Source of the DNA: an uncultured Gammaproteobacteria bacterium
Lineage (GTDB): Bacteria > Patescibacteriota > Patescibacteriia > Magasanikbacterales > GWA2-37-8
DNA: 64,000 bases
Direction: 5' to 3'
Assembly: GCA_964478235.1 (NCBI GenBank)
Contig: CAYZGX010000004.1
Location: 4,320 to 68,319, forward strand
Part shown: one piece after another, positions 1 through 64,000 of the stretch
How positions within the stretch are numbered: position 1 is the first letter of the stretch
Layout of the letters: every line of letters starts with the position of its first letter
Translations under genes and position numbers: made by a program
Notes under the pieces: generated by a model
The model's database searches: none
Seen by the model: only the letters and a program-made list of their open reading frames with translations
What the model was told of the DNA's origin: nothing

Positions 1-275
1 GCCGACTCCTCAGCTGCCTCAACGATCGCTTCAGCATATTTCATTTTTATATTTCCCTTTTTTGCAGTGCGTCTGGTGGCACATGGCACCACCCCACCAT
101 CAAATACATCAATTCCAAGTGAGGCAAGCATCGGCATAAGCCCTGCTGAACGGATTGCTTTTGGACCACTGTCTGTTCCGATATTGTCTTTTCCTAGATC
201 GAGCGGAATATCAAAAATGGCCACCTGTTTAACTGTTGGTTTTTTTTCTAAAAATGAGAGGTTATCGAGAGTCAT
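1..275 (-). CDS. arginase/agmatinase/formiminoglutamase-family protein, N-terminal part (gene continues beyond left edge)
   Basis: Minus-strand ATG (complement of 273-275) opens an in-frame reading MTLDNLSFLEKKPTVKQVAIFDIPLDLGKDNIGTDSGPKAIRSAGL... that runs off the window. The DxPxDLG...GxxxGPxAIRxAGL N-terminus is typical of the arginase family. Hand translation; absent from the ORF track because it is truncated at the edge. Confidence 0.5.
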   Translation of the reverse strand, partial: MTLDNLSFLEKKPTVKQVAIFDIPLDLGKDNIGTDSGPKAIRSAGLMPMLASLGIDVFDGGVVPCATRRTAKKGNIKMKYAEAIVEAAEES

Positions 276-328
276 ACCGTATAAATAGTAAAACGATCGC
301 TTGTGGCGACCGTTTTAGTATATAGTGT

Positions 329-673
329 TTAGGCGGCTGGTGCAACGGTTTCTTTCGGAGCAGCAGCTTTTTTAGCTTCTGCAACTTGCGCATGGCGCTT
401 CTTGGAGAGGAAAACAGATTTCTGTTTCTTATCCTTGATAGCCCCGGCAGCAACGAGAAGGTTGTGGATAGTTGGGGAAGGTTGAGCACCTTTACCGATC
501 CAGTACATCACACGGTCGAGTTTTGGCTGAAAAGCGTTTTCTTTAGCGTGTGGATTAAATGTACCGAGAAGTTCGGTGTATTTGTCGTGGGTATCACGAG
601 CTTTTTCAGAGACAATCAAGCGGTAGGAAGCAAGCTTCTTTTTACCAACTCGTTGTAAACGAATCATTAACAT
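329..673 (-). CDS. rpsP: 30S ribosomal protein S16 with Lys/Ala/Pro-rich C-terminal tail
   Basis: MLMIRLQRVGKKKLASYRLIVSEKARDTHDKYTELLGTFNPH matches the S16 N-terminal signature. The tail AKKAAAPKETVAPAA is low-complexity. Confidence 0.85.
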   Translation of the reverse strand: MLMIRLQRVGKKKLASYRLIVSEKARDTHDKYTELLGTFNPHAKENAFQPKLDRVMYWIGKGAQPSPTIHNLLVAAGAIKDKKQKSVFLSKKRHAQVAEAKKAAAPKETVAPAA

Positions 674-754
674 AACGTTATATAAACAGTTTTAGATAAA
701 CTGTGACGAATTTGAGAGCCCGACTACTATAGTACATTCTGAGGGTTTTGTCAA

Positions 755-3700
755 CTATTCAGTGGTTTTATCCTCATACTGCTTCACATCTTCAATTTTG
801 ACACTGAGCAGCTTGGAAATACCATCGCCTTGCATGACAACGCCATAGAGGGCATTAGCTGCATGCATGGTGACACGATTGTGGGTGACGATAATAAACT
901 GTGAATGGGTCGCGAGCTCGCCCATAATCTTCACAAACTTCATCGTATTGCTTTCATCAAGAGCTGCTTCTACTTCATCAAGCACTACAAACGGTGAAGG
1001 GTTGTTGAAAAGAATCGCGCAAATAAGGGCAATGGAAGTGAGGGTACGCTCACCACCCGAGAGCATGTTGAGATATTTAACTTTTTTACCTGGCGGGTTG
1101 GCGATAACTTCGATACCGGTCAAAATCTTTTCTTTTTTCTTTTGAAGCGCTGCGTCTTCATCAGATACTTCCGCTGGAGCCACAGTGCCATCAGGTAACA
1201 CAACTTCTTCGGCTGGCGGCTCGCCATAAATCTCTTCGAGCTCAGCTGTGCCACCACCAAATAAAATCTTGAAGTAACGATCAAAATCTTTGCGAATTTT
1301 TTTGAACGCAGTGGCTCGGCGTTTTTTCATGAGTTCATCCAGCTCGGCGATAAGGGTGTTCAAATCTCCTGTCGCTTTGCGCAAATCGGTAAGCTGACCG
1401 GTGAGGAAATCGTAGCGCTCTTTGGTTTCTTTATGTTCACGCACCACCTCTTCGTCAATACCGCCAATGAGGCTCAGCTGGAATTTTAATTTTTCAATAT
1501 CTCCCGCAAGCACCGTCAACTGCTCAAGCGGAACAGCTGTCACCCCGCGCTTAATAATTGAGTCAAGCGATACTTTCATATCGTTCATCACTTCTTGCGC
1601 CAAATCTTCTTGTTTGGTTTCAAGCTTGGCTAGCTCGATACGCAGATCATTGCGGCGGTTCAAAATCGCATTCACCGCTTCTTGTTTTTTCTGCATGTCG
1701 CTTTGGAGCGCAAAGACACGCTGTTTTTTCTCTTCTTCAGCTCGATTATAGTTTTCAATTTCTTCGGCAACTTTGTTTACCAAAGCATCGCCTGTGGCGC
1801 GAGCAGTTTCAAGCTCATCTTTTTGAACAGCTAATTTCTTGAGCTGGTCACCATATTCTTCGGGGCTGGCTTTGATAAGCGACAGCTCATGCTCCAACCG
1901 AGCGAGCTCGCGTTCGTTATTTTTATATTCAATTTCAATCATCTCCGCTTGTGACGCAGTTGTTCTTGAGTGAATTGTTGCCTCAAGGAGTTTACTCTTG
2001 GCAGCTTCAATCTGGCGCTCAAGGTCGGCGAGATTGTGTGTTTCGAGCGTCACTGCCGCCTGCATATCGGCGGTATGATCCTCACTACTCAAAGACAACT
2101 TAGAAGAAAAGCCAACCGAACTGCGACGGTTGCGGAAACCGCCACGCATAATACCTTTTTGTTCTACTAAATCGCCATCAAGCGTCACCATGCGAGCCCG
2201 GCCAATACCAAGACGTTCTGCGACTTTCAAATCTTTAACCACCACGGTACTGCCAAACATCATGGAAAAAATGTTGGCAAATTTGGTATCAAAACGAACC
2301 AGGTCAATCGCTTTGCCAAGCACCCCTGCTTCGCCAAGTAAACTTTCTTCATTACCGTAGCTGGCGCGCGCCTGAATTTTATTGAGAGGCAAAAAAGTAG
2401 CGACACCAAATCTGTTCTCGCGCAGATAGTCAATTGCTAAACGAGCGACACTTTCATTTTCAACAACTAAAGAAGAGAGGTGCGAGCCGGCAGCCACTTC
2501 GAGCGCCAAGCGATACTCTTCATCAACTTCACCGAGTTCAGCGACCAATCCATGGACTTTACCAAATTTATTTTTGGCTTCAAGCACTGCTTTCACCGCC
2601 GTCAGACCAGAATATTCGCGATAACTCTGCTCAGACTGGTTTTTCATCATTTCGCTTTGCAGGCGAGAAATTTTGAGGCGGAGCTGGGTAGCGTCAACGC
2701 TTAGTTTTTCGGATTGTTTTTTATGTGTTTCCGCTTCTTCACGGCGACGAGAGGCGTCAGCTTCGGCGGTTTTGAGGCGATGGGTAATCTCCCCTTCTTT
2801 GTTTTTGAGCTCGGTCACCTTGCCTTCGAGCCAGCCAACATTTTGTTGCCCAGCTTGGCTGTATTCGGTGTGCATCTGCCCTTCGAGGATAGCCAGCTGA
2901 CGTTCTAAATCATTTTTGGCATGCACTGCTTCTTGGTAGCGAGCTTGGAGCGCATCAAAGACTTCTTGGCGGGTAGAGCCTCGAGCGAGTTCGGCCAATT
3001 CTTCTTGGATTTTTTCTAACAATGTAAAAGTTTCACGATATTCCCCTTCTACAACAGTGAGCTGATGCGTCAGATGATCGACTTCTGCTTTATTGCGACT
3101 ATAGATTGTACTGTAATATTGCTCTTGGGCGCCATGTAGTTCGGCTTCTACTTCTTGGCGTTGCTCCAGCTTGTGCACTTGTTTAGCGAGCATTTTGAGA
3201 CGCGGTTCAACTTCAGCGAGTAACGTCTCCGCCTGCTTCATATTATCTTCGGTGCGGGCGAGTTTGAGCGAAGCTTGATGTTGTTTAATTTGATGTTCTT
3301 TAATACCTGAGGCTTCATCAAAAAAATCTTTGCGCTCCGACGGCGACACGGTGAGGAGGCGATCAATCATGCCTTGACTCACAATGCTATACGCTCCCTC
3401 GGCAAATTTAGCCTTGGCCAACAAGAGATGAATATCGAGCAAACGAGCTGGATTGTTATTAACAATATATTCACTCTCCCCCGAGCGATACAATCGGCGG
3501 GTGATAACAATTTCCGGAGCATCAATGCCAGTGTCCACACCGGTGTTATCGAGCACCATAGTGACCTCGGCAGCGCTGAGCGCCCCTTTGGTTTCGGAGC
3601 CATTAAAAATAACATCCTCACTCTTTTTAGCGCGAACATGTTTCATACTCTGCTCACCCATCACCCAGCGAATCGCATCAGTGACGTTGGATTTACCAGA

Positions 3701-3820
3701 GCCATTTGGCCCCACAATACCAGTAACACTAAAAAATCCGTCCTTAGGCGGAAGGAAGTCGAGGATGGTTTTACTGGCGAAGGATTTAAAACCTTGAATT
3801 TCAAGTCGTTTCAGGTACAT
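755..3820 (-). CDS. smc: chromosome segregation protein SMC
   Basis: 1021 aa. N-terminal Walker A (GPNGSGKSN), long coiled-coil arms, hinge, and a C-terminal ABC signature/Walker B (LSGGERTLTSIALICAILFNNPSPFVVLDEVEAALD). Confidence 0.95.
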   Translation of the reverse strand: MYLKRLEIQGFKSFASKTILDFLPPKDGFFSVTGIVGPNGSGKSNVTDAIRWVMGEQSMKHVRAKKSEDVIFNGSETKGALSAAEVTMVLDNTGVDTGIDAPEIVITRRLYRSGESEYIVNNNPARLLDIHLLLAKAKFAEGAYSIVSQGMIDRLLTVSPSERKDFFDEASGIKEHQIKQHQASLKLARTEDNMKQAETLLAEVEPRLKMLAKQVHKLEQRQEVEAELHGAQEQYYSTIYSRNKAEVDHLTHQLTVVEGEYRETFTLLEKIQEELAELARGSTRQEVFDALQARYQEAVHAKNDLERQLAILEGQMHTEYSQAGQQNVGWLEGKVTELKNKEGEITHRLKTAEADASRRREEAETHKKQSEKLSVDATQLRLKISRLQSEMMKNQSEQSYREYSGLTAVKAVLEAKNKFGKVHGLVAELGEVDEEYRLALEVAAGSHLSSLVVENESVARLAIDYLRENRFGVATFLPLNKIQARASYGNEESLLGEAGVLGKAIDLVRFDTKFANIFSMMFGSTVVVKDLKVAERLGIGRARMVTLDGDLVEQKGIMRGGFRNRRSSVGFSSKLSLSSEDHTADMQAAVTLETHNLADLERQIEAAKSKLLEATIHSRTTASQAEMIEIEYKNNERELARLEHELSLIKASPEEYGDQLKKLAVQKDELETARATGDALVNKVAEEIENYNRAEEEKKQRVFALQSDMQKKQEAVNAILNRRNDLRIELAKLETKQEDLAQEVMNDMKVSLDSIIKRGVTAVPLEQLTVLAGDIEKLKFQLSLIGGIDEEVVREHKETKERYDFLTGQLTDLRKATGDLNTLIAELDELMKKRRATAFKKIRKDFDRYFKILFGGGTAELEEIYGEPPAEEVVLPDGTVAPAEVSDEDAALQKKKEKILTGIEVIANPPGKKVKYLNMLSGGERTLTSIALICAILFNNPSPFVVLDEVEAALDESNTMKFVKIMGELATHSQFIIVTHNRVTMHAANALYGVVMQGDGISKLLSVKIEDVKQYEDKTTE

Positions 3821-3890
3821 ACGTCATTAGTCAGAAAAGTATACCATAAGGCCTTTATCCCCCACAAGATAGTTTGGCCACGAAAGAACC

Positions 3891-3919
3891 TTGACAAAAG
3901 CGATATCTATGGGTATACT
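3891..3919 (+). promoter_or_regulatory. near-consensus sigma70 promoter facing GC-rich islet 1
   Basis: TTGACA (3891-3896), 17 bp spacer, TATACT (3914-3919). Lies in the divergent region between smc (minus) and the 4053 ORF (plus). Confidence 0.5.
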
Positions 3920-3945
3920 GAAGCGTTGTTCTTTTTATTTCTCCC

Positions 3946-4027
3946 TATAGTACTCGGGGAAGAAGGCATTTGAAACGAGTTTCAAGAATCTTCTCCCCTG
4001 AGTACACCCACCCAGCCTATCTAGGGG
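3946..4027 (+). promoter_or_regulatory. structured leader: 16-bp imperfect inverted repeat hairpin plus a second short hairpin ahead of the RBS
   Basis: gtactcggggaagaag...cttctcccctgagtac (14 of 16 bp complementary) encloses the palindrome ttgaaacgagtttcaa. It is followed by cctatctaggggatagg and then GGAGGcacgaccATG. Confidence 0.4.
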
Positions 4028-4052
4028 ATAGGCATTTCGCGGAGGCACGACC

Positions 4053-4373
4053 ATGGCACGGATCGTTTTTCACGACTGCGGTATTCACGTTTCGCTCGAG
4101 ATCGCCGGTCAGAAGGGCAAGCGTGTGGAGGCGCTTCGCATCTTCGTCCAGGACGAGATCGACAAGCACTACCGCTTGGGCGACATCAGCCCGGCGGAAA
4201 AGAAGGCCCTCCTCGAGGAGGCCAAGACGCACTCCAAGCTCTTCGACACGGAGGAGGAGATGATGAACGCGCTCATCGAGAGCCACCCGAAGCTCGCCAA
4301 CATCCTGAAGGCGGCGAGCGTGCTCGGATACAAGTCGGCCGTCCTCATCGCGATGCCCCACGCCGAGGCTTAG
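4053..4373 (+). CDS. hypothetical small protein (GC-rich islet 1, paralog A)
   Basis: 106 aa. GGAGG lies 7 nt upstream of the ATG. Natural amino-acid composition (K, E, I rich) in contrast to the antisense frame. Shares an ...THSKLFDTEEEMMNALIES... motif with the next ORF. Confidence 0.55.
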   Translation: MARIVFHDCGIHVSLEIAGQKGKRVEALRIFVQDEIDKHYRLGDISPAEKKALLEEAKTHSKLFDTEEEMMNALIESHPKLANILKAASVLGYKSAVLIAMPHAEA

Positions 4374-4403
4374 CCCCCACCACCACGAACCGGAGCACCT
4401 GAG

Positions 4404-4787
4404 ATGCTGGAAATTTGCGAAACGTGCAAGCTGCACCTTGAGCTCACTCTGCCAACTGGCGGAGTCGACCGACATCCACTGCTCGCCACGCGCGGAGCGG
4501 TGCACCGTCGAATCGACGAGCTTGAGCGGCACGAAATCATCACGGTCGTGGAGGCGACCCTGATGCGCGAAGAAGCGGACACCCACCCCAGTCTGTTCGA
4601 CGACATGAACGAACTCTGCGAATCGTTCGGTCTGAACGAGCAGACCGTGGAGGGGATCAAGTCCATCGTCCGAAACAGCCATCGCCATCTCGGCAACGCG
4701 CCCGTCGTCATCGACTACAGCCCCGGACGCCGACTCCACATCGCCGTCGAGCGCCACCGCACCAGCAGGGTCGCCGAGGCCACCTAG
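4404..4787 (+). CDS. hypothetical small protein (GC-rich islet 1, paralog B)
   Basis: 127 aa, tandem to the previous ORF with a 30-nt gap. Its motif ...THPSLFDDMNELCESFG... resembles the one in paralog A. No recognisable domain. Confidence 0.5.
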   Translation: MLEICETCKLHLELTLPTGGVDRHPLLATRGAVHRRIDELERHEIITVVEATLMREEADTHPSLFDDMNELCESFGLNEQTVEGIKSIVRNSHRHLGNAPVVIDYSPGRRLHIAVERHRTSRVAEAT

Positions 4788-4866
4788 GGAGAAACTACAC
4801 GGTCACTAACCCGGCAAGCCCGACCACCTTGCCCGGCACTCACCCGACCGCTTCGGGTGACACACT

Positions 4867-4900
4867 AAAACAGCTTTTTTGAAGGCTGTTTTTTGTTTTT
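4867..4900 (+). terminator. intrinsic terminator closing islet 1
   Basis: aaaacagc / gctgtttt stem followed by a T-run (ttttttgttttt). Confidence 0.55.
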
Positions 4901-4962
4901 AGACTTTAATAAAATTTTATCTCTCCCCTGCTAAACTGTAGTTTGACGACCCGCTCGTCACT

Positions 4963-5349
4963 TTGTATACTAACCATACTATGTATATGGTAACCAAAAA
5001 AGAAAATCCAACGAATCAGGATATCCTGACCGCTATTAACGACTTTGCGAATTATGTCCAAGGGCGTTTTGACGATATCGAGGCTCGGTTTGAAGGCGTT
5101 GACGCTCGGTTTGATGGTATCGGCGGTCGATTTGAAGGTATTGAACAGCGTCTTGATAGAGTCGAAGCGACGATGGTTACCAAAGACTATCTCGATGAAA
5201 AGCTTGCTGACTTGCGCGGAGATTTAGTGGTTTTGGTTCGCAAAGAAGATGCCAAGCTCACCAAACTTATTGACCTCTTGTCCGATAAAAAAGTCCTAAG
5301 CTCCAAAGAACGCGCGGAGCTCACTCACATGGAGCCTTTTACTCGTTAA
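4963..5349 (+). CDS. hypothetical coiled-coil protein with heptad (21-bp) repeats
   Basis: 128 aa. Contains RFDDIEA RFEGVDA RFDGIGG RFEGIEQ RLDRVEA. An alternative start at 4981 is possible. Confidence 0.55.
   Translation: MYTNHTMYMVTKKENPTNQDILTAINDFANYVQGRFDDIEARFEGVDARFDGIGGRFEGIEQRLDRVEATMVTKDYLDEKLADLRGDLVVLVRKEDAKLTKLIDLLSDKKVLSSKERAELTHMEPFTR
5065..5169 (+). repeat. 5 x 21-bp tandem periodic repeat inside the CDS
   Basis: cgttttgacgatatcgaggct / cggtttgaaggcgttgacgct / cggtttgatggtatcggcggt / cgatttgaaggtattgaacag / cgtcttgatagagtcgaagcg. Confidence 0.8.
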
Positions 5350-5363
5350 TACCTGCGCTTATT

Positions 5364-5392
5364 AAAACAGCTCCACTCGGGCTGTTTTTTAT
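5364..5392 (+). terminator. intrinsic terminator
   Basis: aaaacagc...gctgtttttt, a hairpin followed by a T-run. Confidence 0.55.
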
Positions 5393-5408
5393 TATCGACC
5401 CGCCATTC

Positions 5409-5437
5409 TTGACAATCCCCGCTTTTCTCGGTACTAT
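5409..5437 (+). promoter_or_regulatory. sigma70 promoter of nrnA
   Basis: TTGACA (5409-5414), 17 bp spacer, TACTAT (5432-5437), 12 nt before the ATG. Confidence 0.5.
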
Positions 5438-5449
5438 GTCTCGTTCCCT

Positions 5450-6406
5450 ATGCAACATACTGCTTATCAAATTCACCGCCATATTCAGCAAGCGAAAAAA
5501 GTGATGATCGTCCCCCACCAGAATCCTGATGGCGATGCGATTGGCGCCGCTACCGCTTTTCATGAATACCTCACCACGCTCGGCAAAGAGATTATTATTT
5601 TTTGCGCCACTTCAGTGACTGAGAAATTATTGTTTGTTCCGAATAGCACCAAAGTTGTTACTGATCCAACTGTCTTCAACGACCACACTATTGATACGAT
5701 CGTCGTCCTTGATTCTGGGGATTTGCGCTACGCTGGCATCGCTGAACTCGTCAAAAACCATCCAGCGACGATTATCAACATCGACCACCACGCCACTAAC
5801 GAACACTATGGCACGTACAATCTGGTTTTGACGTCAGCCGCTTCTACCACCGAAATCTTGTATCATTTTTTCCGTCACAACGGTGTGCGTGTCAACCAAC
5901 ACATGGCCACCTCTCTTTTGACCGGCCTCACCACCGACACCGGCAACTTTAGTAACGGCGCCACCTCTATGTCAGCTTTTTCTGTCGGTGGTGAGCTTAT
6001 CCGCTCGGGTGGTAATTACAACCTGATTAACAATGCCACTCTGCGCAATAAATCTGTCGACACCTTGAAGCTCTGGGGCAAAGTATTGTCGCGCCTCGAA
6101 AAAGATGAACGCCTCGGCCTTACCCACACCTATCTCACCCAAGCAGATATGCGTGAATACAATGTACCGGATAATGAAAGTGAAGGGATTGCTAATTTCT
6201 TGAATAATTTAGAAAATACCAATATCGCTTTGATTCTCAAAGAAACACCTGACGGTAAAATCAAAGGTAGTTTCCGCACCACCAAAGATACTATCGATGT
6301 CTCAGCCATGGCGAAAGCCCTTGGTGGCGGTGGTCACAAAAAAGCTGCCGGCTTTGCTTGCGAAGGCACTATTGAAAGCGTGCTTGCTCGCATCTTGGCA
6401 ATGTAA
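5450..6406 (+). CDS. nrnA: DHH/DHHA1 phosphoesterase, NrnA-type oligoribonuclease/pAp phosphatase
   Basis: Motifs HQNPDGDAIGA, DHH (IDHH) and the DHHA1 GGGGHKKAAGF. Confidence 0.85.
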   Translation: MQHTAYQIHRHIQQAKKVMIVPHQNPDGDAIGAATAFHEYLTTLGKEIIIFCATSVTEKLLFVPNSTKVVTDPTVFNDHTIDTIVVLDSGDLRYAGIAELVKNHPATIINIDHHATNEHYGTYNLVLTSAASTTEILYHFFRHNGVRVNQHMATSLLTGLTTDTGNFSNGATSMSAFSVGGELIRSGGNYNLINNATLRNKSVDTLKLWGKVLSRLEKDERLGLTHTYLTQADMREYNVPDNESEGIANFLNNLENTNIALILKETPDGKIKGSFRTTKDTIDVSAMAKALGGGGHKKAAGFACEGTIESVLARILAM

Positions 6407-6447
6407 ATTGACAACCTCGTGTAGCTTGTATATTATTAGAAAACCTT

Positions 6448-6519
6448 TCCGGGATAGTTGAGAGGTACAACGCCACGCTGTTAACGTGGATATCCTTGGT
6501 TCGATTCCAAGTCCCGGAG
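6448..6519 (+). tRNA. tRNA-Asn (anticodon GTT)
   Basis: Acceptor TCCGGGA/TCCCGGA, D-arm GTTG/CAAC, anticodon arm CCACG-CTGTTAA-CGTGG, T-arm CTTGG-TTCGATT-CCAAG. CCA is not encoded. Folded by hand. Confidence 0.85.
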
Positions 6520-6524
6520 CTAAT

Positions 6525-6565
6525 ACATAAGACGACCTATAAAGGTCGTCTTATGTATTATTTTT
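6525..6565 (+). terminator. intrinsic terminator after tRNA-Asn
   Basis: ataagacgacc / ggtcgtcttat hairpin followed by a T-run. Confidence 0.7.
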
Positions 6566-6728
6566 GAGTTTGGAACCGAACGAAAGACGCGCCAGAAAGA
6601 AGTCAGGTTTTTCTCTTATTAATTGACGCCCCACCCTATAGGGAGTACAGTACCTATCCAGCAGTTATTCAACTGTACAACCCATTGGTTCGTGCACATT
6701 CCCATGGTCTACAGATAGCACTATCCAT

Positions 6729-6806
6729 ATGACAGAAGAAAAACCAGCTGCCCCAGCTCCAGCACCGACTGTTCCAGAGAAGAAGGATGAACCGAAGAAA
6801 GTCTAG
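6729..6806 (+). CDS. possible 25-aa peptide (MTEEKPAAPAPAPTVPEKKDEPKKV) in a stand-alone mini transcription unit
   Basis: A candidate promoter TTGACG (6611) ...TACAGT sits upstream. The ORF is followed by the terminator cagacctcaccagggtctgttttt. No SD is evident. Confidence 0.25.
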   Translation: MTEEKPAAPAPAPTVPEKKDEPKKV

Positions 6807-6825
6807 TTTCCGCCAGATCGCCAAA

Positions 6826-6855
6826 CAGACCTCACCAGGGTCTGTTTTTGTTTTG
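6826..6855 (+). terminator. intrinsic terminator
   Basis: cagaccc-type stem (cagacc tcacca gggtctg) followed by tttttgtttt. Confidence 0.55.
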
Positions 6856-6921
6856 AGCGGTCGCTTGACACCCCTTCTTTGGCCGTGGGATACTAAACCG
6901 TACTAACATAACCTATTATGT

Positions 6922-7272
6922 ATGCCTGAAACACGACGCCGCGAAACTTCATCAGAAGATTTCCCAACACTCGCTATCACCAAAGGCTTGGTATCTGAAC
7001 AAGCCCAAAGTCTCAGTCGCGACCTCATTTTGGCTATCCAAAAAACTGCCGCTGAGTTTCGTGTCGCTGAAGATTCCGAGAAAAGCCAAGCTTCTTTCCG
7101 CAAGGCCTACGAAGTTCTCCAAAAATTACCAGACATTGATTTTGGCACTTTGTCCGCTATCGACTGTGGTGTTAGTGAACGTGATTTTACTATCTTCAAA
7201 AAACTTCTCCTCCGTCGCTTGGAGCATGGCAACATCGCTACTCTTGGCGCTATTGAATCGCTCGACGAATAA
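6922..7272 (+). CDS. hypothetical protein, apparently co-transcribed with clpP
   Basis: 116 aa, no recognisable domain. A candidate promoter TTGACA (6862) +17 GATACT lies upstream. The gene ends 14 nt before clpP. Confidence 0.5.
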   Translation: MPETRRRETSSEDFPTLAITKGLVSEQAQSLSRDLILAIQKTAAEFRVAEDSEKSQASFRKAYEVLQKLPDIDFGTLSAIDCGVSERDFTIFKKLLLRRLEHGNIATLGAIESLDE

Positions 7273-7286
7273 TCTAACCTTACCCT

Positions 7287-7898
7287 ATGAACAAACCAGC
7301 TCCGGTGACCTCTTTGTATTCCAACTATCTCATCCCGACAGTTATTGAAAAAACGAATATGGGTGAGCGCGCCTACGATATCTATTCGCGCCTGCTCCAA
7401 GACAGAATTATTTTCCTTGGCAGTGAAATTGATGACAACGTCGCAAACGTGATTATCGCCCAACTCCTCTTCCTTGAAAACCAAAGCCCAGAAAAAGATA
7501 TTAAATTGTATATTAATTCTCCAGGCGGATCGGTGACTGCTGGCCTCGCTATCTACGACACCATGCAACATATCAAAGCTGATGTCAGCACTATCTGTGT
7601 TGGCTTGGCGGCGAGTATGGCCGCGGTACTTCTCTCGGCTGGCAAAAAAGGTAAACGCTTCGCCTTGCCGAATAGTGAAATTATGATCCACCAAGTCATG
7701 GGTGGTATGGAGGGCCAAGCAAGCGACATCAAAATCCGCGCTGAGCGGATGCTTCGGATGAAAGAGCGTCTTAACAAGATTCTCGCCGACACCACCGGCA
7801 AAGATATTAAAGCCGTGGAAAAAGACACTGACCGCGACAACTTTATGCTCCCAACTGAGGCTCTCAAATACGGCCTAATCGATAAAGTAATCGACTAA
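7287..7898 (+). CDS. clpP: ATP-dependent Clp protease proteolytic subunit
   Basis: Classic ClpP motifs [21 protein letters not shown]...[14 protein letters not shown]...MIHQ. Confidence 0.93.
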
Positions 7899-7907
7899 AA
7901 CACACGC

Positions 7908-7950
7908 TCACAGCCTACCCGCCCTGCCCTGGGGCGGGTTTGTTTTATTT
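7908..7950 (+). terminator. intrinsic terminator after clpP
   Basis: cccgccc tgccctg gggcggg followed by tttgttttatttt. Confidence 0.65.
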
Positions 7951-7993
7951 TGGCTAATATAAGCCATTTTATCTCTTTTTCAGCTATACGGGC

Positions 7994-8022
7994 TTGACAA
8001 CAGGAGCTATCTGTGCTATACT
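7994..8022 (+). promoter_or_regulatory. near-perfect sigma70 promoter with extended -10
   Basis: TTGACA (7994-7999), 17 bp spacer, tgcTATACT (8014-8022). Confidence 0.6.
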
Positions 8023-8027
8023 TGACC

Positions 8028-8367
8028 GTTACCTGCTAAACACAGGTTTCCAGTACCAGATTTGGACGCACCGTCGAGACTATTCACACGGATCTCCCTG
8101 AAGTACTGTTTACAACCGACTATACCCTAACACTCCGGATGCAGTTTGAAAATGGATTTGGGGAAATGCTTGTTTCTCGGCTCCGTGCTGACGAAATAAG
8201 TATCTCCCCGCGTCCACGACAAGCATGGAGATGTGTTATTGGGTAGACTGGCTTCGCGCTGGGCTCTACTTCTGTAACACATCTTCTTGGGTGCGGTTTC
8301 GGTCACTTCTGTGACCACAAATGCAAAACTCCCTCGTACCAGCAATGGTGCGAGGGAGATTTTTTTT
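8028..8367 (+). ncRNA. candidate structured small RNA of about 340 nt (family unassigned)
   Basis: Runs from a consensus promoter to a strong terminator with no ORF longer than 16 codons. Hand-found hairpins: acctg-ctaaaca-caggt, tatctcc...ggagat, gatgtgtta...taacacatc (9 bp) and ggtcac-ttct-gtgacc. Confidence 0.4.
8329..8367 (+). terminator. strong intrinsic terminator (ctccctcg-N14-cgagggag followed by T8)
   Basis: An 8-bp GC-rich stem followed by attttttttcg. Its reverse complement could also close the minus-strand gene ending at 8376. Confidence 0.7.
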
Positions 8368-8375
8368 CGTTTGGT

Positions 8376-10355
8376 TTATTGTCCGGCTGGAGCGAGAGCA
8401 CCAGCAGATGTTGAAGACACCGTCCCAGCTGATGGAGCACAGGTGGTTTGCCCAGCACAACTACCCTTTGGTACGCCGACCATACAGATGCGTGGCAGTG
8501 GTCGGTAGTAACTATCAAATGGTAATTCAATCGTCTCCCCTTCTGGAGTGGTGCGCGTATAGGTGAAGGTGGCATTAGCTCCGCGGAAGGCGTTCTGACA
8601 TTTGGTTTGTCCTGGCTCAAGCGAGCCGTCGTCGATATAGAACGTTTGCTCGTCGCCGGCTGGAATCCATTTTTTCACAATCGGGTGCGTATAGGAACCA
8701 CTGCGACCATCGGGCTTGCCCCACAAGCTGAAGGCAAGTTCTTGTTTTTTATAATCAATCGTCGTGAGTAGAAGAAGGTAATTGCCGGTGTCGTTGGTAA
8801 ATTTAAAATCTAGGTGTGGCTCATAGAGCGTCGCGTCGGTGCCGGGGTTGCCGTTCACCGGATCAGCATAATAGCTCACCACGAGGGAATGATTGCGTCG
8901 CTCGGTAATCGGCATACCGGAGTTCATCGCCATACGGAAAAGGGTTGTCCCCACTTGGCACATCCCGCCACCAATTTCTGGTTTAATCTCCCGGCCTTTA
9001 ATCACCATCTCTGGCAAGAAACCATTTTCAGCGGTAAACGGGCCAGCTGATTTATTAGCAGAAAAAACTTCACCTGGTTTAATAAGCGTACCGTTGAGGC
9101 GCTTCACCGCGAGAGCAATATTTTTAATACGATTAGTGTGACTATCTTTGAAACTAGAATAGCCCGTGCCGATAAGATCGGTAATGCCGAGTTCGTTAAT
9201 GTCAGCTGTTTTGACCGTTGGCTCGACAATTTCTACCACCACACCCACTGTTCGGATGTCTGACGGTGTATTGTAGTTGCGAGCGGAAAAAGCCAAATTA
9301 ACTTGCTTGGCTGTTTCCGAAGCGTTTACTTTGAGACCGGTTTGGCTCCCTTGAAACTCTTCTACTTTGCCATCTTTGATAGCAAATTTTGCTTCTTTAG
9401 CTTCAGTATCAATTGCTGGAGAAACGGTTTCGTGGATAAAATCTCCAAGCATTGTTTCATCAAGCACTAAGACAGGCAGAGCATCAGCATCTTTTACCAC
9501 CGTTAACCAGCTCGCCATATTAGTGCGTGAAATCACCCACTCTTCGCGAGCGTTAGTTTTGTTGTTAACATAATTCAAGCTGAGCGGACCAGCGCTCAAC
9601 ACCAACGGAACATTGCCCACCACTTTTGCCACATCTTGTTTGGTAATGGTTGGTGTCGTGGTTTCAAGAGCGATACTAAGCGGACTAAATGATAAAGCTC
9701 CGAGTGTCTGCTCTATTTGTAGACGAAGTGCTTGGTAGTTAAATGATTGACCATCTTTTTCTGGAACAACGGTCGCTCGTTCGTCTCTACTGACCACAAT
9801 TCGAGCATCGGCTCCCCTGTCTTCAAACGGCGCCAAAATACCTTTCACCATATCTTCCAAGCCGTTTTCTTGAACTTCAACTGGCACGATCACGGTGTGC
9901 GTATTAAAACGAAGACGGAGTGGGGATAAAAATCTAGTGAGCACACTACCGGTGCGTCCTTGGTTGAGAGCTTCGCGAGCGGTAGATTCACTATCGAGCT
10001 GAACAATTTCACTACTCGTGTCACCAGCAACAACAGTGTTAATCACGACCGATTGCGCTTGGCCTTTGAGGTCGGTAAACGAGAGGGTGACACCTTCTTT
10101 GGCATAACGGTTGTTGGCGGTTTCAATGAGTGCAACCACTTCGTTTCGAGATAAACCACCCAGATCAAGCAGGCCGACTTTGACCCCTGGAAAGACTTTG
10201 CTGTCGTAGGACATGTTATAGAGCGCAATTCCCCCAATAGCACCTCCCACAAGCACCACCAGAACCCCGAGAACGCCTAATACCACCCGAAAACGACGTG
10301 GGGGTGGGTTAATGGTGTTTTGTACGGCTGCGGCCGTTTGTGACACGAAATCCAT
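8376..10355 (-). CDS. VanW-family membrane-anchored protein
   Basis: 659 aa. N-terminal TM segment (VLGVLGVLVVLVGGAIGGIAL). The C-terminal region RRNHSLVVSYYADPVNGNPGTDATLYEPHLDFKFTNDTGNYLLL is typical of VanW domains. Confidence 0.7.
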   Translation of the reverse strand: MDFVSQTAAAVQNTINPPPRRFRVVLGVLGVLVVLVGGAIGGIALYNMSYDSKVFPGVKVGLLDLGGLSRNEVVALIETANNRYAKEGVTLSFTDLKGQAQSVVINTVVAGDTSSEIVQLDSESTAREALNQGRTGSVLTRFLSPLRLRFNTHTVIVPVEVQENGLEDMVKGILAPFEDRGADARIVVSRDERATVVPEKDGQSFNYQALRLQIEQTLGALSFSPLSIALETTTPTITKQDVAKVVGNVPLVLSAGPLSLNYVNNKTNAREEWVISRTNMASWLTVVKDADALPVLVLDETMLGDFIHETVSPAIDTEAKEAKFAIKDGKVEEFQGSQTGLKVNASETAKQVNLAFSARNYNTPSDIRTVGVVVEIVEPTVKTADINELGITDLIGTGYSSFKDSHTNRIKNIALAVKRLNGTLIKPGEVFSANKSAGPFTAENGFLPEMVIKGREIKPEIGGGMCQVGTTLFRMAMNSGMPITERRNHSLVVSYYADPVNGNPGTDATLYEPHLDFKFTNDTGNYLLLLTTIDYKKQELAFSLWGKPDGRSGSYTHPIVKKWIPAGDEQTFYIDDGSLEPGQTKCQNAFRGANATFTYTRTTPEGETIELPFDSYYRPLPRICMVGVPKGSCAGQTTCAPSAGTVSSTSAGALAPAGQ

Positions 10356-10361
10356 AGGCGA

Positions 10362-10796
10362 CTAATCCTCAATAACAATAATAGGAATACTACTGGTAAC
10401 AATCGCCTTTGGCAAGTAAATAGCCAAGACGCCATTTCGGTATTCTGATCGCCCCATATCGGCTTTAACATCTACTGGAAGAACGATGGTGCGGGAAAAA
10501 GTTCCCCAATAGCATTCGGTGGTAAAATATTGTGATGCTTTGGGTACTGGCGACAAACGACGACCGCGAATGGTGAGAAAATCGTTGTGGAGATGAAGCT
10601 CAATATCTTCTGGTTTGGTACCGGCCATGGTGGCAACAATAACCAGCTCCTCTGGTGTTTCAGAAACATCCACCGACAACTGGCCTTCTTCATGTTCAGC
10701 GAGACTGCGCTCACCAGCTTGGCGAGCAAGCCAAATAAGCTCATCCGGAGGGCGGATTGGAGCGTTTTTAAAAGGAATAGGATTACTCATGGACAT
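10362..10796 (-). CDS. Hsp20/alpha-crystallin family small heat-shock protein
   Basis: 144 aa with the alpha-crystallin core (LSVDVSETPEELVIVATMAGTKPEDIELHLHNDFLTIRGRR...GVLAIYLPK). The promoter carries tgcTATACT. Confidence 0.85.
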   Translation of the reverse strand: MSMSNPIPFKNAPIRPPDELIWLARQAGERSLAEHEEGQLSVDVSETPEELVIVATMAGTKPEDIELHLHNDFLTIRGRRLSPVPKASQYFTTECYWGTFSRTIVLPVDVKADMGRSEYRNGVLAIYLPKAIVTSSIPIIVIED

Positions 10797-10869
10797 AGAG
10801 AAAAGAGTGGCTACTGAGCAAAGTATAGCACAGAAGGCCGGCGTGGGACAACGCCCCCGCCGAGCCGTA

Positions 10870-10898
10870 TTGACCGATTTATAGAAACTTGGTAGTAT
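10870..10898 (+). promoter_or_regulatory. sigma70 promoter of the tRNA-Phe/tRNA-Pro unit
   Basis: TTGACC (10870-10875), 17 bp spacer, TAGTAT (10893-10898). Confidence 0.5.
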
Positions 10899-10920
10899 GG
10901 TTATGCTTTATTTTGAAGAG

Positions 10921-10992
10921 GCCGTGGTAGCTCATTGGTAGAGCGCTGCCCTGAAGAGGCAGGCGTAGCCAGTTCGATTCTGGCCCGCGGCA
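10921..10992 (+). tRNA. tRNA-Phe (anticodon GAA)
   Basis: Acceptor GCCGTGG/CCGCGGC (one G-U pair), D-arm GCTC/GAGC, anticodon arm CTGCC-CTGAAGA-GGCAG, T-arm GCCAG-TTCGATT-CTGGC. Confidence 0.85.
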
Positions 10993-11019
10993 CAGGGTAT
11001 ATAACCCACCAACAATTTA

Positions 11020-11093
11020 CGGGGTATGGCTCAATTGGCTAGAGCGTCTGGTTTGGGACCAGAAGGTTGAGAGTTCAAGTCTCTCTACCCCGA
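11020..11093 (+). tRNA. tRNA-Pro (anticodon TGG)
   Basis: Acceptor CGGGGTA/TACCCCG, D-arm GCTC/GAGC, anticodon arm TCTGG-TTTGGGA-CCAGA, T-arm GAGAG-TTCAAGT-CTCTC. Confidence 0.85.
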
Positions 11094-11101
11094 CTAATAA
11101 T

Positions 11102-11135
11102 AAAACCGTCCATGATTGGACGGTTTTATTATTTA
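11102..11135 (+). terminator. intrinsic terminator after the tRNA pair
   Basis: aaaaccgtcca-tgat-tggacggtttt followed by attattt. Confidence 0.7.
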
Positions 11136-11270
11136 ACCAACAACCTTACAGACATCCGCACAAACAAAAACAGCCTTGCTAATAAGACTGTTTTTGAAAG
11201 GGTAGCGATGGTTTGCCCCCTCGACAACGGTGTCTCGCTACGATAACACCGAAGTGATACGATTCCTCGC

Positions 11271-11444
11271 CTAGAACGGCGGATCGTCTTTCTCAGGCTC
11301 TTCCGGGGGCGGGGCGGGCTTTTCCTCCTTCTTCATCTTGGGGACGAATCCCCGACACCCGATGTGCCCCAGGGAACCGTAGTAGCCCTGACCACAGAAC
11401 GAGCACGAGCGGTAGCGCAGTTCGTTATCTCGCGAACACGACAT
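11271..11444 (-). CDS. hypothetical 57-aa Cys-containing protein (GC-rich islet 2)
   Basis: MSCSRDNELRYRSCSFCGQGYYGSLGHIGCRGFVPKMKKEEKPAPPPEEPEKDDPPF. GGAGGTG lies 5 nt upstream. A promoter TTGACT, 17 bp, TAGTAT is present on the minus strand. The terminator hairpin aaaaacag...ctgttttt sits at 11168-11200. Confidence 0.5.
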   Translation of the reverse strand: MSCSRDNELRYRSCSFCGQGYYGSLGHIGCRGFVPKMKKEEKPAPPPEEPEKDDPPF

Positions 11445-11551
11445 GTAACACCTCCGAGGTTGAAGTTATTGCCATACTAACGCGCCACTTAGAGAAAGTC
11501 AACAGATTAAAAAACCACCCAATCGGGTGGTTTTGTTTTTGGTGCGGGATT

Positions 11552-11893
11552 TTAGAAGTTGAGCTTTTCGTAGAAACTGCCAACAACTGGCAATGCTTCT
11601 TGTTTGCCTTGAGCTGCTTTGACCAAGCCCATAATCCAGAGGATAAGGAAGGCGAGGGAAACCAAGATCTCAAGACCAAAGAGGAAAATGTATGAGGTAA
11701 CGATATTCCACACCACCCAAGTCAAAAGCAAGCCGAGACTTTGTTTGACATGAAACTTCACAAATGGGTCGTTCTTAGCGTCGGTCAAGAGCGGTACGAA
11801 GAACAAGAAGTAAGCAATAATTGCCATCGTCGTGTTCTTGCCACCGCCAGCTGGTGCTGGAGCTGGTGTTGGGGCTGGTTGCTGTGTGTCCAT
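11552..11893 (-). CDS. DUF4870-like small membrane protein
   Basis: AIIAYFLFFVPLLTDAKNDPFVKFHVKQSLGLLLTW. The start was chosen at MDTQQP to avoid a 32-nt overlap; an upstream ATG at 11962 is possible. Confidence 0.5.
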   Translation of the reverse strand: MDTQQPAPTPAPAPAGGGKNTTMAIIAYFLFFVPLLTDAKNDPFVKFHVKQSLGLLLTWVVWNIVTSYIFLFGLEILVSLAFLILWIMGLVKAAQGKQEALPVVGSFYEKLNF

Positions 11894-11930
11894 ACTAGAA
11901 AAGAAAGAATTAATCCCGAAGGGCGGGAGA

Positions 11931-12290
11931 TTATTTGGAAAAAGCGAGGTAGGCTGGAACAAACAAGTTCACTACTGGAACAATCATAAGCACACCGATC
12001 CAATCTGGTTTGCCGAGGCGTTTAGCAATTTCCATGAAAACCAAGATGGAGATAACGACGTTAACAAGCGGAATGAGGAAGAGCAAAAACCACCACATTG
12101 GCTTATTAGCAATTTTGAGAATCAGGAAAACGTTGACGATTGGTACAAAAGCGAGCCAGCCGTTTGGGGTAGCTGTTTTTTTAGCCATCATCATGAAACA
12201 GACACCAAAATAAATCCAGGTAACGAGGGTAATAATACCCATAACGCCGGCCATCATGCCAGCAACCTGCTGATTGATTTCACCTTCCAT
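11931..12290 (-). CDS. small polytopic membrane protein
   Basis: 119 aa with 3-4 TM helices. No specific family assigned. Confidence 0.5.
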   Translation of the reverse strand: MEGEINQQVAGMMAGVMGIITLVTWIYFGVCFMMMAKKTATPNGWLAFVPIVNVFLILKIANKPMWWFLLFLIPLVNVVISILVFMEIAKRLGKPDWIGVLMIVPVVNLFVPAYLAFSK

Positions 12291-12414
12291 AAGGAAATAC
12301 TATAAAAATAAAAATCTCTCTTACGACAAGAATACCATATCTTGAGGCACGGGGACAATAACCTGTCAACTTGACTATCCCCTATTTTTTGATACACTAC
12401 TCTCCGTCGTAAAA

Positions 12415-12501
12415 GGAGAGATGGCCGAGTGGTTTAAGGCAGCAGTTTACTAAACTGCCGGGCTCGAAAGGGCCTCTAGAGTTCGAATCTCTATCTCTCC
12501 G
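12415..12501 (+). tRNA. class II (Ser-type) tRNA with anticodon loop TTACTAA, formally anticodon ACT
   Basis: Acceptor GGAGAGA/TCTCTCC, D-arm GCC/GGC, anticodon arm GCAGT-TTACTAA-ACTGC, long variable arm GGGCTC-GAAA-GGGCCT, T-arm TAGAG-TTCGAAT-CTCTA. A promoter TTGACT...TACACT lies upstream and a terminator downstream. Confidence 0.7.
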
Positions 12502-12506
12502 CACAA

Positions 12507-12535
12507 AACAAAACACCCTAATGGGTGTTTTGTTT
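12507..12535 (+). terminator. intrinsic terminator after the tRNA
   Basis: aaaacaccc-taat-gggtgtttt followed by gtttt. Confidence 0.7.
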
Positions 12536-12595
12536 TATATTGAATGTGAAAAAAAAGATTCAAATGCCAGAACAACATCGTACGACATATAAAAA

Positions 12596-12625
12596 CAAGA
12601 CGCCCGCCGGATGAAATCCGGACGG
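12596..12625 (-). terminator. intrinsic terminator (minus strand) closing the 12802-13161 gene after a structured 3' region of about 180 nt
   Basis: Minus-strand reading gcccgtccggatttcatccggcgggc followed by gtcttgtttttat. Confidence 0.55.
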
Positions 12626-12801
12626 GCGAGGTGGAAGCGCTGGATCTTCGAACCCGAGTGGGTGTTTAGATCTGCGCCTCTGGCGGGGAGCCTGCTTTGC
12701 GCACGAGCGTGCGCTAGGGGCATCTCCCAAATGCCTAGGGTGGACCGGGGCGGTCGTAGCTAGGCTAAATTGACGGGTAGTACGCACGCTAGAGCAAGGC
12801 T

Positions 12802-13161
12802 CTAGTCGTCGCTATCGTCTTCAGAATCGTCGGCGTCGCCGTCGTCTGAATCCGAGTCTTCGGTATTGCTGGGGTCGTCCTCAGCTTCGTCAGAACTGCA
12901 GTCGTAGCTGGTGCACTGGTCACCGAGCCGATTGTCACGTTCGATTTTTTCGTGGGCTTCGCGCTTGCTTTGCACGTTATTTACATAGCCATACGAAGTA
13001 TCACAATCGCGACAAAGAATCTCATAACTACGAATCTCTGGCCCGTCATCATCGCCGGGAAGCAAATCGTAGATAATCCTTTCGAGCCCGCTCATTGGGA
13101 TGTACTTCAGGTAATACCAGTTACCCATGACACACTCCTCGTGTGAGTTGGCCTGCGACAT
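12802..13161 (-). CDS. hypothetical acidic Cys-containing protein
   Basis: 119 aa with CxxC...CxxxxC spacing (CRDC, CTSYDC) and a poly-acidic tail DSDSDDGDADDSEDDSDD. An alternative start at 13128 has a GAGGAG SD. Confidence 0.5.
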   Translation of the reverse strand: MSQANSHEECVMGNWYYLKYIPMSGLERIIYDLLPGDDDGPEIRSYEILCRDCDTSYGYVNNVQSKREAHEKIERDNRLGDQCTSYDCSSDEAEDDPSNTEDSDSDDGDADDSEDDSDD

Positions 13162-13224
13162 GCGGGCTAACTAAAAAGGATACTAGCAAAAGTATCCCGA
13201 AAAGTCAAGGTAATTGGGCTGTTT

Positions 13225-13665
13225 TTACTCTAATTCAAGCCGAAAATATTCTTGCCCGTTGACCGGGTCGGTGGTTTCCTCAAAACCATATCGTTCCAAA
13301 AACGCTCGTCCCATTTTGGTATCGGCAAGAGCAGTGATGTAGGCGCATTTGCCAGTGCGCGCTTTAGCGACCGATGCTTTGAATAAATCTTCAGACAAAA
13401 CACCGTCACGGAGATCTCGGTCAACTAAAATGACTCCGAAGGCTGCATATTTCACCTTTTCGTTGTCGGTCCGGAATTCATAGGTAACAATCCCCTCAAG
13501 ATTACCCGCCCTGTCCCGACGCTCTTCAACGTCATAACCGTCGAGTGCGGTGTTGATAATATACTCATGCTTATCTCGACCGCCTGGATAATTTTCTTTA
13601 ATAAATTGACTGTATTCAGCGAATTTCGCTTCGCCGGCATCTCGTCGTTCTCCGCGCATAGACAA
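13225..13665 (-). CDS. GNAT-family N-acetyltransferase
   Basis: C-terminal motif KCAYITALADTKMGRAFLERYGFEE, typical of the GNAT acetyl-CoA binding region. Confidence 0.65.
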   Translation of the reverse strand: MSMRGERRDAGEAKFAEYSQFIKENYPGGRDKHEYIINTALDGYDVEERRDRAGNLEGIVTYEFRTDNEKVKYAAFGVILVDRDLRDGVLSEDLFKASVAKARTGKCAYITALADTKMGRAFLERYGFEETTDPVNGQEYFRLELE

Positions 13666-13723
13666 AAAAATACGTTGTAGTTTAGTCTCTACAACGTATC
13701 ATAGTTTGGATAGTTTCAGCAAC

Positions 13724-15184
13724 TTAGAGAGCGCCGAGATCAAGTGTTTGGTCAATCGTCATTGACTCTACAAATTCGTAGGCGTGGCTGACCAGAATAA
13801 CAGCACCTTCAAATTCATCAAGGGCTTTAGCGATAATTGGTAAATGACGGAAGTTAATATGGTTCGTTGGCTCGTCCATAATCAGAAGCCCTGGCTTTTG
13901 GAGCACAAAGCGCGCGTAGCAGAGCAAACCTTTCTGCCCTTCCGAGAGTGAGCCGACTTTATTTTTGAGCATATCTGAAGTGAGGAGAAATTGCGCCGCT
14001 GTCGCATAGATTTCTTGGTTCCATGGTTCGTCCATCATCTCTTCGAGTGCTTGGTAGGCGGTTTTTTCAAAATCTAAACCAGAAAAATCTTGACGGTAAT
14101 AGCCGACGCGCACATCTTTGGTGATAGAAGCTCCCGATTCCTGGCCAGTCGCCAACGCTTCGAGGAAGGTGCTTTTGCCAATCCCGTTTGGACCTTTGAC
14201 GAGAAGACGTTGTTTTTTGCGAAGCGACAGTGGGACACTGAGTGTTTTACGAGTCGGCTCGTGATTAATCATCACCCCAACTGAAGAAATAGTTGCGACT
14301 GCTCCAACAATATCTGTCTGAGCAGGAATAGTGAATTCATTAATGGTTTTATCTTCTTGACGTTCATCTACCATCTCATCTTCGGCTTCGGCCACCTGCT
14401 CTTTGAGCTTGCTCGCCAATTTACGCATCTTACCACCTTTATGCGAGAAAAAGTTTACTTTATCTTTTTTATCTTGAATACTTTTCTTGAGCTGAGCATT
14501 TTTGGCGCGCTCGCGTTCAATCTGCGCTTCAATTTCTCCAAGCACACTGTAATAGTCGCCGATGTACTGCTCCACTTTGTGGGTGTAGGAGTCCAAATAC
14601 AAGACACCGTGAGTGAAGGCGTTCAAAAAGTTAGCGTCGTGCGAGATAACTAAGCAGGTCTTTGGGTAGTCCATCAAAAACTGCGTGAGGTGCTCAATAC
14701 CTTGGGTATCCAAATTGTTGGTTGGCTCATCAAGCAGCAAAATATCTGGCTCTTGAATAAGCGCATAAGCAAGAAGTAGACGTGCCTGCTGACCGCCAGA
14801 GAATTGTTTAATTTTTCGATCGAGCGGAGCGACAAGGTGCACTACTTCAAGCACGTCTTTAATACGCTTCGGCAAATCATACATTTTTTTATCAAAAGCG
14901 GAGGCAAAAAATTCTTCCACAGTTTTTTCCATGTTGTCGCGCTTCATCACCTGTGTCGCAATAGCGATCGTAGCCCCAAGACCAAGATGCACTCCCCCAC
15001 TGTCAGGCTTCAAATCGCCGGTAATCATCTTGAAAATAGTACTTTTACCGGCACCATTTTGCCCCATGATAGTAATTTTGGCATTTTCACGAATAGAAAA
15101 ACTCGCCTCGTCGAGGATAGTTTTGGTATGGTCATAATTAAATGACACTTCGTCAAAGCGGACAATAACGTCGCCGTGGTTCAT
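13724..15184 (-). CDS. ABC-F family ATPase (two fused ABC domains, no TMD)
   Basis: Two Walker A motifs (GQNGAGKST; GPNGIGKST), two ABC signatures (LSGGQQARL; LSEGQKG), and an inter-domain linker. Confidence 0.85.
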   Translation of the reverse strand: MNHGDVIVRFDEVSFNYDHTKTILDEASFSIRENAKITIMGQNGAGKSTIFKMITGDLKPDSGGVHLGLGATIAIATQVMKRDNMEKTVEEFFASAFDKKMYDLPKRIKDVLEVVHLVAPLDRKIKQFSGGQQARLLLAYALIQEPDILLLDEPTNNLDTQGIEHLTQFLMDYPKTCLVISHDANFLNAFTHGVLYLDSYTHKVEQYIGDYYSVLGEIEAQIERERAKNAQLKKSIQDKKDKVNFFSHKGGKMRKLASKLKEQVAEAEDEMVDERQEDKTINEFTIPAQTDIVGAVATISSVGVMINHEPTRKTLSVPLSLRKKQRLLVKGPNGIGKSTFLEALATGQESGASITKDVRVGYYRQDFSGLDFEKTAYQALEEMMDEPWNQEIYATAAQFLLTSDMLKNKVGSLSEGQKGLLCYARFVLQKPGLLIMDEPTNHINFRHLPIIAKALDEFEGAVILVSHAYEFVESMTIDQTLDLGAL

Positions 15185-15295
15185 AGGGTTAAAAAAGGAG
15201 AAACAATGAGGCTATGGTATACCATGAAAAATAGAGAAAGTCAACGTGCGCTAACAAAAACCCCGCTTAGCGAGCGGGGTTTTGCGAGGGTGAGC

Positions 15296-15655
15296 TTATT
15301 TAGCAATATGTATTTCTACGTCCCGATCAAGCGGAGCGGTCACACGCATCGAGGTGACAATATCGTTCCAATACGGTGAACTAAGATTTTCCCAGCGTTT
15401 AACATTTACCCGAATACCGTCAGAGGAGATGACCATTTCCGGCGTTGGTGTGTCGTTATCTGGCGTTGGGCAGACAATATACGTAGAGCCGGCTCCACCA
15501 GAAGCATTGCAGTGTGTTGGAATTTGAAACGTAGCAACACCGCCAATGGTGAGCTCTTTTTTGGAAACAACCTGCTCTTGTACAACTAATTTCTGAGGGC
15601 AACCAGCGCCGGCGAGGATGAGGAGGGACGCAACTGTCAAGATGATTTTTTTCAT
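15296..15655 (-). CDS. hypothetical lipoprotein
   Basis: MKKIILTVASLLILAGAGC, a signal peptide plus lipobox. Confidence 0.55.
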   Translation of the reverse strand: MKKIILTVASLLILAGAGCPQKLVVQEQVVSKKELTIGGVATFQIPTHCNASGGAGSTYIVCPTPDNDTPTPEMVISSDGIRVNVKRWENLSSPYWNDIVTSMRVTAPLDRDVEIHIAK

Positions 15656-15663
15656 AGAGTATT

Positions 15664-16437
15664 TTAAGAATTATTTTTCGGCGGTAACGGAAAAAACATG
15701 CTGACTCTTTTTTTGTATTCCGCAAATTCTGGTTTTTCGACCATTTTCCTTTCTAAAAGAGGAATACCAGAAACTTTCAAAATTAAGAAGGTAATCGTGA
15801 GTGGGCCAATAATTCCAAATGCGCCGCCCGGTACGGTAAGGGCGCTGAGCCCTATCCCCCACCACTGTGTAACTTCTCCAAAATAGTTAGGGTGGCGACT
15901 GTACCCCCACAAACCACTTTGGATTATTTTTCCTTTGTTCAGCGGGTTGCTAATAAAGCGAGCAAGCTGTGCATCGCCAACCGCTTCAAACAAAAATCCT
16001 ACCAACCAAACACCAAAAGCTAGACCGTCTAGCACACCCAGGGGTTGACCAACGTTGCGGTTGACGAGCATCACTGGCAGAGCAATACAATAGAGTAAGG
16101 CGCCTTGTAGAAGATACACTTGCGCGTATGAGCGGAGATAAAACCATTTTCCCCATTCCTGACGCCAGGCGAGGTAGCGATAATCTTCACTCTTTCCTTT
16201 GTTGCGACGATAAATGTGCCAGGCCAATCGTGCGCCCCACACAGTCACTAGACTATTTACTACGAGCCCACGCAACGATGTTTCCTCAGACAAAAAATAG
16301 GCTACCCAGGCTACAACCACAAACCCCAATCCCCAGGCACTGTCCGCAACATCATTTCTTTTTTTGAGCAGAGAAATAACAAACCAAACATTCATGTAGC
16401 CAAATAAGACGACAGCGAGTGCTAAAAAATAGCTCAT
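15664..16437 (-). CDS. DUF1295 / steroid-5-alpha-reductase-like membrane protein
   Basis: Polytopic, with a C-terminal region WGYSRHPNYFGEVTQWWGIGL characteristic of DUF1295/ICMT-like proteins. Confidence 0.65.
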   Translation of the reverse strand: MSYFLALAVVLFGYMNVWFVISLLKKRNDVADSAWGLGFVVVAWVAYFLSEETSLRGLVVNSLVTVWGARLAWHIYRRNKGKSEDYRYLAWRQEWGKWFYLRSYAQVYLLQGALLYCIALPVMLVNRNVGQPLGVLDGLAFGVWLVGFLFEAVGDAQLARFISNPLNKGKIIQSGLWGYSRHPNYFGEVTQWWGIGLSALTVPGGAFGIIGPLTITFLILKVSGIPLLERKMVEKPEFAEYKKRVSMFFPLPPKNNS

Positions 16438-16832
16438 ACACCTAGTTTATTGGCGACGAAGTAAGTTACTGTCGAAACTGAGGCAGCGAGCGTTGCGCCC
16501 CACAACAAATCGACAACAGTGACTAACAACGGCCAATCTTTGAGTGTGGCCAAATTGGTGAGATCGTAGGTGGCATAGGTGATGAAGCCAAATAGCGCTC
16601 CAAGAAGTACGGCCTGTACCCACGAACCTTTTTGAAGAGCCGGCTGAACAACAAACACTACGAGCCCGGCGATAAACACTAGGTAAAAAATAATGGCTGC
16701 AGCCCAGTTAATATCACTCTTCATCAAAAAACCAATCTGCTTGCTATAGAAATTTTTTGCAACAAGCCCGAGCCAAACCATGTCAATTGCAAAAAAGATC
16801 GGCAGGGCAATGAGGTATAACTTGGCAAACAT
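16434..16832 (-). CDS. DUF2177-like membrane protein
   Basis: 132 aa, 4 TM helices, 4-nt overlap with the downstream gene. Confidence 0.45.
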   Translation of the reverse strand: MFAKLYLIALPIFFAIDMVWLGLVAKNFYSKQIGFLMKSDINWAAAIIFYLVFIAGLVVFVVQPALQKGSWVQAVLLGALFGFITYATYDLTNLATLKDWPLLVTVVDLLWGATLAASVSTVTYFVANKLGV

Positions 16833-16835
16833 ATA

Positions 16836-17231
16836 TTATTTATTTAAAAAAGTAATAGTAAGTTGCAAAACGGTCGCAAACGACACCCAGAGCAGATACG
16901 GGATTTGGGCGTATGCGAGAACGCGAGCGTGCGGATAAATCGCTACGATCGCCCAAATAAGCGTGCCGAGCACAAGCAAAATATCAACTGCTGCCAAAAG
17001 ATTATTTTTGAGACCAAATTGCAAAGGAGTGAAAGCAGCGTTAAACACCAAATTAAGAATAAACGGGACAGCTACAGCAAAGGCGATTTCTTTTTTCCAG
17101 GCCATTAAAAATACTTTTCCAAAAGTAACGGCAATAATACAATACAAGACCGTCCAAACCGGACCAAAAAGCCAGCTTGGTGGAGCCCATGATGGTCTGA
17201 TTAATTGTGAGTACCAGTTATATGAATTCAT
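16836..17231 (-). CDS. tspO: TspO/MBR (tryptophan-rich sensory protein) family
   Basis: RPSWAPPSWLFGPVWTVLY plus a Trp/Pro-rich 5-TM topology. Confidence 0.75.
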   Translation of the reverse strand: MNSYNWYSQLIRPSWAPPSWLFGPVWTVLYCIIAVTFGKVFLMAWKKEIAFAVAVPFILNLVFNAAFTPLQFGLKNNLLAAVDILLVLGTLIWAIVAIYPHARVLAYAQIPYLLWVSFATVLQLTITFLNK

Positions 17232-17240
17232 AGATTATTT

Positions 17241-17729
17241 TTATAGAGATTCAACACTGTCCATTTTTTTAGACTGTACCGAACCGTCTTCATTGAAAGA
17301 AAAAGCACCTTTTATTTTGGCTCCAGCAATAACTTCTGGTAGCCAGAAAATATCATCTGACCACATTTCAGCGAAAGGGATTTTTTCGACAGTGAACCAT
17401 TCTGGTTTCATCTCTTCACTTTCCAGTATAGCACCTTCCCACTCTTCGGAGAAATAGACATGGGCCAGTAAATTCCAGGTTGGATTGTGTGGGAAATAAA
17501 ACGATAGTTCAGCTACTTTTTTGAGATTTTTTGGCTGAACACCGACTTCTTCCTGCGCTTCTCGCTTGGCAGCATCTTCAATTGTTTCTCCTAGCTCTAC
17601 TTTGCCACCCACACCATTCCACTTCCCCATCCCAAATCCTCGTTTTTTCATCGCCAAACATAGCTCTCTGATAGCGCCATCGTGCCGTTTAATGAGGAAT
17701 AGGAGGGTAACTGGGCGGAGGGAAGTCAT
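17241..17729 (-). CDS. NUDIX hydrolase
   Basis: Nudix box GGKVELGETIEDAAKREAQEEVGV. The start was chosen at MTSLRP; the ORF track extends to 17819. Confidence 0.75.
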   Translation of the reverse strand: MTSLRPVTLLFLIKRHDGAIRELCLAMKKRGFGMGKWNGVGGKVELGETIEDAAKREAQEEVGVQPKNLKKVAELSFYFPHNPTWNLLAHVYFSEEWEGAILESEEMKPEWFTVEKIPFAEMWSDDIFWLPEVIAGAKIKGAFSFNEDGSVQSKKMDSVESL

Positions 17730-17836
17730 AGCTATGTAACTATAGCCCAGCGGGTGGGAATGTACAAGATAAGAAAACCCCTTACTTTGACGAATGACGC
17801 GCACCAGGCTACAATGCAATTATCAAAAATTTAAGC

Positions 17837-18304
17837 ATGTTGGCCGTGAAACGAATTTCAACCCTATTTCTCCAGACAGTCATTGTGCTCATCGGCATCG
17901 GTGTTTTTGTTTTTATGCTTTGGGAGCCTCATCTTGAAGGCAGGAACGTGAACGCCACATTTTTTGAAATCTACTTCAACGATCCTTTCTTGGTATATGC
18001 CTATACAGCGTCCATTGCTTTTTTTATAGCGCTCTACCAAGCATTCAAAGTCGTAGGGTATGCCCGAAGCACAACATTATTCTCGCCAGCGACTGTGAAG
18101 GCGGTGCGGACAATTAAACATTGCGCATTATCTCTTGCGGGTTTAGTTGCAGCGCCAGTAGCCTACTTGTTTATAGTTCGACCAGGAGATGATATTGCCG
18201 GTGGTGTGGCAATGGGCCTGATGATCATTTTTATCTCTGTTATAGTTGCCGCTGTTTCGGATGTCTGTGAAGGAATACTACAAAGCGCTGTAGATAAAAA
18301 ATAG
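17837..18304 (+). CDS. DUF2975-like membrane protein
   Basis: 155 aa with 4 TM helices. Confidence 0.45.
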   Translation: MLAVKRISTLFLQTVIVLIGIGVFVFMLWEPHLEGRNVNATFFEIYFNDPFLVYAYTASIAFFIALYQAFKVVGYARSTTLFSPATVKAVRTIKHCALSLAGLVAAPVAYLFIVRPGDDIAGGVAMGLMIIFISVIVAAVSDVCEGILQSAVDKK

Positions 18305-18345
18305 TCTGAAGAATAATTACTAAAAATAATTTAAACTAACATACT

Positions 18346-18771
18346 ATGACAACGATCAATCCGTATATAAATTTCAACGGCAACGCCGAAGAGGCGTTTA
18401 CATTTTATAAATCAGTTTTTGGCGGAGAGTTTGGAAAGATTACTCGCTTCAAAGACATGGCGAGTCCTGAGTTTCCGGTAGCAGAAAAAGAAGCCAACAA
18501 AATAATGCGCATTACTTTGCCTATCGGCCCAAATATACTGATTGCCAATGATATTCCAGAAAGTATGGGGCGAGTAAACGAAAAAGAAAATAGATCCAAA
18601 ATTGCAATTACTGCGGAAAATAAAGAGGAAGCAGATGCACTATTTAACGGGCTTTCGGCAGGCGGGGAAGTAGAAATGCCAATGGCAGAGAGTCCTTGGG
18701 GCACCTACTTTGCAATGTTTAGAGACAAGTATGGAATCGAGTGGACAGTGGAGTGTTCAAATAAAATCTAA
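18346..18771 (+). CDS. VOC/glyoxalase-superfamily protein (PhnB-like)
   Basis: MTTINPYINFNGNAEEAFTFYKSVFGGEF...MRITLPIGPNILIANDIP, a typical PhnB-type VOC domain. Confidence 0.7.
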   Translation: MTTINPYINFNGNAEEAFTFYKSVFGGEFGKITRFKDMASPEFPVAEKEANKIMRITLPIGPNILIANDIPESMGRVNEKENRSKIAITAENKEEADALFNGLSAGGEVEMPMAESPWGTYFAMFRDKYGIEWTVECSNKI

Positions 18772-18773
18772 CT

Positions 18774-19190
18774 ATGAAAAGTATTGCAAAAACCATTTCT
18801 GAATATAATAAGTTACAGGTAGTAGGCGCAAAAAAGATTTGCGCTATTTTAGAGCTGAATATAAATAAATATTTAAAGAAGAGTGAATCAAAGGTGTGGC
18901 ACGGTACGCCGGTGTGGTTTATACAAGAAAATCCAATCGTTTCATACTCTGTTCGAAAAGACGGCAGAGTATCACTTATGTTTTTTAGCGGGCAAGGTTT
19001 TAAAGACACAGCTTTAAAATCAGAAGGAACATTTAAAGCAGCCGAAATTTTTTATACAGATGTAAAAGAAATTAAAATTGCTGATTTAAAAAAGTGGCTT
19101 AAGCAGGCGCAAGATATACAGTGGGACTACAAAAATATCGTAAAGCGAAAAGGCGTTTTGAAAAAGATACCTACACAAAAGAAGGCTTAA
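18774..19190 (+). CDS. DUF1801 (YdhG-like) domain protein
   Basis: 138 aa. Stop/start is coupled to the upstream gene (TAActATG). Confidence 0.6.
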   Translation: MKSIAKTISEYNKLQVVGAKKICAILELNINKYLKKSESKVWHGTPVWFIQENPIVSYSVRKDGRVSLMFFSGQGFKDTALKSEGTFKAAEIFYTDVKEIKIADLKKWLKQAQDIQWDYKNIVKRKGVLKKIPTQKKA

Positions 19191-19225
19191 ATAAAAAGAC
19201 ACCCACAAGGGTGTCTTTTTATTGG

Positions 19226-19310
19226 CGGAGAGGGGGAGATTCGAACTCCCGAGGCCTTGCGGCCTGCAGCTTTAGCAAAGCTGGACGATAGACCACTCTG
19301 ACACCTCTCC
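19226..19310 (-). tRNA. tRNA-Ser (anticodon GCT), class II, CCA encoded (to 19223)
   Basis: Minus-strand read ggagagg tg ...cagct-ttgctaa-agctg, variable arm aggcc-gcaa-ggcct, T-arm gggag-ttcgaat-ctccc, acceptor cctctcc g CCA. The D-stem pairs poorly. A bidirectional terminator lies at 19197-19222. Confidence 0.7.
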
Positions 19311-19359
19311 GTTGGTCTAGAACGACTCAATAGTACTCAAAAATTGTCCTACCGTCAAG

Positions 19360-20943
19360 GTGTGGTATACTAGGCGGAATCCTATGAAACAGCGTATTTT
19401 GACCCTTATTGTCGCGAGTTTGGCTGTGTATGCCTTTGCTTTTTCTATCCTGTCTCGCACCTTTGACGGTGATTTTGGCTGGCACCTGCGTTTTGGCAAA
19501 GAAACTACCCTCGGCGCCCTGCCATATATAGATACCTATACCTATACCTTTTTTGGTCGGCCATGGAACAACCACGAATGGGGTGGTGATGTTCTCTTTT
19601 GGCTTATCTATGACGCCACCACAAACATTGGCCTCACTGCTTTCATAGTCCTGGGGGTCACTCTCGCTTTTCTTCTTTTCCCGGTAATTTTTTTGAAACG
19701 CTTTTCGCTCGCCACAATCCTCGCGAGTGGGATCACTCTCGCCACCGTTGATTATATTCTCTCTATGCGCCAAACAACAATGGCGCCGTTATTATTTGTT
19801 GCTCTTATTTATCTCTTGGAAGCTTTCCCTCGTCGACCTCGCTTGGCTTTTTATCTTATCCCGCTCATGTGGGCATGGTCGGCGTTTCACGGCAGTTGGA
19901 TTCTTGGCTATATGACCGTCGCCGTCTACGCCTTTGGTAACGCGCTTGAATATTTTAGTTACCGCTATATCCCCCGCTTGGCCAATGGTGTGTTTTGGCG
20001 ATCCAAAGACTATGCTCTGATTGGCGGAGTGACGCTTGCATCTATTCTCTCTATCACTATTAATCCGTATGGCTGGCATCTGCTAGCTGAGGTGGGCAGT
20101 TATTTTACCGAAAATTATTTCAAACAATACATCACCGAATGGTTGCCAAGCTACACCTATCCAGTCTATTGGTCGTTTTTTGTATTAGTGGCCGTCGTTT
20201 TAATTTTCACCGTACGTGGATGGTTGGCGAAGAAAATCACTATTCCGCAGTTAGGTGTTATTGCGATGATTATGCTCAGCGCGATTTTGTATCGCCGAAA
20301 CGCGCTGTATTTTGCTATGCTCGCGACCCCATTTATTGCTTACATCTTCGCCGCTGTGTGGGAGGGGTTTTCTCCACGACTCGCCAAGCACCAAAAAACC
20401 CTCTCTCTCGGAATACTGACGGCGGCGCTGGCGGTTACTGGTTATTTTTTCCGCATCGCTTGGTATATCCCTGATCCGTGGACCAACGACGCTTTTCTTA
20501 TGAGTCGAGGCTTCCCGGCCCCAGCTGTTCGCGCACTCGAGCGCGAAACCAAACAACTCGTTATCTTCAACGAATTTCATTGGGGTGGATTTTTAAACTG
20601 GACATTGCCCGACAGCTTAGTCTATCTCGACGGCCGAGGCACAGCCACTTGGCGACTATCCCCTTCAAGCACCCTCTACGGCGACTACCGCCGACTTCGT
20701 TTTGACCCAGGCGGCTTGGCTTTGATTGAAACGAGCCCAGCCCAGTATATTCTCCTGGAAAAACGTTTCTCAGGTTATTACAAAACACCAAACCGTCTTG
20801 ATCGGTTGGTTTTTGGATCTGATCTTGAAAAGATTGTTAATGCTTCAAGCACTCAGCTTGAAATCGACCTCGTCACGTCTACCAACTGGAGTGTGCTATT
20901 TGAAGACACTCATTCTATTGTCTACCGCCGGTCGCGAGAGTAA
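19360..20943 (+). CDS. polytopic GT-C-fold glycosyltransferase-like membrane protein
   Basis: 527 aa, at least 10 TM helices, an N-terminal DGDFGWHLRFG motif, and a C-terminal soluble domain. An alternative start is at 19384. Confidence 0.5.
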   Translation: MWYTRRNPMKQRILTLIVASLAVYAFAFSILSRTFDGDFGWHLRFGKETTLGALPYIDTYTYTFFGRPWNNHEWGGDVLFWLIYDATTNIGLTAFIVLGVTLAFLLFPVIFLKRFSLATILASGITLATVDYILSMRQTTMAPLLFVALIYLLEAFPRRPRLAFYLIPLMWAWSAFHGSWILGYMTVAVYAFGNALEYFSYRYIPRLANGVFWRSKDYALIGGVTLASILSITINPYGWHLLAEVGSYFTENYFKQYITEWLPSYTYPVYWSFFVLVAVVLIFTVRGWLAKKITIPQLGVIAMIMLSAILYRRNALYFAMLATPFIAYIFAAVWEGFSPRLAKHQKTLSLGILTAALAVTGYFFRIAWYIPDPWTNDAFLMSRGFPAPAVRALERETKQLVIFNEFHWGGFLNWTLPDSLVYLDGRGTATWRLSPSSTLYGDYRRLRFDPGGLALIETSPAQYILLEKRFSGYYKTPNRLDRLVFGSDLEKIVNASSTQLEIDLVTSTNWSVLFEDTHSIVYRRSRE

Positions 20944-21601
20944 AGCCGTGCACCACTTCTGCGCCAGCGTCTTTGAGAGCTTTGGCGCAGGCCTCCAAGG
21001 TGGCGCCGGTGGTGTAGACGTCATCAACGAGCAAGACTTCTTTAGGTACTTCCCCACCCTGCCAGACAAACGCTTCACGTACATTTTCGTACCGCTCCGT
21101 GCTAGAGAGTGTTGCTTGTTGTTTGGTGGCGCGAACCCGCACCAGGCTCACAGTGTTGAGTGGTAGCGAATATTTTTCTGCCAAACATTCGGCAATAACT
21201 GCCGACTGGTTATAATCCCGATCACGTTCACGCGCCCGAAACAACGGCACAGGAATGGCGGTTGGCCTGATATACTTTTCTCGCTCAATTGTTATTACCT
21301 TCTTCCATACCTCGCCGATAGTTTTTTGATGGTGATATTTAAATTGTTGAATCAGTCGCCCGATAATACCGTCAGAGGTATACGTATAGAGCGAATACAT
21401 GCTATCTAAACATGTTAGCGGCCGACAAGTGTCACAAGTGCGAGCACCCGGCGCGCGACATGATGCACAAAAACTCCTCTCTGTAAGGAGTTTTTCTTGT
21501 GTTCGGCAAGGGTGACACCACCACTCGCCTTCGGCCCTACACTGGAGACAGTGTGTAGGAAATAATGCTTCAATGAGCCACCCGACCACGCCGGATAGCA
21601 T
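20915..21601 (-). CDS. comFC: ComF-family protein (ComFC; phosphoribosyltransferase domain with N-terminal 4-Cys zinc finger)
   Basis: CLQCRAEGEWWCHPCR...CASCRAPGARTCDTCR plus the PRTase motif VLLVDDVYTTGATL. It is the last gene of the T4SS-like operon. Confidence 0.8.
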   Translation of the reverse strand: MLSGVVGWLIEALFPTHCLQCRAEGEWWCHPCRTQEKLLTERSFCASCRAPGARTCDTCRPLTCLDSMYSLYTYTSDGIIGRLIQQFKYHHQKTIGEVWKKVITIEREKYIRPTAIPVPLFRARERDRDYNQSAVIAECLAEKYSLPLNTVSLVRVRATKQQATLSSTERYENVREAFVWQGGEVPKEVLLVDDVYTTGATLEACAKALKDAGAEVVHGFTLATGGRQ

Positions 21602-21604
21602 AGG

Positions 21605-22195
21605 TTAGCGCGCTTTAACGGTGAAACTGTCGGCTAGCCAATTTTTTCCAGAGAGAACCATAACTACGGTAACATCTTGATAGCTTTCTAGTGTTTTTTT
21701 ACCGGTTTCTTCAGTGGTTTTGCGCACCTTTACCAAAACTTCCGCTCGCGCATCTGTCCAAGAATTCAAGGTGGTATTCATCGCCTCAGCCAAGACCGAC
21801 ATATATGTTTGGTTGAGCGGTGCTGGTTTGTTGAGTGGTTGACTAATCCGCGTCCAGAGTGTTGGCGTGACCAGATCTCGCACCTCGCGAATATTTTGGA
21901 AATTATTTTGAGTGGAGAAGCTGTTGTAACGCTCTACAAATACTTTGGCGAGTTGGCGAACACCGTTTTGGGTGTTCTCAAGCGACGAAGCTGGCTTGAT
22001 TTGCAATCCTGTTGGCACGGTTGTCGATGGCACACTTGGGGTTGTCTGGTAGACTGGCACAGGAGCGGTGGTGGTGACGCCCGGCTCAACCGCTTCTCCT
22101 CCGCGCGAACGGATAAAACGCACCAACAAAACTGCCCCGACAAAAGCGAGGACGAGGAGCGCCATTCCAATAAATATACGGTTGCGTAGAGGCAT
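21605..22195 (-). CDS. VirB8-like bitopic protein (N-terminal TM plus NTF2-like periplasmic domain), tentative
   Basis: 196 aa with a single N-terminal TM helix, a Thr/Pro-rich linker, and a C-terminal beta-rich domain (...YQDVTVVMVLSGKNWLADSFTVKAR). Confidence 0.35.
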   Translation of the reverse strand: MPLRNRIFIGMALLVLAFVGAVLLVRFIRSRGGEAVEPGVTTTAPVPVYQTTPSVPSTTVPTGLQIKPASSLENTQNGVRQLAKVFVERYNSFSTQNNFQNIREVRDLVTPTLWTRISQPLNKPAPLNQTYMSVLAEAMNTTLNSWTDARAEVLVKVRKTTEETGKKTLESYQDVTVVMVLSGKNWLADSFTVKAR

Positions 22196-22206
22196 AGACA
22201 GATAGG

Positions 22207-24081
22207 TTATTTGGCAATTTGAGCTTCAAACTCTTTTTTAGCTTTTTCAATTTCCATCAATTGCTCTGGATTGGTGGTGACGATCTGATCTTCGGTGTAG
22301 GAAGCCACCACTTTGATAGCTGCGTGCTTAAACCCAGCAAAGAAAATACCTTCACCCACTCCACTCTCGAGCAAGAGATATTTTTCACTATCGGTGAGGA
22401 GAAACACTTTTTGGATAAGATCCACCGACGCTGGCGATTGTTTCATGAGAAGCTGAAGCGCCGAGTTGGTCACAATCGCTTGGCCATATTGCGATTTCAA
22501 GAAATCGTTCACATCTTGGGTGATAGTGGTCACACCGAGATAATATTTGCGACAACGTTTGACGAGAGCAAAGATAAACCGAGCGGAGTCTTCGTGTTGC
22601 ATGAGCCACCAAGCTTCATCAATAACTAAAATGCGTTTCTTGCGTTCACTGCGCACCACATTCCAGATATAGTTGACGATAGCGTAGATAGCTAGTGGGC
22701 GAAGCTCGTCTTCCAAATCACGCACGGAGAAAATAACCAACTGGTTTTTCATGTCTACATTGGTTGGCGAGTTGAACAAGCCAGCAAAGGTACCTTCGGT
22801 AAATTTCTTGAGCTTCAAGACCAACTCTTCGGAGCCTTCCATGCCTTCCAAAACTTCTTCTAAATCTTGCATGATTGGCGGTTCAGCGGTGCGCAAGTCT
22901 GCGTCATTGGTAATATCTTTTTTAGCATAGGTTTCAATGAGCGCCCGGTCGATCAGCGAATCCTGCGCTGTGGTGAGACCGCCAAGCATAATACGGAGCA
23001 ACCCTTTGACGGTAATAACGGCGCCACGGATAACATCTTCGGTGGACACTTCCTGACCCATTGGGCGAGGCAAATCAAACGGGTTAATTTTTGCTTCTGA
23101 TGACAGCGAGATATTTACATAGGTACCGCCAACAGCATCGCAAAGATGTTTGTATTCCATTTCCGGATCAATAACGATCACTTCCACACCCATCATCATG
23201 GTACGGAGGATTTCTAATTTCACCGCATAACTTTTACCAGCACCGGACGTCGCGAAGACGACCATGTTGGCATTCTGCAGCGAGAAACGATCAAACAAGA
23301 TAAGACTATTGTTATGGCGGTTGATGCCATACAAAATACCACTATCACTCGTGAGCTCAGCCGAAATGAATGGGAACGAGGCCGCAATTGGGCTGGAGTT
23401 CATGTTGAACGAAATCAGAAGCTCGTCGTTACAGAGTGGCATAGTGGAATTAAAACCTTGCTCTGCTTGATAGAGAACTTTGCGGGTGTTGATAAGTTTG
23501 GCACCAAAAATACTTTCAATATCTTCCGAGGCTTGATCGAGCTTTTCTTTGCTTTCAGCGTATACGGTGATGTAAAAAGCAAATTGGAAAAAGTGCTCGG
23601 TCCCCTGAGTCAAACTGTCGCGCAATTGTTCAATATCGCGAAGCGCTGTTTCACGTATTGGGTCGCGCGGCGCGCCTTTGTCATGATCAGCAGTGATTTG
23701 GGCTTCGAGCGCACCCACTTTATTTTTGAGTTGTTTTAAAATAATTTCTGCTTTGACCGGATAAAAATACATGGAAATATCCATGGTGCGCGACAGGTTG
23801 ATAATTGGCGAACTCCAACCGATAGAAATATACCGAGGATACGAAACGACAAATAAGGTTCGGCAAAAGGTGGTGCCGAGCTGGATAAAATTAGACTCGA
23901 CATTAAAAGCTGCCGGCGCAATAAGATCGCGAATCGAGACGACACCTTCGCGATAAATCCGCTCTTCTTCGAGCGTCACCAACTCTTCGCTCGATTTATC
24001 CGCGAGTTTTTTCTCTTCTTTTTCCAGTTTATTTTCTTTGATGCCAGTTTCTTTGCTGACACTCGTTGGTTTAAAAGCCAT
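22207..24081 (-). CDS. VirB4/TraE/PrgJ-family T4SS ATPase, C-terminal ATPase portion
   Basis: Walker A GAGKSYAV, Walker B ILVIDEAWW. Its N-terminal region aligns to the VirB4 mid-domain. Confidence 0.85.
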   Translation of the reverse strand: MAFKPTSVSKETGIKENKLEKEEKKLADKSSEELVTLEEERIYREGVVSIRDLIAPAAFNVESNFIQLGTTFCRTLFVVSYPRYISIGWSSPIINLSRTMDISMYFYPVKAEIILKQLKNKVGALEAQITADHDKGAPRDPIRETALRDIEQLRDSLTQGTEHFFQFAFYITVYAESKEKLDQASEDIESIFGAKLINTRKVLYQAEQGFNSTMPLCNDELLISFNMNSSPIAASFPFISAELTSDSGILYGINRHNNSLILFDRFSLQNANMVVFATSGAGKSYAVKLEILRTMMMGVEVIVIDPEMEYKHLCDAVGGTYVNISLSSEAKINPFDLPRPMGQEVSTEDVIRGAVITVKGLLRIMLGGLTTAQDSLIDRALIETYAKKDITNDADLRTAEPPIMQDLEEVLEGMEGSEELVLKLKKFTEGTFAGLFNSPTNVDMKNQLVIFSVRDLEDELRPLAIYAIVNYIWNVVRSERKKRILVIDEAWWLMQHEDSARFIFALVKRCRKYYLGVTTITQDVNDFLKSQYGQAIVTNSALQLLMKQSPASVDLIQKVFLLTDSEKYLLLESGVGEGIFFAGFKHAAIKVVASYTEDQIVTTNPEQLMEIEKAKKEFEAQIAK

Positions 24082-24082
24082 A

Positions 24083-24766
24083 TTATTCTTCGGTTCGTAA
24101 TTCGTTCAAATTGCCCAACTCTTGGGATAAAGCAATATCAGTATTATACGTCGAAAAGTACAGTTCGATAAGCGACTGAGTATCGAGACGCACGGTGGTG
24201 AGCCCCATCGAGCTCAAGCCCGACTCAATTTGGCGCACTCGGCTATCTAAATCATATTTGCGCTTAGTAAATCGTTCGCCTTTGAGCTTGATCACCGAGG
24301 CTGGATTGACCACTTCGCCCATTCTGGCAAAAAATCCTTTATTTTTGTTGGAGCTTGGATCGTAGGGTACGACAACGTAAAACTGCTTGTTCATAATTTC
24401 GCCAAGCGATACGAGCTCGCTCACAAAGGCTCGATAATCGGCAATTTGCGTGCGAAGTAATTCGTTAGTTTGATTTTTTTCTTGCTCCAACAGCTTATCC
24501 ATATACGGCTTGGTCTGGAGTTTGCGCGATTGGATCAAAATCTGGAGCGGATGATCGAGTGAATTTAAAAATGAAACGTAGCCCGAAATAATCGCACTTT
24601 GTTCATCTTCGTTTTTGAGGGCGAAGTTGATACTCGACACCATAATGACCGCTCGAAGCGTACCATCTTTCATCACCACCGTGTCTTGCTTGATTTCTGA
24701 AATCAAAAGATGGTGCTGGGTGGAAGGCATTTTTGGTTTTTTTTGAACTGGCTTTGTATCTTTCAT
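24083..24766 (-). CDS. VirB4-family N-terminal domain as a separate ORF
   Basis: VVMKDGTLRAVIMVSSINFALKNEDEQSAIISGYVSFLNSLDHPLQILIQSRKL is typical of the N-terminus of Gram-positive conjugative VirB4. The stop is TAA, followed by 1 nt, then the ATG of the next ORF. Confidence 0.6.
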   Translation of the reverse strand: MKDTKPVQKKPKMPSTQHHLLISEIKQDTVVMKDGTLRAVIMVSSINFALKNEDEQSAIISGYVSFLNSLDHPLQILIQSRKLQTKPYMDKLLEQEKNQTNELLRTQIADYRAFVSELVSLGEIMNKQFYVVVPYDPSSNKNKGFFARMGEVVNPASVIKLKGERFTKRKYDLDSRVRQIESGLSSMGLTTVRLDTQSLIELYFSTYNTDIALSQELGNLNELRTEE

Positions 24767-24769
24767 ACA

Positions 24770-25201
24770 TTATTCCCCTTTATAATAACCGCCCGTATTC
24801 ACCATGAGTGATAAATCTCGGATGCGCGTATGCGAGGCGGACTTGGTCAAATCTGCTTTCTCCTCAACTTTTTCTGGCTCATTATCTTTCATAATCGCTT
24901 TGAGCTCAGCAACGGTATTAAATTTATTCCAGGCTCGGCGACTTGGACGGCGGGTAGTCTGGAGAATATTCAGCAAGAAAAAATGAAACGGTTGGCCGTT
25001 GATAGTAGCAAAGGCAAAAATCAGGGTGAGCCCGCCGATCAGGGCGAGAAGCACAATAAAGAGCGATGTATCGGCAAATTTAAATGATAAAAAACACAGC
25101 AAACCACCAACTAGGATAATCACAAATTGACGGCTCGTAATTGGCCCAAAAATTTTATCCTCCACGTCAATAAATTGTGGCACCATGAATTGGTTCATCA
25201 T
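24770..25201 (-). CDS. VirB3/PrgI/TcpE-like small membrane protein
   Basis: 143 aa with two TM helices, immediately upstream of VirB4 as in Gram-positive T4SS loci. Confidence 0.45.
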   Translation of the reverse strand: MMNQFMVPQFIDVEDKIFGPITSRQFVIILVGGLLCFLSFKFADTSLFIVLLALIGGLTLIFAFATINGQPFHFFLLNILQTTRRPSRRAWNKFNTVAELKAIMKDNEPEKVEEKADLTKSASHTRIRDLSLMVNTGGYYKGE

Positions 25202-26445
25202 AGGTAGTCGAGTTGACGCTCCATAGTTATAATCGCTTGCATTTCCAGGAATGTAATTGTTTTAGTATCGGTGAGAGCGCTAAGCGGAGTCTTGCCGGCA
25301 AGCGCATGAATCGCTGTCGTTACATATTCTCCGTAGAGCGGTGACGCTTTCCAAGCATCAAGCGCTTCGAGATATAGCAAAATTGACTCGCCTTGTAGGT
25401 TGATAAACTTTTGTTTGAGGCGAAGAGCTGCTTCTTCAGGTTTGTTTGAAAGCCGACGGAAATCGGTGAGACCAAACGAGCGAATTTCGTCGGTTGGACC
25501 AACTGCTCCAGGTTTGGCAATAATATCTTTCATTGACGATTTTGCTCGCGAGTCGGCGGCGAGTTTCATAAACGGATCTTCGGCAGCAGTAGTTTTGGTG
25601 AATGTTTCAATGACTTTCTCTTTCGTGAGCGGAGCGGCTGGGGTTGAAGCTGGTCGAGGCGACACCACCGGCATTGGGCGTGGAACAACAGGGGTAGCGA
25701 CCGGCTGAGCGGTCATTGGCTTTGGTGCTGGCTGGAAAGCCGGCTTTGACGGAGTAGCCTGAACAACCGGCTTAACTGGAGCAGGTGCCACTGGTTTTGG
25801 CGAACTCGTTGCCTCTTGGCCATGTTTGAAAGCATTAAATGGTGTGGTGGTGGCTGGTAGTTCTTTTTTGTACGGAATAAGATCTTCAAAGCCTGGAAGA
25901 TGTTTCAAAACTTCGTGAGCCTGGTCGCGAGTGAGACCAACTCCCCCATCTTGTTCAGATCGACTGAGCGCTTCTTCTACCTGATCAACACTACGAATAT
26001 CTTTGAGGCGAAGCTGAATCAAAGTGCGAAGACGGTTGAGATTATTTTTAGAAACAGTAAACGATAATTTTCCGATGATTTCATCGGCTTGAGCATCACG
26101 CGGCAAACTAATCAGTGGTGCGCCAGAGCTGGTTTTTGGAGCTGGCTCTTCGAGGAGTGAGGACATGTCAGCTTTTGGCAGAGCTGACTTGGCTAGGCGA
26201 GGTGGTGCGACTGGTGAAGTCGCTACTACCGGCTTTTGCTCAGGAGCAGGCTCAACTGGTAAATTATCCGGCACGACAACGGGTGGTTTTTCTGGAACAG
26301 AGGCAACCTGAGTCGGAACGGCTGGAACTGGAGCTGGCGAAGCCGATGCTCCAGCTTTTTTTTGACGAATCTCATCAAGGCTCATGCGCACCATAGTGCC
26401 ATCAGCTTTTTTGACAAGAATTGTTTTTCCTCCTGTGTCGGCCAT
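25198..26445 (-). CDS. hypothetical Pro/Ala/Val-rich protein
   Basis: 415 aa with low-complexity PVxP tracts. ATGA overlap with the downstream gene. Confidence 0.5.
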   Translation of the reverse strand: MADTGGKTILVKKADGTMVRMSLDEIRQKKAGASASPAPVPAVPTQVASVPEKPPVVVPDNLPVEPAPEQKPVVATSPVAPPRLAKSALPKADMSSLLEEPAPKTSSGAPLISLPRDAQADEIIGKLSFTVSKNNLNRLRTLIQLRLKDIRSVDQVEEALSRSEQDGGVGLTRDQAHEVLKHLPGFEDLIPYKKELPATTTPFNAFKHGQEATSSPKPVAPAPVKPVVQATPSKPAFQPAPKPMTAQPVATPVVPRPMPVVSPRPASTPAAPLTKEKVIETFTKTTAAEDPFMKLAADSRAKSSMKDIIAKPGAVGPTDEIRSFGLTDFRRLSNKPEEAALRLKQKFINLQGESILLYLEALDAWKASPLYGEYVTTAIHALAGKTPLSALTDTKTITFLEMQAIITMERQLDYL

Positions 26446-26452
26446 AAAAATA

Positions 26453-27499
26453 TTATTTTAAAAGCGCTTCGTTCCATTCAAACGCGCCAGTTTGTTCGTT
26501 GTAGACATACAACTCTCGTATTGTATCATCGTTATACTTTACTGCCCACTCTTCGAGCATACCAAGCACCGCTTCAGGATCTTCAAATTGCCCATCTTCA
26601 CTCTGTTTGAATTTACTTTGGGCAACAAGTTGAATATCTAGATAGGTTGGTTTTGGGGTTGGAGCGGCAGCAACAGAAGGTTTTACAGCTGGCTTTGCTT
26701 CGGTCTTTGGGGCGGTTTGTGGGGCTGGAACTGGCTCAGTAACAGCCGAAGAAGGCCCCTCGCCTACAACCTTGCCAGCAAGCGCTCGCTTATATTGCAC
26801 AGCGCCTTCTTCAATATAGGCGTCGATCGCATCAGCCATGCTTGGATTAGTATAGGCCTGCACTGTAGCCCAAATTGACGACGGCTCGCGCTCGGTAAAG
26901 AAGTCGTATAACCCAACGAGTTGCTCGATCAACTCTTTATCTTCAGCAATAGAAAAGCGCATTGCCCCCTCATCATTTTTCGCAAAAAAGGTATCTTTAA
27001 TTTTTCCCATGACTTCGGCCACTTCGAGCGAGGTAGTGGTGCTCAATTTTGTTCGTTTAATATCGGTGATAAGATCTTTAACCAGCACATCTTTTCCTTG
27101 CCACACCCCGACAAACGCCTCAGATTCAAAAAAGGCTTGGCGAATATCTGCATAAAGTACGGCCATATCTTTGTCATCAAGACTGCGTGAAGCCAAATAC
27201 CACATGATTGTTTTCCAGACATCAAAATCAAGAGTAAAGGCCATTGCAATCTGCCGACCAATCACTATCTTTACAAAGGTATCGCGATCGAGCTCAGCAT
27301 AGAGCTTCCAGGATAGCTCTGTATACAATCTAAAATACGTCCAGCGATACAAACTATCAACCCGAGCATTTTCTCCTTTAAAATCTTCGTGGAGTTTGCC
27401 CCAGGTAACCAAAAGATCTTCAGGTTTTTTATGCCCGCTACGAATAGCTTGTTCAATCGCTTCAAACGATTGTATACTGACTTGTTTAACAAACAACAT
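26453..27499 (-). CDS. hypothetical protein (T4SS operon)
   Basis: 348 aa with no recognisable domain. Confidence 0.5.
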   Translation of the reverse strand: MLFVKQVSIQSFEAIEQAIRSGHKKPEDLLVTWGKLHEDFKGENARVDSLYRWTYFRLYTELSWKLYAELDRDTFVKIVIGRQIAMAFTLDFDVWKTIMWYLASRSLDDKDMAVLYADIRQAFFESEAFVGVWQGKDVLVKDLITDIKRTKLSTTTSLEVAEVMGKIKDTFFAKNDEGAMRFSIAEDKELIEQLVGLYDFFTEREPSSIWATVQAYTNPSMADAIDAYIEEGAVQYKRALAGKVVGEGPSSAVTEPVPAPQTAPKTEAKPAVKPSVAAAPTPKPTYLDIQLVAQSKFKQSEDGQFEDPEAVLGMLEEWAVKYNDDTIRELYVYNEQTGAFEWNEALLK

Positions 27500-27542
27500 A
27501 GTGTAAATAAACCGCTCTAAAAACTCTGTTCACTAAATAGTA

Positions 27543-30500
27543 CTAAGGGTTCGCTGGTGGTTGAGGTGGCGGAGGTGTACCAGCGGCACCGCTTTGACCT
27601 GCATTATTACGATTCTGTCTATTTAAATTATCAATAACGCCCTTAACATAATTCTTTTGGTTAGCATCTGTCATACGCTCATAGGCAAACTGCAACATCT
27701 GCGCCAAACCACGGCTATCTTTGGCACTTTTTACTAACTCATCAACCAACTCCTGTGTCTTGCCCCCTGAATTATCCAAAATTTCAGCGAAGTCTGCCTT
27801 GACGTATTCATCAATACTAGAAGTAATGTTGTTGGTAACTGGCGCTACCATTTTCACTACGATATTCTTAGATTCGTCAGATTTGACGACGTATTTACCA
27901 TTTGTATTTTTATCTACCGAACCACCAAAGCCGGCTAAAGTGGTAATTTTAGAGCCGGACAACGCATTGTCACGACGACCTTTCACATAACTTAAGCCAT
28001 CAGAATCATCTTTTGTAAGCACTGTTTTGAGCTGACCATCTGGTAGTGTTTCCACACTGAAAAGACCAGCTAAACTTAGCGCACCTTGACCAGCGGCTTT
28101 TTCAGACTCAAGACGAATTTGCGAGCGTAGTTCTTCAGGAAGAGAGCTAAACTCCCGCTCAACATCAGCCTCACTTACCGCTTTATTTAAAATAGCGCTA
28201 AGACGCTGAGCTTGATTTCTTTTTAGCGCAGGAGCTGCAATTTCAACACTTGAATCAAGCGGAATGTTGGCCCCTGCTTTATTAAGTTCTTTTAATACTG
28301 TCATCTGAATACCTTCAGCGTAGGCAGCGTGACGATCCAAATTACCAATAGACATTTCAATAGCGCCTTGTCGCAACTGATTCAAGGCTGCTGCAGCTTC
28401 TGCTGCTTGCGCTGGGTTTCCTGCTGAAGCCAAAGCTCTTTCGGCATCTTGTACTCTTTTCAACTGCGCAAGACTACGGGCCATAGCGGAGATGAAGTCA
28501 CCAACAACCTGAGCTTCAATTTTAACTTTAGCTTGCTTATCAAGTGTTTTTTGTAAATTAGTGGCTTCGCTAGCGCGATTGTTGCGAGTGAGATATTCGT
28601 CGCGAGCCTTGGCAACTTCTCGTTCTCGCTCAGTGCTTGTTTTATATTCCACCTGCTCAGTGACAGCTTTGGCGGCAAAAAAACCTGGAACACGTTCTTG
28701 AGCGGCCAACGTTTGTTCGGAACGAACAGCCTGACGACCAGCTTCATCGCGCTCGGCGGCTGCTTTTGCACCAAAGACATCAGCTTTTTGTTCGGCTGCC
28801 AAGACACTGGCTTCGCGCTTACTTTCTACACCAGCTTGAACAACATTTTTTTCTGCTTCATATTTAAACACTTTAGCTTTTTGTTCGGCAGCTAGAATTT
28901 GTTCGGCATTTTTAGCTTCAATCTGTGCTTCAGCGGCTTTAGTGTTGGCTCGAGCGCCAAGAATTATACCTTCTCGTTCATGGAATGTTTCATCGCCTTT
29001 TTCCATTAATTTAAGCTCATGCATGGCGTATTTTTCTGCTCGTTTTGCTTCGGAATGTTGTTCGATTTGATGTTCACGAACACCTAAATCAAGCTTGAGC
29101 TGACCTTGCCATGATTTACTCGTGCTGTAGGTTTCTTCCACAATAACCTCCTGCATGTGCGCAGCCTTTTCAACATCTTCTAGACGCTTCTCAGCACGAC
29201 CGCGGGTTTCAACAATCATAGCACCGAGTGTGCCAAGCTTACCGGCCAAACCAGCTTTTTCTTTATTTTTATCAACAGTCCCTTGCTGTTTGGCGAGCTC
29301 TGCCTGTTCTTTTTCTGTCAAACCGCCGCCGGTTCGCTGTTTCTGTTCGAGACGAGCAATTTCTTTTTTAGCAGCAACTGTTTCTTCGATAGCTTTAGCT
29401 TGCGCGTTACGTTTTTCATCAGATTTTCCAATAGCAATTTTTGCCACGTTCAAACCGGTTTCAGCCAAGCGAACGGCTGGACGAGCGGCATATTTAAGAG
29501 CTTCTTTGCCTGCTTCAGCACCTTTATCAACAGCCCATCGTGCCGCCATCGCACCACTGGCATACATACCAACTTTCTTGCCAAAATCCACTGCTTCACC
29601 AGCCCATTCGCCACCGACGCCACCAAGCTGACTGGCAGCACGAGCGCCGACCATCAACATACCAATAGCGATAGCGAAATTGGCCATATTGTTCCAATCC
29701 CAGGCCGCACCAACACCCGATGCCTGATCACCCAAAATACTGTCGGCGTCGGCCGTGTTAATTACCGAGCCACCAGCGATTTCATCATGCACCTTGCCGT
29801 TGCCAGCAGTGACAAAAGCGAGCCAGATAAAAAACAACAACACCGGACCGGTGATGACGTTGGCTGTAAATTCACTCCACCACTGATTAGCATATTCTTC
29901 GGTTTGTGGAAGTACGCTCAACACAAACGCGAGTGGCGACAAAACAATCAGCACCCAGAGCACCACCATGCGGGCAATCAACATGAACAAAATAGCCAGC
30001 ATCATTCCCATCGCAATAGAGGCAAAGACGAGCGAACCAACTGAGGCTAGGAAAATATTCGTATTATCAAAAGTTTTTGGATCAGCACTGGTGGAGAGTT
30101 CGCGAATCTTGTCCAAATTAAACATCTGAATTAAATTACCGCCAGCAGTGGCGGCAATACCGTTCACAAAAGTAATCATCACTACTTGCGCAACATCAAT
30201 CACGACACCACAAATAGTTCGACTAAAGTTCACCAGAATAGCGGCCATCACCATTTTTACCAACATTTTTTTCCATTCGTAATGTTCCAGGCCAAGAATG
30301 GTGCCAAAAGCAATGACTAATAAAATCACAACAAAACCCATGTTGGTAATATCTCGGACCATCACCCAACCAACATTGACGGCGGAGGCATTTAAGAAAT
30401 CGTTATAGCCCGCGAGCTCAATAATAAAACTGAGCGCAAACATGGTGAGCGACAAACACAAGCGAGCGAGCGCCAAAATAATACTGGTGAGAAGCGACAA

Positions 30501-30701
30501 CCAAAAGCCTGGGCTCGAGATGCCATCGGTGGCAGTCTGTACACCTGGGGCTGTTTCGCCGGCAGCAAAAGCCGGGTGAACACCTGCTATTGCCATCGCA
30601 CTTACGATACCAAAAAACATCGCCACACCGATGGTTTTTCGATGGCGATAGAGTGACTTTTTCCATGACGAGACTACTTTTTGGACAAGCTCAAAAGACA
30701 T
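27543..30701 (-). CDS. VirB6/TrbL-like polytopic membrane protein with long C-terminal coiled-coil/Ala-Lys-Glu-rich extension
   Basis: 1052 aa with an N-terminal signal peptide, at least 6 TM helices in the first 450 aa, a coiled-coil-rich C-terminus and a PPPPQPPANP tail. Confidence 0.55.
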   Translation of the reverse strand: MSFELVQKVVSSWKKSLYRHRKTIGVAMFFGIVSAMAIAGVHPAFAAGETAPGVQTATDGISSPGFWLSLLTSIILALARLCLSLTMFALSFIIELAGYNDFLNASAVNVGWVMVRDITNMGFVVILLVIAFGTILGLEHYEWKKMLVKMVMAAILVNFSRTICGVVIDVAQVVMITFVNGIAATAGGNLIQMFNLDKIRELSTSADPKTFDNTNIFLASVGSLVFASIAMGMMLAILFMLIARMVVLWVLIVLSPLAFVLSVLPQTEEYANQWWSEFTANVITGPVLLFFIWLAFVTAGNGKVHDEIAGGSVINTADADSILGDQASGVGAAWDWNNMANFAIAIGMLMVGARAASQLGGVGGEWAGEAVDFGKKVGMYASGAMAARWAVDKGAEAGKEALKYAARPAVRLAETGLNVAKIAIGKSDEKRNAQAKAIEETVAAKKEIARLEQKQRTGGGLTEKEQAELAKQQGTVDKNKEKAGLAGKLGTLGAMIVETRGRAEKRLEDVEKAAHMQEVIVEETYSTSKSWQGQLKLDLGVREHQIEQHSEAKRAEKYAMHELKLMEKGDETFHEREGIILGARANTKAAEAQIEAKNAEQILAAEQKAKVFKYEAEKNVVQAGVESKREASVLAAEQKADVFGAKAAAERDEAGRQAVRSEQTLAAQERVPGFFAAKAVTEQVEYKTSTEREREVAKARDEYLTRNNRASEATNLQKTLDKQAKVKIEAQVVGDFISAMARSLAQLKRVQDAERALASAGNPAQAAEAAAALNQLRQGAIEMSIGNLDRHAAYAEGIQMTVLKELNKAGANIPLDSSVEIAAPALKRNQAQRLSAILNKAVSEADVEREFSSLPEELRSQIRLESEKAAGQGALSLAGLFSVETLPDGQLKTVLTKDDSDGLSYVKGRRDNALSGSKITTLAGFGGSVDKNTNGKYVVKSDESKNIVVKMVAPVTNNITSSIDEYVKADFAEILDNSGGKTQELVDELVKSAKDSRGLAQMLQFAYERMTDANQKNYVKGVIDNLNRQNRNNAGQSGAAGTPPPPQPPANP

Positions 30702-30860
30702 GGAGACAGAATTATCAAATGGATAGGTTTAGTATACCACAAAATAGCCAAACCAACGAGACAATGTGGGGATAATACCTGACTGTTTTGAGCGGTTTTG
30801 GCGAGTTTTGCTGAAAGGTCGTTTTTTTGGCTAAGATACTATCCACAGGGCGCACTAGTC

Positions 30861-30889
30861 TTGACAAAACGCCTGTGCTATGGTATATA
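30861..30889 (+). promoter_or_regulatory. consensus sigma70 promoter with extended -10 facing GC-rich islet 4
   Basis: TTGACA (30861-30866), 17 bp spacer, tggTATATA (30881-30889). Confidence 0.55.
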
Positions 30890-31146
30890 TGTATGTTGTC
30901 TAAGAAAGAGAAGTAGGGCTGTTTTTAGCCATTTCTAGACATTTTGATCATTAAAAACGAGTGCTCGGACAAGAATAGCAATATTCTTCCCCGCCTCTAT
31001 AACGATGGAAATAACACAAGACGACCTAGAGTCGCTGGAGATTGGCCATGAGAAAATTACTTCACAGTACGGAGTAGTTGTCTAACGGCCAATCTCGGCA
31101 ACGGGCAATCACGCCCAACTCAAACCCCCTACACGGGGAGGATCCC

Positions 31147-32022
31147 ATGCGCAGCATGTATCTGAAGGGGCTCCTCGGAGCCATCACCCTTTCTCTCGCG
31201 GTCGCTTGCGGCCCCGGGACGCCCGGCAACCCGGACGGCAACGACATCGGCAACGATGGCGGAGCTGTCTCGGAGAAGGTCGCTGTCAAGAACGTCCAGA
31301 TCGTCGATCTGCAGAAGAACCAGGCCACCTTCAACTTTGAGGTTGTGGGCCAGCCCGTGAGCGTCACGGGTACTTGTAAGACGGTCGGCACCACCGACTG
31401 GCACCAGGAAGGGTACGCTGTAAAGATCGGAGGAGGACGGTTCTCCTACACGGCGGGTCTCAACCCCCGCCTTCTGCCCGACACGGCCTACGAATTCGTC
31501 GCGACGGCCATTGACACCGACGGCGCCACGAGCGAGGTTACGATCTCGTTCACGACGCCCAAGGATGTTCCGGTGGAAGATCCGATGTGGACGTATGCCA
31601 AGGCGGTGATTCAGGGCAAGTACAATGTGGCACGTGAAGACGTGAACGAGCTGGTTGACCCCAACCACATTCGTCTCTCAACCACCTCAACGACGAAGTG
31701 CCCGACCGGCAAGAAGCTCTCGGGCCTCGGCTGGGAGGACTCTATCTGTTTCGACCCGGTGACCCTCACCGGCCACCGCCAGATCGACAATGATCGGATC
31801 GACATCACCTTCGAGATGTGCAACGTCTCGGCGGTGAACGAGAACTTCCCCCAGTTCGCCGAGATCACCAACGCCTGGTGCCAGACGCATGTCTGCCCGG
31901 CCGAGTGTCTCGACCAGTGGGGGCAGCCTCGTAGCGCCCAACTCATCATGCGCAGCACTGAGCTGTTCATGGGCGTAACCACCAACGGAACGAATCTGAA
32001 GGTCGAGAACTTCAACAACTAA
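31147..32022 (+). CDS. hypothetical secreted lipoprotein (GC-rich islet 4)
   Basis: MRSMYLKGLLGAITLSLAVAC, a lipobox-like signal peptide. GGGGAGG lies 7 nt upstream. An upstream ATG at 31078 is possible. Confidence 0.55.
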   Translation: MRSMYLKGLLGAITLSLAVACGPGTPGNPDGNDIGNDGGAVSEKVAVKNVQIVDLQKNQATFNFEVVGQPVSVTGTCKTVGTTDWHQEGYAVKIGGGRFSYTAGLNPRLLPDTAYEFVATAIDTDGATSEVTISFTTPKDVPVEDPMWTYAKAVIQGKYNVAREDVNELVDPNHIRLSTTSTTKCPTGKKLSGLGWEDSICFDPVTLTGHRQIDNDRIDITFEMCNVSAVNENFPQFAEITNAWCQTHVCPAECLDQWGQPRSAQLIMRSTELFMGVTTNGTNLKVENFNN

Positions 32023-32058
32023 CCCAGATAAGGACGTCTGAGTGCATTCCATCGTTCC

Positions 32059-32098
32059 GCGCCGGACCTAACGGGATCAAACCCAATAGGTCCGGCGC
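32059..32098 (+). repeat. perfect 11-bp inverted repeat hairpin (gcgccggacct-N18-aggtccggcgc)
   Basis: Read directly from the sequence. Lies between the islet 4 ORF and the shared terminator. Confidence 0.7.
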
Positions 32099-32101
32099 AC
32101 A

Positions 32102-32136
32102 CAAAAAACCTGTACAGATATTCTGTACAGGTTTTT
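32102..32136. terminator. bidirectional intrinsic terminator (A6-aacctgtacag-atatt-ctgtacaggtt-T6)
   Basis: An 11-bp stem flanked by an A-run and a T-run. Serves the convergent islet 4 ORF and the giant minus-strand gene. Confidence 0.75.
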
Positions 32137-32158
32137 TCGTTTGAGAGATTTCTCCTAG

Positions 32159-35100
32159 TTATTGCGCTGGAGCATCGGCTGGCACTACCACACGGCCAGT
32201 GCCATTACCAAATAATTGCCAAGAAGCTGGGCGAATACTTTTTGTAATTCGATCAACACAAGCGTCCGCAAAACACCCACCCTTAGCCGGGTTACAAGAC
32301 CCAGTACACCAACCCCAGTTATCTTGTGCATACACTTTTGGTTGGAAGACACAGAAACCGTTAGCAAAACTTCCGCCACCAGCCCCAATGTTACACAAGC
32401 CGTTTGGCTGACTAGTATCACTCGTGCTTCGGCAATAGTTTTCACTCGCCTGATTACATTCGTAGACATGATTTTTGAATTGGTAATAGCCAGCGTTACA
32501 CGTCTTGTCTTGGAGAATACCAAAGTGCTGTGACTGTCCAATGATTTCTGGACTACAAATGTCTAATGTTTGACAATCGTTGTTGCTGACGCAAGCAACA
32601 GTCGTCGTGACGCTAGCTGCCAACTCATTTGGGAAAACATTTTTCAGAATACAGCGTTTTGTCGCCGAGCCCGGAACAATCGCTTCACACGAACCATCTT
32701 TAGCCCCGCGTTGGTTGCGGTAATATGACGGATCGCCCGAGATATAATCATCACGAGTGTTGTCGCTATCGCCCCAATTGACGGCTAATTTACGAATCGG
32801 CATTTGATTGTTATCAGCAAAGGCAAAGAAGCGAAGCGAGACTGGTGTCCCAGCAGCAACCGGCACAATACCACCGGTATAGAACTGGTTATTAGCAAAC
32901 ACGGTGATACCTTTCCCGCCTTCCTGACAACGCTCTTTTCCACCAACAAATCGGCAGTTGCCGACAGCGAGGACGGTTGGAGCAAACCCAGAAGTACCGC
33001 GCACATCCCAGCCGTCGCCTTCTTCTTGGTAGGATTCTGGTGTATAACCACCGGTTGTTTTGGTTCGACAAGTTTGTTCACAGACAGCAGTGCGTTGCGC
33101 ATCGCCTAACATTGCTGTGGCGCTACAATAATTAGCGTTAGATAATTCGCCTCCACCAGAACTCGAGATAAAACAATCAGCCGGCACTGAGCAAGCCTGA
33201 CCTTCCATAGCAGCATTATAATCAATTTGATCATCAGAATTTGGCGGACGATAGCAAACCTGTGAATTGGTTGGGAATGTTGGACGAGACAATTCAAAAC
33301 GAGTCGCTTTGGCAAAAATCTTTTTAAGTTGTGTTACAAAACGATCATCTTCTTGCTGATACCCAACCGCTGTAGCATCACTGTCAAAATAGGTTTTAAC
33401 TTTTCTATCATTTGGACTATCAAAATACTCACCAATTGTGCATTTATATTGAGGATCAAACATGCGAGATTTGATAACCACTGCTCCCGGACCAAATCCG
33501 CTCAAACCAACATTAAGTGAAGTGGCGCTATACGGCAAACAATCACCACTTATTGAAGGGAAGGCATTTTCATCAACTTGCTTCCATAGATTTTGAGTAA
33601 AGCCCACAATAGTACTTGGATTATCCCCTGTCTCGTACAGTACCTTACAGCGATCTTCTGTTCGCTTTACTTCGAACTGCCCTGGGAATTCAGCTGGGTA
33701 ATTACCAACTGGTCGCCAATAGATACTAGACTCTGGCTTGACGCAATCAAAGCTGATTCTGATTTCGTCTTCACCGGCTGTATCAGGTCCACAGGCTGGA
33801 ACTGGTTGTTTGTTAATAAGTGTTACTTTTGGAACAAGTCCTGGTGCACACGCATCTTGCAGATTTCTCTCAACACTCCAATCAGCCATGTTTTTAACAT
33901 AGTTAGTAGAGCCAGCGACCATACAAGCCCAAGCGCCACCATCAAGTGTACACTCACTATTGTCACTACCTCGGTAGGTACCGTTTCTTACCAACGCTAT
34001 CGCTTCGGCCAAGCTTACCATATCACCATTAGCATTCTTAAATTTATTAATGATATCATTTTGACTCACAGCGCCATTAAACGAGCCGCCATTAAAGAAT
34101 TTTCCGTCACAATCGAGGTAATACGACAAGTTCGATGCATAGCCATACACCGCTTCCCAACGCTCAGACTGCGCGCAGTAGGTCGGCCCACCCTCAGCAT
34201 ACCCCAACTTACCAGCATCAAAACCGGCTTCCACAAATTGGTTGTAGAGATCAGCGGTACCATTGGTGCGCCCCGGGAACCAGGTGAGACACTGTTGGTC
34301 GTCTGGGTTGCCGTAGAGAACGCTGCGAGAATCTGTTTCTAAGCAATATCCGCGGTAGCCAAGCAATTTAGAGCTATTTGTTTGACGCTGACAAGTACCA
34401 TCCGGTGCGCAGTCACTATTTTGCGTACAGACTTTTTCTTGACTATCGGCTGTACGACCATTAGAACCACCGACACACAAACCAACCGGAACACCGGCCA
34501 CACGACACAAACCACCACCACTGCTACACTGGCTATCTTCGGTACACCCGGTGACCTCAGTATCATCAGTATAATCACCACCAACACAGACCAGACCGAC
34601 TGAGGCTGCTGGAGCTTTTATTAAACCTTCCGTCATGTTTGGCTTCTCGCGATTCCAATAGCGCACGAGGGCATCACCATAGTTGACTTTGGTGTAATCA
34701 CAGTCACAAGCTGTATTTGACGGAGAGCCATCGAGGCCTGGAACGGCAGTTTCGCCACACTTGTTGGCGAGGCCGTACACGGCGTTGTTGTTTTTGAGGA
34801 ACGTGGTGAATGGGAACGGAGCATCTTTTTCTGGATAGCCACGGCAAATCTGACTTTGAGCTTTTTCAAGTTCGCCAAAATCATTTTTACCATCAATGGT
34901 GCGAACGCAAGTTTTGTTGATACACAAACCTTGGTTGGTGAGTTTGCCACACACCTGACCATCTACTTTACACGAAGTACTCTTGTTTTGCTGAGTGATT
35001 GATAAGCCATCAGGGCAGTTTTGTCCACCACAAGGAATCGGCTTGATTAAACGGTAATCTTTTTTATCTGACGATGAAGTGAAGTTGATATCGGTCAATT

Positions 35101-38100
35101 CTTCAACTGGGTAGAGGCCTAAGATTGAGTAGCCAGTATAATCCATACCCGACCAGCCGATAGAGCGACTGCGGTAAATATCTTCGTTCAATACTTGGTT
35201 GGAGTAGTTGCTCTGCACCCAGCGCTTACATCCGCCGTTGCCATCTGACTCAGCACAGCGCTGAACATTCTCACAGATATCTTTATATTTACCTGTGTCA
35301 CGATCAAAAACAGTCTTGGAACCCTGACATTGCAACCATTCACCACATTCGCGATCGCGATTTACTTTGATGATGATATTACCGTCGTTAGCTGGATCAG
35401 CGGTCACTGGAGCTGGCACTTTGCGACCATTGTTGGCTTCGCTCGAAGCGTAGAGCGCTTTGGTGTTAAAGAATTTATTTGGATTGTCTACTTGATCAAA
35501 GACAGCACAGCCTTCTTTTTGGCTTACCTGACCAGCACAATCCCCTTCGCTCACGCGATTATCTTTCAAGAAATAGTACGATTTATTATTATCCGTGCGG
35601 TCGACAAACTGCGTACACGCATTTTGGTTAGTTGGACATTCACCAACAAAATTATTATATTGTGTGTTTTCCGAAGACCACAGACTATATTCACCATTAC
35701 TCAAATAGTTGCGATAACATGGTTGTGAGCCGACGTCGGTACAGGTATTACCAGCGCCACATTGGCTGTCTTGACTACAGTTCTTCCCAGCATCATTACT
35801 ACAGACACCAACACCTTTCCAGAACCAACCGTCGGATTGAACGGTGGTGAACCCCGCCCCGGTTGGGACTTTTACCGGCACACCCTTGGCATAGGCACAG
35901 ACTTTTTGTCCAGTGATAGCTGGATCTTTGAAATAACGAGTATCCGCACCGTCACTATAGGCGTTACAGCCAACAGCCTCAGCTCCGCAAAGCGCTGTGT
36001 CATAGAGAGCTGGGTCATTTTTGATAAGTGCTGTCGTAAACTGAGCACCGCCTGGGGTCAATTGCTGAGCGCCAGCAAAGGTACAGCCGAGATCGGCTTG
36101 ATTACACGTGGCCGCCTGGTTAGCTACCAAATACATTGGGTAGGTGCTAGTGGTGTCGGAAGGGATATAAATAGTGGACGAAACAAAGCCGTTGCTTGCC
36201 CCGCCTGAGAAGGTGGAAATGGCAGTTTTTATTTGCGCTGCTTCGTGGCCACGAACAGTAATATAACAGCCGGTATCGCCAGTTGGGATAACACAGGAAA
36301 AAGCTTCGCCGCCAATAGTAACTTGAGCGGTTGAACCGCCACGACCAGGAACCCAGACGTTATTAGCCGAGGCTTTGGTTTGTGATGGGGTGTTTTTGGT
36401 ATCTAGAACAGCGGTACAGCCAATAGCATTTTCGCGACACAAATAACTGAAACCAGTCAAATAGTAGTTACGGTTATTTTGATCAGCGTAAGCCGAGCAA
36501 CCGAGTGCCTCACCGGGCAAATTATCGGCGACATCGCTATCACAAATTGGATCAACGCTGAGTGATTTTTTAACTAAATACTGAAGATCGCGCACGCGAA
36601 CGACACGAACGTTATCTACAAACAACTGGGTGTTTGGCTGAGTACCCACAAACGAGATTTGTGTTGTTGAGGTGGTGTTGGAATAGGTAAACGGACCAAC
36701 GCGGTAGGTGTTCCAAGTGTCGTTGACCGGAGTGGCACCGACCGGCTGAGTCATTCCACCAACCCGCACCGAAATTGATCCGACATTGCCTTTGGCCCAG
36801 AAGGTGAGGTCATAGGTTTGCCCAGGAATAAGGGTGGTGGCGCGAGAAATTCCAGCAGCCGCAACAGCTGAGAAAGAGTGCTCGTTGACCCGAACAGATT
36901 CACTTGATAACGCTCCACCGCCCCAAGCCGACAAGGCTGACGTTGAAGTGACATTTTCAAAAGTGTCATTGAAGATAATTTCTACATTGTTACCAGCGTT
37001 GCCTTTATAGGCACGGCAGGTGTCAGCACTCGCTGAACAACTGCGACTTACTCCAGCGGTGTTTTCAGCACCACCTGGGAGACCATCATAGAAACAACTA
37101 CCTTCGCGGTATTCACCATTTTGGAAACATAATTTACAAACCCCTACTCCACCACTGGTGTCCCAGAAACCTTTAGCATCTGAACACGAGCCGGCAGTGT
37201 TGGTGGAGCCGTCAGAAACAGTATAGAAATCATTAGTGCTCAAACGATATGGCGTACAGGATTCGCTTACTGGGATAGTGTTAGACAGCAGGCGGTAGTA
37301 GACTTTTCCACTATCATCATTAAATTGACGACAATCGAGCGGTGCTGTGCCGTTCTTATATGATGTTTCAGTACATGAAGCGAGCTGTTCAGCTAACTCA
37401 GCGGTAGTTTTAAAAGAATATTTTGGCGCTCCAAGCGGACCATTAGAAATATCTTTATTTTCTACCAAAAGATAGGTTTTTAGTTGGAAACCACCTTGCA
37501 CTGAACCTTCGTAGGTAATAAAATTCTTACCCGCTTCTTTGCTTGGGTGGGCGCAGGTGCGCAAATAAGAAAAGTATTCAGTCTTTTCGAGGCCGCCTTG
37601 AGTGGTGCTCAAATTGGTGAAAGCGCTACAGCCTTCGTCAACCGCGGCACAAGCAGTACCAGACGATGGAATAATATAGGCAACACTTTGACCGCTTGAA
37701 TAGGTACTTGGCATTTCGCGATACGCATCGTAGCCGATACATTTAGCGTCACACTGATCGTTCCAATCAACTTGATTGCCGATGACTTCAGCTGGGGTGA
37801 ATTTCCCCGGCACACGCTCACTACCCCCGATAGTTGGAGTGTAAAAATTACAATTTACTTCTTCAGGAATACAGACACCGGAATAGTCTTTACAACTTGC
37901 TGAGCCATCAAGACGCGCTAAATCGGCGACAGTCATTGGCTGATCAACCATTAGCGTCGTTGGGTCGGCGTCGTAACATTTCAAATAGTCTGGAGCCTTT
38001 TTAACAAACAACGACTCCCCTGTCCCCGCTACTTTGAACGCTGAACAGCCAGCTGACCCGGCGGAACAACTGGTGGAAACTTTATTGTTGAAATAAATAC

Positions 38101-40039
38101 CGGTATTAGTGTCGTTGACAGAGCTGAAGGCACCTGGGGCAACCCAACTACCATTGGCGTTTTGAGTGAGACTATAGGCACGGCAGCCGACATTTTCTTG
38201 AGTACATGAAGCAGTATCGAGCGTGCGATACAAATAAGCTGCCTGACGGCCATTGGCGTCGGTGAAAGCACGACAGGTGGCATACTGTGGGGCACACGTC
38301 TGCGCATCAAACTTCCAAGTATTTTTTTCGCGAGTGCAGTACGCAAAATCATTACAATTGCCATTGGCATCAAAGGCAACACAGGTCTGAACATCAACAC
38401 ATTCTTGGAGGCGATCTGGCACGCCGTTGGTCAAAATGTTTGGGCCGTAGACCAAAGCGTTACATTTAGCTGGCGGAACTTTGAGCACCCAACTTGGATC
38501 AACTAAATGACAGAACGGGAAGTTGGAACTGGCGATACTTGGATCGGTTTGGCATTTCAAAAAGCCGTCAACCACTTCGGAAAGTCTCCATGGGCGATCT
38601 GGACTACTGTTTTTGGCGGCAATTTCAAAACCGAGCGGTAAAATACGCAATTGGCGCAACACTTGGATATTGCTATAACAGTAGGCTTTGTTGAAACAAT
38701 CTTTATCTTTGTTACGACCGTCGTTTTCAGCTGGAGGCAAGAGATACCAGTCGCCATGGAGCCAGCCTTGCGCAATCGCTTCTTGGATAGTCACCGGCTT
38801 GCCAAGCTGAGCTTGTTTGAAAGCCACGACCATCTGGTCATCCATGCGACAATTGTAGAGTCCTGGATTTTCAGGGCAGTTGCTAAGCTGAGAAATAAGA
38901 TCAAAACTTTCTACCGAATCAATTTTTACTGCTTGCAAATAACTAAAGAAGCTTTGGGCCACAGCAACACCACCGCCAGCAATACCATAGAACTCCCCAG
39001 CCAAGCCTTGTTGACTCTGGGCAAATGGACCGCCAGCTGTTCCGCCACTCGCTGGACACTTATCTCCAATACAACCAGCACCAAAGGGTAAAACACCTTT
39101 TTCTTGGAAGTTTTTGACCGCTGTACCCACCAGGGTATTTAAAAACAAAGATAAGGCCGCTGGAATGACCTTAATATCTCCGTTAGCTAGCAAAGCATTC
39201 AACTGATCGTTGGTGGCTTTTTGCTCTTTATCTGGAGTGTTGGCTTTGAATTGTTCGGCGATAAGCGGAGCGGGCGTCTGGATGTCACCGCTAACTTTAC
39301 TTTCTTTAGCTTTAAAACCTTGTCCTTCTTGGCGATCAAGGAGGAGGGCTTCTTTTTGTTGTTTAATGACATTGTTAATTTTTTCAGTGGTCTGACCGTA
39401 GAGACCGAGCGGACTGTCGTCAGTCGAGAGAGATAAACTAAATTGTTTGCTTAGTTGCGCCGTGCCACCATATTTACTTTTCCAAGCATCGCCATCGAGC
39501 CAAGTTTTGGTGAAATTAGAAAAAGTACAATTAGGGGTGCCTTGTGGGCCAGCAAATGTTGGGCCGGTAAACTGGGTGCGGAGACCGACTTTGAAAGCTA
39601 AGTCTAATTTAACATCGGGAATTTTACACAAATTAATACCACCAGCTTTACCAAGCTCATCAAGGGCAGTGCCAGCAGCGCCGTCGGCAACAGAAGATAA
39701 ATAGTCGCCAAAACCTTTGGTTTGGGCAAGTGGGGTTTGACCATTACCGCCAGTCGCGAGCCACACTGCTGAATCATAGGCCACTTTACGGATAGCATAA
39801 CCTACTGCCCGAACCACAGCGTTGACTGAAGCAGCTTTTAAACCTTCCCAAATAATAGTGAGGATGTCGTCTGCAGCTTTTGGAATATCGCTCGTCACAG
39901 TCACTGGAATTTGTGCTGAAGCAACCTGCGGAACCAAAATCGCCCCAAAACTGCTCACAGCAACGACAGCCACCATAGCCCAGGTGGTGAGAATTTTAGA
40001 AATCTTGGAAAACATACGTGGATGTACCGTTTTGAACAA
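32159..40039 (-). CDS. giant (2626 aa) secreted/membrane-anchored Cys-, Gly-, Asn-, Thr-rich surface protein
   Basis: A single uninterrupted ORF with an N-terminal hydrophobic signal/anchor (WAMVAVVAVSSFGAILVPQVASAQ) and over 150 Cys residues. Confidence 0.8.
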   Translation of the reverse strand: MFKTVHPRMFSKISKILTTWAMVAVVAVSSFGAILVPQVASAQIPVTVTSDIPKAADDILTIIWEGLKAASVNAVVRAVGYAIRKVAYDSAVWLATGGNGQTPLAQTKGFGDYLSSVADGAAGTALDELGKAGGINLCKIPDVKLDLAFKVGLRTQFTGPTFAGPQGTPNCTFSNFTKTWLDGDAWKSKYGGTAQLSKQFSLSLSTDDSPLGLYGQTTEKINNVIKQQKEALLLDRQEGQGFKAKESKVSGDIQTPAPLIAEQFKANTPDKEQKATNDQLNALLANGDIKVIPAALSLFLNTLVGTAVKNFQEKGVLPFGAGCIGDKCPASGGTAGGPFAQSQQGLAGEFYGIAGGGVAVAQSFFSYLQAVKIDSVESFDLISQLSNCPENPGLYNCRMDDQMVVAFKQAQLGKPVTIQEAIAQGWLHGDWYLLPPAENDGRNKDKDCFNKAYCYSNIQVLRQLRILPLGFEIAAKNSSPDRPWRLSEVVDGFLKCQTDPSIASSNFPFCHLVDPSWVLKVPPAKCNALVYGPNILTNGVPDRLQECVDVQTCVAFDANGNCNDFAYCTREKNTWKFDAQTCAPQYATCRAFTDANGRQAAYLYRTLDTASCTQENVGCRAYSLTQNANGSWVAPGAFSSVNDTNTGIYFNNKVSTSCSAGSAGCSAFKVAGTGESLFVKKAPDYLKCYDADPTTLMVDQPMTVADLARLDGSASCKDYSGVCIPEEVNCNFYTPTIGGSERVPGKFTPAEVIGNQVDWNDQCDAKCIGYDAYREMPSTYSSGQSVAYIIPSSGTACAAVDEGCSAFTNLSTTQGGLEKTEYFSYLRTCAHPSKEAGKNFITYEGSVQGGFQLKTYLLVENKDISNGPLGAPKYSFKTTAELAEQLASCTETSYKNGTAPLDCRQFNDDSGKVYYRLLSNTIPVSESCTPYRLSTNDFYTVSDGSTNTAGSCSDAKGFWDTSGGVGVCKLCFQNGEYREGSCFYDGLPGGAENTAGVSRSCSASADTCRAYKGNAGNNVEIIFNDTFENVTSTSALSAWGGGALSSESVRVNEHSFSAVAAAGISRATTLIPGQTYDLTFWAKGNVGSISVRVGGMTQPVGATPVNDTWNTYRVGPFTYSNTTSTTQISFVGTQPNTQLFVDNVRVVRVRDLQYLVKKSLSVDPICDSDVADNLPGEALGCSAYADQNNRNYYLTGFSYLCRENAIGCTAVLDTKNTPSQTKASANNVWVPGRGGSTAQVTIGGEAFSCVIPTGDTGCYITVRGHEAAQIKTAISTFSGGASNGFVSSTIYIPSDTTSTYPMYLVANQAATCNQADLGCTFAGAQQLTPGGAQFTTALIKNDPALYDTALCGAEAVGCNAYSDGADTRYFKDPAITGQKVCAYAKGVPVKVPTGAGFTTVQSDGWFWKGVGVCSNDAGKNCSQDSQCGAGNTCTDVGSQPCYRNYLSNGEYSLWSSENTQYNNFVGECPTNQNACTQFVDRTDNNKSYYFLKDNRVSEGDCAGQVSQKEGCAVFDQVDNPNKFFNTKALYASSEANNGRKVPAPVTADPANDGNIIIKVNRDRECGEWLQCQGSKTVFDRDTGKYKDICENVQRCAESDGNGGCKRWVQSNYSNQVLNEDIYRSRSIGWSGMDYTGYSILGLYPVEELTDINFTSSSDKKDYRLIKPIPCGGQNCPDGLSITQQNKSTSCKVDGQVCGKLTNQGLCINKTCVRTIDGKNDFGELEKAQSQICRGYPEKDAPFPFTTFLKNNNAVYGLANKCGETAVPGLDGSPSNTACDCDYTKVNYGDALVRYWNREKPNMTEGLIKAPAASVGLVCVGGDYTDDTEVTGCTEDSQCSSGGGLCRVAGVPVGLCVGGSNGRTADSQEKVCTQNSDCAPDGTCQRQTNSSKLLGYRGYCLETDSRSVLYGNPDDQQCLTWFPGRTNGTADLYNQFVEAGFDAGKLGYAEGGPTYCAQSERWEAVYGYASNLSYYLDCDGKFFNGGSFNGAVSQNDIINKFKNANGDMVSLAEAIALVRNGTYRGSDNSECTLDGGAWACMVAGSTNYVKNMADWSVERNLQDACAPGLVPKVTLINKQPVPACGPDTAGEDEIRISFDCVKPESSIYWRPVGNYPAEFPGQFEVKRTEDRCKVLYETGDNPSTIVGFTQNLWKQVDENAFPSISGDCLPYSATSLNVGLSGFGPGAVVIKSRMFDPQYKCTIGEYFDSPNDRKVKTYFDSDATAVGYQQEDDRFVTQLKKIFAKATRFELSRPTFPTNSQVCYRPPNSDDQIDYNAAMEGQACSVPADCFISSSGGGELSNANYCSATAMLGDAQRTAVCEQTCRTKTTGGYTPESYQEEGDGWDVRGTSGFAPTVLAVGNCRFVGGKERCQEGGKGITVFANNQFYTGGIVPVAAGTPVSLRFFAFADNNQMPIRKLAVNWGDSDNTRDDYISGDPSYYRNQRGAKDGSCEAIVPGSATKRCILKNVFPNELAASVTTTVACVSNNDCQTLDICSPEIIGQSQHFGILQDKTCNAGYYQFKNHVYECNQASENYCRSTSDTSQPNGLCNIGAGGGSFANGFCVFQPKVYAQDNWGWCTGSCNPAKGGCFADACVDRITKSIRPASWQLFGNGTGRVVVPADAPAQ

Positions 40040-40042
40040 TGA

Positions 40043-40657
40043 TTAAGGGCGTGGCGATGTTTTGGCACTCGAGCTAGCATAGGCCGCGGCGGCCATAGCC
40101 AACAATTCTTTATCACTTAGACTTTTAACTACTGCTTCATCAAGACCACCGGCAATAAGGAGTGACCGCACCTGCGCTGGATCAGATAACACCGAGCGAA
40201 TATCTCCTGTTTCAGAAACATCTATCATTTGGGGCTCAACGAGAGTTGAGGTGGCACTAATCGACAAATTACCTTCTCCAGATACAATTGGATTGTCGCA
40301 TTGTTGTCCAGCTGGGCAGTTTGGATTTTGTCCTTTTTCAACTTCCTGCTTATCACTCACACCATCAGAGTCAGTATCTTTCAAATACGGACTGGTCTGG
40401 TATACATATAATTCATCAAAATCATTGAGGCCATCAAAATCAGTATCACGAAAACGAAGCGCTTCTGGCGAATTAACTTCGTCTTTCAAACTTCCTGGAA
40501 CAGTGTTCGTTAGGGCAAATGGCGCATAGAGACGATTGCGGATTTGAAGCGCCCCAAGAGCCACGCTAATAAGCGCAAAAATGAGCAGTAAAGCTACGCC
40601 GAGCTTCTGCTCATGAGAAAACCGTGGCGGCAACGTTTCATTGTCCGTACCGTCCAT
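40043..40657 (-). CDS. membrane-anchored protein with thrombospondin-type-3-like Ca-binding repeats
   Basis: N-terminal TM helix, then DTDFDGLNDFDE / DTDSDGVSD repeats. Stop is 3 nt before the giant gene start. Confidence 0.6.
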   Translation of the reverse strand: MDGTDNETLPPRFSHEQKLGVALLLIFALISVALGALQIRNRLYAPFALTNTVPGSLKDEVNSPEALRFRDTDFDGLNDFDELYVYQTSPYLKDTDSDGVSDKQEVEKGQNPNCPAGQQCDNPIVSGEGNLSISATSTLVEPQMIDVSETGDIRSVLSDPAQVRSLLIAGGLDEAVVKSLSDKELLAMAAAAYASSSAKTSPRP

Positions 40658-40697
40658 AACGCAACAGTGTTAAAAACTGTACGTAGTATACCACAGT

Positions 40698-41540
40698 TTA
40701 CAACTTGGTATAAGTGGATAAACGCTTGGCAAGGAGAATCCAATCTTCCATGGATACTTCTTGTGCTCGAGCCTCGAGCGGAATACCGAGTTCCACAAAA
40801 ATATCCTGCACTTCCCCTTTATGTTTTTTGCCAACAACTGGCAGAAGGTTTTTAATGAGTAATTTACGACGCTGGGCAAAACCGGCTTTGACCAAAGTGA
40901 AAAAAAAGTCACTATCTTTCTTGGCGATGAGCGGTTTTTGGTGTGGGGTGAGGGTAATAACCGCCGAATCAACGGCTGGCACCGGCCAAAACGATGTTTT
41001 TGGCACCTGAGCAGTAATAGTTGGCGTCGCGTAGAGCTGAACGGATAGAGCGAGGAGCGATAAATCTCCTGCCTGAGCACAGATGCGCTCAGCTACCTCT
41101 TTTTGCACCATACACACCAGCACAGTTGGCGGGATGTCTAGTTCTAAAAAAAGTCGAATCACAGCTGAGGTGATCTGATAGGGTAAATTGGCAATAACTT
41201 TGTACGGCACTGGCGGGGGTTCAAAACTGTGAAGAACATTCCCCCACACTACGGTCAAATTCTTGTACTGATCGCGCTTGGCCTCCCAATAGGGGGCGAT
41301 TTTTTTCTCAATCTCATAACTTATCACGGTGCCGGCTTTTTCCACCAAAGGAATGGTGAGCACGCCAAAACCCGGACCAACCTCAACAACCGTGTCTCCA
41401 CTCGAGACACTCCCCGCTTCGAGCATACTGGCGATCACCTGCTCATCGAGCAAATAATTTTGACCGTACTTTTTGGACGGCGTGAGGCTGTATTTTTTAC
41501 ACAGCGACAAAAGATAATCAGGATTAAATAATTTCGACAT
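40698..41540 (-). CDS. rsmA: 16S rRNA (adenine1518/1519-N6)-dimethyltransferase
   Basis: KKYGQNYLLDEQVIASMLEA...VVEVGPGFGVLT (SAM motif I) and NLPYQITS. Confidence 0.9.
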   Translation of the reverse strand: MSKLFNPDYLLSLCKKYSLTPSKKYGQNYLLDEQVIASMLEAGSVSSGDTVVEVGPGFGVLTIPLVEKAGTVISYEIEKKIAPYWEAKRDQYKNLTVVWGNVLHSFEPPPVPYKVIANLPYQITSAVIRLFLELDIPPTVLVCMVQKEVAERICAQAGDLSLLALSVQLYATPTITAQVPKTSFWPVPAVDSAVITLTPHQKPLIAKKDSDFFFTLVKAGFAQRRKLLIKNLLPVVGKKHKGEVQDIFVELGIPLEARAQEVSMEDWILLAKRLSTYTKL

Positions 41541-41548
41541 ACACTATA

Positions 41549-42691
41549 CTATTCAGCTTTAAGACCGGCATCAGTGTAGCGATTGGAGGCGTTCCACATC
41601 AACCAGCCAGCATTACTATATTTTTCAATTGTCTCAATTTGCGCTCGGATTTTTGAGGCATCATAGACTGCTCCGAGATGAAAAGCTTGAATCCACGGGC
41701 GCACCTCGGCGCGAGCACCAGCAAACCACGGCATGCCTTTTTGCATACCGTTATCAAAAACAAGCGCTGGGTGTTCGGCGGGATTTTTGAGTCCCAAATG
41801 CCCCGACGGATAGTGCGATGGATACATCATTGGCGCGATGTAATCAACTTCATTCACGGTATCGGCCAAACGCTGACCAATACTCATATCATCTTCGCCA
41901 CTTTTTTCCATGACAAATCCAAACAAATCAAGTGAGGTCAAAACTGGCTCTGGCTTCATCTTGGCGTTCACATATTTATAAAATCTAGCCATGGTTTCAT
42001 ATTTTTTGCCCGTACTGCTCGCGTAGAGGACCTGGCTCATGTTACCATCAGACGGAAAGCGGACGTAGTCAAAATTAATTTCATCAAAACCATAGGTTGC
42101 CGCTTCTTTGGCTAGCGCGAGATTATACTCCCACACTTCCTGCTTGGTAGGATCAACCCAGAGTAGTCCTTTATGATCATGCCACAAACCGCCACGCTTA
42201 TCTTTGATCGCCCATTCGGGCTTGGCGCGAGCCAGGGCCGGATCTTGAAAAACAGTTTGTCGAGCAATCACATAAATAGCATTGTCGTGCAATGTCTTTA
42301 TAATAGTTTCTAGATTTGGTAACCGATTGTCTTTTAGTTTTTTGTCAACTGCCAAGGGTACTTTGGTGTCGTAAAGTACAAGCCCGCTATAATCTTTAAT
42401 ATCAATAATCACACCATTTAATTCGGTGCGGTTAATCAGGTCGATCATTTCAGCCATTTTTTTAGGACTCCCTGCTGAATAGGCAGTGAGGTAAATCGCT
42501 TTGACGGTTTGCCGAGCCGGCTTGCTTCGCTGAACTGGCGGCGGAGCTTGTATTGGCGCAATAAGAGCTTGAGATATACCATAAATCTCCGCTCCAGCCT
42601 CTTTCCAGGCAGTAGCAACACCAAAAAAACTAACACCAGCTACAACGAGCAAGCTGGTAAAAGAGACGGCTGGTGAAACCACCTGAGACAT
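41549..42691 (-). CDS. membrane-anchored TIM-barrel glycoside-hydrolase-like protein (DUF4015/GH-like)
   Basis: N-terminal TM helix plus motifs GFDEINFDYVRFP and WVDP, typical of GH-like hypothetical hydrolases. Confidence 0.45.
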   Translation of the reverse strand: MSQVVSPAVSFTSLLVVAGVSFFGVATAWKEAGAEIYGISQALIAPIQAPPPVQRSKPARQTVKAIYLTAYSAGSPKKMAEMIDLINRTELNGVIIDIKDYSGLVLYDTKVPLAVDKKLKDNRLPNLETIIKTLHDNAIYVIARQTVFQDPALARAKPEWAIKDKRGGLWHDHKGLLWVDPTKQEVWEYNLALAKEAATYGFDEINFDYVRFPSDGNMSQVLYASSTGKKYETMARFYKYVNAKMKPEPVLTSLDLFGFVMEKSGEDDMSIGQRLADTVNEVDYIAPMMYPSHYPSGHLGLKNPAEHPALVFDNGMQKGMPWFAGARAEVRPWIQAFHLGAVYDASKIRAQIETIEKYSNAGWLMWNASNRYTDAGLKAE

Positions 42692-42694
42692 AGT

Positions 42695-43306
42695 TTAGAG
42701 AGAAATAATTGTTTCACCCTGACGAATAATCGTCAAAGTGCCGTCAGACTGTACTCGTACTATAGTGGTTGGCGGACGTTTCGGCAAGACGCCACGAGCG
42801 AGAATATAATCGGGCTGTACGGCGCGTCCTTGAAACATCGCTTCAACGGCCTGACTATCATACATATCACCGGCGTCAGAGACGTTGCCTGAAGTGGCGA
42901 CTAACGGCTTGTTCATTATTTCGGTGAGCGACACCAAAAAAGGATCGTTCGTCACTCTGACAGCAACCGTACCGTCTTTAGCCACCACCCCCGAAGCAAG
43001 CGCCGGCTGAGCAACATTATTATATTCCCCCACCACCGTGACTGGTCCTGGCCAATAAGTCTTCGCAATTTTTTCCAAGGTATCATTCCAGATAAAATAT
43101 TTTTTGGCCATGGCGATTGTTGGCACCACCACGAGGAGTGGTTTGTCTGATGGTCGGCCTTTGATAGCAAAAACAGCATCTACAGCCGATTGGTTGACGG
43201 CGTCACAACCCAGGCCATACGATGTTTCGGTGGGAACAATCACTGTTTTGCCGTTCAAAAGCTCGACAATGAGCGCTGCGGTGGTACATTCAGTTAACAC
43301 TTTCAT
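42695..43306 (-). CDS. tsaC: L-threonylcarbamoyladenylate synthase (YrdC/Sua5 family)
   Basis: VIVPTETSYGLGCDA...LLVVVP, the YrdC fold signature. Confidence 0.85.
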   Translation of the reverse strand: MKVLTECTTAALIVELLNGKTVIVPTETSYGLGCDAVNQSAVDAVFAIKGRPSDKPLLVVVPTIAMAKKYFIWNDTLEKIAKTYWPGPVTVVGEYNNVAQPALASGVVAKDGTVAVRVTNDPFLVSLTEIMNKPLVATSGNVSDAGDMYDSQAVEAMFQGRAVQPDYILARGVLPKRPPTTIVRVQSDGTLTIIRQGETIISL

Positions 43307-43307
43307 A

Positions 43308-44378
43308 TTAGCGTTTAATCCATTTCAAATAGGCTTCGGCGAGCGGAAGCAATTCACCTTCCAAAACATTTTCTGGATCGGTTGCTTTGTATTCGGTGCG
43401 GTGATCGTTGACCATGTGATAAGGGTGCAATACATACGAGCGAATCTGATTCCCCCATTCGGCCGATTTATATTCCCCGCGTAATTCTTGGCGCTCTTTG
43501 GCTCGCTGTTCTTCGGCCAAGCGGTGGAGTTTGGCTTTCAAAATTTTCATTGCCATATCTTTGTTTTGCGCTTGCGAGCGTTCATTCTGGCATTGCACGG
43601 TGATACCTGTTGGAATATGCACGATGCGCACAGCTGAATACGTGGTGTTTACACTCTGACCACCTTTTCCGCCAGACATAAAAGTATCGATGCGTAAATC
43701 TTCTGCTTTGATAGTTACTTCTACTGAATCATCAACTTCTGGCAAGACTTCTACCAGAGCGAACGAAGTGTGACGCATTTTTTCAGCATCAAACGGTGAG
43801 ATGCGTACCAGTCGATGAACACCGTGTTCAGATTTTAAATAACCAAAAGCATATCGGCCGGTGACTTCAAAGGTTACTGATTTATAACCAGCTTCCGCCC
43901 CGCGCGATTCGTCAATAATTCTGGTTTTCCAACCTTGCTTTTCGGAAAAGCGTAAAATCATGCGTAGTAACATTTCACTCCAATCTTGCGCTTCGGTTCC
44001 CCCGCTCCCTGCATGAATCGCCACGATAGCATTGTTGACATCGTAGGGTCCGCTCAAGAGAAGAGAAAACTCATAGGCGGTAAATTGTTTTTCCAGCTCA
44101 GTAATTTGTAGGGCGAGATCGGGCGCGAGCGCCGGATCACTGGAAAGTTCTAACACATCTGTAACACTTTGCTCAAGCGCTTCCCATTTATCTACTTCTT
44201 GTTTAATCGCCTGATAATCTTGCGTCACCACCTGGGCGCGGTTGCGGTCATTCCAAAAAGAACCCTCATTCATCTCCACTCCCAGCTGCTCCATCTTTTT
44301 TTTGAGACTAGCAAGATTGAGGAGTCTGGTTGTCTCCTCAATTTTTTTAGTGAGCTCTTGCAGTCGTTCCACTGACAT
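43308..44378 (-). CDS. prfB: peptide chain release factor 2 (single uninterrupted ORF)
   Basis: SPF tripeptide (VRISPFDAE) and GGQ (SGGKGGQSVNTT). No internal in-frame UGA frameshift site. Confidence 0.9.
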   Translation of the reverse strand: MSVERLQELTKKIEETTRLLNLASLKKKMEQLGVEMNEGSFWNDRNRAQVVTQDYQAIKQEVDKWEALEQSVTDVLELSSDPALAPDLALQITELEKQFTAYEFSLLLSGPYDVNNAIVAIHAGSGGTEAQDWSEMLLRMILRFSEKQGWKTRIIDESRGAEAGYKSVTFEVTGRYAFGYLKSEHGVHRLVRISPFDAEKMRHTSFALVEVLPEVDDSVEVTIKAEDLRIDTFMSGGKGGQSVNTTYSAVRIVHIPTGITVQCQNERSQAQNKDMAMKILKAKLHRLAEEQRAKERQELRGEYKSAEWGNQIRSYVLHPYHMVNDHRTEYKATDPENVLEGELLPLAEAYLKWIKR

Positions 44379-44381
44379 AGG

Positions 44382-44873
44382 TTAGAAAATTTTTCCAAAA
44401 CTAACAGCGATAAGAAGCGTCACGAGCCCCGAGCCAAGAACAGCTGAGGTGAGATAGATCCACGAATGACGGAAGGGTACGCCGAGCAAAAAAGCGAGCA
44501 TGGCGCCGGTAAAAATACCACTTCCAGGCAACGGCGAAACGACAAAAAATACCAGACCGAGCATGCCATATTTTTCGTATTTTTGAAAACCGTCTTGAGC
44601 TTTTTTTAGATTATTCGCCCATTTTTTTCCAAAAAAAGTTCCAGAATTTTTTTCTACCCAGGCATGAAATCTGTCAGCGTGGTACAGCAAAAGAAGTACT
44701 GGACCAATATTGCCAAGCATAGTCAAAAAATACACTTCCCAAACTGGCATGCGATACACCAAAATCCCAAGCGGAATGGCGGCTCGTTGCTCAAGAACCG
44801 GAATCATAGCAACGAGAAAAACAGCTAATTCGTTTGGAAAACCACTAAGGTAGAGGGCGATTTGATGAAGCAT
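44382..44873 (-). CDS. small multidrug-export-like (COG2426) membrane protein
   Basis: 4 TM helices. The start was chosen at MLHQIAL; the ORF track extends to 44912. Confidence 0.45.
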   Translation of the reverse strand: MLHQIALYLSGFPNELAVFLVAMIPVLEQRAAIPLGILVYRMPVWEVYFLTMLGNIGPVLLLLYHADRFHAWVEKNSGTFFGKKWANNLKKAQDGFQKYEKYGMLGLVFFVVSPLPGSGIFTGAMLAFLLGVPFRHSWIYLTSAVLGSGLVTLLIAVSFGKIF

Positions 44874-44926
44874 AGTGTCAGATAGTGTACAGTATGCCCT
44901 CACTCTACGCAACTCGCATCAAACCC

Positions 44927-44955
44927 TTGACAAAAAGCCCTTTTTCTAGTAGCAT
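44927..44955 (+). promoter_or_regulatory. sigma70 promoter facing islet 5 ORF
   Basis: cTTGACAaaaa (44927-44932), 17 bp spacer, TAGCAT (44950-44955). Confidence 0.5.
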
Positions 44956-44991
44956 GCTCAAGCTTCACCAACCCCGGCCTAGGAGGGCCCC

Positions 44992-45177
44992 ATGTCGAGC
45001 CAGAGCTCAGCAAACGGACACGATGGCGGTACGGACGACGAAGTCAACCTCTCACTCGAGAGCCCGGAGGTCATCTCCGACCATACGAGCAAGAAGGGTG
45101 TCGAATACAACCCCTTCGGCGGGGTCAACATCGACCTCACCAGCTTCCCCGAGTGGATGGAGACCAAGGGCTTCTAG
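44992..45177 (+). CDS. hypothetical 61-aa acidic protein (GC-rich islet 5a)
   Basis: GGAGGG lies 5 nt upstream. MSSQSSANGHDGGTDDEVNLSLESPEVISDHTSKKGVEYNPFGGVNIDLTSFPEWMETKGF. Followed by two hairpins. Confidence 0.5.
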   Translation: MSSQSSANGHDGGTDDEVNLSLESPEVISDHTSKKGVEYNPFGGVNIDLTSFPEWMETKGF

Positions 45178-45223
45178 CCCCCCCCACTTGAAGCCAACAA
45201 CTCGGCTTCCGTTGGGCCACATA

Positions 45224-45286
45224 AAGCCACCCCAACGTCACAATCTGTTGATACCATCGACCGATTGTGACGGGTGGCTTTTTTGT
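45224..45286 (+). terminator. long intrinsic terminator hairpin (aagccacccc...gtcacaatc...gattgtgac gggtggctt followed by T6)
   Basis: Nested inverted repeats followed by ttttttg. Confidence 0.6.
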
Positions 45287-45320
45287 TTCTTGAGATAAAG
45301 AAAAAATAAAGTCCGACCCA

Positions 45321-45349
45321 TTGACAAAAACGTTATTTTTAGCTATAAC
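45321..45349 (+). promoter_or_regulatory. sigma70 promoter for islet 5b ORF
   Basis: TTGACAaaaa (45321-45326), 17 bp spacer, TATAAC (45344-45349). Confidence 0.5.
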
Positions 45350-45430
45350 AGAGGCATCTTGAGACGCTCCAACCAGCGCTCACGAATCCGCGCCATGCCG
45401 GCTCGGAAACAACAAAGCGAGGATAGCTCT

Positions 45431-45871
45431 ATGACAATCGAGACTCCCCCACCAGAATCATTTGGATTTGATGGTGGAATGGACGATGCCGGACATGCTC
45501 CGTATATCGACAAGCTTTTGCGCGAAACCCTCACTGAAGTGGTACTATTATATGCCAAAGAGGAACGGGTGACACCCGAGTATGCCGATCGTGTGCGCCT
45601 GGAGTTTTTGCGCTTTCTGTCATTAGCTCGTTTTGACGACGGCCTCCTGTTGCCGCCCACTCCAGTGGAACGTTTCTGGAAACTGTTCGTCACAGCAATG
45701 CCTGCTCGCTATCAGGAGCTCAGCCAGACGCACTTTTTTGGGAGTACCCCTCCCTACCCGGTGCCTCAGGGTAGCCGTCCAGAATTGCTCAAACGCACCA
45801 AGCACACCCTTTGCAAGTACTACAAGCAGTACGACGCCGACATCTGGGGAATGACCGATGAGACCGATTAG
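45431..45871 (+). CDS. hypothetical protein (GC-rich islet 5b)
   Basis: The start was chosen at MTIETPP, with GAGGA 8 nt upstream. The ORF track begins at 45359. No recognisable domain. Confidence 0.5.
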   Translation: MTIETPPPESFGFDGGMDDAGHAPYIDKLLRETLTEVVLLYAKEERVTPEYADRVRLEFLRFLSLARFDDGLLLPPTPVERFWKLFVTAMPARYQELSQTHFFGSTPPYPVPQGSRPELLKRTKHTLCKYYKQYDADIWGMTDETD

Positions 45872-45973
45872 CGCGACGAGGCGAAGGAGAGCTCGATTAC
45901 TACCACCCCGGCGACGCGGATGTAAGTATATTCCTACTTCATCCGCGTCCGCCCCCAACCCTACTACCAATTC

Positions 45974-46005
45974 AAAAACCTGTACGAAATTCGTACAGGT
46001 TTTTT
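45974..46005. terminator. bidirectional intrinsic terminator (A5-cctgtacgaa-a-ttcgtacagg-T6), near-identical core to 32102-32136
   Basis: Lies between the convergent islet 5b ORF and groEL. Shares the core aaaacctgtac...gtacaggtttttt. Confidence 0.7.
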
Positions 46006-46033
46006 ATATGACTACTAAGGGTGTTCAACTCGT

Positions 46034-47964
<1,931 letters not shown>

Positions 47965-48000
47965 ACTTTAGAAAAAATTTATCTTTTTTTAAACTGGATT

Positions 48001-48027
48001 TTATCACTCAGTAAATGTGAGTGATAA
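48001..48027. promoter_or_regulatory. CIRCE-like HrcA operator (TTATCACTC-N9-GAGTGATAA)
   Basis: A 9-bp inverted repeat with a 9-nt spacer, one mismatch per arm versus the TTAGCACTC-N9-GAGTGCTAA consensus. Lies 36 nt upstream of groES. Confidence 0.7.
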
Positions 48028-48106
48028 ATCCTCGTGTAAGTCATCTTAGTATATACAAAACACTCCGTCAAGGAGTGCTCTGTTGGTAAGATGTGGATAA
48101 GCCGAA

Positions 48107-49390
48107 CTATTCTTTTTTGGCTATACTTAGAGAAAAAATAACCGCGCTCATTATAGCTCCCGACCCCAAGGTCCACCAAAAATGTTCGGTCATATATCCG
48201 GCCAAAACAACTACTATACAGGCTAGCCCGAGCGGATTGTGGTGGGCAACTACACGGATCAACCCTCCCAAACCAACCAGTACAAGCCCCACGAGCGCCA
48301 GACCACCCTCAACGGCCAACAGGGCCAGTGTGTTGTGAACAGGCTGAGAAGTGCTCAGGCTCCCCGTTCGTTCAAAGGCGAGCCGTGTGGAGGCTCCAGG
48401 GCCCACTCCAAGGGCAGGGGCGGAAGTAAACATCTCCCAAGCCTTAGCGTACTGCGACGTTCGCTCTACGAACGATCTATTTTCTAAGCGCCCTGTGCCG
48501 GTGAGACGAGTGACAACGAGCGGCCATACGAACATACTGCCGAGAACAATTATTACCCCGACACATGCGAGTTGACGATAGTAGCGTTGCGTCGTGAGCT
48601 GATCTTTTTTCTGATACACACCCACTCCGAGCGCCCCCAAAGCAAGTAGCGCCGCCGCCCAAGCTGAACGAGCAAATGACACCAGAAGACCAAGTGTTAC
48701 AACAGCTTGTCCTAGCACAATCCATTTTTCGTATTTTTTTGAATCAAACACAACGATGATAAGTGCACCAACAACCAAGGCTCCAGCGAGAAAACTTCCA
48801 AGCTGGGCAGGTGAACCAAAACTACCATACGCCCGGAGCCAACGCTCCCCACCAACTTCAATCACAAACATCCCGAGCCGACTCGCTTCTTGCGGAGCTA
48901 TACCCGACCAGGCCCACGAAAAAACTTTTTGCACTCCAAATTGCACGAGCGCGAGAATACCCTGTCCCACCCCACTTAGCCAAAAAACTCCAAGGAACAT
49001 GTCTGGACGACGGCGCACCTCTGTAGCAAGAATGAGTAGTAAACAAAAAGATTCAAGTAGACGAAACAGATAAACCCAGGCGAGTTGTCTATCTTGACTC
49101 GCCCAGAGCACCGCTGAAAGAACTACTACTATAGCGCTTACCACGACTAACCGATGCCGGCGTTTGATAGGCAAAAAAAGTGACGGTTCCGCAACGTGTC
49201 TTGTTTTTACTAATTGAAAAAAATACAGATAAAAAAGCACCCACGCAAGCACCTCAACAGCGTACAAACTATGTGTCGTATATTCCCAAGATACTCCCCC
49301 GAGCATTGTTGGCTCAACAATATACCGTGCTTGCCATGGCACTAACAAAACAATACTGAGCGATAGGAAGGTTATCAGGCGTGAGAGCAT
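48107..49390 (-). CDS. O-antigen ligase (Wzy_C) family polytopic membrane protein
   Basis: At least 10 TM helices and a periplasmic loop with the ...HNTLALLAVEGGLAL... motif. Confidence 0.6.
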   Translation of the reverse strand: MLSRLITFLSLSIVLLVPWQARYIVEPTMLGGVSWEYTTHSLYAVEVLAWVLFYLYFFQLVKTRHVAEPSLFLPIKRRHRLVVVSAIVVVLSAVLWASQDRQLAWVYLFRLLESFCLLLILATEVRRRPDMFLGVFWLSGVGQGILALVQFGVQKVFSWAWSGIAPQEASRLGMFVIEVGGERWLRAYGSFGSPAQLGSFLAGALVVGALIIVVFDSKKYEKWIVLGQAVVTLGLLVSFARSAWAAALLALGALGVGVYQKKDQLTTQRYYRQLACVGVIIVLGSMFVWPLVVTRLTGTGRLENRSFVERTSQYAKAWEMFTSAPALGVGPGASTRLAFERTGSLSTSQPVHNTLALLAVEGGLALVGLVLVGLGGLIRVVAHHNPLGLACIVVVLAGYMTEHFWWTLGSGAIMSAVIFSLSIAKKE

Positions 49391-49400
49391 AAACAGGCTA

Positions 49401-50339
49401 TTATAGTCCGAGTGAGCGACATTTTTCTATCCAAGCAGCGTACACACTCGCCCGAGAATCTGCTTCGTGTAGTTTTACCACTCCGTCTCGCAAGACAACG
49501 GCGTTGTCTGGTTTGTTAGCTCGTTCTTTGACCGAAAACTTCATTTTTAATTCTTGAATAGCTTTCATTTGCCCTTCAACTAACGCTCCGTATGCGCCTC
49601 GCCAAGAAATTTCAAAAAACCGCTTAACCACCTTGCTCAAACGCCCCAACTGAAAGATTGGCGGAATGCTCGTTATTTTTCGGTGCGGAATGAGATGGTG
49701 CGTCCAACGATTGGCTCGAAGCAATTTTTCATACCAATTATCTGGGTCATACACGGGCACCATTTGGTGGATAAAATAAGCTCCATGAATATCTTCGGGG
49801 ACAGCGCGTAGAGGCGCCAGATCTAAATTATCGGTATCAATAAAATACGACAAACACAGTCGGTCGGCTTCGTGGTCGCCATACGTGCGCGATCCGGTGA
49901 GGCGTAAAATGCTATTCGCAATGAGGCGGACAATCCACAGTCGTTTTTTCTCGGTAATAATCATCACATCAATATCACTCTCTCGGACAGCGGTTTCACG
50001 CCCAACAGAATTACAGACGAGCACTGCTTTGAGAAATGGTATCCAGGCGAGAAAACGAACTAGTTTTTTTGCTTGGTACAATTTAGCATCGCTCCACACT
50101 ACTCGAGAACGTCTTTTTTCCACCAACGCTTCTTGGCCAACCAAAAAATAATAGCCAAATTTAACACCCACTCTCCCCTGCCCCACTAAGCTATTCAGTG
50201 TATCAAAAATATCTTCGGGCAAAGCTTTGTCGAGCTCCACTAGATACAAAAAAACTTCTTCTTTGGTGAGCGGAAAATCGCTCAAGTCAAAATAAGCGAG
50301 AGTGCGAAGAATGGCCGATTCAAGCGTAGCATTAGTCAT
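49401..50339 (-). CDS. nucleotidyltransferase-domain protein (Pol-beta superfamily)
   Basis: NSVGRETAVRESDIDVMII fits the GS...D.D minimal NTase motif. Confidence 0.5.
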   Translation of the reverse strand: MTNATLESAILRTLAYFDLSDFPLTKEEVFLYLVELDKALPEDIFDTLNSLVGQGRVGVKFGYYFLVGQEALVEKRRSRVVWSDAKLYQAKKLVRFLAWIPFLKAVLVCNSVGRETAVRESDIDVMIITEKKRLWIVRLIANSILRLTGSRTYGDHEADRLCLSYFIDTDNLDLAPLRAVPEDIHGAYFIHQMVPVYDPDNWYEKLLRANRWTHHLIPHRKITSIPPIFQLGRLSKVVKRFFEISWRGAYGALVEGQMKAIQELKMKFSVKERANKPDNAVVLRDGVVKLHEADSRASVYAAWIEKCRSLGL

Positions 50340-50414
50340 ATGGCACTAGTATACTAGACTCCCCCTAAAACGCAAAAACCTCCCGAGCGGGAGGTTGTCT
50401 GCTAGCTTGTGTCT

Positions 50415-51182
50415 TTAAGAAACAATCTTTCCTTCAATCACGTCTGGTTTGTTATTTTTTGTATCGTCACTTTTTGGAGTCGCGCGATTCATAAACAACT
50501 GTTGAGCTACCATAAGCCCGGTACTAAGGAACCAATACAATGTGAGACCGGCTGGGAAACGAATACCAATAATCGCGGTCAAAATCGGCATGAAGTACAA
50601 CATCTGTTTGTTCATCATTGCAGCCATTGATTCGTCTTTGGCGCCATCGCCAGCATTTTTTGGTGGTTGTTGACGCACCAAACTCTTGGCCTGAGCCCAC
50701 TGAGCGAGACCAGCCAAAATAGCGAGAACAATACTTGGCTTGGCCAAATCAAGACCACCAAAAGTTACTGTGTTGAGGGTGCCTGGATTTAAGACAAAGG
50801 TGTAGAGATCACCAGCAAAACTATGCGCTGGATTCACCGCATCGCGAAGCACAAAGAAAAGTGCGAAGAGAATTGGTAATTGTACGAGCATCGGCAAACA
50901 GGAAGCGAGCGGATTTACTTTGTGCTCTTTATAAAGAGCCATGGTTGCTTCAGCTTGCTTTTGACGATCATTCGGATATTCCTTTTTGAGCGCTTCAAGC
51001 TTTGGTTGAATTTCTTGCATCGAGCGCTGCGCTTTGATAGAAGCGGCGGTGAGCGGATAGAGCACCAAACGAACAAGGACAGTGAGGGTGAAGATCACCA
51101 ACCCAAAATCATGCGCTGGCATCACATTGTAGAGCCAGATAAACAAGTTGAGAATCGGCTGGTAGAGAATGGTGTGAAACAT
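50415..51182 (-). CDS. yidC: membrane protein insertase YidC/Oxa1 (short Gram-positive type)
   Basis: 255 aa, 5 TM helices, a conserved GCLPMLVQLPILFALF region, and a basic C-terminal tail. Confidence 0.85.
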   Translation of the reverse strand: MFHTILYQPILNLFIWLYNVMPAHDFGLVIFTLTVLVRLVLYPLTAASIKAQRSMQEIQPKLEALKKEYPNDRQKQAEATMALYKEHKVNPLASCLPMLVQLPILFALFFVLRDAVNPAHSFAGDLYTFVLNPGTLNTVTFGGLDLAKPSIVLAILAGLAQWAQAKSLVRQQPPKNAGDGAKDESMAAMMNKQMLYFMPILTAIIGIRFPAGLTLYWFLSTGLMVAQQLFMNRATPKSDDTKNNKPDVIEGKIVS

Positions 51183-51191
51183 AATACTTTT

Positions 51192-52409
51192 TTAACCTGC
51201 ACTTTCAGGATCAACAGCATCCTCAGAAGTAACTTCTTCTGAATCAACCGGCTTTTTTTCTTCGCCAGCTGGTTTGCCGTCTTCAATAACATTAATTTTC
51301 CAACCGGTGAGCTCAGAAGCGAGGCGAACATTTTGACCACCGCGACCGATAGCGATAGAAAATTGTTCTGGAGCAACAGTCACGTCGGCTACTTTTTCAG
51401 CTTCTTTTAATTCTACACGAACAACTTTGGCTGGAGAAAGCGCGTGGGTAATATACTGTTCAGCATTTTCGTTATATTGGATAACATCGATTTTTTCGCC
51501 ACCCAATTCTTCAATGATTGTATTAATACGGCTACCGCGCTGACCGATACAAGAGCCGATTGGATCAATAGAAGGATCAGCGGTTACCACTGCCACTTTG
51601 GAGCGGAAGCCACCGTCGCGGGCAATACCTTTGATTTCAATAACACCGTCAGCGATTTCTGGAATTTCTTGGCGGAAAATTTCACGCACCATTCCCGGAG
51701 CGGAGCGGGACAAAATAATTTCTGGTCCACGAGCAGTCATCTCTACGCGAGAGACAAAAAATTTCATTCGAGCACCTGGGCGATAATGTTCGCCATTGAT
51801 CATATGGTCAGCTGGCATTACACCAGTGATTTTACCTAAATCAACCAACACCTTGCGGCCTTCAACACGTTGAATGGTGCCGACGATAATTTGATTTTCT
51901 TGATTTTTGAAATCACCAAACACCATAGTGCGTTCTGCTTCGCGCACTTTTTGGATGATGACTTGCTTAGCAGTCATCGCAGCCATACGACCAAAGTCGT
52001 GTGGAATTTCCAAAGCGATTTCGAGCGTTTCGCCAACTTTCGCACTCTTCTTCACTTCTTTAGCGGCCGAAAGCATGAGTTCCATCTTTGGATTGAAGCG
52101 TGGTAAATCGGCTGTTTCTTCGTCGGTCAATTCACGATTTTCTTCGCGAGCTTTTTCACGACGAGCGGTCAATTCTTCTTGGGCTTTTTCCAAGACATCT
52201 TCGGCAATATCTTCGACAACAACCTTAATATCCCAAGCTTTCATGTCGCCGGTGTTTGGATCAAATTTAACTTTAATATTTTGCTGTTTGTTACCAAAAT
52301 CTTTACGATAGGCGGCGGCGAGCGCTGCTTCAATCGTCTCCATAACTGCTTCGTACGACAAGTTTTTTTCGTCGCAGAGCGCTTGGATGGCTTTTGTGAT
52401 TTCTGACAT
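51192..52409 (-). CDS. nusA: transcription termination/antitermination factor NusA
   Basis: An N-terminal domain, an S1 domain and two KH domains (IGRGGQNVRLAS). Confidence 0.92.
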   Translation of the reverse strand: MSEITKAIQALCDEKNLSYEAVMETIEAALAAAYRKDFGNKQQNIKVKFDPNTGDMKAWDIKVVVEDIAEDVLEKAQEELTARREKAREENRELTDEETADLPRFNPKMELMLSAAKEVKKSAKVGETLEIALEIPHDFGRMAAMTAKQVIIQKVREAERTMVFGDFKNQENQIIVGTIQRVEGRKVLVDLGKITGVMPADHMINGEHYRPGARMKFFVSRVEMTARGPEIILSRSAPGMVREIFRQEIPEIADGVIEIKGIARDGGFRSKVAVVTADPSIDPIGSCIGQRGSRINTIIEELGGEKIDVIQYNENAEQYITHALSPAKVVRVELKEAEKVADVTVAPEQFSIAIGRGGQNVRLASELTGWKINVIEDGKPAGEEKKPVDSEEVTSEDAVDPESAG

Positions 52410-52509
52410 AGACTATGCTAAAAATGAATGAGGATAAAAAAAGAGCGACTTTCTTTAAAGTCACCCTTACTGTCAACAGTATACCACGAAGCGCTTCGCC
52501 TGTCAAACC

Positions 52510-53298
52510 CTAATTTGAGGCTAACTGGTTAGGCTTTGGAAGGGGTTTGGTGGGGGTTTTACCGGTAATAACCACCCTATCTCCCACGTCTAAAAAGGCG
52601 TACATTTTCTCTACATCTTTATAGGAAATATTCACGCAACCGTGGCTCATCGGGCGAATACCAAACTGATTGTGCCAATAGGCGCCGTGAAGATAGAAGC
52701 TTCGCTTAAACTCCAAATTCCACTTGGTGTTCGGCAGGTTATACCCCGGACCAACATAGTGATGTACTGGCAATTTACGTATGATTTCAAATTCTCCCGT
52801 TGGGGTTGGGGTAGCTAATTTTCCACTCGAAACTGGAACAGTGGCGATTTGTACTCCACCTAAAAAATAGGCTAGCTGCTGTGTACTCAAATCTACTTCG
52901 ACATGGCGTTCCAAACTGCGATCACGATCGCCTTTGAGCGGGTTAAAGCCATTTTTTACCTCAGCTCCATCAAGAAAGCTGTCGTCGTCAGTGTCGGTAT
53001 CCAAAAGATCGGTGTGGAGTTCGATTTCTAATTCATCGGATAACCCATCTTTGTCGGAATCAACTTCAGACATTTTTTTCATATTAGGAAAGCGTGGTGA
53101 ATAGCCGGTGTCCACTTCTTTGCCGTCAGAAAAACTATCACTATCCGAGTCGTTGTTGTTTGGATCAGTGTGATACACCAATGTTTCTAGATCATCTGAC
53201 AAACCATCACTGTCAAAATCAACCGACGAGATAGCCTGAACAACTCCACCATTGAGGAGGAGAGCAAAAAAGAAAATAAGGCCGATAGATTTGGTCAT
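52510..53298 (-). CDS. L,D-transpeptidase (YkuD) with N-terminal thrombospondin-type-3-like acidic repeats
   Basis: DSDGLSDDLE / DSDSDSFSDGKE / DSDKDGLSDELE repeats, then the catalytic HGCVNI motif. Confidence 0.7.
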   Translation of the reverse strand: MTKSIGLIFFFALLLNGGVVQAISSVDFDSDGLSDDLETLVYHTDPNNNDSDSDSFSDGKEVDTGYSPRFPNMKKMSEVDSDKDGLSDELEIELHTDLLDTDTDDDSFLDGAEVKNGFNPLKGDRDRSLERHVEVDLSTQQLAYFLGGVQIATVPVSSGKLATPTPTGEFEIIRKLPVHHYVGPGYNLPNTKWNLEFKRSFYLHGAYWHNQFGIRPMSHGCVNISYKDVEKMYAFLDVGDRVVITGKTPTKPLPKPNQLASN

Positions 53299-54140
53299 GG
53301 CAGTAGTATAGCACCTCCCTCGTCTGTCCGTAAAATAGCTATCCCCCATTTTTCTAGCCGCCGAATCACTCGAAGCGACGGGTGGCCATAACGATTTTTC
53401 TTACCTGATGAGATTATAGCTGTGGTCGGACCGACCGCCCGAAGAAAATCTTCACCACTCGAACTATTGCTTCCATGATGACCGACTTTGAGCGTGCTCG
53501 CCCCAAGCGCCAAACAACGCCATTTTTTAGTCGGACAATATTTTTTGAGCAAAGCCTGTTCAAGTGGAATTTCTGCGTCCCCTGTAAATAAGAACGAGTC
53601 ATTTTGGTGTTCAAGACGAAAAACAATAGAAAAATTATTACTGTCGTCACTCGGTAGTGTCATCAACAAACTGCTGTCTGGAGAGAAAAAATACAGGCGA
53701 CTATCGCCTATCCTCCACCGAGCTGGTGCTGTGAGTTTTTTTATTTTTTGACCTTCATTAGCAATGCTTTCTTCAAACGCCTGCCAAGCTGGATCACCCG
53801 GCTTTGTGCGACCGTTGGTAAAAACCCGTCTTACATCGTAGCGATTCAACACTTCGGCACAACCACCATAGTGATCGAGATCGGGGTGCGTGACGATGAG
53901 ATAGTCAATAGTGCGAACATACGCTGGCAGAGCTTGTCCAATTTCGCTTAACACTTTTTTATTCGGCCCGCAATCAATGAGCGTGGTTTCGCTGGTTTCA
54001 AATTGAATAAGCGAGCTATCCCCTTGCCCAACATTCAAAAACCACACCCGAAAGGTGTGGCGCTTGGTTTCTGACCAATAATAATACAAGACAGCGAGCA
54101 GGCTGAGTGTGGCGACAGTGAAAAATAGTCTTTTTTTCAT
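53295..54140 (-). CDS. ComEC/Rec2-related metallo-beta-lactamase-fold protein (stand-alone)
   Basis: N-terminal TM helix and HxHxDH motif (IVTHPDLDHYGG). Confidence 0.7.
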   Translation of the reverse strand: MKKRLFFTVATLSLLAVLYYYWSETKRHTFRVWFLNVGQGDSSLIQFETSETTLIDCGPNKKVLSEIGQALPAYVRTIDYLIVTHPDLDHYGGCAEVLNRYDVRRVFTNGRTKPGDPAWQAFEESIANEGQKIKKLTAPARWRIGDSRLYFFSPDSSLLMTLPSDDSNNFSIVFRLEHQNDSFLFTGDAEIPLEQALLKKYCPTKKWRCLALGASTLKVGHHGSNSSSGEDFLRAVGPTTAIISSGKKNRYGHPSLRVIRRLEKWGIAILRTDEGGAILLP

Positions 54141-54164
54141 AGTGCTGACGAGTCAGCACCCCCA

Positions 54165-54776
54165 TTATTTTTGCGCAACGATAATTTGGTTGACCCACAC
54201 ACCACCCTCTGCCACTCGCACATCCTCAACAATCGTATAAGCGAGCTCTTCCAATATTTCTCGGATTTTTTCCGGTCGATGATAATACGACTCGATCACA
54301 ATATCTCCTTCTGAAGTCGCGACTACTGGCGGATCTTTTTGATTAATATTAGTTACCACCAATCGCCCACCATCTTTGAGGACAGCGTACGCTTCGTCAA
54401 AAAACCGGCTTGGGTCTTTGAGGTGAACAATCATAAAGGCCGAGATAACGATATCAAACTCCGTATCAAGAAAAGATAAAGCCTCGGCGTCACCAACTAC
54501 TGTAGTAATTTTTGGATTTTTCTTTGTGACTATCTTTAACATCTCTTCGGAGACATCAAGCGCGGTAACAACAGCTCCTAGCTTGGCGAGCTGCGTTGCC
54601 AGTCGCCCGGTGCCAGCGCCGACATCTAAAATCGTTTTACCGAGAATATCACCAAGCAGTGGTAGCAGGCGGTTTTTTTCAAAACTGTTGAGGTATTTTT
54701 CTTTGGAATCATACTCTGAGGCTGCGAGATCGTAGCCTTTAGCTGAATCATAAACTTTTATTTTTCCTTTGGACAT
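54165..54776 (-). CDS. class I SAM-dependent methyltransferase
   Basis: Motif I ILDVGAGTGRLA and motif post-I VTALDVSEEM. Confidence 0.75.
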   Translation of the reverse strand: MSKGKIKVYDSAKGYDLAASEYDSKEKYLNSFEKNRLLPLLGDILGKTILDVGAGTGRLATQLAKLGAVVTALDVSEEMLKIVTKKNPKITTVVGDAEALSFLDTEFDIVISAFMIVHLKDPSRFFDEAYAVLKDGGRLVVTNINQKDPPVVATSEGDIVIESYYHRPEKIREILEELAYTIVEDVRVAEGGVWVNQIIVAQK

Positions 54777-56268
54777 ACCAGATAAGCGCTATATAACAAA
54801 GGAGCATTGCCCACCACGGAATGGTGAGGGGTATAGTGCTCCAGGGCAAGCCACCAAAAAAGGTAGCTAAACGTATGACATACTGTAGCCCAAAACCGGT
54901 GAGGAACGCAACCGCCTGCCCCAGAGGAAAGGAAACAGCACTCGCTAAGATCGAAACAAAACTCGCGAGCATTATCCATGGAATAATCGGCACAACTATC
55001 AGGTTGGCTGGCAGAGCGACGAGCGAAACGGCGCCAAACTGAAATAACATAAGCGGCAATGTGGTAACAAGCGCCGAAAGCGTAACAGCGAATGATTCGT
55101 GAATAGCCTTTATCAAAGCGCTTGGTGAAATTAGATTTATTTTCTGATTAATCAAGGGCGAAATATAGACCAAACCAATGGTGGCTAAAAAAGACAACTG
55201 GAAACCTGCATCATAGAGAAGAATAAGCGGATTTTCTAAAAGCATAACTGACGCTGTAACTACCAAGACCGTTCCTATTGATAATGGACGCCCTAAACGC
55301 TCTCCAAGAATAACTATCGTACCCATGATCGCCGCGCGCACTGCCGAAGCGGATAGTCCAACCAAAACGACAAACAACCAAACGCTGACTACCACCACCC
55401 AAAAAGCTTGCCGCCGCCATAATCCAGCACGGATACCAATAGTCATAAGAATACTGGCAATAATCGTAATATTAAAACCAGATACCGCAATAATATGGGT
55501 AATGCCGGTGGCGCTAAAGGCCTCTTTGAGTTCGGGCGGAAGCCCACTTCTGCTCCCATAGAGGATACCGGCGACCAAACTACTATCTGGCTCCGCCCAA
55601 AGCCGACCGACTTGCCTATCAAGCGCGGATTTTAATTGCAGAATACTACCAAGCGCTTTTTGAAAAAGTGTTTTTTCTTTGGGAACAACTCCTTGAATCA
55701 CTGGTTTTTGACACAGCGACGAGACACCTTCTTTGGCCAAGTATTTATCATAACGAAACGTACTGTCTTCGCTGGCTGCCGGGGCTTCGAGCCGACAAAG
55801 CGCCCGCACCGTCTCGCCATAGTCATAGCGCGGATAGGCGCCATACGACACTAGCACCAAACCTCGCACTTCCCCGCCCCCGAGACTATTTACCTCAACA
55901 ACATAATTGGTTTTATCTACCCGTCTGTCTGGTTCGCGAGTAATTGTTCCGACGATTTCGACCAGGTTTCCATTATAAAAACAAACTGCGCTGGGCGATG
56001 TGCAATCTGCCCCAGCAACCATCACTCGCCACACTCCTAAAATCAAAAAACAACTGGCCAAAATCACCAATCTTGTTTCGTGCTGTCGCCAAAAAATCAA
56101 GGCGAATACCAAAAGTATCCAGAGCATCAAACCGACAATAATCGCTTGGGCCGGTTGTGTATTCACAAGTGAAGCGCTCCCCACTCCAGCGATAAACAAA
56201 AAACAAAACGCCAGAAGCGTTCTGTTTTTGGAGATACAAATAAATTGTACCCCCTCCTTGATTGTCAT
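54748..56268 (-). CDS. comEC: ComEC/Rec2 competence membrane channel (DUF4131 plus Competence domains, no lactamase domain)
   Basis: 506 aa, polytopic, with ...ATGITHIIAVSGFNITII... typical of the ComEC competence domain. Confidence 0.75.
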   Translation of the reverse strand: MTIKEGVQFICISKNRTLLAFCFLFIAGVGSASLVNTQPAQAIIVGLMLWILLVFALIFWRQHETRLVILASCFLILGVWRVMVAGADCTSPSAVCFYNGNLVEIVGTITREPDRRVDKTNYVVEVNSLGGGEVRGLVLVSYGAYPRYDYGETVRALCRLEAPAASEDSTFRYDKYLAKEGVSSLCQKPVIQGVVPKEKTLFQKALGSILQLKSALDRQVGRLWAEPDSSLVAGILYGSRSGLPPELKEAFSATGITHIIAVSGFNITIIASILMTIGIRAGLWRRQAFWVVVVSVWLFVVLVGLSASAVRAAIMGTIVILGERLGRPLSIGTVLVVTASVMLLENPLILLYDAGFQLSFLATIGLVYISPLINQKINLISPSALIKAIHESFAVTLSALVTTLPLMLFQFGAVSLVALPANLIVVPIIPWIMLASFVSILASAVSFPLGQAVAFLTGFGLQYVIRLATFFGGLPWSTIPLTIPWWAMLLCYIALIWYVQRKNKSL

Positions 56269-56273
56269 ACTAA

Positions 56274-58709
56274 CTAGATTACTACACTGACCAATTTACC
56301 TTTGATATAGATAATTTTCTTTGGAGATTTGCCTTCGAGCCATTTCTGCACCTTTTCGCTCTTGAGTACTAATTCTTTGACTTGCTCTTCGGTAATATCC
56401 GCCGGAACCTCTAAGGTGTCCCGGACTTTACCGTTGATTTGTACGGCGAGAGTGAGAGTTGATTCAACTGTTAATTCAGGGCGGAACGTTGGCCAGGCTT
56501 CAAAGGTAATCGTTTTTTTGTTACCGAGCACTTTGACCCAAATTTCTTCGGCCACATGTGGCGCAAATGGCGACAAGAGTTTGGCAAAAATACCATATTC
56601 TTCTCGGCTAATCTTCTGCTCTTTGCTAAAATGGTTCACCAATTCCATCAGCTTAGCAATTGCCGTGTTGAACGACATCTTATCAATATCTTCACCGACT
56701 TTTTTAATCGTCTGGTGCATGATAACTTGTTCGTTGCTTTCTCCGTCGACTAAGGTGTCTTGTAAATTCCAAACACGGTCAATAAATCGGCGCACACCGA
56801 CGAGGCCGTTGGTGTCCCATTGCACAAATTGATCAAACGGACCCATAAACATAATGTAGGCGCGGAACGCGTCGGCACCAAACTGATCTACCATTTCATC
56901 AGGGTTGATAACATTACCGCGAGATTTACTCATCTTTTCACCATCAGGCCCGAGAATCATACCGTGACTCGTGCGTTTCTTGTACGGTTCGCGCGTTGGG
57001 ACAACTCCGATATCAAACAAAAACTGATTCCAGAAACGAGAATACAACAAGTGGAGCACAGTATGTTCCATGCCACCGTTGTACCAATCAACTGGCGACC
57101 AGTACTTGAGCTTCTCTGGTGAAGCAAAGACTTTCGTATTCTTTGGGTCGATATAACGAAGGAAATACCAGCTTGAACCAGCCCAGTTAGGCATGGTGTC
57201 GGTTTCGCGACGAGCTTTACCACCACAGCGAGGACATTTTGTGTTCACCCATGTATCCATAGCGGCGAGTGGTGACTCCCCTGTGTCGGTTGGTTCGTAT
57301 TTTTTTACTTTTGGCAATTCTAACGGCAACTCTTTTTCATCGAGCGGTATCCAGCCAGGATTCATCTCTTCGCCCTTACTTTCAAACTTTCCACTCTTAG
57401 CACAAGCTTCGCAATGAACGAGCGGAATCGGCTCGCCCCAATAACGCTGACGAGAAAAGACCCAGTCGCGAAGTTTAAAATTAACCTTGCGCTTGCCGAG
57501 TTTTTTTTCTTCGAACCAAGCGATCATTTTCTTTTTGGCATCAGTAGTTGTGAGACCGTTTAAAAATTCAGAGTTACAAGCAACACCAGTTTCAGTGAAG
57601 GCCTTGTCTTCGCTACCACCTTCAACTACTGGCTTTATTGCCAAACCAAACTTCTTCGCAAATTCAAAATCGCGTTCATCATGCGCTGGCACGCCCATAA
57701 TCGCACCGGTGCCAACACCGCCCATGACATAATTGGTAACCCAGACAGGCACTTCTTCGCCGTTGGCTGGATTAGCCACCGTGAAGCCAGCCGAGATACC
57801 AGTCTTTTCCGCTTCGTCGCGGTCAGCGGTCGCCACGCGCTCTTTCAATGTTTTTTCAATATACTCAACAATCTTCTGGTCAGCCTTCCAACCAATGCCA
57901 AGCCATTCTTTGGCGAGTTCGGCTGACACAGCGATATACGTGACACCAAAAATCGTATCTGGACGAGTGGTGAAAACAGTAATCGGATGTTCGTTTTGTC
58001 CTTTAACAAAAAACTGCACCTCTGCCCCCTCGCTTTTGCCGATCCAATTTTCCTGCTGCACGCGAGCTGGGGTGATGTAATCTACTTCTTTCAATCCTTC
58101 GAGGAGCTTATCAGCATATTTGGTAATTGCCAACATCCACTGCTCTTTGTTGCGCTGCTCAACAGCGGTACCACAACGTTCACAACAGCCTTGCACAACT
58201 TCTTCGTTGGCGAGCCCAATTTTATCTTTCGGACACCAGTTGATTGGCTGGTTTTTCTTGTAGGCCAAACCATGCTTATAGAGTTGTAAAAAAATCCACT
58301 GCGTCCATTTGAAATATTTTGGATCTGTCGTGTCAACAGCGCGCGACCAATCAAAGCCGTAGCCAAGCGAAGTCAGCTGGCGAGTAAAGTTGGCGATATT
58401 TTCGGCTGTCACCTCTTCTGGAGGGCGACCGGTCTTGATAGCGTAATTTTCTGTTGGCAAACCAAAGGCGTCAAAGCCGATTGGATATAGCACATTAAAA
58501 CCATCCATACGACGCTTGCGCGTGATGACATCCATAGCGGTAAATGGTCGAGGGTGACCCACGTGGAGCCCGGCACCAGACGGATACGGAAACTCAATCA
58601 AGCCATAAAATTTTGGCTTGGAGGAATCTTCGGCTGCTTCAAAAGTACCGTTCTTTTTCCAGTATTTTTGCCACTTTGGTTCAATATCTTTTGGCTCGTA
58701 TTTTGACAT
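56274..58709 (-). CDS. leuS: leucine--tRNA ligase
   Basis: HVGHPRPF (HIGH region), KMSKS, and the CP1 editing domain. 811 aa. Confidence 0.97.
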   Translation of the reverse strand: MSKYEPKDIEPKWQKYWKKNGTFEAAEDSSKPKFYGLIEFPYPSGAGLHVGHPRPFTAMDVITRKRRMDGFNVLYPIGFDAFGLPTENYAIKTGRPPEEVTAENIANFTRQLTSLGYGFDWSRAVDTTDPKYFKWTQWIFLQLYKHGLAYKKNQPINWCPKDKIGLANEEVVQGCCERCGTAVEQRNKEQWMLAITKYADKLLEGLKEVDYITPARVQQENWIGKSEGAEVQFFVKGQNEHPITVFTTRPDTIFGVTYIAVSAELAKEWLGIGWKADQKIVEYIEKTLKERVATADRDEAEKTGISAGFTVANPANGEEVPVWVTNYVMGGVGTGAIMGVPAHDERDFEFAKKFGLAIKPVVEGGSEDKAFTETGVACNSEFLNGLTTTDAKKKMIAWFEEKKLGKRKVNFKLRDWVFSRQRYWGEPIPLVHCEACAKSGKFESKGEEMNPGWIPLDEKELPLELPKVKKYEPTDTGESPLAAMDTWVNTKCPRCGGKARRETDTMPNWAGSSWYFLRYIDPKNTKVFASPEKLKYWSPVDWYNGGMEHTVLHLLYSRFWNQFLFDIGVVPTREPYKKRTSHGMILGPDGEKMSKSRGNVINPDEMVDQFGADAFRAYIMFMGPFDQFVQWDTNGLVGVRRFIDRVWNLQDTLVDGESNEQVIMHQTIKKVGEDIDKMSFNTAIAKLMELVNHFSKEQKISREEYGIFAKLLSPFAPHVAEEIWVKVLGNKKTITFEAWPTFRPELTVESTLTLAVQINGKVRDTLEVPADITEEQVKELVLKSEKVQKWLEGKSPKKIIYIKGKLVSVVI

Positions 58710-58834
58710 AAAAGATAATCAAGAGAATGAGTCCATTCTACCGAGAGGACGGATAAAAAGCAAGCTATAAATAAGGAAGCCCGTCTGTCGTGGAGTACGA
58801 GAGGCGGGCTAATCCCTTACGCTAGGCGTGGTGC

Positions 58835-59320
58835 CTAGTGGTACGTTACCAGATACGTGGAGCGGCGCGGGGTGTGATTACAGGAGACGACTGAAACAGC
58901 GAAGTGGTTACACTTGAGGCAGTGGTCGAAATCAATTTCTTGACCATCGACACACAGCGACTCGTCTCCCCTATTCTGTATGACCTGACTGTAGGCGGCG
59001 AGCATTTTCGGGGTGGCTTCACTAGCTGTGATGAAATGACCCGCCTTCACATGCACTTCGGCAGTCTCCTGAGGCCAATCGGCGCCATACTTGATGATTC
59101 CAAAATCGCCGACATGATCAGGGCTTTCCTGTACATAAAATTCCACTACCATTCTAGGATCAGTTTCAAGCTCTGTCTTCTTGGTGGCATATCCGCCGAT
59201 AAGGCAGAGAACCGCCAGCGCAAACGTGGCCTTCCAATTTTTGAGATCCTGATTATTATCCACGGACGACCTCCGCTTTTGGGTTGACGTACCTATGAGG
59301 GACGCTGTTATTATCGTCAT
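58835..59320 (-). CDS. hypothetical membrane-anchored protein
   Basis: The start was chosen at MTIITASLIG to avoid overlap with fpg. It has a TM helix (ATFALAVLCLIGGYA) and a C-terminal CLKCNH...SCNH. The ORF track extends to 59377. Confidence 0.4.
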   Translation of the reverse strand: MTIITASLIGTSTQKRRSSVDNNQDLKNWKATFALAVLCLIGGYATKKTELETDPRMVVEFYVQESPDHVGDFGIIKYGADWPQETAEVHVKAGHFITASEATPKMLAAYSQVIQNRGDESLCVDGQEIDFDHCLKCNHFAVSVVSCNHTPRRSTYLVTYH

Positions 59321-59355
59321 TTTTTGAGCTTTTGTCAATCCTTGGCAGTGCGCAA

Positions 59356-60276
59356 CTACTTCTGGCAATGCGGGCAAAAATGCGTCCCCCGGCCAGCGAT
59401 TTTCTTTTTATGAATCAGACCTTTTTTACAGGCCAAGCATCGTTCCCCATCGCGCTCGTAGACTTTAAGAAATCTCACAAAATTACCAGTTCGCCCGTCG
59501 CTGTCGACATAATTATTAAAAGTTGTCCCTCGCTCTTTAACAGCAAGAGCAATAATTTTTTTAGAAGCTTCAAACAAGGCGCGAATTTCAGCGGTGGTGA
59601 GGCTGTCTGTCTTTCTCCATGGCAACACGTGGGCGCGATGACAAATCTCGTCGGCATAAATATTGCCAATTCCCGCAACAACATCTTGGCGAAGAAGTAT
59701 CGCTTTGAGCACCACTGACCGGCGTTGCAACACCCCGCTTAATGCCTCTAAGGTAAACCGTTTAGTGAGCGGTTCAATACCATACGTCGCTTCAATCGCT
59801 TGCTTATCCGCCAGCGTCACCAGACGCGCATAGCCAAACCGACGCATATCGTTAAAATACAAAACACCACCGTCATTAAAATGAAAAATAATCTGAGTAT
59901 GCTTGTCAGGCAATTTCCATTCTAACGTTTCTCGATGGGCTTTGAGGCTTTTACTTGGATCTATTGCCAAAAGTGTTTGAAGTGGCGTTTGACTGTGCCC
60001 ACCAGCCAATACTTTTTTGCCTTTGGCGTAGATAAGCTGACCGGTCATTTTAAGATGTACCAGCAAATACAGCTCGGGACGACGCAAACGAAACATCAGA
60101 AGCTTCCCCACCCGCTCAATCGCTTCAATTGTATTTCCAGTCATTGCCTGGGGCAATGGTTCAGCTGACCCGCGTACTGCTTTGTCCCGGACAACGTCAA
60201 CTGCCACCACTTTTTTATGGCAGATTTTAGGCACTAAGTCGCGACGAATAGTTTCTACTTCCGGCAATTCTGGCAT
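59356..60276 (-). CDS. mutM: formamidopyrimidine-DNA glycosylase (Fpg/Nei family)
   Basis: N-terminal MPELPEVE, H2TH, and a C-terminal zinc finger (CxxC...CPHCQ). Confidence 0.88.
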   Translation of the reverse strand: MPELPEVETIRRDLVPKICHKKVVAVDVVRDKAVRGSAEPLPQAMTGNTIEAIERVGKLLMFRLRRPELYLLVHLKMTGQLIYAKGKKVLAGGHSQTPLQTLLAIDPSKSLKAHRETLEWKLPDKHTQIIFHFNDGGVLYFNDMRRFGYARLVTLADKQAIEATYGIEPLTKRFTLEALSGVLQRRSVVLKAILLRQDVVAGIGNIYADEICHRAHVLPWRKTDSLTTAEIRALFEASKKIIALAVKERGTTFNNYVDSDGRTGNFVRFLKVYERDGERCLACKKGLIHKKKIAGRGTHFCPHCQK

Positions 60277-60279
60277 AGA

Positions 60280-61521
60280 TTATTTCCACCCTCTATCTTT
60301 CATTGCTTGAGCAATGCGCTCCACCGCCAAAACGAAGGCGGCAGTACGAAGATCAATGTTGTACTTCTCTTTGTTTGCCCAGACCGAAGTGAAAGCAGCG
60401 GTCATTAATTTTTTAAGTTTACTTAAAACTTCTTCTTCCTCCCAATAATAATTCATGGCGTTTTGTACCTGTTCAAAATAGGACACCGTAACACCGCCCG
60501 CATTGGTGAGCACATCCGGAATTACCAGCACCCCTTTTTTGAATAATAATTCATCGGCTTCCGGGGTGGTTGGGCCATTGGCCAGCTCCGCAATAATTTT
60601 TGCTTGGACGCGAGGTGCGTTGTCGGCGGTAATTTGGTTTTCAAGCGCTGCTGGCACCAACACATCAACCGCCAATTCTAGCAGTTCACTATTAGAAATA
60701 GTCTTTGTCCCCGCAAAACCAAGCACGCTACCAGTAGTTTCTTTATGTTTTTCAAGCGTGTCGATAGCTAGCGCGCCACTAGCGACAATCGCCCCTTTAG
60801 AATCGCTAACAGCAACAATCTGATAACCAAGACCGCTCAAAATATGCGCCATATGACTCCCAGCATTACCAAAGCCTTGAATAGCTACTGTAGTATCACT
60901 GGCTTTTTTACCCAATTTTTTCATCGCTTCTTCGAGCACATAGACGCCGCCTTGCGCTGTCGCAAAACCACGCCCAGCCGATCCGCCGAGAGACAGTGGT
61001 TTACCGGTGATTACTCCAGGCGCATGATGCCCAACACACTTTTCATACTCATCAAGCATCCAACCCATAATTTGTGGCGTAGTGTAAACATCTGGCGCTG
61101 GAATATCTTTGGTTGGCCCAAGATGTGTGTAGAGCGCTCGAATATACCCACGAGACAACCGCTCGAGCTCCCCTGCCGATAATTCTTTTGGATTAACAAT
61201 CACCCCACCCTTGCCACCACCGAGTGGCAGATTAAGGGTGGCACATTTAATCGCCATCCAAAACGACAGAGCGGTCACTTCATCTTCCGAAACATTGGGG
61301 TGAAACCGAATACCACCTTTGTAGGGGCCACGGGCGTTGTTGTATTGGCTACGGAAACCAACAAATTCTTTGATCTCACCAGAGTCCAGGGTGACTGAGA
61401 TAGTCGTCCGATGCACAGCTTGCGGTTTTTTGAGCTGTTCAAGCAAGTGTGGAGCTAAATCAATTTTTTTCGCCGCGTTATCTAATTGTTTTAAAGCGTT
61501 TTCAAAAGCTGAGTGTGCCAT
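60280..61521 (-). CDS. gdhA: Glu/Leu/Phe/Val dehydrogenase family (glutamate dehydrogenase)
   Basis: GGGKGG catalytic lysine region plus an NAD(P) fold (GFGNAGS). Confidence 0.9.
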   Translation of the reverse strand: MAHSAFENALKQLDNAAKKIDLAPHLLEQLKKPQAVHRTTISVTLDSGEIKEFVGFRSQYNNARGPYKGGIRFHPNVSEDEVTALSFWMAIKCATLNLPLGGGKGGVIVNPKELSAGELERLSRGYIRALYTHLGPTKDIPAPDVYTTPQIMGWMLDEYEKCVGHHAPGVITGKPLSLGGSAGRGFATAQGGVYVLEEAMKKLGKKASDTTVAIQGFGNAGSHMAHILSGLGYQIVAVSDSKGAIVASGALAIDTLEKHKETTGSVLGFAGTKTISNSELLELAVDVLVPAALENQITADNAPRVQAKIIAELANGPTTPEADELLFKKGVLVIPDVLTNAGGVTVSYFEQVQNAMNYYWEEEEVLSKLKKLMTAAFTSVWANKEKYNIDLRTAAFVLAVERIAQAMKDRGWK

Positions 61522-61617
61522 ATGCGTAATACTTAGAACTAAAGGTAAGTAATCGTATACCCGACGCTTAAAAATTGCAATATAAAAAAATCCCCGCCGA
61601 AGCGAGGATTTGTCTAA

Positions 61618-61935
61618 TTACATGTGTTTTTTGATAACTTCGAGCATTTTTTCTTTCTGCACACCACCCACGATTTCATCAACGACTGAGCCGTCTTTGA
61701 ACACGAGGAAGGTGGGAATACTCATGACATTATATTCTCCAGCGACGTTAGGATTTTCATCTACGTTCACTTTGCCGACTTTGACTGTGCCAGCGAGTTC
61801 AGAAGCAATTTCATCTACATACGGGCCAGTTTGCTGGCACGGACCACACCATGGAGCCCAGAAATCTACAAAGGTCAATTGATTTGCCATTTTTACTTCG
61901 CTTTCGAAGTTGGCATCGGTAAAGACAAGCGCCAT
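61618..61935 (-). CDS. trxA: thioredoxin
   Basis: WAPWCGPCQ active site. 105 aa. Confidence 0.93.
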   Translation of the reverse strand: MALVFTDANFESEVKMANQLTFVDFWAPWCGPCQQTGPYVDEIASELAGTVKVGKVNVDENPNVAGEYNVMSIPTFLVFKDGSVVDEIVGGVQKEKMLEVIKKHM

Positions 61936-61946
61936 ATATCTTTTAA

Positions 61947-63974
61947 TTATTTTTGTAAGATAAGTTTTTTAATTTTTTCTTCTTCTTTATAAGCTTCGAG
62001 CACGTCGCCAACTTCCAACTTCATCTTACCTTCAAATTGGAGACCACATTCGTTGCCTTGCGGGATTTCGTTCATAGACTGCTTGCCTGATTGAAGCGCC
62101 GGGATTTTACCAACAGCAATAATTTCACCGTTGCGTTTCACCCGAGCTTTACAACCTTTGGACAATTTACCAGATTCTACCCGACCACCAACAATCATGC
62201 TGGAGCGTTCGGTGCGGAAGATGGCTAAGATTTTGAAAATACCAAGTTCAGTCGTAATAATTTCCGCAGTCAACAATTTTTCGAGCTCAACTTTTACCTT
62301 GTCGAGGAGATCGTAGATAATAGTATACTGGTAGAACGGCACTCCTGTCGACTGGATCATTTCCAACGAGTTTGGCGAAGTGTTCACACTAAAGCCAAAG
62401 ATCATACCGCCAGCAGTGTGAGCACGAGAAACGTCATCGGCGGTAATGTTACCGAGCCCTTTGCCGATAATTTTAATTGCCACTTCTTCGGTTTTGATAG
62501 ATTCAAGCGAGCCAATAAGCGCTTCAAGCGAACCGAGGGTGTCGGCTTTGACCACGATATTGAGCGTCTTTTTCTGAGCATCTTCGTCAGTGTCAGTTTT
62601 GGCAACAGAAACAGTTTGTTTTTCAGCACCAGTTTGAATAGATTTTTTATTGCGCACATCCACCTGCTCAGCTGTGCCAGCTTTACTCACATCGAGCACG
62701 TCGCCCACTTGAGGCGCCAATTTGAAACCGAGAATACGGACAGGACAACTTGGAGGAGCTTCTTGAATCGCTTCGCCACGATGATTTTTGAGCGCGCGTA
62801 CTTTACCGTAAACTTCACCGTTGATAACCAGCGGATCGTTGACGCGAAGTGTACCGGTCTGCACCAAAATGGTAGCGACAGGGCCAGCGCCTTTGTCTAC
62901 GTGAGCTTCGATGACTGTGCCAGCAGCTCCGCGAGCTGGATCGGCTTTGATAGCGTCGGCGTGTACATCAGCGAGCACCAAAATGGTATCTAAAATTTTA
63001 TTAATATTTTTATTTTCTTTTGCTGAAATTTCTACTACCGGAACATCGCCACCCCAATCTTCGGGAATAACGTTATGGGTGCCGAGGTCAGAGCGAACAC
63101 GTTGCACGTCAGCGCCCGGTTTATCAATTTTGTTGATAGCTACTAAAAATGGCAATTTAGCCGCTTTAATAATATTAATCGCTTCAACTGTCTGAGGTTT
63201 GACACTGTCATCAGCTGCGACCACGAGAATAGCAATATCAGCAACTTTCGCACCGCGACTACGCATAACCGTGAACGCTTCGTGACCCGGAGTATCAATA
63301 AAAGTCAAAGGAGAATGGACTTTGGTTTTTGGATTCACCCAATCAACTTGGTAGGCACCAATATGCTGCGTAATACCACCGGCTTCGCCAGCCATCACGT
63401 TGGTGTTGCGAATTGCATCGAGTAGTTTTGTTTTACCGTGGTCAACGTGGCCCATTACCACTACCACTGGTGGGCGAAGAGTCGTTGCGCCTGTGGCGAG
63501 CACACTTTCAAGACCGGCCAAATGACTGTCTTGCATAGCAGTGTCGACAGCTCCCACAACTTCTTCTTGGACAGTAAACCCAAGATCTTGAGCGATCAAG
63601 ACAGCTGTATCATGATCAATATTTTCATTTTGCGCTGCCAAGATACCGCTCTTCATAAGCTCCACAATCACCTTGTTGACTGGAATCTGTAAGCGTTCGG
63701 CAAATTCGCGCACGGTCAAAATTGACGGGATGACAACAGTCACACCAGTCGTTTTGCGCATTTCTTTTTCTAATTCTTTTTGTTTATCTTTTTCTTCCTG
63801 CTCACGACGCTCCATCATGAATTTGATACGTTTCCAATCGCGTTGAATTTGTTGTGCGACGCGATCATCAATCTTCACTGCTCGGGCACCGATATCAAAA
63901 CCAAACTCCGGCAAGATTTGGAGGAGCTTCTGAGGGTGGATTTTTAGCTGTCGAGCCAGTTCGGAGACGTTCAT
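61947..63974 (-). CDS. infB: translation initiation factor IF-2
   Basis: G domain (GHVDHGKT, DTPGH, NKID) plus C-terminal beta-barrel domains. 675 aa. Confidence 0.95.
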   Translation of the reverse strand: MNVSELARQLKIHPQKLLQILPEFGFDIGARAVKIDDRVAQQIQRDWKRIKFMMERREQEEKDKQKELEKEMRKTTGVTVVIPSILTVREFAERLQIPVNKVIVELMKSGILAAQNENIDHDTAVLIAQDLGFTVQEEVVGAVDTAMQDSHLAGLESVLATGATTLRPPVVVVMGHVDHGKTKLLDAIRNTNVMAGEAGGITQHIGAYQVDWVNPKTKVHSPLTFIDTPGHEAFTVMRSRGAKVADIAILVVAADDSVKPQTVEAINIIKAAKLPFLVAINKIDKPGADVQRVRSDLGTHNVIPEDWGGDVPVVEISAKENKNINKILDTILVLADVHADAIKADPARGAAGTVIEAHVDKGAGPVATILVQTGTLRVNDPLVINGEVYGKVRALKNHRGEAIQEAPPSCPVRILGFKLAPQVGDVLDVSKAGTAEQVDVRNKKSIQTGAEKQTVSVAKTDTDEDAQKKTLNIVVKADTLGSLEALIGSLESIKTEEVAIKIIGKGLGNITADDVSRAHTAGGMIFGFSVNTSPNSLEMIQSTGVPFYQYTIIYDLLDKVKVELEKLLTAEIITTELGIFKILAIFRTERSSMIVGGRVESGKLSKGCKARVKRNGEIIAVGKIPALQSGKQSMNEIPQGNECGLQFEGKMKLEVGDVLEAYKEEEKIKKLILQK

Positions 63975-64000
63975 GGAAGAGGTTTTAGAAAGTGTATAAC

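Follow-up and report, generated by a model that had tools for sequence, protein, structure and literature searches.

The 64-kb stretch of DNA analyzed here (the window) carries short GC-rich islets between its core genes, which we tentatively interpret as long-resident, lineage-specific and fast-evolving accessory transcription units of Magasanikbacteria whose GC richness would be maintained in place, and not as recent imports. The strong set consists of six small genes organized in five transcription units, accompanied by two weak members (Table 1).

Table 1. Features of the islets and weak members (positions in the window)
Feature	Position	Strand	Properties
Islet 1 promoter, TTGACA-17-TATACT	3891-3919	+	11/12 consensus match; conserved in L087, L088, L090
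Islet 1 structured 5' leader	3926-4052	+	two predicted hairpins
Islet 1a gene	4053-4373	+	106 aa, no signal peptide; GC3 0.89; GGAGG
Islet 1b gene	4404-4787	+	127 aa, 1a paralogue (BLASTP vs 1a, E=1e-6); GC3 0.79
Islet 1 3' UTR	4788-4892	+	two GC-rich hairpins and intrinsic terminator (terminator scan 4867-4892)
Islet 2 gene	11271-11444	-	57 aa; GC3 0.76; GGAGG; promoter-like site 11502-11474 (-)
Weak member	12560-13208	-	promoter 13208-13180; ORF 12802-13161; GC3 0.61
Islet 3 promoter, TTGACA-17-TATATA	30861-30889	+	followed by ~260-nt leader, AT-rich to about 31060
Islet 3 gene	31147-32022	+	291-aa lipoprotein; GC3 0.81
Islet 3 3' end	32059-32137	+	12-bp GC hairpin 32059-32098; terminator 32102-32137
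Islet 4 promoter, TTGACA-17-TAGCAT	44927-44955	+	conserved in L082, L092, L093, L094
Islet 4 gene	44992-45177	+	61 aa, acidic, no signal peptide; GC3 0.84; GGAGG
Islet 4 3' hairpin and own intrinsic terminator	45185-45287	+	conserved in sister species, L093, L094
Islet 5 promoter, TTGACA-17-TATAAC	45321-45349	+	near-consensus
Islet 5 gene	45431-45871	+	146 aa, all-alpha (AF2 model pLDDT 81); GC3 0.58
Islet 5 3' end	45913-46004	+	hairpin 45913-45949; terminator 45975-46004, probably shared with convergent GroEL (stop 46034)
Weak member ("sixth" patch)	58835-59338	-	TTGACAAAA promoter 59338-59330; GGAGG; GC3 only 0.56-0.57

Base composition and codon usage

Analysis of 400-bp windows revealed a GC content of 0.615-0.625 across 4001-4800, 0.58-0.62 across 31001-32000, 0.53 across 44801-45400 and 0.53-0.54 across 45401-46000, for a window mean of 0.467. 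Sliding GC, GC3 and codon usage all set the islets apart, confirming the GC-rich patches in an AT-richer background described in the first-pass annotation; the anomaly is real and foreign-looking. Most of the excess is held by third positions, with a GC3 of 0.76-0.89 in the strong set except for islet 5, compared with 0.32-0.54 in 44 core ORFs (at least 0.37 in 43 of them). GC1 of the islets is 0.52-0.68 and GC2 0.33-0.48, versus a core GC2 of approximately 0.30-0.48. Codon preference is opposite to that of the core (AAG share of 97% versus 20%), including GroEL, GroES and NusA, and the islet proteins encoded in the window resemble native ones in amino-acid usage (Ala 6.6%, Lys 5.1%). The GC edges are very sharp, the adjoining SmMDR and GroEL genes having a GC3 of only 0.39-0.40, and the GC-rich domain matches the transcript body, proximal 5' UTR and 3' UTR included. 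A further GC peak at 48151-48600 was rejected as an islet, as it lies inside the Wzy gene and reflects the amino-acid composition encoded there. The organism is a groundwater bacterium with a tiny genome (Candidatus Magasanikbacteria).

Foreign-style codon usage and GC-rich UTRs with sharp boundaries would both fit the main alternative, somewhat less likely than our reading, according to which the gaps of a very compact genome serve as permissive hotspots for insertion or recombination, where foreign GC-rich genes are repeatedly captured or swapped and then ameliorate slowly. The donor pool could be unsampled and Shine-Dalgarno-using (hosts, GC-richer Patescibacteria or their mobile elements), and the captured genes, placed behind native promoters, would form moron-like chromosomal units. 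The native-like amino-acid composition argues against such repeated capture.

Architecture of the transcription units

The units share one order: a native-type sigma-70 promoter, a 5' leader of 35-290 nt (about 35 nt in islet 4 and about 250-260 nt in islet 3), a strong Shine-Dalgarno sequence, one or two small ORFs, a GC-rich 3' hairpin and an intrinsic terminator. They occupy the few permissive gaps separating core genes. At least one flanking core gene runs opposite to the islet in four of the five strong units; islet 1 and the downstream DHH gene lie on the same strand. The near-consensus promoters of islets 1, 3, 4 and 5 were found exactly where they had been annotated at first pass. The sequence TTGACAAAA occurs seven times in the window versus 1.3 expected, five of these occurrences preceding islet-type units. 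Native genes are also located behind near-consensus sigma-70 promoters (6408, 7994, 754(-), 4943 and 5409), so the promoter is not islet-specific.

GGAGG precedes four of the six islet genes and none of the 44 core genes, and a Shine-Dalgarno 4-mer of any kind is present in all six islet genes versus three core genes, with nothing in 31 of the 44; the claim that strong GGAGG-type sequences mark the islets and are rare in the core thus holds strongly. Seven sites in the window combine GGAGG-N4-10-RTG with an ensuing ORF of 40 codons or more, namely four islet starts, one site inside 1b, the "sixth" candidate and one site inside a core gene. GC-rich genes of relatives likewise carry a Shine-Dalgarno sequence, and islet 5 homologues diverged to the family level keep its position and sequence, implying that the motif is functional. 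A strong Shine-Dalgarno sequence amid core genes devoid of one is also consistent with capture from Shine-Dalgarno-using donors.

The first-pass annotation had assigned a dedicated terminator to each patch. Islets 1 and 4 end in intrinsic terminators. Those behind islets 3 and 5 are probably bidirectional and shared with the convergent neighbour, namely a giant gene, whose stop at 32159 is next to the islet 3 terminator, and GroEL, respectively. The terminator motif ACCTGTAC..GTACAGGT is found only at the islet 3 end and at 45978, each time directly after the stop of the convergent gene.

In the predicted fold of the islet 1 leader, UCUCC (about 3941-3945) pairs with the GGAGG Shine-Dalgarno sequence; RNAalifold analysis of four lineages gave 35 pairs, only one of them compensatory. 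This leader is 82-95% conserved, while the 1a coding sequence falls to 62-72%, and the islet 1 3' UTR is 98-100% identical in four lineages. A leader able to sequester its Shine-Dalgarno sequence, an invariant 3' UTR, a GC-rich domain coextensive with the transcript body and a Shine-Dalgarno sequence near-exclusive to the islet class would all suit a second, unlikely explanation, in which GC richness is selected at the message or decoding level. The islets would then be expressed as a class apart: Shine-Dalgarno-dependent initiation, codons ending in G or C, structured UTRs and stabilizing 3' hairpins would set their regulation or translation off from that of the AT-rich core genes, which have little or no leader. 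The detection of an anti-SD motif in only 48% of Parcubacteria 16S rRNAs (PMC9297842) also speaks for it. However, the core genes likely to be highly expressed prefer the opposite codons, and synonymous shuffles revealed no mRNA structure beyond that due to GC content (z from +0.2 to -1.2), except for 1b (-2.7).

Products of the islet genes

Pfam and NCBIfam searches yielded no match above threshold for the small proteins, in agreement with the lack of recognizable domains noted at first pass. The size range then given, 57-314 aa, changes at its upper end, as the 314-aa ORF most likely begins at ATG 31147 and encodes 291 aa. This islet 3 product displays a signal peptide, an AVAC lipobox typical of a lipoprotein, a beta-sandwich at residues 42-140 (AF2 model, pLDDT 63-80) and a Cys-rich C-terminal part. 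The islet 2 protein is Cys-rich in its N-terminal half, with a Pro/Glu-rich tail. An exhaustive HMM search showed the islet 5 protein to be related to the UCP032817-like family but divergent, lacking the family's characteristic His motif and Cys-rich tail.

Regarding the weak members, the possible sixth patch of the first-pass annotation has the promoter and the GGAGG of an islet but hardly the composition; its ORF encodes a membrane-anchored protein of 142 aa starting at GTG 59263 (-). The other one, previously overlooked, encodes an acidic, zinc-ribbon-like protein of 119 aa and has a 240-nt 3' region with a GC content of 0.58, the GC peak reaching 0.61; an Rfam search of this unit gave no match.

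The other idea of the first-pass annotation, small, putatively highly expressed, secreted or effector proteins whose composition obeys constraints of its own, agrees better with the data than import does, although a secretion signal is present in islet 3 only. The products would comprise one surface lipoprotein and several small cytoplasmic proteins, presumably acting in rapidly changing interactions with hosts, phages or competitors.

Conservation and divergence in relatives

In a sister species (~84% nucleotide identity), islets 1a/1b, 4 and 5 are found at identical loci, which runs largely counter to the acquisition initially proposed. Within this species, the islets are 81-95% identical and nearly all flanks 97-100%, apart from one 84% patch inside SmMDR. 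The islets are fast-evolving recombination mosaics with polymorphism above that of their flanks. Islet 4 shows 73% amino-acid identity with the sister species (dN/dS 0.62, dS 0.27), whereas islet 5, whose GC3 reaches 0.71 there, is under purifying selection (dN/dS 0.13). For the 1a protein, two relatives only were found, with 87% and 64% identity. Compared with L087, 1a is 100% identical over 4100-4159 and 98% over 4160-4219, versus 72% with L091, and the affinities of 1b are reversed; these discordant phylogenetic signals make islet 1 a mosaic. Between the window and the sister species, dS is 0.27-0.46 for the islets and 0.55-0.96 for the core. This lower dS, together with the stretch identical between species, implies transfer after the species split, as expected from repeated capture.

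The direction of substitution was then compared between lineages, all counts being small. Third positions of islet 1 in the window lineage show 17 S>W changes versus one W>S, and in islets 4 and 5 the window has W where the sisters have S at 23 sites, the converse being found at five. Sister-species islets, in which W sites are about four times rarer, show 24 W>S versus 17 S>W changes at all sites and 11 versus six at third positions. The islets are losing GC in the window lineage and not in the sister species. Such a loss argues against maintenance in place and against selection on the message, and resembles the amelioration of foreign DNA, in line with capture. Nevertheless, synonymous sites are saturated at the divergences of the relatives, so that the elevated GC3 is not the residue of one old import.

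At greater distance (63% amino-acid identity between the KsgA proteins of L094 and the window, a family-level divergence), the SmMDR-GroEL gap of L093 and L094 contains an islet 5 homologue (33% amino-acid identity) and a small acidic ORF without detectable similarity to islet 4, both with their own promoters and terminators and a GC3 of 0.54-0.75 versus core values of 0.43-0.49 and, for the core genes at those loci, 0.35-0.51. The islet 5 homologues have derived features as well as synteny in common across this divergence, a point against repeated capture.

Islet 3 lies between the giant gene and p27543, and this gap contains an antiparallel, GC-rich gene for a Cys-rich lipoprotein in at least 17 relatives, with a GC3 of 0.64-0.91 versus a locus-background GC of 0.37-0.50. 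The recurrence of such a protein, in the same orientation and in one slot, speaks against capture. These lipoproteins have a common architecture with patchy C-terminal similarity; most are not alignable with each other, so that their common descent is putative. Those of L106, L009 and L012 also have a high GC2 (0.56-0.65), a trait typical of proteins from high-GC organisms. Moreover, the lipoproteins of L101 and L102 are alike in their signal peptide only, despite a flanking core protein 80% identical, which would favour replacement by capture.

Persistence of the islets in the sister species and in family-level relatives argues for long residence, and similar GC-rich genes at the same positions argue against simple recent imports from hosts. 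A very improbable third explanation is the splicing of short foreign GC-rich fragments into a Magasanikbacteria contig during assembly or binning. Although the sequence is metagenome-derived and some related MAGs are mislabelled Gammaproteobacteria, identical junctions are present in independent assemblies produced by different projects (Logan runs, NCBI MAGs, JGI and ENA). The structure of islet 3 in L001 and of islets 1, 4 and 5 in L082-L092, the intact and conserved promoter, Shine-Dalgarno sequence, ORF and terminator, and the purifying selection on islet 5 effectively refute such an artefact.

Origin of the GC richness

A search of 5.8 billion proteins with islets 1a, 3 and 5 retrieved no donor or outside homologue, islet 3 matching only itself, and viral contigs (IMG/VR) contained no homologue of islets 1 or 3. 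The islets of the window are not bordered by an integrase, repeats or attachment sites. A donor-like GC3 should leave a recognizable donor, so this result argues against recent import; capture, given the unameliorated GC3, would demand that every donor lineage be unsampled. On the other hand, relatives harbor GC-rich genes of clear outside families: L053 has an IS110 transposase, and in L058 the slot of islets 4 and 5 contains an SDR. Real imports from GC-rich sources into the clade are thus plausible, which weighs against our favored reading, and horizontal transfer is reported to be common among Patescibacteria (PMC12455944). Recent import from a high-GC donor, as suggested at first pass, is only partly supported: it agrees with the foreign-looking composition and the GC loss in the window lineage, and disagrees with the failed donor search and the synteny in relatives. 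The actinobacterial host then proposed as donor is without basis, the organism belonging to Candidatus Magasanikbacteria and not to Saccharibacteria.

Returning to long-resident units enriched in place, a local GC-favouring fixation bias over the whole transcript body would generate or maintain their composition. Its likeliest source would be GC-biased repair during frequent short-patch allelic recombination at the islet loci, and selection for GC-rich, stable messages would push the same way. The sharp GC boundaries argue against a recombination-driven bias with normal tract lengths, and we know of no description in bacteria of GC-biased conversion this strong (+0.4 in GC3). The synonymous shuffles, with no selected mRNA structure apart from that set by GC content, are a further point against this reading. 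The strong Shine-Dalgarno sequence could be a functional companion, required by a GC-rich, structured initiation region, while the AT-rich core genes, with little or no leader, would manage without it.

Comparison with known systems

Phage morons are autonomous promoter-gene-terminator units inserted between lambdoid prophage genes, often deviant in composition. Like them, the islets are self-contained, with their own promoter and terminator, between two genes of a conserved array, and encode small accessory proteins with a base composition sharply unlike that of their neighbours. Unlike morons, they reside in the chromosome amid housekeeping genes (SMC, GroEL, RF1 and KsgA) and outside any prophage context, show synteny between species and, in several cases, at the level of a family, and are GC-rich, not AT-rich, relative to the genome.

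The amelioration model for recently transferred, compositionally atypical islets, reportedly due to Lawrence and Ochman, shares with our data the deviant GC3 and codon usage, the sharp boundaries and, in the window lineage, the net GC>AT decay. It differs in that the islets have neither donor nor mobility genes, are still GC3-rich at the same loci in relatives with saturated synonymous sites, and show no decaying flux in the sister species.

GC-biased gene conversion at recombination hotspots is well documented in mammals, birds and yeast, and Lassalle et al. (2015) are reported to have extended the proposal to bacteria. As in this process, a local rise in GC3 coincides here with signs of recombination (mosaic sequences and locally raised diversity), and a W>S flux persists amid AT-biased surroundings. 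The magnitude (+0.3 to +0.45 in GC3) far exceeds that reported for bacteria, and the rise is restricted much more narrowly than in earlier reports, to units of 0.3-1 kb; a heteroduplex or repair bias would be putative here.

Lastly, Bacteroidota have Shine-Dalgarno-poor genomes, with a sequestered anti-SD and few Shine-Dalgarno-led genes. The window resembles them in its core genes without a Shine-Dalgarno sequence and its small special set with a strong one; unlike in those genomes, the Shine-Dalgarno-led islets are also compositionally distinct and fast-evolving.

Base composition, codon usage and gene starts

Analysis of base composition bore out the GC-rich islets of the first-pass annotation: GC rises to 0.62 against a window mean of 0.467, and GC3 is 0.76-0.89 in the islet ORFs (islet 5 being lower) against 0.32-0.54 in the 44 core ORFs. 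The codon preference of the islets is inverted relative to the core. AAG accounts for 0.97 of lysine codons in the islets versus 0.20 in the core, and the shares of CAG (0.94 versus 0.38), ATC (0.85 versus 0.30), TTC (0.91 versus 0.27) and CCC (0.50 versus 0.06) differ in the same direction. GC1, GC2 and amino-acid usage stay near core values (Ala 6.6%, Lys 5.1%); the GC excess is essentially synonymous. According to the Muto-Osawa relationship, genomes with a GC3 of 0.8-0.9 normally have a GC1 of about 0.66-0.70 and a GC2 of about 0.46-0.50. UTR segments within the islets are GC-rich as well (56-70%).

Islet genes, GC-rich stretches and other features of the window
Feature	Position	Strand	GC	GC3
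Islet 1a	4053-4373	+		0.89
Islet 1b	4404-4787	+		0.79
Islet 2	11271-11444	-		0.76
Islet 3	31147-32022	+		0.81
Islet 4	44992-45177	+		0.84
Islet 5	45431-45871	+		0.58
GC-rich stretch	4001-4800		up to 0.62	
GC-rich stretch	31001-32000		0.58-0.62	
GC-rich stretch	44800-45300		0.53-0.59	
GC-rich stretch	45400-45950		0.53-0.57	
GC peak in Wzy-like gene	48151-48600	-	0.57-0.60	0.57-0.60
Coiled-coil gene (128 aa)	4963-5349			
tRNA-Ser, anticodon ACT	12415-12502	+		
Non-coding segment	12560-12801	-	58%	
Acidic ORF (119 aa)	12802-13161	-		
tRNA-Ser(GCT)	19223-19310	-		
Cluster with VirB4/TraG-type ATPase	19360-27499			
VirB4/TraG-type P-loop ATPase	22207-24081	-		
Giant surface protein (2626 aa)	32159-40039	-		
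TSP3-repeat protein (204 aa)	40043-40657	-		
Divergent patch inside SmMDR	44681-44760			

Two native causes of this codon usage were considered and rejected. The islets are not the extreme of the genome's own high-expression bias, as GroEL, GroES and NusA prefer A/T-ending codons (G-ending share for Lys/Glu/Gln 0.13-0.17, versus 0.61-0.96 in islets). Selected mRNA structure was discarded after synonymous-codon shuffles, in which z lay between +0.2 and -1.2 for islets as well as controls, only islet 1b reaching -2.7. The GC peak inside the Wzy-like gene, examined as a further islet, is due to amino-acid composition (Gly/Ala/Leu/Val/Arg-rich membrane segments), with a GC1 of 0.63-0.87 at a GC3 no higher than 0.60. 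The Wzy-like protein itself has 427 aa in the window versus 399 aa in the sister species, where the call begins at an internal Met.

The sharpest contrast, also pointed out at first pass, concerns the Shine-Dalgarno sequence: GGAGG precedes four of the six islet genes and none of the 44 core genes. A Shine-Dalgarno 4-mer is found in all six islet genes, and 31 of the 44 core genes have no Shine-Dalgarno-like trimer. In 64 kb there are seven instances of GGAGG with a start codon behind it that opens an ORF of 40 codons or more, six of them within islet-type units. Little or no leader is present in at least two native genes (promoter 4943-4971 with ATG at 4981 or 4987; promoter 5409-5437 with ATG at 5450). 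The near-absence of Shine-Dalgarno sequences in core genes fits the reported lack of the anti-SD motif from many Parcubacteria 16S rRNAs; a published survey found it in only 48% of the 16S rRNAs of that group (PMC9297842).

Architecture of the islet units

Each unit opens with a promoter and a leader of 35-290 nt; a Shine-Dalgarno sequence then leads into one or two small ORFs, and a GC-rich hairpin with an intrinsic terminator follows. The four TTGACAaaa promoters lie where first described (3891, 30861, 44927 and 45321), the motif being found seven times against 1.3 expected; near-consensus promoters also serve native genes. A motif common to the terminators of islet 3 and islet 5, ACCTGTAC..GTACAGGT, is present in the window only at these two places. 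Each copy lies directly past the stop of a convergent core gene, the giant gene for islet 3 and GroEL for islet 5. Both terminators are probably bidirectional and shared with the core genes, so that the notion of units with their own promoter and own terminator holds around one or two small genes but must be qualified for these two terminators.

The islet 1 leader is predicted to fold into two conserved hairpins. The predicted fold would pair an upstream UCUCC with GGAGG, a compensatory change being seen in one pair only. A search of the whole window against Rfam, at gathering and E-value thresholds, returned only tRNAs and sub-threshold noise, leaving the islet leaders and the non-coding segment at 12560 unmatched. 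This segment of about 240 nt, with several visible hairpins, is flanked by the acidic ORF and by a bidirectional terminator adjoining tRNA-Ser; it may represent either an extended, structured 3' UTR or an RNA of a kind not yet described. The neighbouring type-II tRNA (long variable arm; Rfam 54.5 bits) was assigned to tRNA-Ser on the basis of an ACT anticodon call. A bacterial tRNA-Ser with A34 is unusual, and a normal tRNA-Ser(GCT) is also present.

Islets 1, 3, 4 and 5 lie on the plus strand and most core genes on the minus strand, DHH and ClpP downstream of islet 1 being plus as well. Since cumulative GC skew declines over the entire window, these four islets are probably head-on to replication.

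Lineage and gene content

When a set with a single genome for each GTDB species was scanned for KsgA, the matches came almost exclusively from Candidatus Magasanikbacteria MAGs, the closest being GCA_964442985.1 (93% aa identity) and the next ones at most 62%. The organism therefore belongs to the Magasanikbacteria lineage of CPR/Patescibacteria and is not a Saccharibacterium, and the earlier suggestion of an actinobacterial host has no specific basis. Many public MAGs titled "uncultured Gammaproteobacteria bacterium" (binchicken, SRP co-assemblies; e.g. those carrying loci L002, L004, L005 and L008) have a gene content and synteny that clearly identify them as Magasanikbacteria.

Core genes of the window encode SMC, DHH phosphoesterase, ClpP, VanW, an ABC ATPase, a VirB4/TraG-like ATPase, the giant surface protein, KsgA, Sua5, RF1, GroES/GroEL, the Wzy-like protein, YidC and NusA. 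The giant protein carries a CBM_4_9 domain and is followed by the protein with a bacterial TSP3 repeat; this pair adjoins KsgA across Magasanikbacteria, with 29-81% identity for the giant protein. The cluster containing the VirB4/TraG-type ATPase and several domain-less proteins may encode a type IV secretion or conjugation-like apparatus.

Counterparts in relatives

Absence from relatives, as implied by a recent acquisition, was contradicted in the sister species (about 84-87% nucleotide identity to the window), where islets 1a/1b, 4 and 5 occupy the same loci. Locus L087 is colinear with window positions 1-11105 and contains islets 1a and 1b; L082 is colinear with 42934-55821 and contains islets 4 and 5. 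Promoters, Shine-Dalgarno motifs and terminators of the islets are kept there. An assembly artefact would be a most improbable explanation of the islets, being contradicted by many independent assemblies. At L087 12009-13679 (window about 6560-6860), an extra segment of about 1.6 kb between DHH and ClpP carries a DUF2975 gene along with one for a 358-aa protein. Near window 4900-5380, the coiled-coil gene is present in L088 and absent in L087 and L089; small-gene presence thus varies within the sister species.

In the family-level relatives L094 (KsgA 63%, RF1 77%) and L093, the same two-cassette arrangement stands between SmMDR and GroEL: a 50-60-aa acidic ORF (GC3 0.73-0.75) and an islet 5 homologue (33% identity; GC3 0.54-0.66), each with its own promoter and terminator, against a core GC3 of 0.35-0.51. 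The same gap holds other small GC-rich ORFs with Shine-Dalgarno sequences in L003 and L012, and a GC-rich SDR gene in L058 (4987-5793, minus strand, GC3 0.74). GC-rich genes whose products have a recognisable domain are known from further Magasanikbacteria too. An IS110-family transposase gene was found at L053 4665-6074 (minus strand), with a GC3 of 0.85 versus 0.35 for the core. At L042 4926-6449 (plus strand), a 507-aa RCC1-repeat lipoprotein is encoded with a GC3 of 0.67.

The slot of islet 3 is bounded by the giant gene and p27543. It contains an antiparallel GC-rich gene at L005, L006, L007, L009 (two genes), L010, L012, L055, L099, L101, L102, L103/L108 and L106, and GC peaks also at L003, L017, L056, L109 and L110; the slot gene is missing at L095 and L107. 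At L002, from the closest GTDB genome, the contig stops inside the giant gene and is uninformative for islet 3. Nearly all slot genes encode lipoproteins of 100-280 aa with a lipobox, an Asp/Gly/Thr/Asn/Pro-rich linker and 6-12 cysteines. In the relatives their GC3 is 0.64-0.91, versus locus backgrounds of 0.37-0.50 GC, the most extreme being L106 (gene GC 0.71 versus 0.38). Mutual similarity is weak and patchy, e.g. GxCxVxC.D.W.TP in L006 and L101, or C.W.CG.PP.G in L005 and L099. Between L101 and L102, the flanking protein is 80% identical and the lipoproteins are alike in the signal peptide only. GC-rich genes of relatives almost always have GGAGG, GGAG or GAGG, and adjoining core genes do not.

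Islet proteins and their homologues

As first noted, the islet proteins have no recognisable domain: none matched Pfam or NCBIfam, the Pfam copy scanned being, for islet 5, one that lacked the PF27765 model. Islets 1a and 1b are paralogues. The islet 3 product, whose N-terminus reads MRSMYLKGLLGAITLSLAVAC, is a predicted lipoprotein with its lipobox Cys at residue 21, the signal peptide and lipobox having been matched by hand to the pattern [LVI][ASTVI][GAS]C. Its partial structural model features a beta-sandwich at residues 42-140, and its C-terminal half is Cys-rich. The islet 5 model is all-alpha and confident (pLDDT 81), and comparison with the PDB gave no analogue at E below 1.

Islet 3 had no homologue besides itself among 5.8 billion proteins, and islet 1a had two (87% and 64% identity). 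For islet 5, a word-indexed search returned only its own 90% cluster, and an exhaustive HMM search returned the proteins P0017 (4e-14) and P0018 (1e-10) with about 12 remote proteins of 140-176 aa (profile E 1e-7 to 4e-4; identity 23-31%), two of which, P0019 and P0021, bear a precomputed PF27765 "UCP032817-like" assignment. The remote relatives have a common WH...HHxP motif and a Cys-rich C-terminal tail. Islet 5 as well as P0007, P0017 and P0018 have W-K/V/I instead of W-H, lack HH and stop short of the tail; both motif and tail have been lost in islet 5, P0017 and P0018. Proteins P0019-P0030 consist of a conserved domain of about 140 aa and a short Cys/Gly/Ser-rich tail, a layout that recalls leader-plus-core peptide precursors or metal-binding tails.

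Donor searches with islets 1a, 3 and 5 identified no GC-rich donor lineage and gave only lineage-restricted matches. A phage or plasmid origin was considered and rejected: no relatives of islet 3 or of the islet 1 family were found among IMG/VR viral contigs, and PLSDB gave no match for the GC-rich IS110 gene at L053 or the SDR gene at L058. In the window ORF list, neither an integrase nor a transposase adjoins an islet. About 180 bp separate islet 2 from tRNA-Pro.

Substitution and recombination

Between the window and the sister species, dS is 0.55-0.96 for core genes (dN/dS 0.02-0.18), 0.27 for islet 4 (dN/dS 0.62) and 0.46 for islet 5 (dN/dS 0.13). Identity along islet 1 is discordant. In 1a, the window matches L087 at 100% (4100-4159) and 98% (4160-4219), versus 72% with locus L091; in 1b, L087 and L091 agree at 95-100% along most of the gene, and the window matches them at 73-88% along most of it. 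All lineages share the 3' UTR at 98-100% identity. Such blocks point to a recombination mosaic. Within the sister species, identity is 97-100% nearly everywhere in the flanks (99-100% for the most part) and only 81-95% in islets 4/5. The recombination signal, made up of the discordant islet 1 blocks and this excess diversity, is thus local to the GC-rich segments. Inside SmMDR, an 80-bp patch differs by 16% between L082 and L092, loci that are elsewhere 99-100% identical, which suggests very short recombination tracts in the lineage.

At third positions of islet 1, small counts in the window lineage gave 17 changes towards AT and one towards GC. In islets 4/5, the window has A/T where both sister alleles have G/C at 23 sites, and the opposite at five. 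For changes inside the sister species, with the window serving to give them a direction, 24 towards GC and 17 towards AT were counted over all sites, and 11 and six, again small counts, at third positions, where A/T sites are about fourfold rarer. These directions suggest that the window lineage is losing GC and the sister species is not.

Origin of the islets

The horizontal import proposed at first pass agrees with the deviant composition and codons; it fails on the lack of a donor for 1a, 3 and 5 and on synteny in the sister species. The synteny of the islets in relatives rules out a single recent import, and the depth of divergence rules out an old one that has simply yet to ameliorate, given the saturation of synonymous sites when the window is compared with L094. 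We tentatively favour long-resident genes whose GC richness is maintained in place, because the same gene type persists in the same slot, islet 5 homologues have shared derived features, amino-acid make-up is native-like, the donor searches for 1a, 3 and 5 were negative, recombination is localised, and flux appears to favour GC in the sister species. Hotspots that repeatedly capture foreign GC-rich genes are a possible, second-ranked explanation: the codons and Shine-Dalgarno sequences are foreign in style, islet boundaries are sharp, GC decays in the window lineage, between-species dS is low in islets, relatives provide the IS110 and SDR examples, and the slot lipoproteins are unalignable. 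If capture is repeated, the donors could indicate the hosts of Magasanikbacteria. If the composition of long-resident genes is instead maintained in place, the islets offer a test system for GC-biased fixation or message-level selection in bacteria, the latter being a variant of residence that we judge quite unlikely.

Under any reading, the strong Shine-Dalgarno sequence is probably functional, because homologues of islet 5 retain it throughout the family. The motif may act as an initiation device for a GC-rich, structured message, one that AT-rich genes of the same genome do without. A broader proposal, which we hold to be rather unlikely, is that Magasanikbacteria run two gene regimes in one small genome, the second actively held GC-rich. 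The core would be AT-leaning, without Shine-Dalgarno sequences and, in the two or more genes examined, with little or no 5' leader; the second set would be small and clade-wide, comprising fast-evolving surface and small proteins with canonical Shine-Dalgarno sequences and structured UTRs. The force could be unusually strong GC-biased conversion at recombination hotspots, or selection for a class of genes whose translation is under separate control, the extreme version being messages adapted to the translation machinery of a GC-rich partner.

CPR/Patescibacteria have some of the smallest and most streamlined genomes on record, and their partner interactions are largely obscure because the genes concerned lack recognisable domains. 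The islet signature (high GC3, GGAGG, own promoter/terminator and conserved slot) picks out rapidly evolving small proteins and lipoproteins lineage-wide, which are natural candidates for interaction factors.

Comparison with known systems

Horizontal transfer in Patescibacteria has been surveyed (PMC12455944), and the literature on CPR GC-rich islets, Magasanikbacteria and Shine-Dalgarno sequences in CPR yielded no description of the islet pattern. Like genomic islands, the islets have a deviant composition; they differ in their presence in relatives and in the lack of donors for 1a, 3 and 5, a caution for transfer detection, as islands defined by composition only can be old, syntenic residents. 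Integron gene cassettes lack promoters and have attC and a nearby integrase, whereas each islet unit has its own promoter and no integrase is among the window ORFs scanned. The architecture of phage morons, with promoter and terminator around one or two small genes, is similar, but the islets are chromosomal, syntenic and GC-rich, their neighbours are SMC, DHH, GroEL, RF1 and KsgA and not a prophage, and islets 1 and 3 are without IMG/VR relatives. The islets also resemble hotspots of GC-biased gene conversion, for which we know of no bacterial report of this strength and sharpness; if conversion were the force, they would provide the first example from bacteria on the scale of vertebrate hotspots.

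Follow-up and report, generated by a model that had tools for sequence, protein, structure and literature searches.

An invariant ten-nucleotide bulge characterizes a predicted family of structured non-coding RNAs in the CPR/Patescibacteria

A promoter-to-terminator unit between clpP and a vanW-like gene

The locus lies within a 64-kb stretch of DNA, which we refer to as the window. It is flanked upstream by clpP (7287-7898), which has its own terminator at 7917-7939, and downstream by a gene on the minus strand (8376-10355) coding for a VanW/PG_binding_4 protein, which is convergent with the intervening unit. That unit opens with a sigma-70-type promoter on the plus strand (7994-8022), composed of TTGACA (7994-7999), a 17-nt spacer and TATACT, with the TG of an extended -10 element at 8014-8015 (TGc-TATACT, 8014-8022). 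The promoter matches the consensus at 11 of 12 positions, ranks among the top two promoter-like sites when positions 6000-12000 are scanned and is kept in the aligned relatives L201, L202 and L203. The unit closes on the same strand with an intrinsic terminator (8329-8367): a 13-bp stem with a 4-nt loop (8329-8358; 8 of the 13 bp are G-C) is followed by A and T8 at 8359-8367. This terminator takes first rank in the terminator scan, and both the alignment and the consensus fold reveal compensatory changes in its stem among the relatives. An A-rich tract just 5' of the stem suggests that transcripts of the convergent vanW-like gene also end there, so that the element probably serves both genes. 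The textbook promoter, the strong terminator and the opposite orientation of the next gene, all described in an earlier note on this DNA, are thus borne out.

With the start placed 7 nt past the -10 element and the end at the U-tract, both read from the sequence, the predicted primary transcript is 339 nt long (8029-8367, plus strand). Its minimum free energy (MFE) is -135.4 kcal/mol, as against -92.5 +/- 5.2 for shuffled sequences (z = -8.3), and the opposite strand folds with a z of only -4.0. The earlier note was mistaken in stating that the region contains no ORF above 16 codons: the plus strand has two ATG-initiated ORFs (35 and 29 codons) and the minus strand a TTG-initiated one of 72 codons. 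However, none of these retains its start, frame or length among nine homologous loci, with the loss of a start codon and a 1-nt indel being visible among the aligned relatives; hence, we reject the small-protein alternative raised in that note. Judged by these signals, the unit from promoter to terminator is a genuine gene with a highly structured non-coding RNA as its product, whose transcription itself is predicted.

A family of rod-like RNAs in the CPR/Patescibacteria

The covariance model of the family (CM R1) has a single match in the 64-kb window, at 8190-8314 (84.1 bits, E = 1e-23), and none in 67 clpP loci from outside the CPR. Copies occur in six species-representative genome loci (L001, L002, L004, L006, L008 and L009), with additional ones in relatives retrieved via ClpP homologues, and an exact-pattern scan matched the core in at least 120 metagenomic stretches. 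Proteins flanking the family loci are labelled as those of Magasanikbacteria and Falkowbacteria. No description of the RNA was found in the literature on CPR/Patescibacteria non-coding RNAs, SRP, 6S and Saccharibacteria transcriptomes. By these sequence comparisons, the family is widespread in the CPR/Patescibacteria and was not catalogued before.

The members resemble the window copy in their gene-like anatomy. Of the 124 family loci, 100 have a TTGACA-17-TAnnnT promoter before the core, and in nearly all 124 a run of at least four Ts comes after it, usually within ~160 nt. The predicted transcripts range from 110 to 480 nt, with a median of ~175 nt. Many measure only about 125-150 nt from promoter to U-tract and are single hairpins; upon folding, the short forms examined appear as one 55-60-bp rod running from the 5' end to the U-tract. 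The window copy is a long form of 339 nt with a lineage-specific 5' domain. In certain lineages (L140, L168, L146, L090 and the L088 group), one transcript carries two modules, each with the invariants kept. A complete module (65.6 bits with CM R1) is also present in a phage contig coding for a terminase, a ParB-methylase and GroES/EL, where it lies directly 5' of an orf-groES-groEL array and has no U-tract. The conservation of promoters and terminators, the heavy covariation described below and the lack of a conserved ORF bear out the earlier note's view of the unit as an independently transcribed structured sRNA of unassigned family.

The conserved core and its invariant bulge

The core is a rod-like hairpin in which a 10-nt bulge, CGACAAGCAU, lies opposite a single U, and in which this bulge, the 3' strand UUCUUG and an apical G.U/G-C pair are fixed. 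In the window RNA, it extends from 8208 to 8296 on the plus strand. The outer stem is formed by CCGCGUCCA (8208-8216) with UGGGUGCGG (8288-8296), the bulge occupies 8217-8226 and faces the unpaired U8287, and a long inner helix spans 8227-8286. The invariant UUCUUG is found at 8284-8289, as defined by the alignment of 109 sequences. The apical motif (8250-8260) has a G8250.U8260 wobble, followed by G8251-C8259 and C8252-G8258, which close the loop UUCGC. The window copy has all the defining features of the family, invariants included: the outer stem, CA-CGACAAGCAU-GG on the 5' strand, UUCUUG on the 3' strand, the long inner helix and the apical G.U/G-C step. The 9-bp stem of the earlier note is real: its strands GAUGUGUUA (8230-8238) and UAACACAUC (8275-8283) sit within the conserved inner helix.

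We compared 30 pairs across 109 distinct sequences with shuffled alignments and with slid pairing partners. In the core stems, 86.5% of cells are paired, as opposed to 66.1% in the shuffles, and the covariation score of 0.566 contrasts with 0.199 in shuffles and 0.09-0.18 with slid partners; double changes are seen at 23 of the 30 pairs. The covariance analysis with homologous regions that the earlier note had proposed thus yields stems that covary.

Set within these stems are 14+6 invariant nucleotides. The bulge is identical in 109/109 aligned sequences, an invariance that is partly built in, because this set was gathered with an exact pattern requiring CGACAAGCAU; the genome-derived L001-L009, found with nhmmer/blastn before that pattern was set, show the same invariants. 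The bulge is unpaired in both the RNAalifold consensus and the single-sequence folds. The pairs proposed around it (A8216-U8288, C8215-G8289, G8227-C8286 and G8228.U8285) never vary and therefore rest on geometry only. Tandem G.U pairs adjoin the bulge. Approximately 25-27 nt from it is the conserved apical step, the 10 x 1 loop lying ~30 bp from the apex. There, the wobble is G.U in 107/109 sequences, the next pair is G-C in 88/109 and the third covaries (CG in 59, UA in 24 of 109); the apical loops of the family are UUCG, UCCG, UACG and similar. At three positions GU is conserved (109/109, 86/109 and 107/109), and these conserved wobbles fix the transcribed strand. As a counterpoint to a reading of the bulge as a protein-binding platform, a single-stranded invariant of 10 nt would serve just as well as a seed for base pairing or as a pocket for a ligand or for catalysis.

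The remaining parts of the window RNA are likewise on the plus strand. A small 5' hairpin (8031-8047; ACCUGC UAAAC ACAGGU) of the MFE fold is absent from some relatives, and this region is unpaired in the consensus fold of ten relatives. The lineage-specific 5' domain (8048-8152) contains short blocks shared with close relatives, including CCGUC.AGA, ACACGG, UCCGGAU and GUUUGAAA; used alone as an nhmmer query, it recovered no homologues beyond these. Immediately 5' of the core lies a hairpin, UGGAUUUGGGGAA...UCUCCCC (8153-8209), with a GGGRA/UYCCC helix (pairs 152-156/197-201) that covaries among relatives through changes of AU to GC and AU to UA. On thermodynamic modeling, UGGAU (8153-8157) from this hairpin may be a rival partner for the outer stem's 5' strand: the optimum of the full-length RNA (-135.4 kcal/mol) lacks the canonical outer stem, and enforcing the canonical core gives -124.4. 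This difference of 11 kcal/mol suggests that either UGGAU or CGCACC (8066-8071) may compete with the outer stem. Downstream of the core, a small 3' hairpin (8301-8316; GGUCAC UUCU GUGACC), supported by the MFE fold, the alignment and the consensus fold, is made of other letters in relatives with its pairing kept, e.g., GGGGG...CCCCC.

Comparison with known RNA families

Scans with Rfam 15, which the earlier note had called for, recovered no credible overlap with the element, either across the window at gathering scores or in 7850-8450 at E <= 10; the matches at the element are of chance level (11-17 bits, far below gathering scores). Nor, in a scan of 20 homologous short loci at E <= 10, did any family fall on the element in those loci for which the coordinates were checked. 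At gathering scores, 407 kb of related loci, which resample the same neighbourhood, contain only tRNAs, a 16S rRNA and one LOOT RNA.

Parallels in kind include the lineage-specific orphan RNAs such as LOOT, raiA, OLE and those of the Bacteroidales-1 type, which were likewise discovered through covariation only, in one lineage plus metagenomes, and have their own promoter and terminator. The new RNA differs from these in sequence and fold, matches none of their Rfam models and combines an unusually simple rod, with its single invariant bulge, with unusually long invariants. Decoys of the CsrB/RsmZ type and the phage RNA anti-CRISPRs also resemble it in carrying one or two modules akin to protein sites per transcript and, with regard to the phage copy, in occurring in phages. 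However, the former use a short GGA hairpin and the latter a CRISPR repeat, whereas the new module is a ~90-nt bulged rod. Several further resemblances proved a poor fit: the K-turn, loop E, the 11-nt receptor, the S15 G.U/G-C site and the CsrA GGA site; Y RNA/Ro, T-box, integron attC, DGR, retron, bridge RNA and omega RNA; and group II domain V and U6, which share AGCAUGG.

Gene neighbourhoods of the family

The most frequent neighbour of the RNA is the VanW/PG-binding protein, found in 87 of 124 loci; ClpP, Hsp20, RNase J and a DHH phosphoesterase also occur beside it. The vanW gene adjoins the RNA always by its 3' end, in either orientation, and of 88 cases next to VanW, 64 have a convergent gene following the RNA. 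Its product has an apparent N-terminal membrane-spanning stretch and peptidoglycan-binding domains. As the linkage is absent in the Falkowbacteria-like group, it looks like synteny, and we set VanW aside as a functional partner on account of this absence, the variable orientation and the apparent membrane anchoring. The gene neighbours of the family loci do not suggest an RNA-binding partner.

Possible functions of the RNA

Quite possibly, the RNA is stable, abundantly transcribed and acts in trans as a specific platform for a candidate protein partner; this is the explanation that we tentatively favour. It would be a ribonucleoprotein scaffold or decoy, recognized through the invariant bulge CGACAAGCAU together with the apical G.U step, while the stems that covary would do no more than space these features. 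Each member contains one or two rod modules, with stems free to vary provided that the pairing holds, around a fixed set of features: the bulge that faces a single U, the C-G/A-U and G-C/G.U pairs on either side of it and the apical G.U/G-C step. In the long form of the window, pairing of the 5' domain with one strand of the outer stem may gate the exposure of the bulge. Two modules per transcript are expected of a binding site, not of a housekeeping RNA with a single active site, and carriage by a phage is what one would expect if the RNA engages a host factor.

The earlier note had also floated a 6S-like RNA, and a functional analogue of 6S (ssrS; RF00013) deserves consideration. The rod would mimic promoter DNA, with the bulge as the template side and the apical step as a '-35-like' element, such that the RNA polymerase holoenzyme would be sequestered and then released by product-RNA synthesis. 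6S RNA is defined as a rod with a closing stem, a central single-stranded region and an apical stem; the 3' strand of its central bubble bears a -10-like key recognition element, its 5' strand is the template, and 6S RNAs show little sequence identity between lineages (PMC8876501). The family fold is such a rod: its two ends pair with each other, the 5' strand (the template side in 6S) is single-stranded in the middle, and the conserved apical step is ~25-27 nt away. Further likenesses are the consensus-strength promoter, as of an abundant RNA, the length, ~130-200 nt in most lineages of both (with a predicted median of ~175 nt for the new RNA), and the occurrence of both in more than one copy in some genomes. 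The edge of the bubble in E. coli 6S, which we take to read ACCACAAGAAUGUGG, recalls CGACAAGCAUGGGG in the new RNA, a lead and not a test. No canonical 6S turned up in the CPR DNA scanned, which is weak evidence because that DNA resamples one neighbourhood. Against a 6S analogue, the 'bubble' offers on its 3' side a single unpaired U, or at most the 6 invariant nucleotides UUCUUG, where 6S has a strand of ~10 nt with its -10-like element. Moreover, Rfam models of 6S and 6S-like RNAs had no match at E <= 10 in 7850-8450 and the 20 loci, the 14+6 invariant nucleotides are unlike the low identity of 6S, and we know of no 6S precedent for two-module transcripts. We therefore consider a functional 6S analogue unlikely; the resemblance in the rod and its central single-stranded stretch stands as a loose analogy only.

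A base-pairing riboregulator strikes us as similarly doubtful. Here, the bulge would seed on an invariant target, for instance the 5' strand of 16S helix 34 or an mRNA start, through the complement AUGCUUGUCG. Ten invariant unpaired nucleotides on a stable scaffold are compatible with such a seed, and the complement of the bulge includes AUG. Against a co-resident 16S rRNA (L144), the bulge forms its best duplex at GCAUGGUUGUCGUC, presumably a part of helix 34, with 11/12 Watson-Crick pairs, one G.G mismatch and -16.3 kcal/mol; this is no better than chance, as 9% of shuffled 14-mers equal it (p ~0.09). In the window and the neighbourhoods of ~130 loci, the complement occurs only as the antisense of the RNA's own copies. 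Furthermore, an mRNA target would not stay invariant where ClpP itself is only ~70-80% identical, and a bulge within a continuous rod has a poor geometry for a 10-bp intermolecular helix.

Less probable still is a ligand-sensing or catalytic RNA, in which the bulge, together with the U across from it and the adjoining tandem G.U pairs, would make up a metal or small-molecule pocket or an active site. An invariant internal loop between freely covarying helices is the signature of riboswitch aptamers and small ribozymes, the tandem modules recall tandem aptamers, and the phage module, placed directly before orf-groES-groEL with no U-tract, would suit such a role. However, the cellular copies have their own promoter, a T-run after the core in nearly all loci and, in 64 of the 88 loci next to VanW, a convergent next gene, which together argue against cis control of a downstream gene. 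In addition, no known riboswitch or ribozyme model matches, and there is no association with metabolic genes.

The earlier note's suggestion of a very divergent housekeeping RNA, namely RNase P RNA, SRP (4.5S) RNA or tmRNA, is very improbable, despite the ~340-nt window form, strong promoter and high conservation that recommend it. RNase P RNA (RF00010/RF00011) has multi-helix catalytic and specificity domains and is about 270 nt or more in length. The window form is of that size, but many members are single hairpins of ~125-150 nt (predicted), and some lineages have two modules per transcript. Class A and B models yielded nothing at gathering score in the 64 kb and nothing at E <= 10 in 7850-8450 and the 20 loci. 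Of the P4 strands (5', GAGGAAAGUCC; 3', ACAGAA...GGCUUA), neither AAAGUCC nor GGCUUA occurs anywhere in 8029-8367, and the CR-I to CR-V motifs are missing. The 10-mer GTCCACGACA that the earlier note likened to P4 is indeed present in the 3' region of E. coli rnpB; the likeness is coincidental, with only CACGACA conserved in the family. Only GUCCACGACA, common to both RNAs, resembles rnpB, and its GUC is not conserved within the family. In favour of this proposal, RNase P RNAs of the CPR can be missed at the default thresholds of Rfam; against it, diverged RNase P RNAs were found in 35/35 circular CPR genomes (PMC8172020).

The short forms of the new RNA resemble 4.5S SRP RNA (RF00169) in being one long hairpin of ~110-130 nt; both have an internal loop of the asymmetric N x 1 kind and conserved elements near the apex, and both would make a protein-binding platform. 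SRP domain IV combines a GNAR tetraloop with a symmetric AGG/AGCA loop and an asymmetric 4 x 1 loop. The new family lacks the first two, its apical loops being of the UUCG/UCCG type, and has a 10 x 1 loop ~30 bp from the apex and two modules per RNA in some lineages. The pattern AGG-N2-4-GNRA-N2-4-AGCA is absent from the element, and the Bacteria_small_SRP and large_SRP models had no match at E <= 10 in 7850-8450 and the 20 loci. A regular expression for domain IV found no convincing site in ~1 Mb of CPR DNA, an uninformative result since it covers the same neighbourhood. For tmRNA, with its tRNA-like ends and tag reading frame, ARAGORN detected nothing in the window, and the Rfam models had no match there or, at E <= 10, in 7850-8450 and the 20 loci. 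The earlier note was thus right that tmRNA ends and the SRP domain IV motif are absent, and its 'novel sRNA' fits best among the alternatives that it listed.

Finally, we regard it as extremely improbable that the locus codes for a small protein, acts as a site at the level of DNA or is a long spacer in which a promoter and a terminator occur by chance, given that the 35-, 29- and 72-codon ORFs of the window are unconserved in start, frame and length, that compensatory changes and strand-specific G.U pairs point to RNA, and that the promoter and terminator are conserved across >100 loci.

Implications for the biology of the Patescibacteria

A large part of bacterial diversity belongs to the CPR/Patescibacteria, which are almost uncultured; about half of their genes lack an assigned function, and their RNA regulators are barely explored. 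In this setting, the consensus promoter in most lineages examined, the invariant 10-nt single-stranded element, the conserved chromosomal position and the copy in at least one phage suggest that the RNA is likely an abundant core component of Patescibacteria cells. The protein-platform reading can be carried further, to a proposal that we offer as a conceivable but unlikely one: the RNA might be the core of a ribonucleoprotein that is specific to this lineage of Patescibacteria and has no counterpart elsewhere, e.g., a global regulator capturing RNA polymerase or the ribosome through its one-sided 'bubble'. The bulge would then either act as template for a product RNA or dock on helix 34 of the 16S rRNA, and phages of these bacteria might have acquired a copy in order to manipulate the host factor concerned.

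An alignment, a covariance model and a simple recognition element that lends itself to testing are now available for the family, and together they offer a direct handle for pull-downs, the mapping of metatranscriptomes and genome annotation. If the partner is RNA polymerase or the ribosome, the family would represent a new way to build a 6S-like or ribosome-targeting regulator.

Organization of the RNA unit in the window

The unit lies between clpP (7287-7898, + strand; Pfam CLP_protease, E = 2.6e-84) and a convergent VanW/PG_binding_4 gene (8376-10355, − strand), which, as the earlier note had it, is on the opposite strand. The textbook promoter claimed at 7994-8022 is present on the + strand, with TTGACA at 7994-7999, a 17-nt spacer and TGcTATACT at 8014-8022, and is among the two best promoter-like sites in a scan of 6000-12000. 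The terminator, described as among the window's strongest, combines a hairpin at 8329-8358 with T8 and ranks first among the terminator-like sites of the site scan. A separate terminator at 7917-7939 serves clpP, so the RNA unit is not a 3' extension of that gene. The predicted RNA (8029-8367, + strand; 339 nt) has a minimum free energy (MFE) of -135.4 kcal/mol, whereas dinucleotide shuffles give -92.5 ± 5.2 (z = -8.3); its reverse complement has a folding z of -4.0. We also observed a small hairpin, TGGCTAATATAAGCCA, followed by TTTTAT, at 7951-7966, after the clpP terminator and before the promoter of the RNA; the homologous locus L203 conserves it, and locus L201 has a comparable sequence in this place. 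In the terminator at 8329-8367, an A-rich tract immediately precedes the stem and T8 follows it on the + strand; transcription of the RNA and of the convergent vanW-like gene (stop codon at 8376) probably stops there in both cases, and the spacing from the conserved core to vanW is just 20-100 nt in many loci.

The claim that the region holds no ORF above 16 codons does not stand: there are ATG ORFs of 35 and 29 codons on the + strand and a TTG ORF of 72 codons on the − strand. None of these ORFs retains its start, frame or length across nine homologous loci (in locus L202 the 35-codon one has lost its ATG, and in L201 it is frameshifted), and a small-protein gene is effectively excluded.

A covarying rod-like core conserved in Patescibacteria

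The window's ClpP protein is patescibacterial, with its best named matches in Candidatus Magasanikbacteria. The clpP loci of species-representative genomes were fetched and compared by nhmmer and blastn, revealing a conserved segment of ~100 nt (window ~8203-8304) directly 3' of clpP in five loci and ~1.5 kb downstream of it in another, L004. All six genome-derived copies share CACGACAAGCATGG ... TTCTTG, and a scan of metagenome contigs for CACGACAAGCATGG-N45-65-TTCTTG returned at least 120 stretches, the samples being of groundwater, sediment, lake and similar origin; conservation in related genomes, on which the earlier note had made its candidate depend, is seen for the core. The alignment comprises 109 distinct sequences, with identical copies and three chance matches left out. 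The covariance model built from these sequences, which were picked by a pattern requiring CACGACAAGCATGG and TTCTTG, locates a single copy in the window (8190-8314, 84.1 bits), recovers the known copies in relatives and finds none in 67 non-CPR clpP loci. There is likewise no copy within 10 kb in the CPR clpP loci of Uhrbacteria, Paceibacter, Nomurabacteria, Peregrinibacteria and Saccharibacteria. In one large subgroup, the flanking RNase J is labeled Falkowbacteria or Patescibacteria.

RNAalifold, single-sequence folds and explicit pair counting agree on a rod-like hairpin. Its outer stem (8208-8216/8288-8296, + strand) has at least 8 pairs and terminates in invariant C-G and A-U pairs; it is followed by a 10-nt bulge, CGACAAGCAU (8217-8226), opposite a single unpaired U (8287). 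The inner helix starts with G-C, G.U and R-U and runs for ~25-30 pairs with small irregularities; the 9-bp stem noticed earlier is real and belongs to it. At the apex, a step of G.U (107/109; G8250.U8260 in the window), G-C (88/109; G8251-C8259) and a covarying Y-R pair closes a UUCG-like loop. For the 30 pairs counted, the paired fraction of cells is 86.5% versus 66.1% in shuffles, with none of 500 shuffles reaching the observed value. The covariation for which the earlier note had proposed a search is strong, scoring 0.566 versus 0.199 in shuffles and 0.09-0.18 with slid partners, and double changes occur at 23 of the 30 pairs tested. The RNA strand is the + strand, as the invariant G.U pairs show.

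The long form found in the window was compared with relatives sharing 83-99% ClpP identity with the window (loci L203, L201, L202, L208-L210 and L212). These retain the promoter wherever one could be located, several short blocks of the 5' domain, the hairpin immediately 5' of the core (with a covarying GGGRA/UYCCC helix), the core itself, a small 3' hairpin of changing sequence, and the terminator, with compensatory changes. No homologue of the 5' domain is detectable in more distant family members. Within this domain, UGGAU (8153-8157) and CGCACC (8066-8071) could base-pair with strands of the core's outer stem by complementarity, and the full-length MFE structure pairs one or the other with one outer-stem strand, at -135.4 versus -124.4 kcal/mol with the canonical core enforced (a difference of 11 kcal/mol). 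This predicted alternative pairing, which covariation does not support, could be a conformational switch gating bulge exposure, or only an artefact of MFE prediction.

Gene neighborhoods, duplication and a phage copy

A TTGACA-17-TAnnnT promoter lies 11-336 nt upstream of the core in 100/124 loci, the -35 hexamer being TTGACA in 95 of them, and a T-run of at least 4 follows the core, usually within ~160 nt. The predicted transcripts measure 110-480 nt (median ~175 nt), and the short forms examined consist of one 55-60-bp rod that begins close to the 5' end and extends as far as the U-tract. By this anatomy, the element is a gene, not a cis element. The VanW-like gene is the commonest neighbor (87/124 loci), and the RNA is always at its 3' end, though in either orientation (64 convergent, 21 co-directional); Hsp20 and ClpP occur nearby in 52 and 43 loci, respectively, while a Falkowbacteria-like subgroup has RNase J upstream and a gene for a predicted 250-aa protein downstream. 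We read this pattern of VanW, ClpP, Hsp20 and RNase J as conserved synteny.

Several lineages carry two modules within one predicted promoter-to-terminator transcript. These are in tandem in the contigs L140 (both within about 200-470, − strand), L168 (8132-8392), L146 (2055-2315) and L090, and ~220-380 nt apart in L088, L097, L163, L170 and L198, where CAUAG replaces CAUGG in the first copy. In this latter group, the second copy seems to lie within long-range helices, and the RNAs reach ~420-470 nt.

A complete module (2495-2616, + strand; 65.6 bits) is also present on the phage contig L206 (IMG/VR contig IMGVR_UViG_3300033066_000406), which has genes for both the small and the large terminase subunit, a ParB-methyltransferase, GroES and a GroEL 47% identical to the window's. 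The module lies directly upstream of a small ORF, groES and groEL, with no obvious U-tract. A second viral match is weak (20 bits).

Several other features were observed on the window and related contigs. Two tRNA-Ser genes for AGY codons occur in the window (12415-12502, + strand; 19223-19310, − strand); one has the usual GCU anticodon and the other the anticodon loop UUACUAA, giving ACU with A34, which would be unusual for bacteria. A gene cluster at 22207-30701 and 32159-40039 (− strand), with a TraG/VirB4-like P-loop ATPase (22207-24081) amid several large ORFs without a Pfam match, including one of 1,052 aa and, further on, one of 2,626 aa, may encode a type IV secretion or pilus-like surface system. 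The Falkowbacteria-like contig L144 bears a full-length 16S rRNA gene (4234-5715, − strand) ~6 kb from the RNA, with no 23S or 5S rRNA detected in the 14.7 kb of sequence covered, which agrees with reports that CPR rRNA genes are unlinked. A SAM-I riboswitch match (1427-1545, + strand; 48.7 bits versus a gathering score of 44.4) lies on L139, a contig also bearing the new RNA. On the CPR contig L164, a LOOT RNA (RF03000; 12227-12344, − strand; 78 bits, above the gathering score) lies ~7.7 kb from the new RNA, providing taxonomic context for an orphan Rfam motif.

Comparison with known RNAs

The Rfam scan that the earlier note had suggested matched no family to the element: at the gathering score, Rfam 15 yields four tRNAs and nothing else in the whole 64 kb, and at E ≤ 10 the region 7850-8450 gives chance-level matches of 11-17 bits, far under family thresholds. 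Among 20 short homologous loci searched at E ≤ 10, no credible family falls on the element in the loci checked. The 10-mer GTCCACGACA, earlier likened to RNase P RNA, is indeed present in E. coli rnpB (rnpB matches a surrounding 49-mer at 100% among the matches listed, and at no less than 95% across all 5,426 genomes), but only its CACGACA part is conserved in the 109-sequence alignment, its GTC falling in a freely covarying stem. The P4 strands AAAGUCC and GGCUUA are both absent from the region, in keeping with the earlier failure to find the pairing partner, and ARAGORN finds no tmRNA, as the absence of tmRNA features had indicated. RNase P RNAs of circular CPR genomes are diverged and were found in all 35 genomes at lowered thresholds (PMC8172020), so such genomes probably carry RNase P RNA elsewhere. 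RNase P, SRP RNA and tmRNA identities are effectively excluded. Since the RNA has no match in Rfam 15 and our literature search found no description of it, it is a new family.

Possible functions

Our preferred reading, held tentatively and at a little short of an even chance, is of an RNA acting in trans, as scaffold or decoy, by presenting a conserved protein with a site that it binds with high affinity; it is suggested by the fixed single-stranded nucleotides on a freely covarying scaffold, the fixed G.U step and modular duplication, and the consensus promoter and phage capture. The most concrete version is a 6S-like role. However, the 3' side of the 6S bubble bears a -10-like recognition element (PMC8876501), whereas in the new RNA it is a single nucleotide. 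A base-pairing role is possible, its sole candidate target being a 16S rRNA site, which we take to be the 5' strand of helix 34, with 11/12 pairs; yet that duplex does not beat chance (p ≈ 0.09), and the search for mRNA sites turned up none. Conceivably, the RNA instead forms a pocket that binds a ligand or is catalytic. We place the new RNA in the class of rod-shaped, lineage-specific, probably protein-binding small RNAs that includes 6S, 4.5S and orphan motifs.

Follow-up and report, generated by a model that had tools for sequence, protein, structure and literature searches.

A vertically inherited Patescibacteria-clade T4SS core operon with a terminal comFC gene in Candidatus Magasanikbacteria

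The window analysed here is a 64-kb stretch of DNA from a genome of Candidatus Magasanikbacteria (class ABY1). All relatives are Magasanikbacteria or Patescibacteria, and the genome is not one of the Saccharibacteria, whose T4SS-like loci the preliminary description mentioned. The window contains an operon on the minus strand (30701-20915) that encodes the core of a T4SS and ends in comFC. The features of the operon and its surroundings are as follows.

19360..20943, plus strand: 527-aa polytopic membrane protein, family-less; convergent, overlapping the 3' end of comFC by 29 nt
20915..21601, minus strand: ComFC (ComF/GntX family), 228 aa, from TIGR00201 and GntX; last gene
21605..22195, minus strand: VirB8-like bitopic protein, 196 aa, from an AF2 model and Foldseek
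22207..24081, minus strand: VirB4 ATPase (CD1110 / MPF-FATA type), 624 aa, from NF045971, PF19044 and PDB 4ag5
24083..24766, minus strand: TrsD-like protein, 227 aa, from NF041427; homologue of the VirB4 N-terminal domain as a separate ORF
24770..25201, minus strand: PrgI-family protein (VirB3 analogue), 143 aa, from PF12666
25198..26445, minus strand: 415-aa soluble protein; three small folded modules with Pro-rich linkers
26453..27499, minus strand: 348-aa soluble protein, lineage-restricted; no Pfam, NCBIfam or PDB-profile match
27543..30701, minus strand: 1052-aa polytopic membrane protein, candidate 'extended VirB6', from topology and weak family matches; first gene
30702..31146, no strand: putative divergent promoter region, flanked by the operon and the lipoprotein gene
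31147..32022, plus strand: lipoprotein gene with lipobox LSLAVAC, from translation
32103..32137, no strand: perfect 16-nt hairpin (inverted repeat) with A/T runs on either side
53295..56268, minus strand: ComEC, split into two pieces on either side of a methyltransferase gene, from PF03772 and TIGR00361

The operon runs from the 1052-aa polytopic protein through the two lineage-specific soluble proteins, PrgI/VirB3, TrsD, VirB4 and the VirB8-like protein to ComFC. Its eight ORFs, all at the same coordinates as in the preliminary description, are separated by gaps of 43, 7, -4, 3, 1, 11 and 3 nt, which bears out a tightly packed single-strand operon ending in comFC. Genes are generally packed closely in this genome, with gaps of 12 nt or less in 19 of the 36 other same-strand gene pairs, and spacing alone is therefore not evidence for a link between comFC and the T4SS genes. 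The evidence for the membership of comFC is the conservation of its adjacency, described below.

The VirB4 protein matched the CD1110 family model NF045971 with 366 bits (cutoff 325; positions 171-728 of 752), PF19044 (E = 1.5e-28) and PDB 4ag5 (E = 1.7e-50), and its Walker A (ATSGAGKS) and Walker B (ILVIDE) motifs are intact. It is 72-85% identical across 80 species representatives, compared with 55% for KsgA. The PrgI protein (PF12666, E = 8.3e-10, 39.5 bits; cutoff 27) has two or three TM helices within residues 17-65 and is 43-69% identical across 75 loci. The ORF between these genes matched TrsD (NF041427, E = 9.5e-9), positions 100-237 of VirB4_plasma, positions 18-98 of conju_CD1110 and, on the public gene call, PF26593 (TraC-like), and it shares 30% identity (E = 8e-31) with the ORF that lies before VirB4 in Pontibacillus NZ_CP062975. 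VirB4 had previously been described as two ORFs. Two ORFs are indeed present, but the first is TrsD and not the N-terminal half of an unusually split VirB4; TrsD is separate from VirB4 in 78 of 80 related loci and likewise in a Firmicute megaplasmid, and the two-ORF arrangement is native and ancestral. TrsD is the commonest T4SS component in Patescibacteria (PMC12102498). The locus is, as proposed earlier, a Gram-positive-type (MPF-FATA-like) T4SS core.

Pfam and NCBIfam searches gave no sequence-HMM match for the 196-aa protein. Its earlier designation as VirB8-like is instead confirmed by its predicted fold, as the AF2 model (mean pLDDT 78, 85-96 in the domain) has an N-terminal TM helix, a disordered linker and an NTF2-like domain. 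The top Foldseek matches were CagV (6iqt, E = 1.5e-4), TcpC (3ub1), VirB8 (4mei, 2cc3 and 5jbs) and PrgL (7aed), and TraH (5aiw) was also matched. Hydropathy analysis of the 1052-aa protein indicates approximately 7-8 TM segments in residues 23-360, followed by a hydrophilic, coiled-coil-rich tail of approximately 650 aa. This protein matched NF046089 (CD3337/EF1877 mobilome membrane protein) with an E-value of 9.8e-4, and 11 of 53 members of its family also matched this model (best E = 2e-7); there was no Pfam TrbL match, no PDB sequence match and no plasmid tblastn match. Its N-terminal domain is 30-58% identical across 56 loci. Topology, position and the weak matches to conjugation membrane protein families suggest that it is weakly VirB6-like. 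The 348-aa protein, found in 34 loci with 22-36% identity, has no TM segment or signal peptide, and neither it nor its 33-member family matched a Pfam, NCBIfam or PDB profile. In the 415-aa protein, the linkers that join the three modules are long and disordered.

ComFC matched TIGR00201 (E = 5.6e-29, covering 6-189 of its 190 positions but scoring under the trusted cutoff), GntX (E = 1.1e-23), PF00156 and DZR_2, and contains four CxxC motifs and the PRPP loop VLLVDDVYTTGATL. The catalytic and zinc-ribbon residues are invariant across 64 orthologues, indicating that comFC is under purifying selection. The gene starts 3 nt past the stop codon of the VirB8-like gene, and in 63 of 65 related species-level loci it is the same-strand neighbour after that gene, with a median gap of 3 nt. 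Synteny comparison thus upholds the proposal that comFC is a genuine member, and the conserved terminal gene, of the operon: it keeps its place as faithfully as the core T4SS genes keep theirs, and far more so than either flank does. A gene for a giant protein flanks the operon in 13 of 21 loci, but in two loci (L083 and L084) a gene for a class II aminoacyl-tRNA synthetase (PF00152) takes the place of this upstream flank and the linkage to comFC persists. T4SS-linked ComFs form one clade in an NJ tree. Among the 44 metagenomic ComF loci whose upstream sequence extends over 2.8 kb or more, only 2 have VirB4 upstream. The linkage looks like a single ancient capture of comFC that has been kept by inheritance, and since it traces to one event the 63 loci are not 63 independent observations.

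Upstream of the operon, the divergent region contains TGGTATACT, an extended -10-like element, approximately 25 nt before the first ATG. A 24-nt imperfect inverted repeat spans 31038-31096, and the sequence at 30867-30838 resembles a promoter. The lipoprotein gene has a GC content of 0.51-0.54. In 12 loci, ORFs with a lipobox occupy the equivalent site in the same orientation but share no detectable similarity with one another; the position of the gene is conserved and its sequence is hypervariable across genomes. The hairpin at 32103-32137 is probably a bidirectional terminator that isolates the gene for the 2626-aa surface protein from the T4SS operon. That surface-protein operon, previously described as immediately adjacent, is a separate transcription unit, with the hairpin and the opposite-strand lipoprotein gene in between. 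On the other side, the 527-aa protein has approximately seven TM segments and no Pfam or NCBIfam match, and its gene, a common although not invariable neighbour, is convergent after comFC in 12 of 48 GTDB loci and also in L083 and L084.

The locus is a vertically inherited, chromosomal, Patescibacteria-clade T4SS core operon, and the clade is derived from Gram-positive MPF-FATA conjugation machinery. A relaxase-less chromosomal T4SS clade with TrsD was described by Quinonero-Coronel et al. 2025 (Microb Genom 11:001409; PMC12102498), and one sentence of this May 2025 survey reports that comF, recG and radA are commonly found in ABY1 T4SS loci. The coupling of comFC to a T4SS, which the preliminary description considered worth documenting, had thus already been published, and the present locus is a good example of a known association, not a discovery. 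Our analysis adds the terminal position of comFC (median gap 3 nt) in 63 of 65 Magasanikbacteria loci, the evidence for a single origin of the linkage, confirmation of the VirB8-like fold, and two family-less soluble proteins of the operon.

The window is a member of the ABY1 group (PMC12102498) with no essential difference from it, sharing an MPF-FATA-related VirB4, a separate TrsD ORF, PrgI/VirB3, VirB6-like and VirB8-like proteins (the latter mostly detected in ABY1), a chromosomal location with ksgA nearby and comF co-localised, and the lack of a relaxase or T4CP beside virB4; VirB2-like pilin genes, recG and radA were not found within the 64-kb window. The T4SS of Southlakia epibionticum ML1 (SEML1_0006-0019; Wang et al. 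2023 Cell, PMC10633639), another chromosomal system of an epibiotic Patescibacterium, has a similar Gram-positive-like subunit set and no recognisable relaxase or coupling protein in its cluster. It differs in that virB4 is followed by an essential VirB2-like pilin array and by peptidase/lysozyme genes, and in that no structural homologue of VirB8 was found there, whereas the present operon lacks pilins and a hydrolase and has a VirB8-like protein and comFC inside; in S. epibionticum ComF is non-essential and is not listed within the T4SS cluster. Conjugative MPF-FATA systems of Firmicutes (CTn2/CD1110 family, pGO1 Trs, pCF10 Prg/Pcf, pIP501 Tra and pCW3 Tcp) share a VirB4 that scores above the CD1110 cutoff, a separate TrsD ORF, PrgI, the VirB8/TcpC/PrgL fold and a monoderm architecture without VirB7, VirB9 and VirB10. 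In contrast to them, the present operon lacks a T4CP, relaxase, oriT, PG hydrolase (VirB1/TcpG/PrgK) and adhesin, is not on a mobile element, and has a VirB4 with at most 35% identity to theirs. Helicobacter pylori ComB, a functional analogy for DNA import, is likewise a T4SS that lacks both relaxase and T4CP and works in a cell equipped with ComEC and ComFC, but it is a diderm VirB2-4/6-10 system that moves dsDNA across the outer membrane only, whereas Patescibacteria are monoderm, and homology is limited to generic VirB3, VirB4, VirB6 and VirB8 modules. In H. pylori, comFC is not known to belong to the comB operons. The crenarchaeal Ced system (CedA/A1/A2 and the VirB4-like CedB) imports DNA without a relaxase across a single-membrane envelope, using a VirB4/HerA-family ATPase and a polytopic membrane protein; the present VirB4 is a partial match to CedB (E = 5e-15, 55 bits against a cutoff of 700), but the locus has no CedA homologues and Ced has no ComFC partner.

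A plausible, although unproven, reading is that the T4SS core and ComFC form an inward DNA machine in which ComFC is the cytoplasmic receiver, and we put its probability at roughly 0.45. A promoter immediately ahead of 30701 would drive a single transcript of the operon, and VirB4 would power a channel across the single membrane and wall at host-cell contact. In this lineage the machine would move DNA inward. ComFC, made stoichiometrically with the channel, would stand in for the missing coupling protein, receiving the single strands that enter and handing them to recombination or nucleotide salvage. DNA importers of the T4SS family that are free of relaxase and T4CP do exist (H. pylori ComB and archaeal Ced). 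ComFC binds ssDNA, is membrane-associated, acts in DNA transport and elsewhere links DNA entry to cytoplasmic processing (PMC9005727), and the co-localisation of recG and radA with ABY1 T4SS loci points to DNA (PMC12102498). DNA uptake is tempered by Tn-seq of the Saccharibacterium S. epibionticum, in which the T4SS is essential and ComEC, ComF and DprA are not (PMC10633639); this is the only tested member of the monophyletic Patescibacteria T4SS clade (PMC10633639, PMC12857230). The core function of the T4SS is therefore probably not com-dependent DNA uptake. Further points against this reading are the single origin of the linkage, the close spacing that unrelated genes also show here, and a T4CP gene that may lie at another site of the chromosome, which is the case in many Patescibacteria (PMC12102498).

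The same result favours a serious, if tentative, alternative in which the T4SS shares its essential task with its counterpart in Saccharibacteria and comFC is only a passenger. The task could be to build a host-contact structure or to export proteins or effectors, either into the host cell or onto it. The housekeeping competence gene would have landed once, in the Magasanikbacteria ancestor, behind the last T4SS gene of a strongly expressed operon, and stayed because gene order is sticky in streamlined genomes. A lineage-specific linkage of single origin is consistent with this, as are equally tight gene pairs elsewhere in the window that include the unrelated RF1, Sua5, glycosidase and KsgA genes, and the drift of ComF (27-43% identity across related loci) beside an extremely constrained VirB4; the family-less 348-aa and 415-aa soluble proteins and their long disordered linkers would suit a role as secreted substrates or adaptors. 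However, Pfam and NCBIfam profile searches found no effector-like or toxin domain in the operon, recG and radA share the ABY1 loci, and the adjacency of comFC matches that of the core genes and outlives flank replacement.

Export of chromosomal DNA of the kind performed by the Neisseria GGI T4SS or by Thermus TdtA in 'transjugation', with ComFC binding the outgoing single strand, would agree with the conjugation ancestry of the system, and no import-specific component was identified, but we consider it improbable. Neither a relaxase nor a nickase or coupling protein was found in the 64 kb, and known DNA-secreting T4SSs need these. The ssDNA affinity of ComFC (PMC9005727) would suit export, but ComFC is known from the import side only, and in organisms without nucleotide synthesis import seems more useful than donation (PMC10633639). 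Least likely is an ordinary or decaying ICE that carries its relaxase, T4CP and integrase beyond the window or no longer has them. The VirB4, PrgI and TrsD families do derive from conjugative elements, a tRNA-Ser gene lies 1.6 kb beyond comFC, and the window covers 64 kb of the genome. In agreement with the preliminary description, however, a Pfam search of the approximately 60 ORFs in the 64-kb window found no relaxase or VirD4-type coupling protein (T4CP) family; no recombinase family was found either. The setting is chromosomal and non-conjugative: the rest of the window is housekeeping in content, its GC is flat, and neither an integrase nor flanking repeats were found. The operon is chromosomal in at least 80 species-level genomes, and its VirB4 is more conserved than KsgA. 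Only 109 relaxase homologues, of which 15 are close to virB4, were found in 103 Patescibacteria genomes (PMC12102498).

If the T4SS does import DNA, the split ComEC could be an alternative or cooperating membrane pore. As previously noted, it lies 24 kb from the operon start. The piece at 54748-56268 has the DUF4131 and Competence domains (PF03772, E = 7e-56) and the piece at 53295-54140 the MBL nuclease domain, and the two ORFs match positions 124-357 and 425-663 (E = 1.8e-39) of TIGR00361, respectively.

The operon comprises eight ORFs arranged head-to-tail on the minus strand, running from 30701 to 20915, with intergenic gaps of 43, 7, -4, 3, 1, 11 and 3 nt, in order. This confirms the operon proposed in the preliminary description, with corrections to the taxon, to the ORF upstream of virB4 (TrsD) and to the transcription unit of a neighbouring giant surface protein. 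The locus is securely identified as a chromosomal T4SS of the Patescibacteria type that is non-conjugative and includes comFC in its cassette.

Genes of the T4SS operon, in order of transcription
Minus strand, first gene: 1052-aa membrane protein
26453-27499, minus strand: p348, soluble protein of 348 aa with no TM segment, signal peptide or family match
25198-26445, minus strand: p415, soluble protein of 415 aa with no TM segment, signal peptide or family match
Minus strand, adjoining virB4: PrgI (VirB3 analogue), 143 aa; PF12666 at 39.5 bits (cutoff 27)
Minus strand, directly upstream of virB4: TrsD/TraD, 227 aa; NF041427 at E 9.5e-9 (below cutoff), corresponding to the N-terminal ~100-240 positions of VirB4 models; PF26593 on the public gene call
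22207-24081, minus strand: VirB4, 624 aa, CD1110 / MPF-FATA monoderm type; NF045971 at 366 bits (cutoff 325), model positions 171-728 of 752
Minus strand: VirB8-like protein, 196 aa
Minus strand, last gene: ComFC, 228 aa

VirB4 has intact Walker A and Walker B motifs, and the nearest solved structure is the C-terminal domain of Thermoanaerobacter VirB4 (PDB 4ag5, E 1.7e-50). The preliminary description had read VirB4 as two ORFs. Both ORFs are real, but the N-terminal one is TrsD, a separate gene. In 78 of the 80 related loci, TrsD and VirB4 are encoded by distinct ORFs whose spacers vary. A distinct TrsD-like ORF (30% identity, E 8e-31) likewise stands before the closest plasmid relative of VirB4, from Pontibacillus (35% identity), so the split is ancestral. 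A frameshift pseudogene was ruled out, as the arrangement is universal in relatives, has variable spacers and is common to a Firmicute.

The p348 family profile had no PDB match below E 0.02, and searches of all 33 family members against Pfam and NCBIfam returned only scattered single chance matches. The predicted model of p415 contains three small, confidently folded modules separated by proline-rich disordered linkers, and no specific structural neighbour was found for these modules. A VirB2-like pilin near virB4 is a frequent but not universal trait of T4SSs of the Patescibacteria clade; inspection of the window's unannotated ORFs revealed no small two-TM ORF of this kind. Rfam and tRNA scans detected no RNA element within or adjoining the operon, and a consensus promoter and terminator scan inside it was uninformative. 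An extended -10-like sequence, TGGTATACT, is located ~25 nt upstream of the first ATG of the operon. We also observed a 24-nt imperfect inverted repeat (31038-31096, 83% complementary) in the divergent promoter region between the operon and a lipoprotein gene, which may be an operator.

The 196-aa protein had no match at E 0.1 or better in Pfam or NCBIfam, including the VirB8 and PrgL profiles. Its AlphaFold model (mean pLDDT 78, with domain blocks at 85-96) places a TM helix at residues 3-31 and an NTF2-like alpha+beta domain at residues 71-195, with a disordered linker between them. The top Foldseek matches are CagV, TcpC, VirB8 (Bartonella, Agrobacterium and Brucella), PrgL and TraH, with TM-scores normalised to target length of 0.56-0.72 against VirB8-family structures. 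The earlier label "VirB8-like" is thus correct. The 1052-aa protein begins with ~7-8 hydrophobic helices, all within its first ~360 residues, and continues as a long hydrophilic tail, a layout that corresponds to the "extended VirB6" described in PMC12857230. Its topology and its position in an operon with virB4 match the expectation for VirB6 (at least five TM helices). It matches NF046089, a family of conjugation-system membrane proteins, at E 1e-3, as do 11 of 53 relatives (best E 2e-7), and its family yielded single matches to the Mbov_0396 and pLS20_p028 TM families. PF04610 and the rest of Pfam gave no match. VirB6 homology could not be established, because a profile of the N-terminal domain had no match among PDB sequences, tblastn against 72,556 plasmids returned nothing, and hhalign against the 779-aa Pontibacillus neighbour gave a probability of 5.9%, restricted to a short PQT..W motif. 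We describe the 1052-aa protein as weakly VirB6-like.

The product of the last gene belongs to the ComF/GntX family, in keeping with its original identification as ComFC. It matches TIGR00201 over positions 6-189 of 190 (E 5.6e-29; 101.4 bits, below the trusted cutoff of 233.55) and GntX at E 1.1e-23. DZR_2 and Pribosyltran domain matches, four CxxC motifs and a canonical PRPP loop (VLLVDDVYTTGATL) give it the Cys4 zinc-ribbon and type-I PRTase-like architecture. The motifs and the loop are conserved among 64 orthologues, in which C18, C21, C29, D193, D194, T197 and G199 are invariant. A ComF profile recovered H. pylori ComF (7p0h, E 3.4e-4) from the PDB via the PRPP loop, confirming the PRTase module. 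The H. pylori protein has been shown to be required for transformation, to be membrane-associated, to bind ssDNA and to function in DNA transport and handling (PMC9005727).

Relatives of VirB4 number in the thousands. Identity is 82-100% for the best 120, and those that are named are assigned to Candidatus Magasanikbacteria or Patescibacteria, as are the 80 GTDB species representatives that we retrieved. Magasanikbacteria are placed in class ABY1, so the window does not derive from Saccharibacteria. Around the operon, the annotatable ORFs of the 64 kb are housekeeping genes (SMC, ClpP, VanW, ABC-F ATPase, KsgA, Sua5, RF1, GroEL, YidC, NusA, LeuRS, Fpg, GDH, thioredoxin and IF2). Family searches of the ~60 ORFs of the window detected no relaxase, T4CP or integrase/recombinase, which upholds the earlier statement that a relaxase and coupling protein are missing from this stretch. 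No oriT-like repeat was found in the 64 kb, where all short inverted repeats either resemble terminators or fall in the divergent promoter. The GC content of the operon (0.44-0.49) is flat and resembles that of the whole window. We considered an ICE inserted beside the tRNA-Ser gene at 19223-19310 and ruled this out, there being no integrase or repeats and the cassette being universal and vertically inherited.

To place the operon in a comparative context, we examined the 80 representatives (loci L001-L080), all of which carry the cassette. Gene order (membrane protein, p348, p415, PrgI, TrsD, VirB4, VirB8-like, ComF) is kept across the 80 loci. In the comparison of synteny that the preliminary description had proposed, comF directly follows the VirB8-like gene on the same strand in 63 of the 65 loci with enough downstream sequence, with a median gap of 3 nt. 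Identity is 72-85% for VirB4, 55-78% for TrsD, 43-69% for PrgI, 27-43% for ComF, 24-52% for the VirB8-like protein and 55% for KsgA (a single shared locus). The exceptional constraint on VirB4 across species representatives is consistent with an essential role.

Tight spacing in the operon is not special: elsewhere in the window, 19 of the 36 same-strand pairs of genes have gaps of 12 nt or less. The flanks provide a second control. A homologue of p527, the 527-aa membrane protein convergent with comFC, occupies the same convergent place in 12 of 48 GTDB loci and also in L083 and L084, two further loci that have a class II aminoacyl-tRNA synthetase gene (PF00152) as upstream flank instead and in which comF is still attached. 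The C-terminal ~250 aa of the giant protein are kept upstream of the operon (25-36% identity) in 13 of the 21 loci with enough flank. Adjacency of comF is thus far more constant than adjacency of the flanks. Of the metagenomic ComF loci, 44 had 2.8 kb or more of upstream sequence; VirB4 lies upstream in only two of these, both Magasanik-type. A neighbour-joining tree groups 64 of the 66 linked ComFs in a single clade, whose only "unlinked" members are two contigs of insufficient length for a call. On this evidence the linkage is lineage-specific and probably arose once.

A 2025 survey of T4SSs across Patescibacteria described a monophyletic VirB4 clade related to MPF-FATA, with TrsD as the most abundant component and with PrgI, VirB6 and rare VirB8 homologues concentrated in ABY1 (PMC12102498). 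In that survey relaxases are few (109 homologues in 103 genomes, only 15 near virB4), T4CP homologues are mostly far from virB4, and ksgA is found near it; comF, recG and radA are named there as common in the T4SS loci of ABY1 (PMC12102498). Within the literature searched, comF, virB4 and CPR occur together only in that paper. The comF-T4SS association, the missing relaxase and the split TrsD/VirB4 are therefore already published, and the association does not need documenting at the level originally claimed. Our analysis adds a quantification of the linkage, support for a probable single lineage-specific capture, confirmation of the VirB8 fold and a corrected taxon. What interest the locus retains would lie in a possible role in DNA import.

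The preliminary interpretation, that the machine may serve DNA uptake or host-cell interaction rather than conjugation, is partly supported. We assign a probability of roughly 0.45 to DNA import in which ComFC, instead of a T4CP, acts as the receiver, on the grounds that comFC is conserved at the level of the cassette, that an association with recG and radA has been reported, that the biochemistry of ComFC is suited to it, and that importers without a relaxase exist, namely ComB and Ced. Searches of the window for recG, radA, dprA and comFA found none. ComB-type uptake relies on a diderm VirB7/9/10 core that moves DNA across an outer membrane; no match to the VirB9 or VirB10 families was found in the window and the host is monoderm (PMC12857230), so that the likeness to ComB is a functional analogy only. 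It is also quite conceivable, though short of even odds, that comFC is an inherited passenger and that the operon serves at its core to export proteins or to make contact with the host. A passenger would fit a linkage that has a single origin, the compact gene packing seen in general, and also the genetics of a Saccharibacterium in which the T4SS is essential while ComEC, which mediates transformation there, ComF and DprA are not (PMC10633639); from this it has been inferred that the essentiality cannot stem from interaction with ComEC (PMC12857230). DNA export by a T4SS in such a setting is improbable. A degenerate ICE is more improbable still: the preliminary description had allowed for an ICE, the window shows no recombinase or atypical composition, and the cassette, present in all 80 representatives, is not patchily distributed.

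Under the DNA-import reading, a more specific and rather doubtful model can be drawn in which Magasanikbacteria have turned a conjugation-derived T4SS into a contact-dependent DNA importer. VirB4 with TrsD would pull host DNA through a channel of VirB6 and VirB8-like proteins; ComFC, co-translated from the operon mRNA, would substitute for the missing coupling protein as a cytoplasmic ssDNA receptor; and the family-less p348 and p415 would serve as lineage-specific adaptors. On this model the system would parallel the archaeal Ced system in a monoderm bacterium and would give organisms unable to make nucleotides a direct way of acquiring them. The Patescibacteria T4SS is essential in the one tractable species, though it lacks everything that conjugation requires, and the fixation of comFC in the operon provides a concrete DNA-import hypothesis with defined protein pairs for interaction tests.

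Several neighbouring genes were also characterised. The region 32159-40657 (minus strand) encodes a 204-aa TSP3-repeat TM protein and, after a gap of 3 nt, the giant protein (2626 aa), a Cys-rich surface protein with one CBM_4_9 domain that may be an adhesin partner of the T4SS. The giant protein had been described as immediately adjacent to the operon; it is near, but belongs to a separate transcription unit, as a lipoprotein gene on the opposite strand (31147-32022) and a perfect hairpin of 16 nt (32103-32137) intervene. The hairpin, with runs of A and T on its flanks, separates the lipoprotein gene from the giant-protein gene and probably acts as a bidirectional terminator. The lipoprotein ORF (31078-32022, plus strand, probable start 31147, lipobox LSLAVAC) lies just upstream of the operon and has a raised GC content (0.51-0.54 against ~0.46). 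Public gene calls place two antisense ORFs of 121 and 179 aa here, which look wrong. A lipobox ORF of 167-279 aa, with the giant-protein gene on one side and the first T4SS gene on the other, is found at this position and in this orientation in 12 related loci (L001, L003, L004, L006, L009, L012, L030, L034, L036, L037, L040 and L058). The window lipoprotein matched none of these 12 ORFs by tblastn at E 1e-5, and by eye the sequences appear unrelated; the gene keeps its position but is hypervariable in sequence. On the other side of the operon, p527 (19360-20943, plus strand) contains ~7 TM segments and belongs to no family in Pfam or NCBIfam; its gene shares 29 nt with the 3' end of comFC.

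ComEC, 24 kb from the operon start, is split (53295-56268, minus strand). The ORF at 54748-56268 carries the DUF4131 and Competence domains (TIGR00361 positions 124-357), and the MBL nuclease domain of the ComEC C-terminus is encoded by the ORF at 53295-54140 (positions 425-663, E 1.8e-39). The two pieces are separated by a class-I SAM methyltransferase gene (54165-54776), which overlaps the 3' end of the N-part ORF. At 12415-12502 (plus strand), ARAGORN predicts a tRNA-Ser with an unusual ACT anticodon, which would read AGU (Rfam tRNA score 54.5 bits). The closest plasmid relative of VirB4 (L085) is encoded on the 898-kb plasmid NZ_CP062975 of Pontibacillus sp. ALD_SL1 (351801-361354), a "non-mobilizable" megaplasmid on which the cluster appears to lack a relaxase and sits beside flagellar genes. 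Its order is a pilin-like Mbov_0395 protein, a 779-aa membrane protein, a small ORF, a TrsD-like protein, VirB4 and a 1050-aa DD-metalloendopeptidase, and the cluster may represent a non-conjugative arrangement of comparable kind in a Firmicute.
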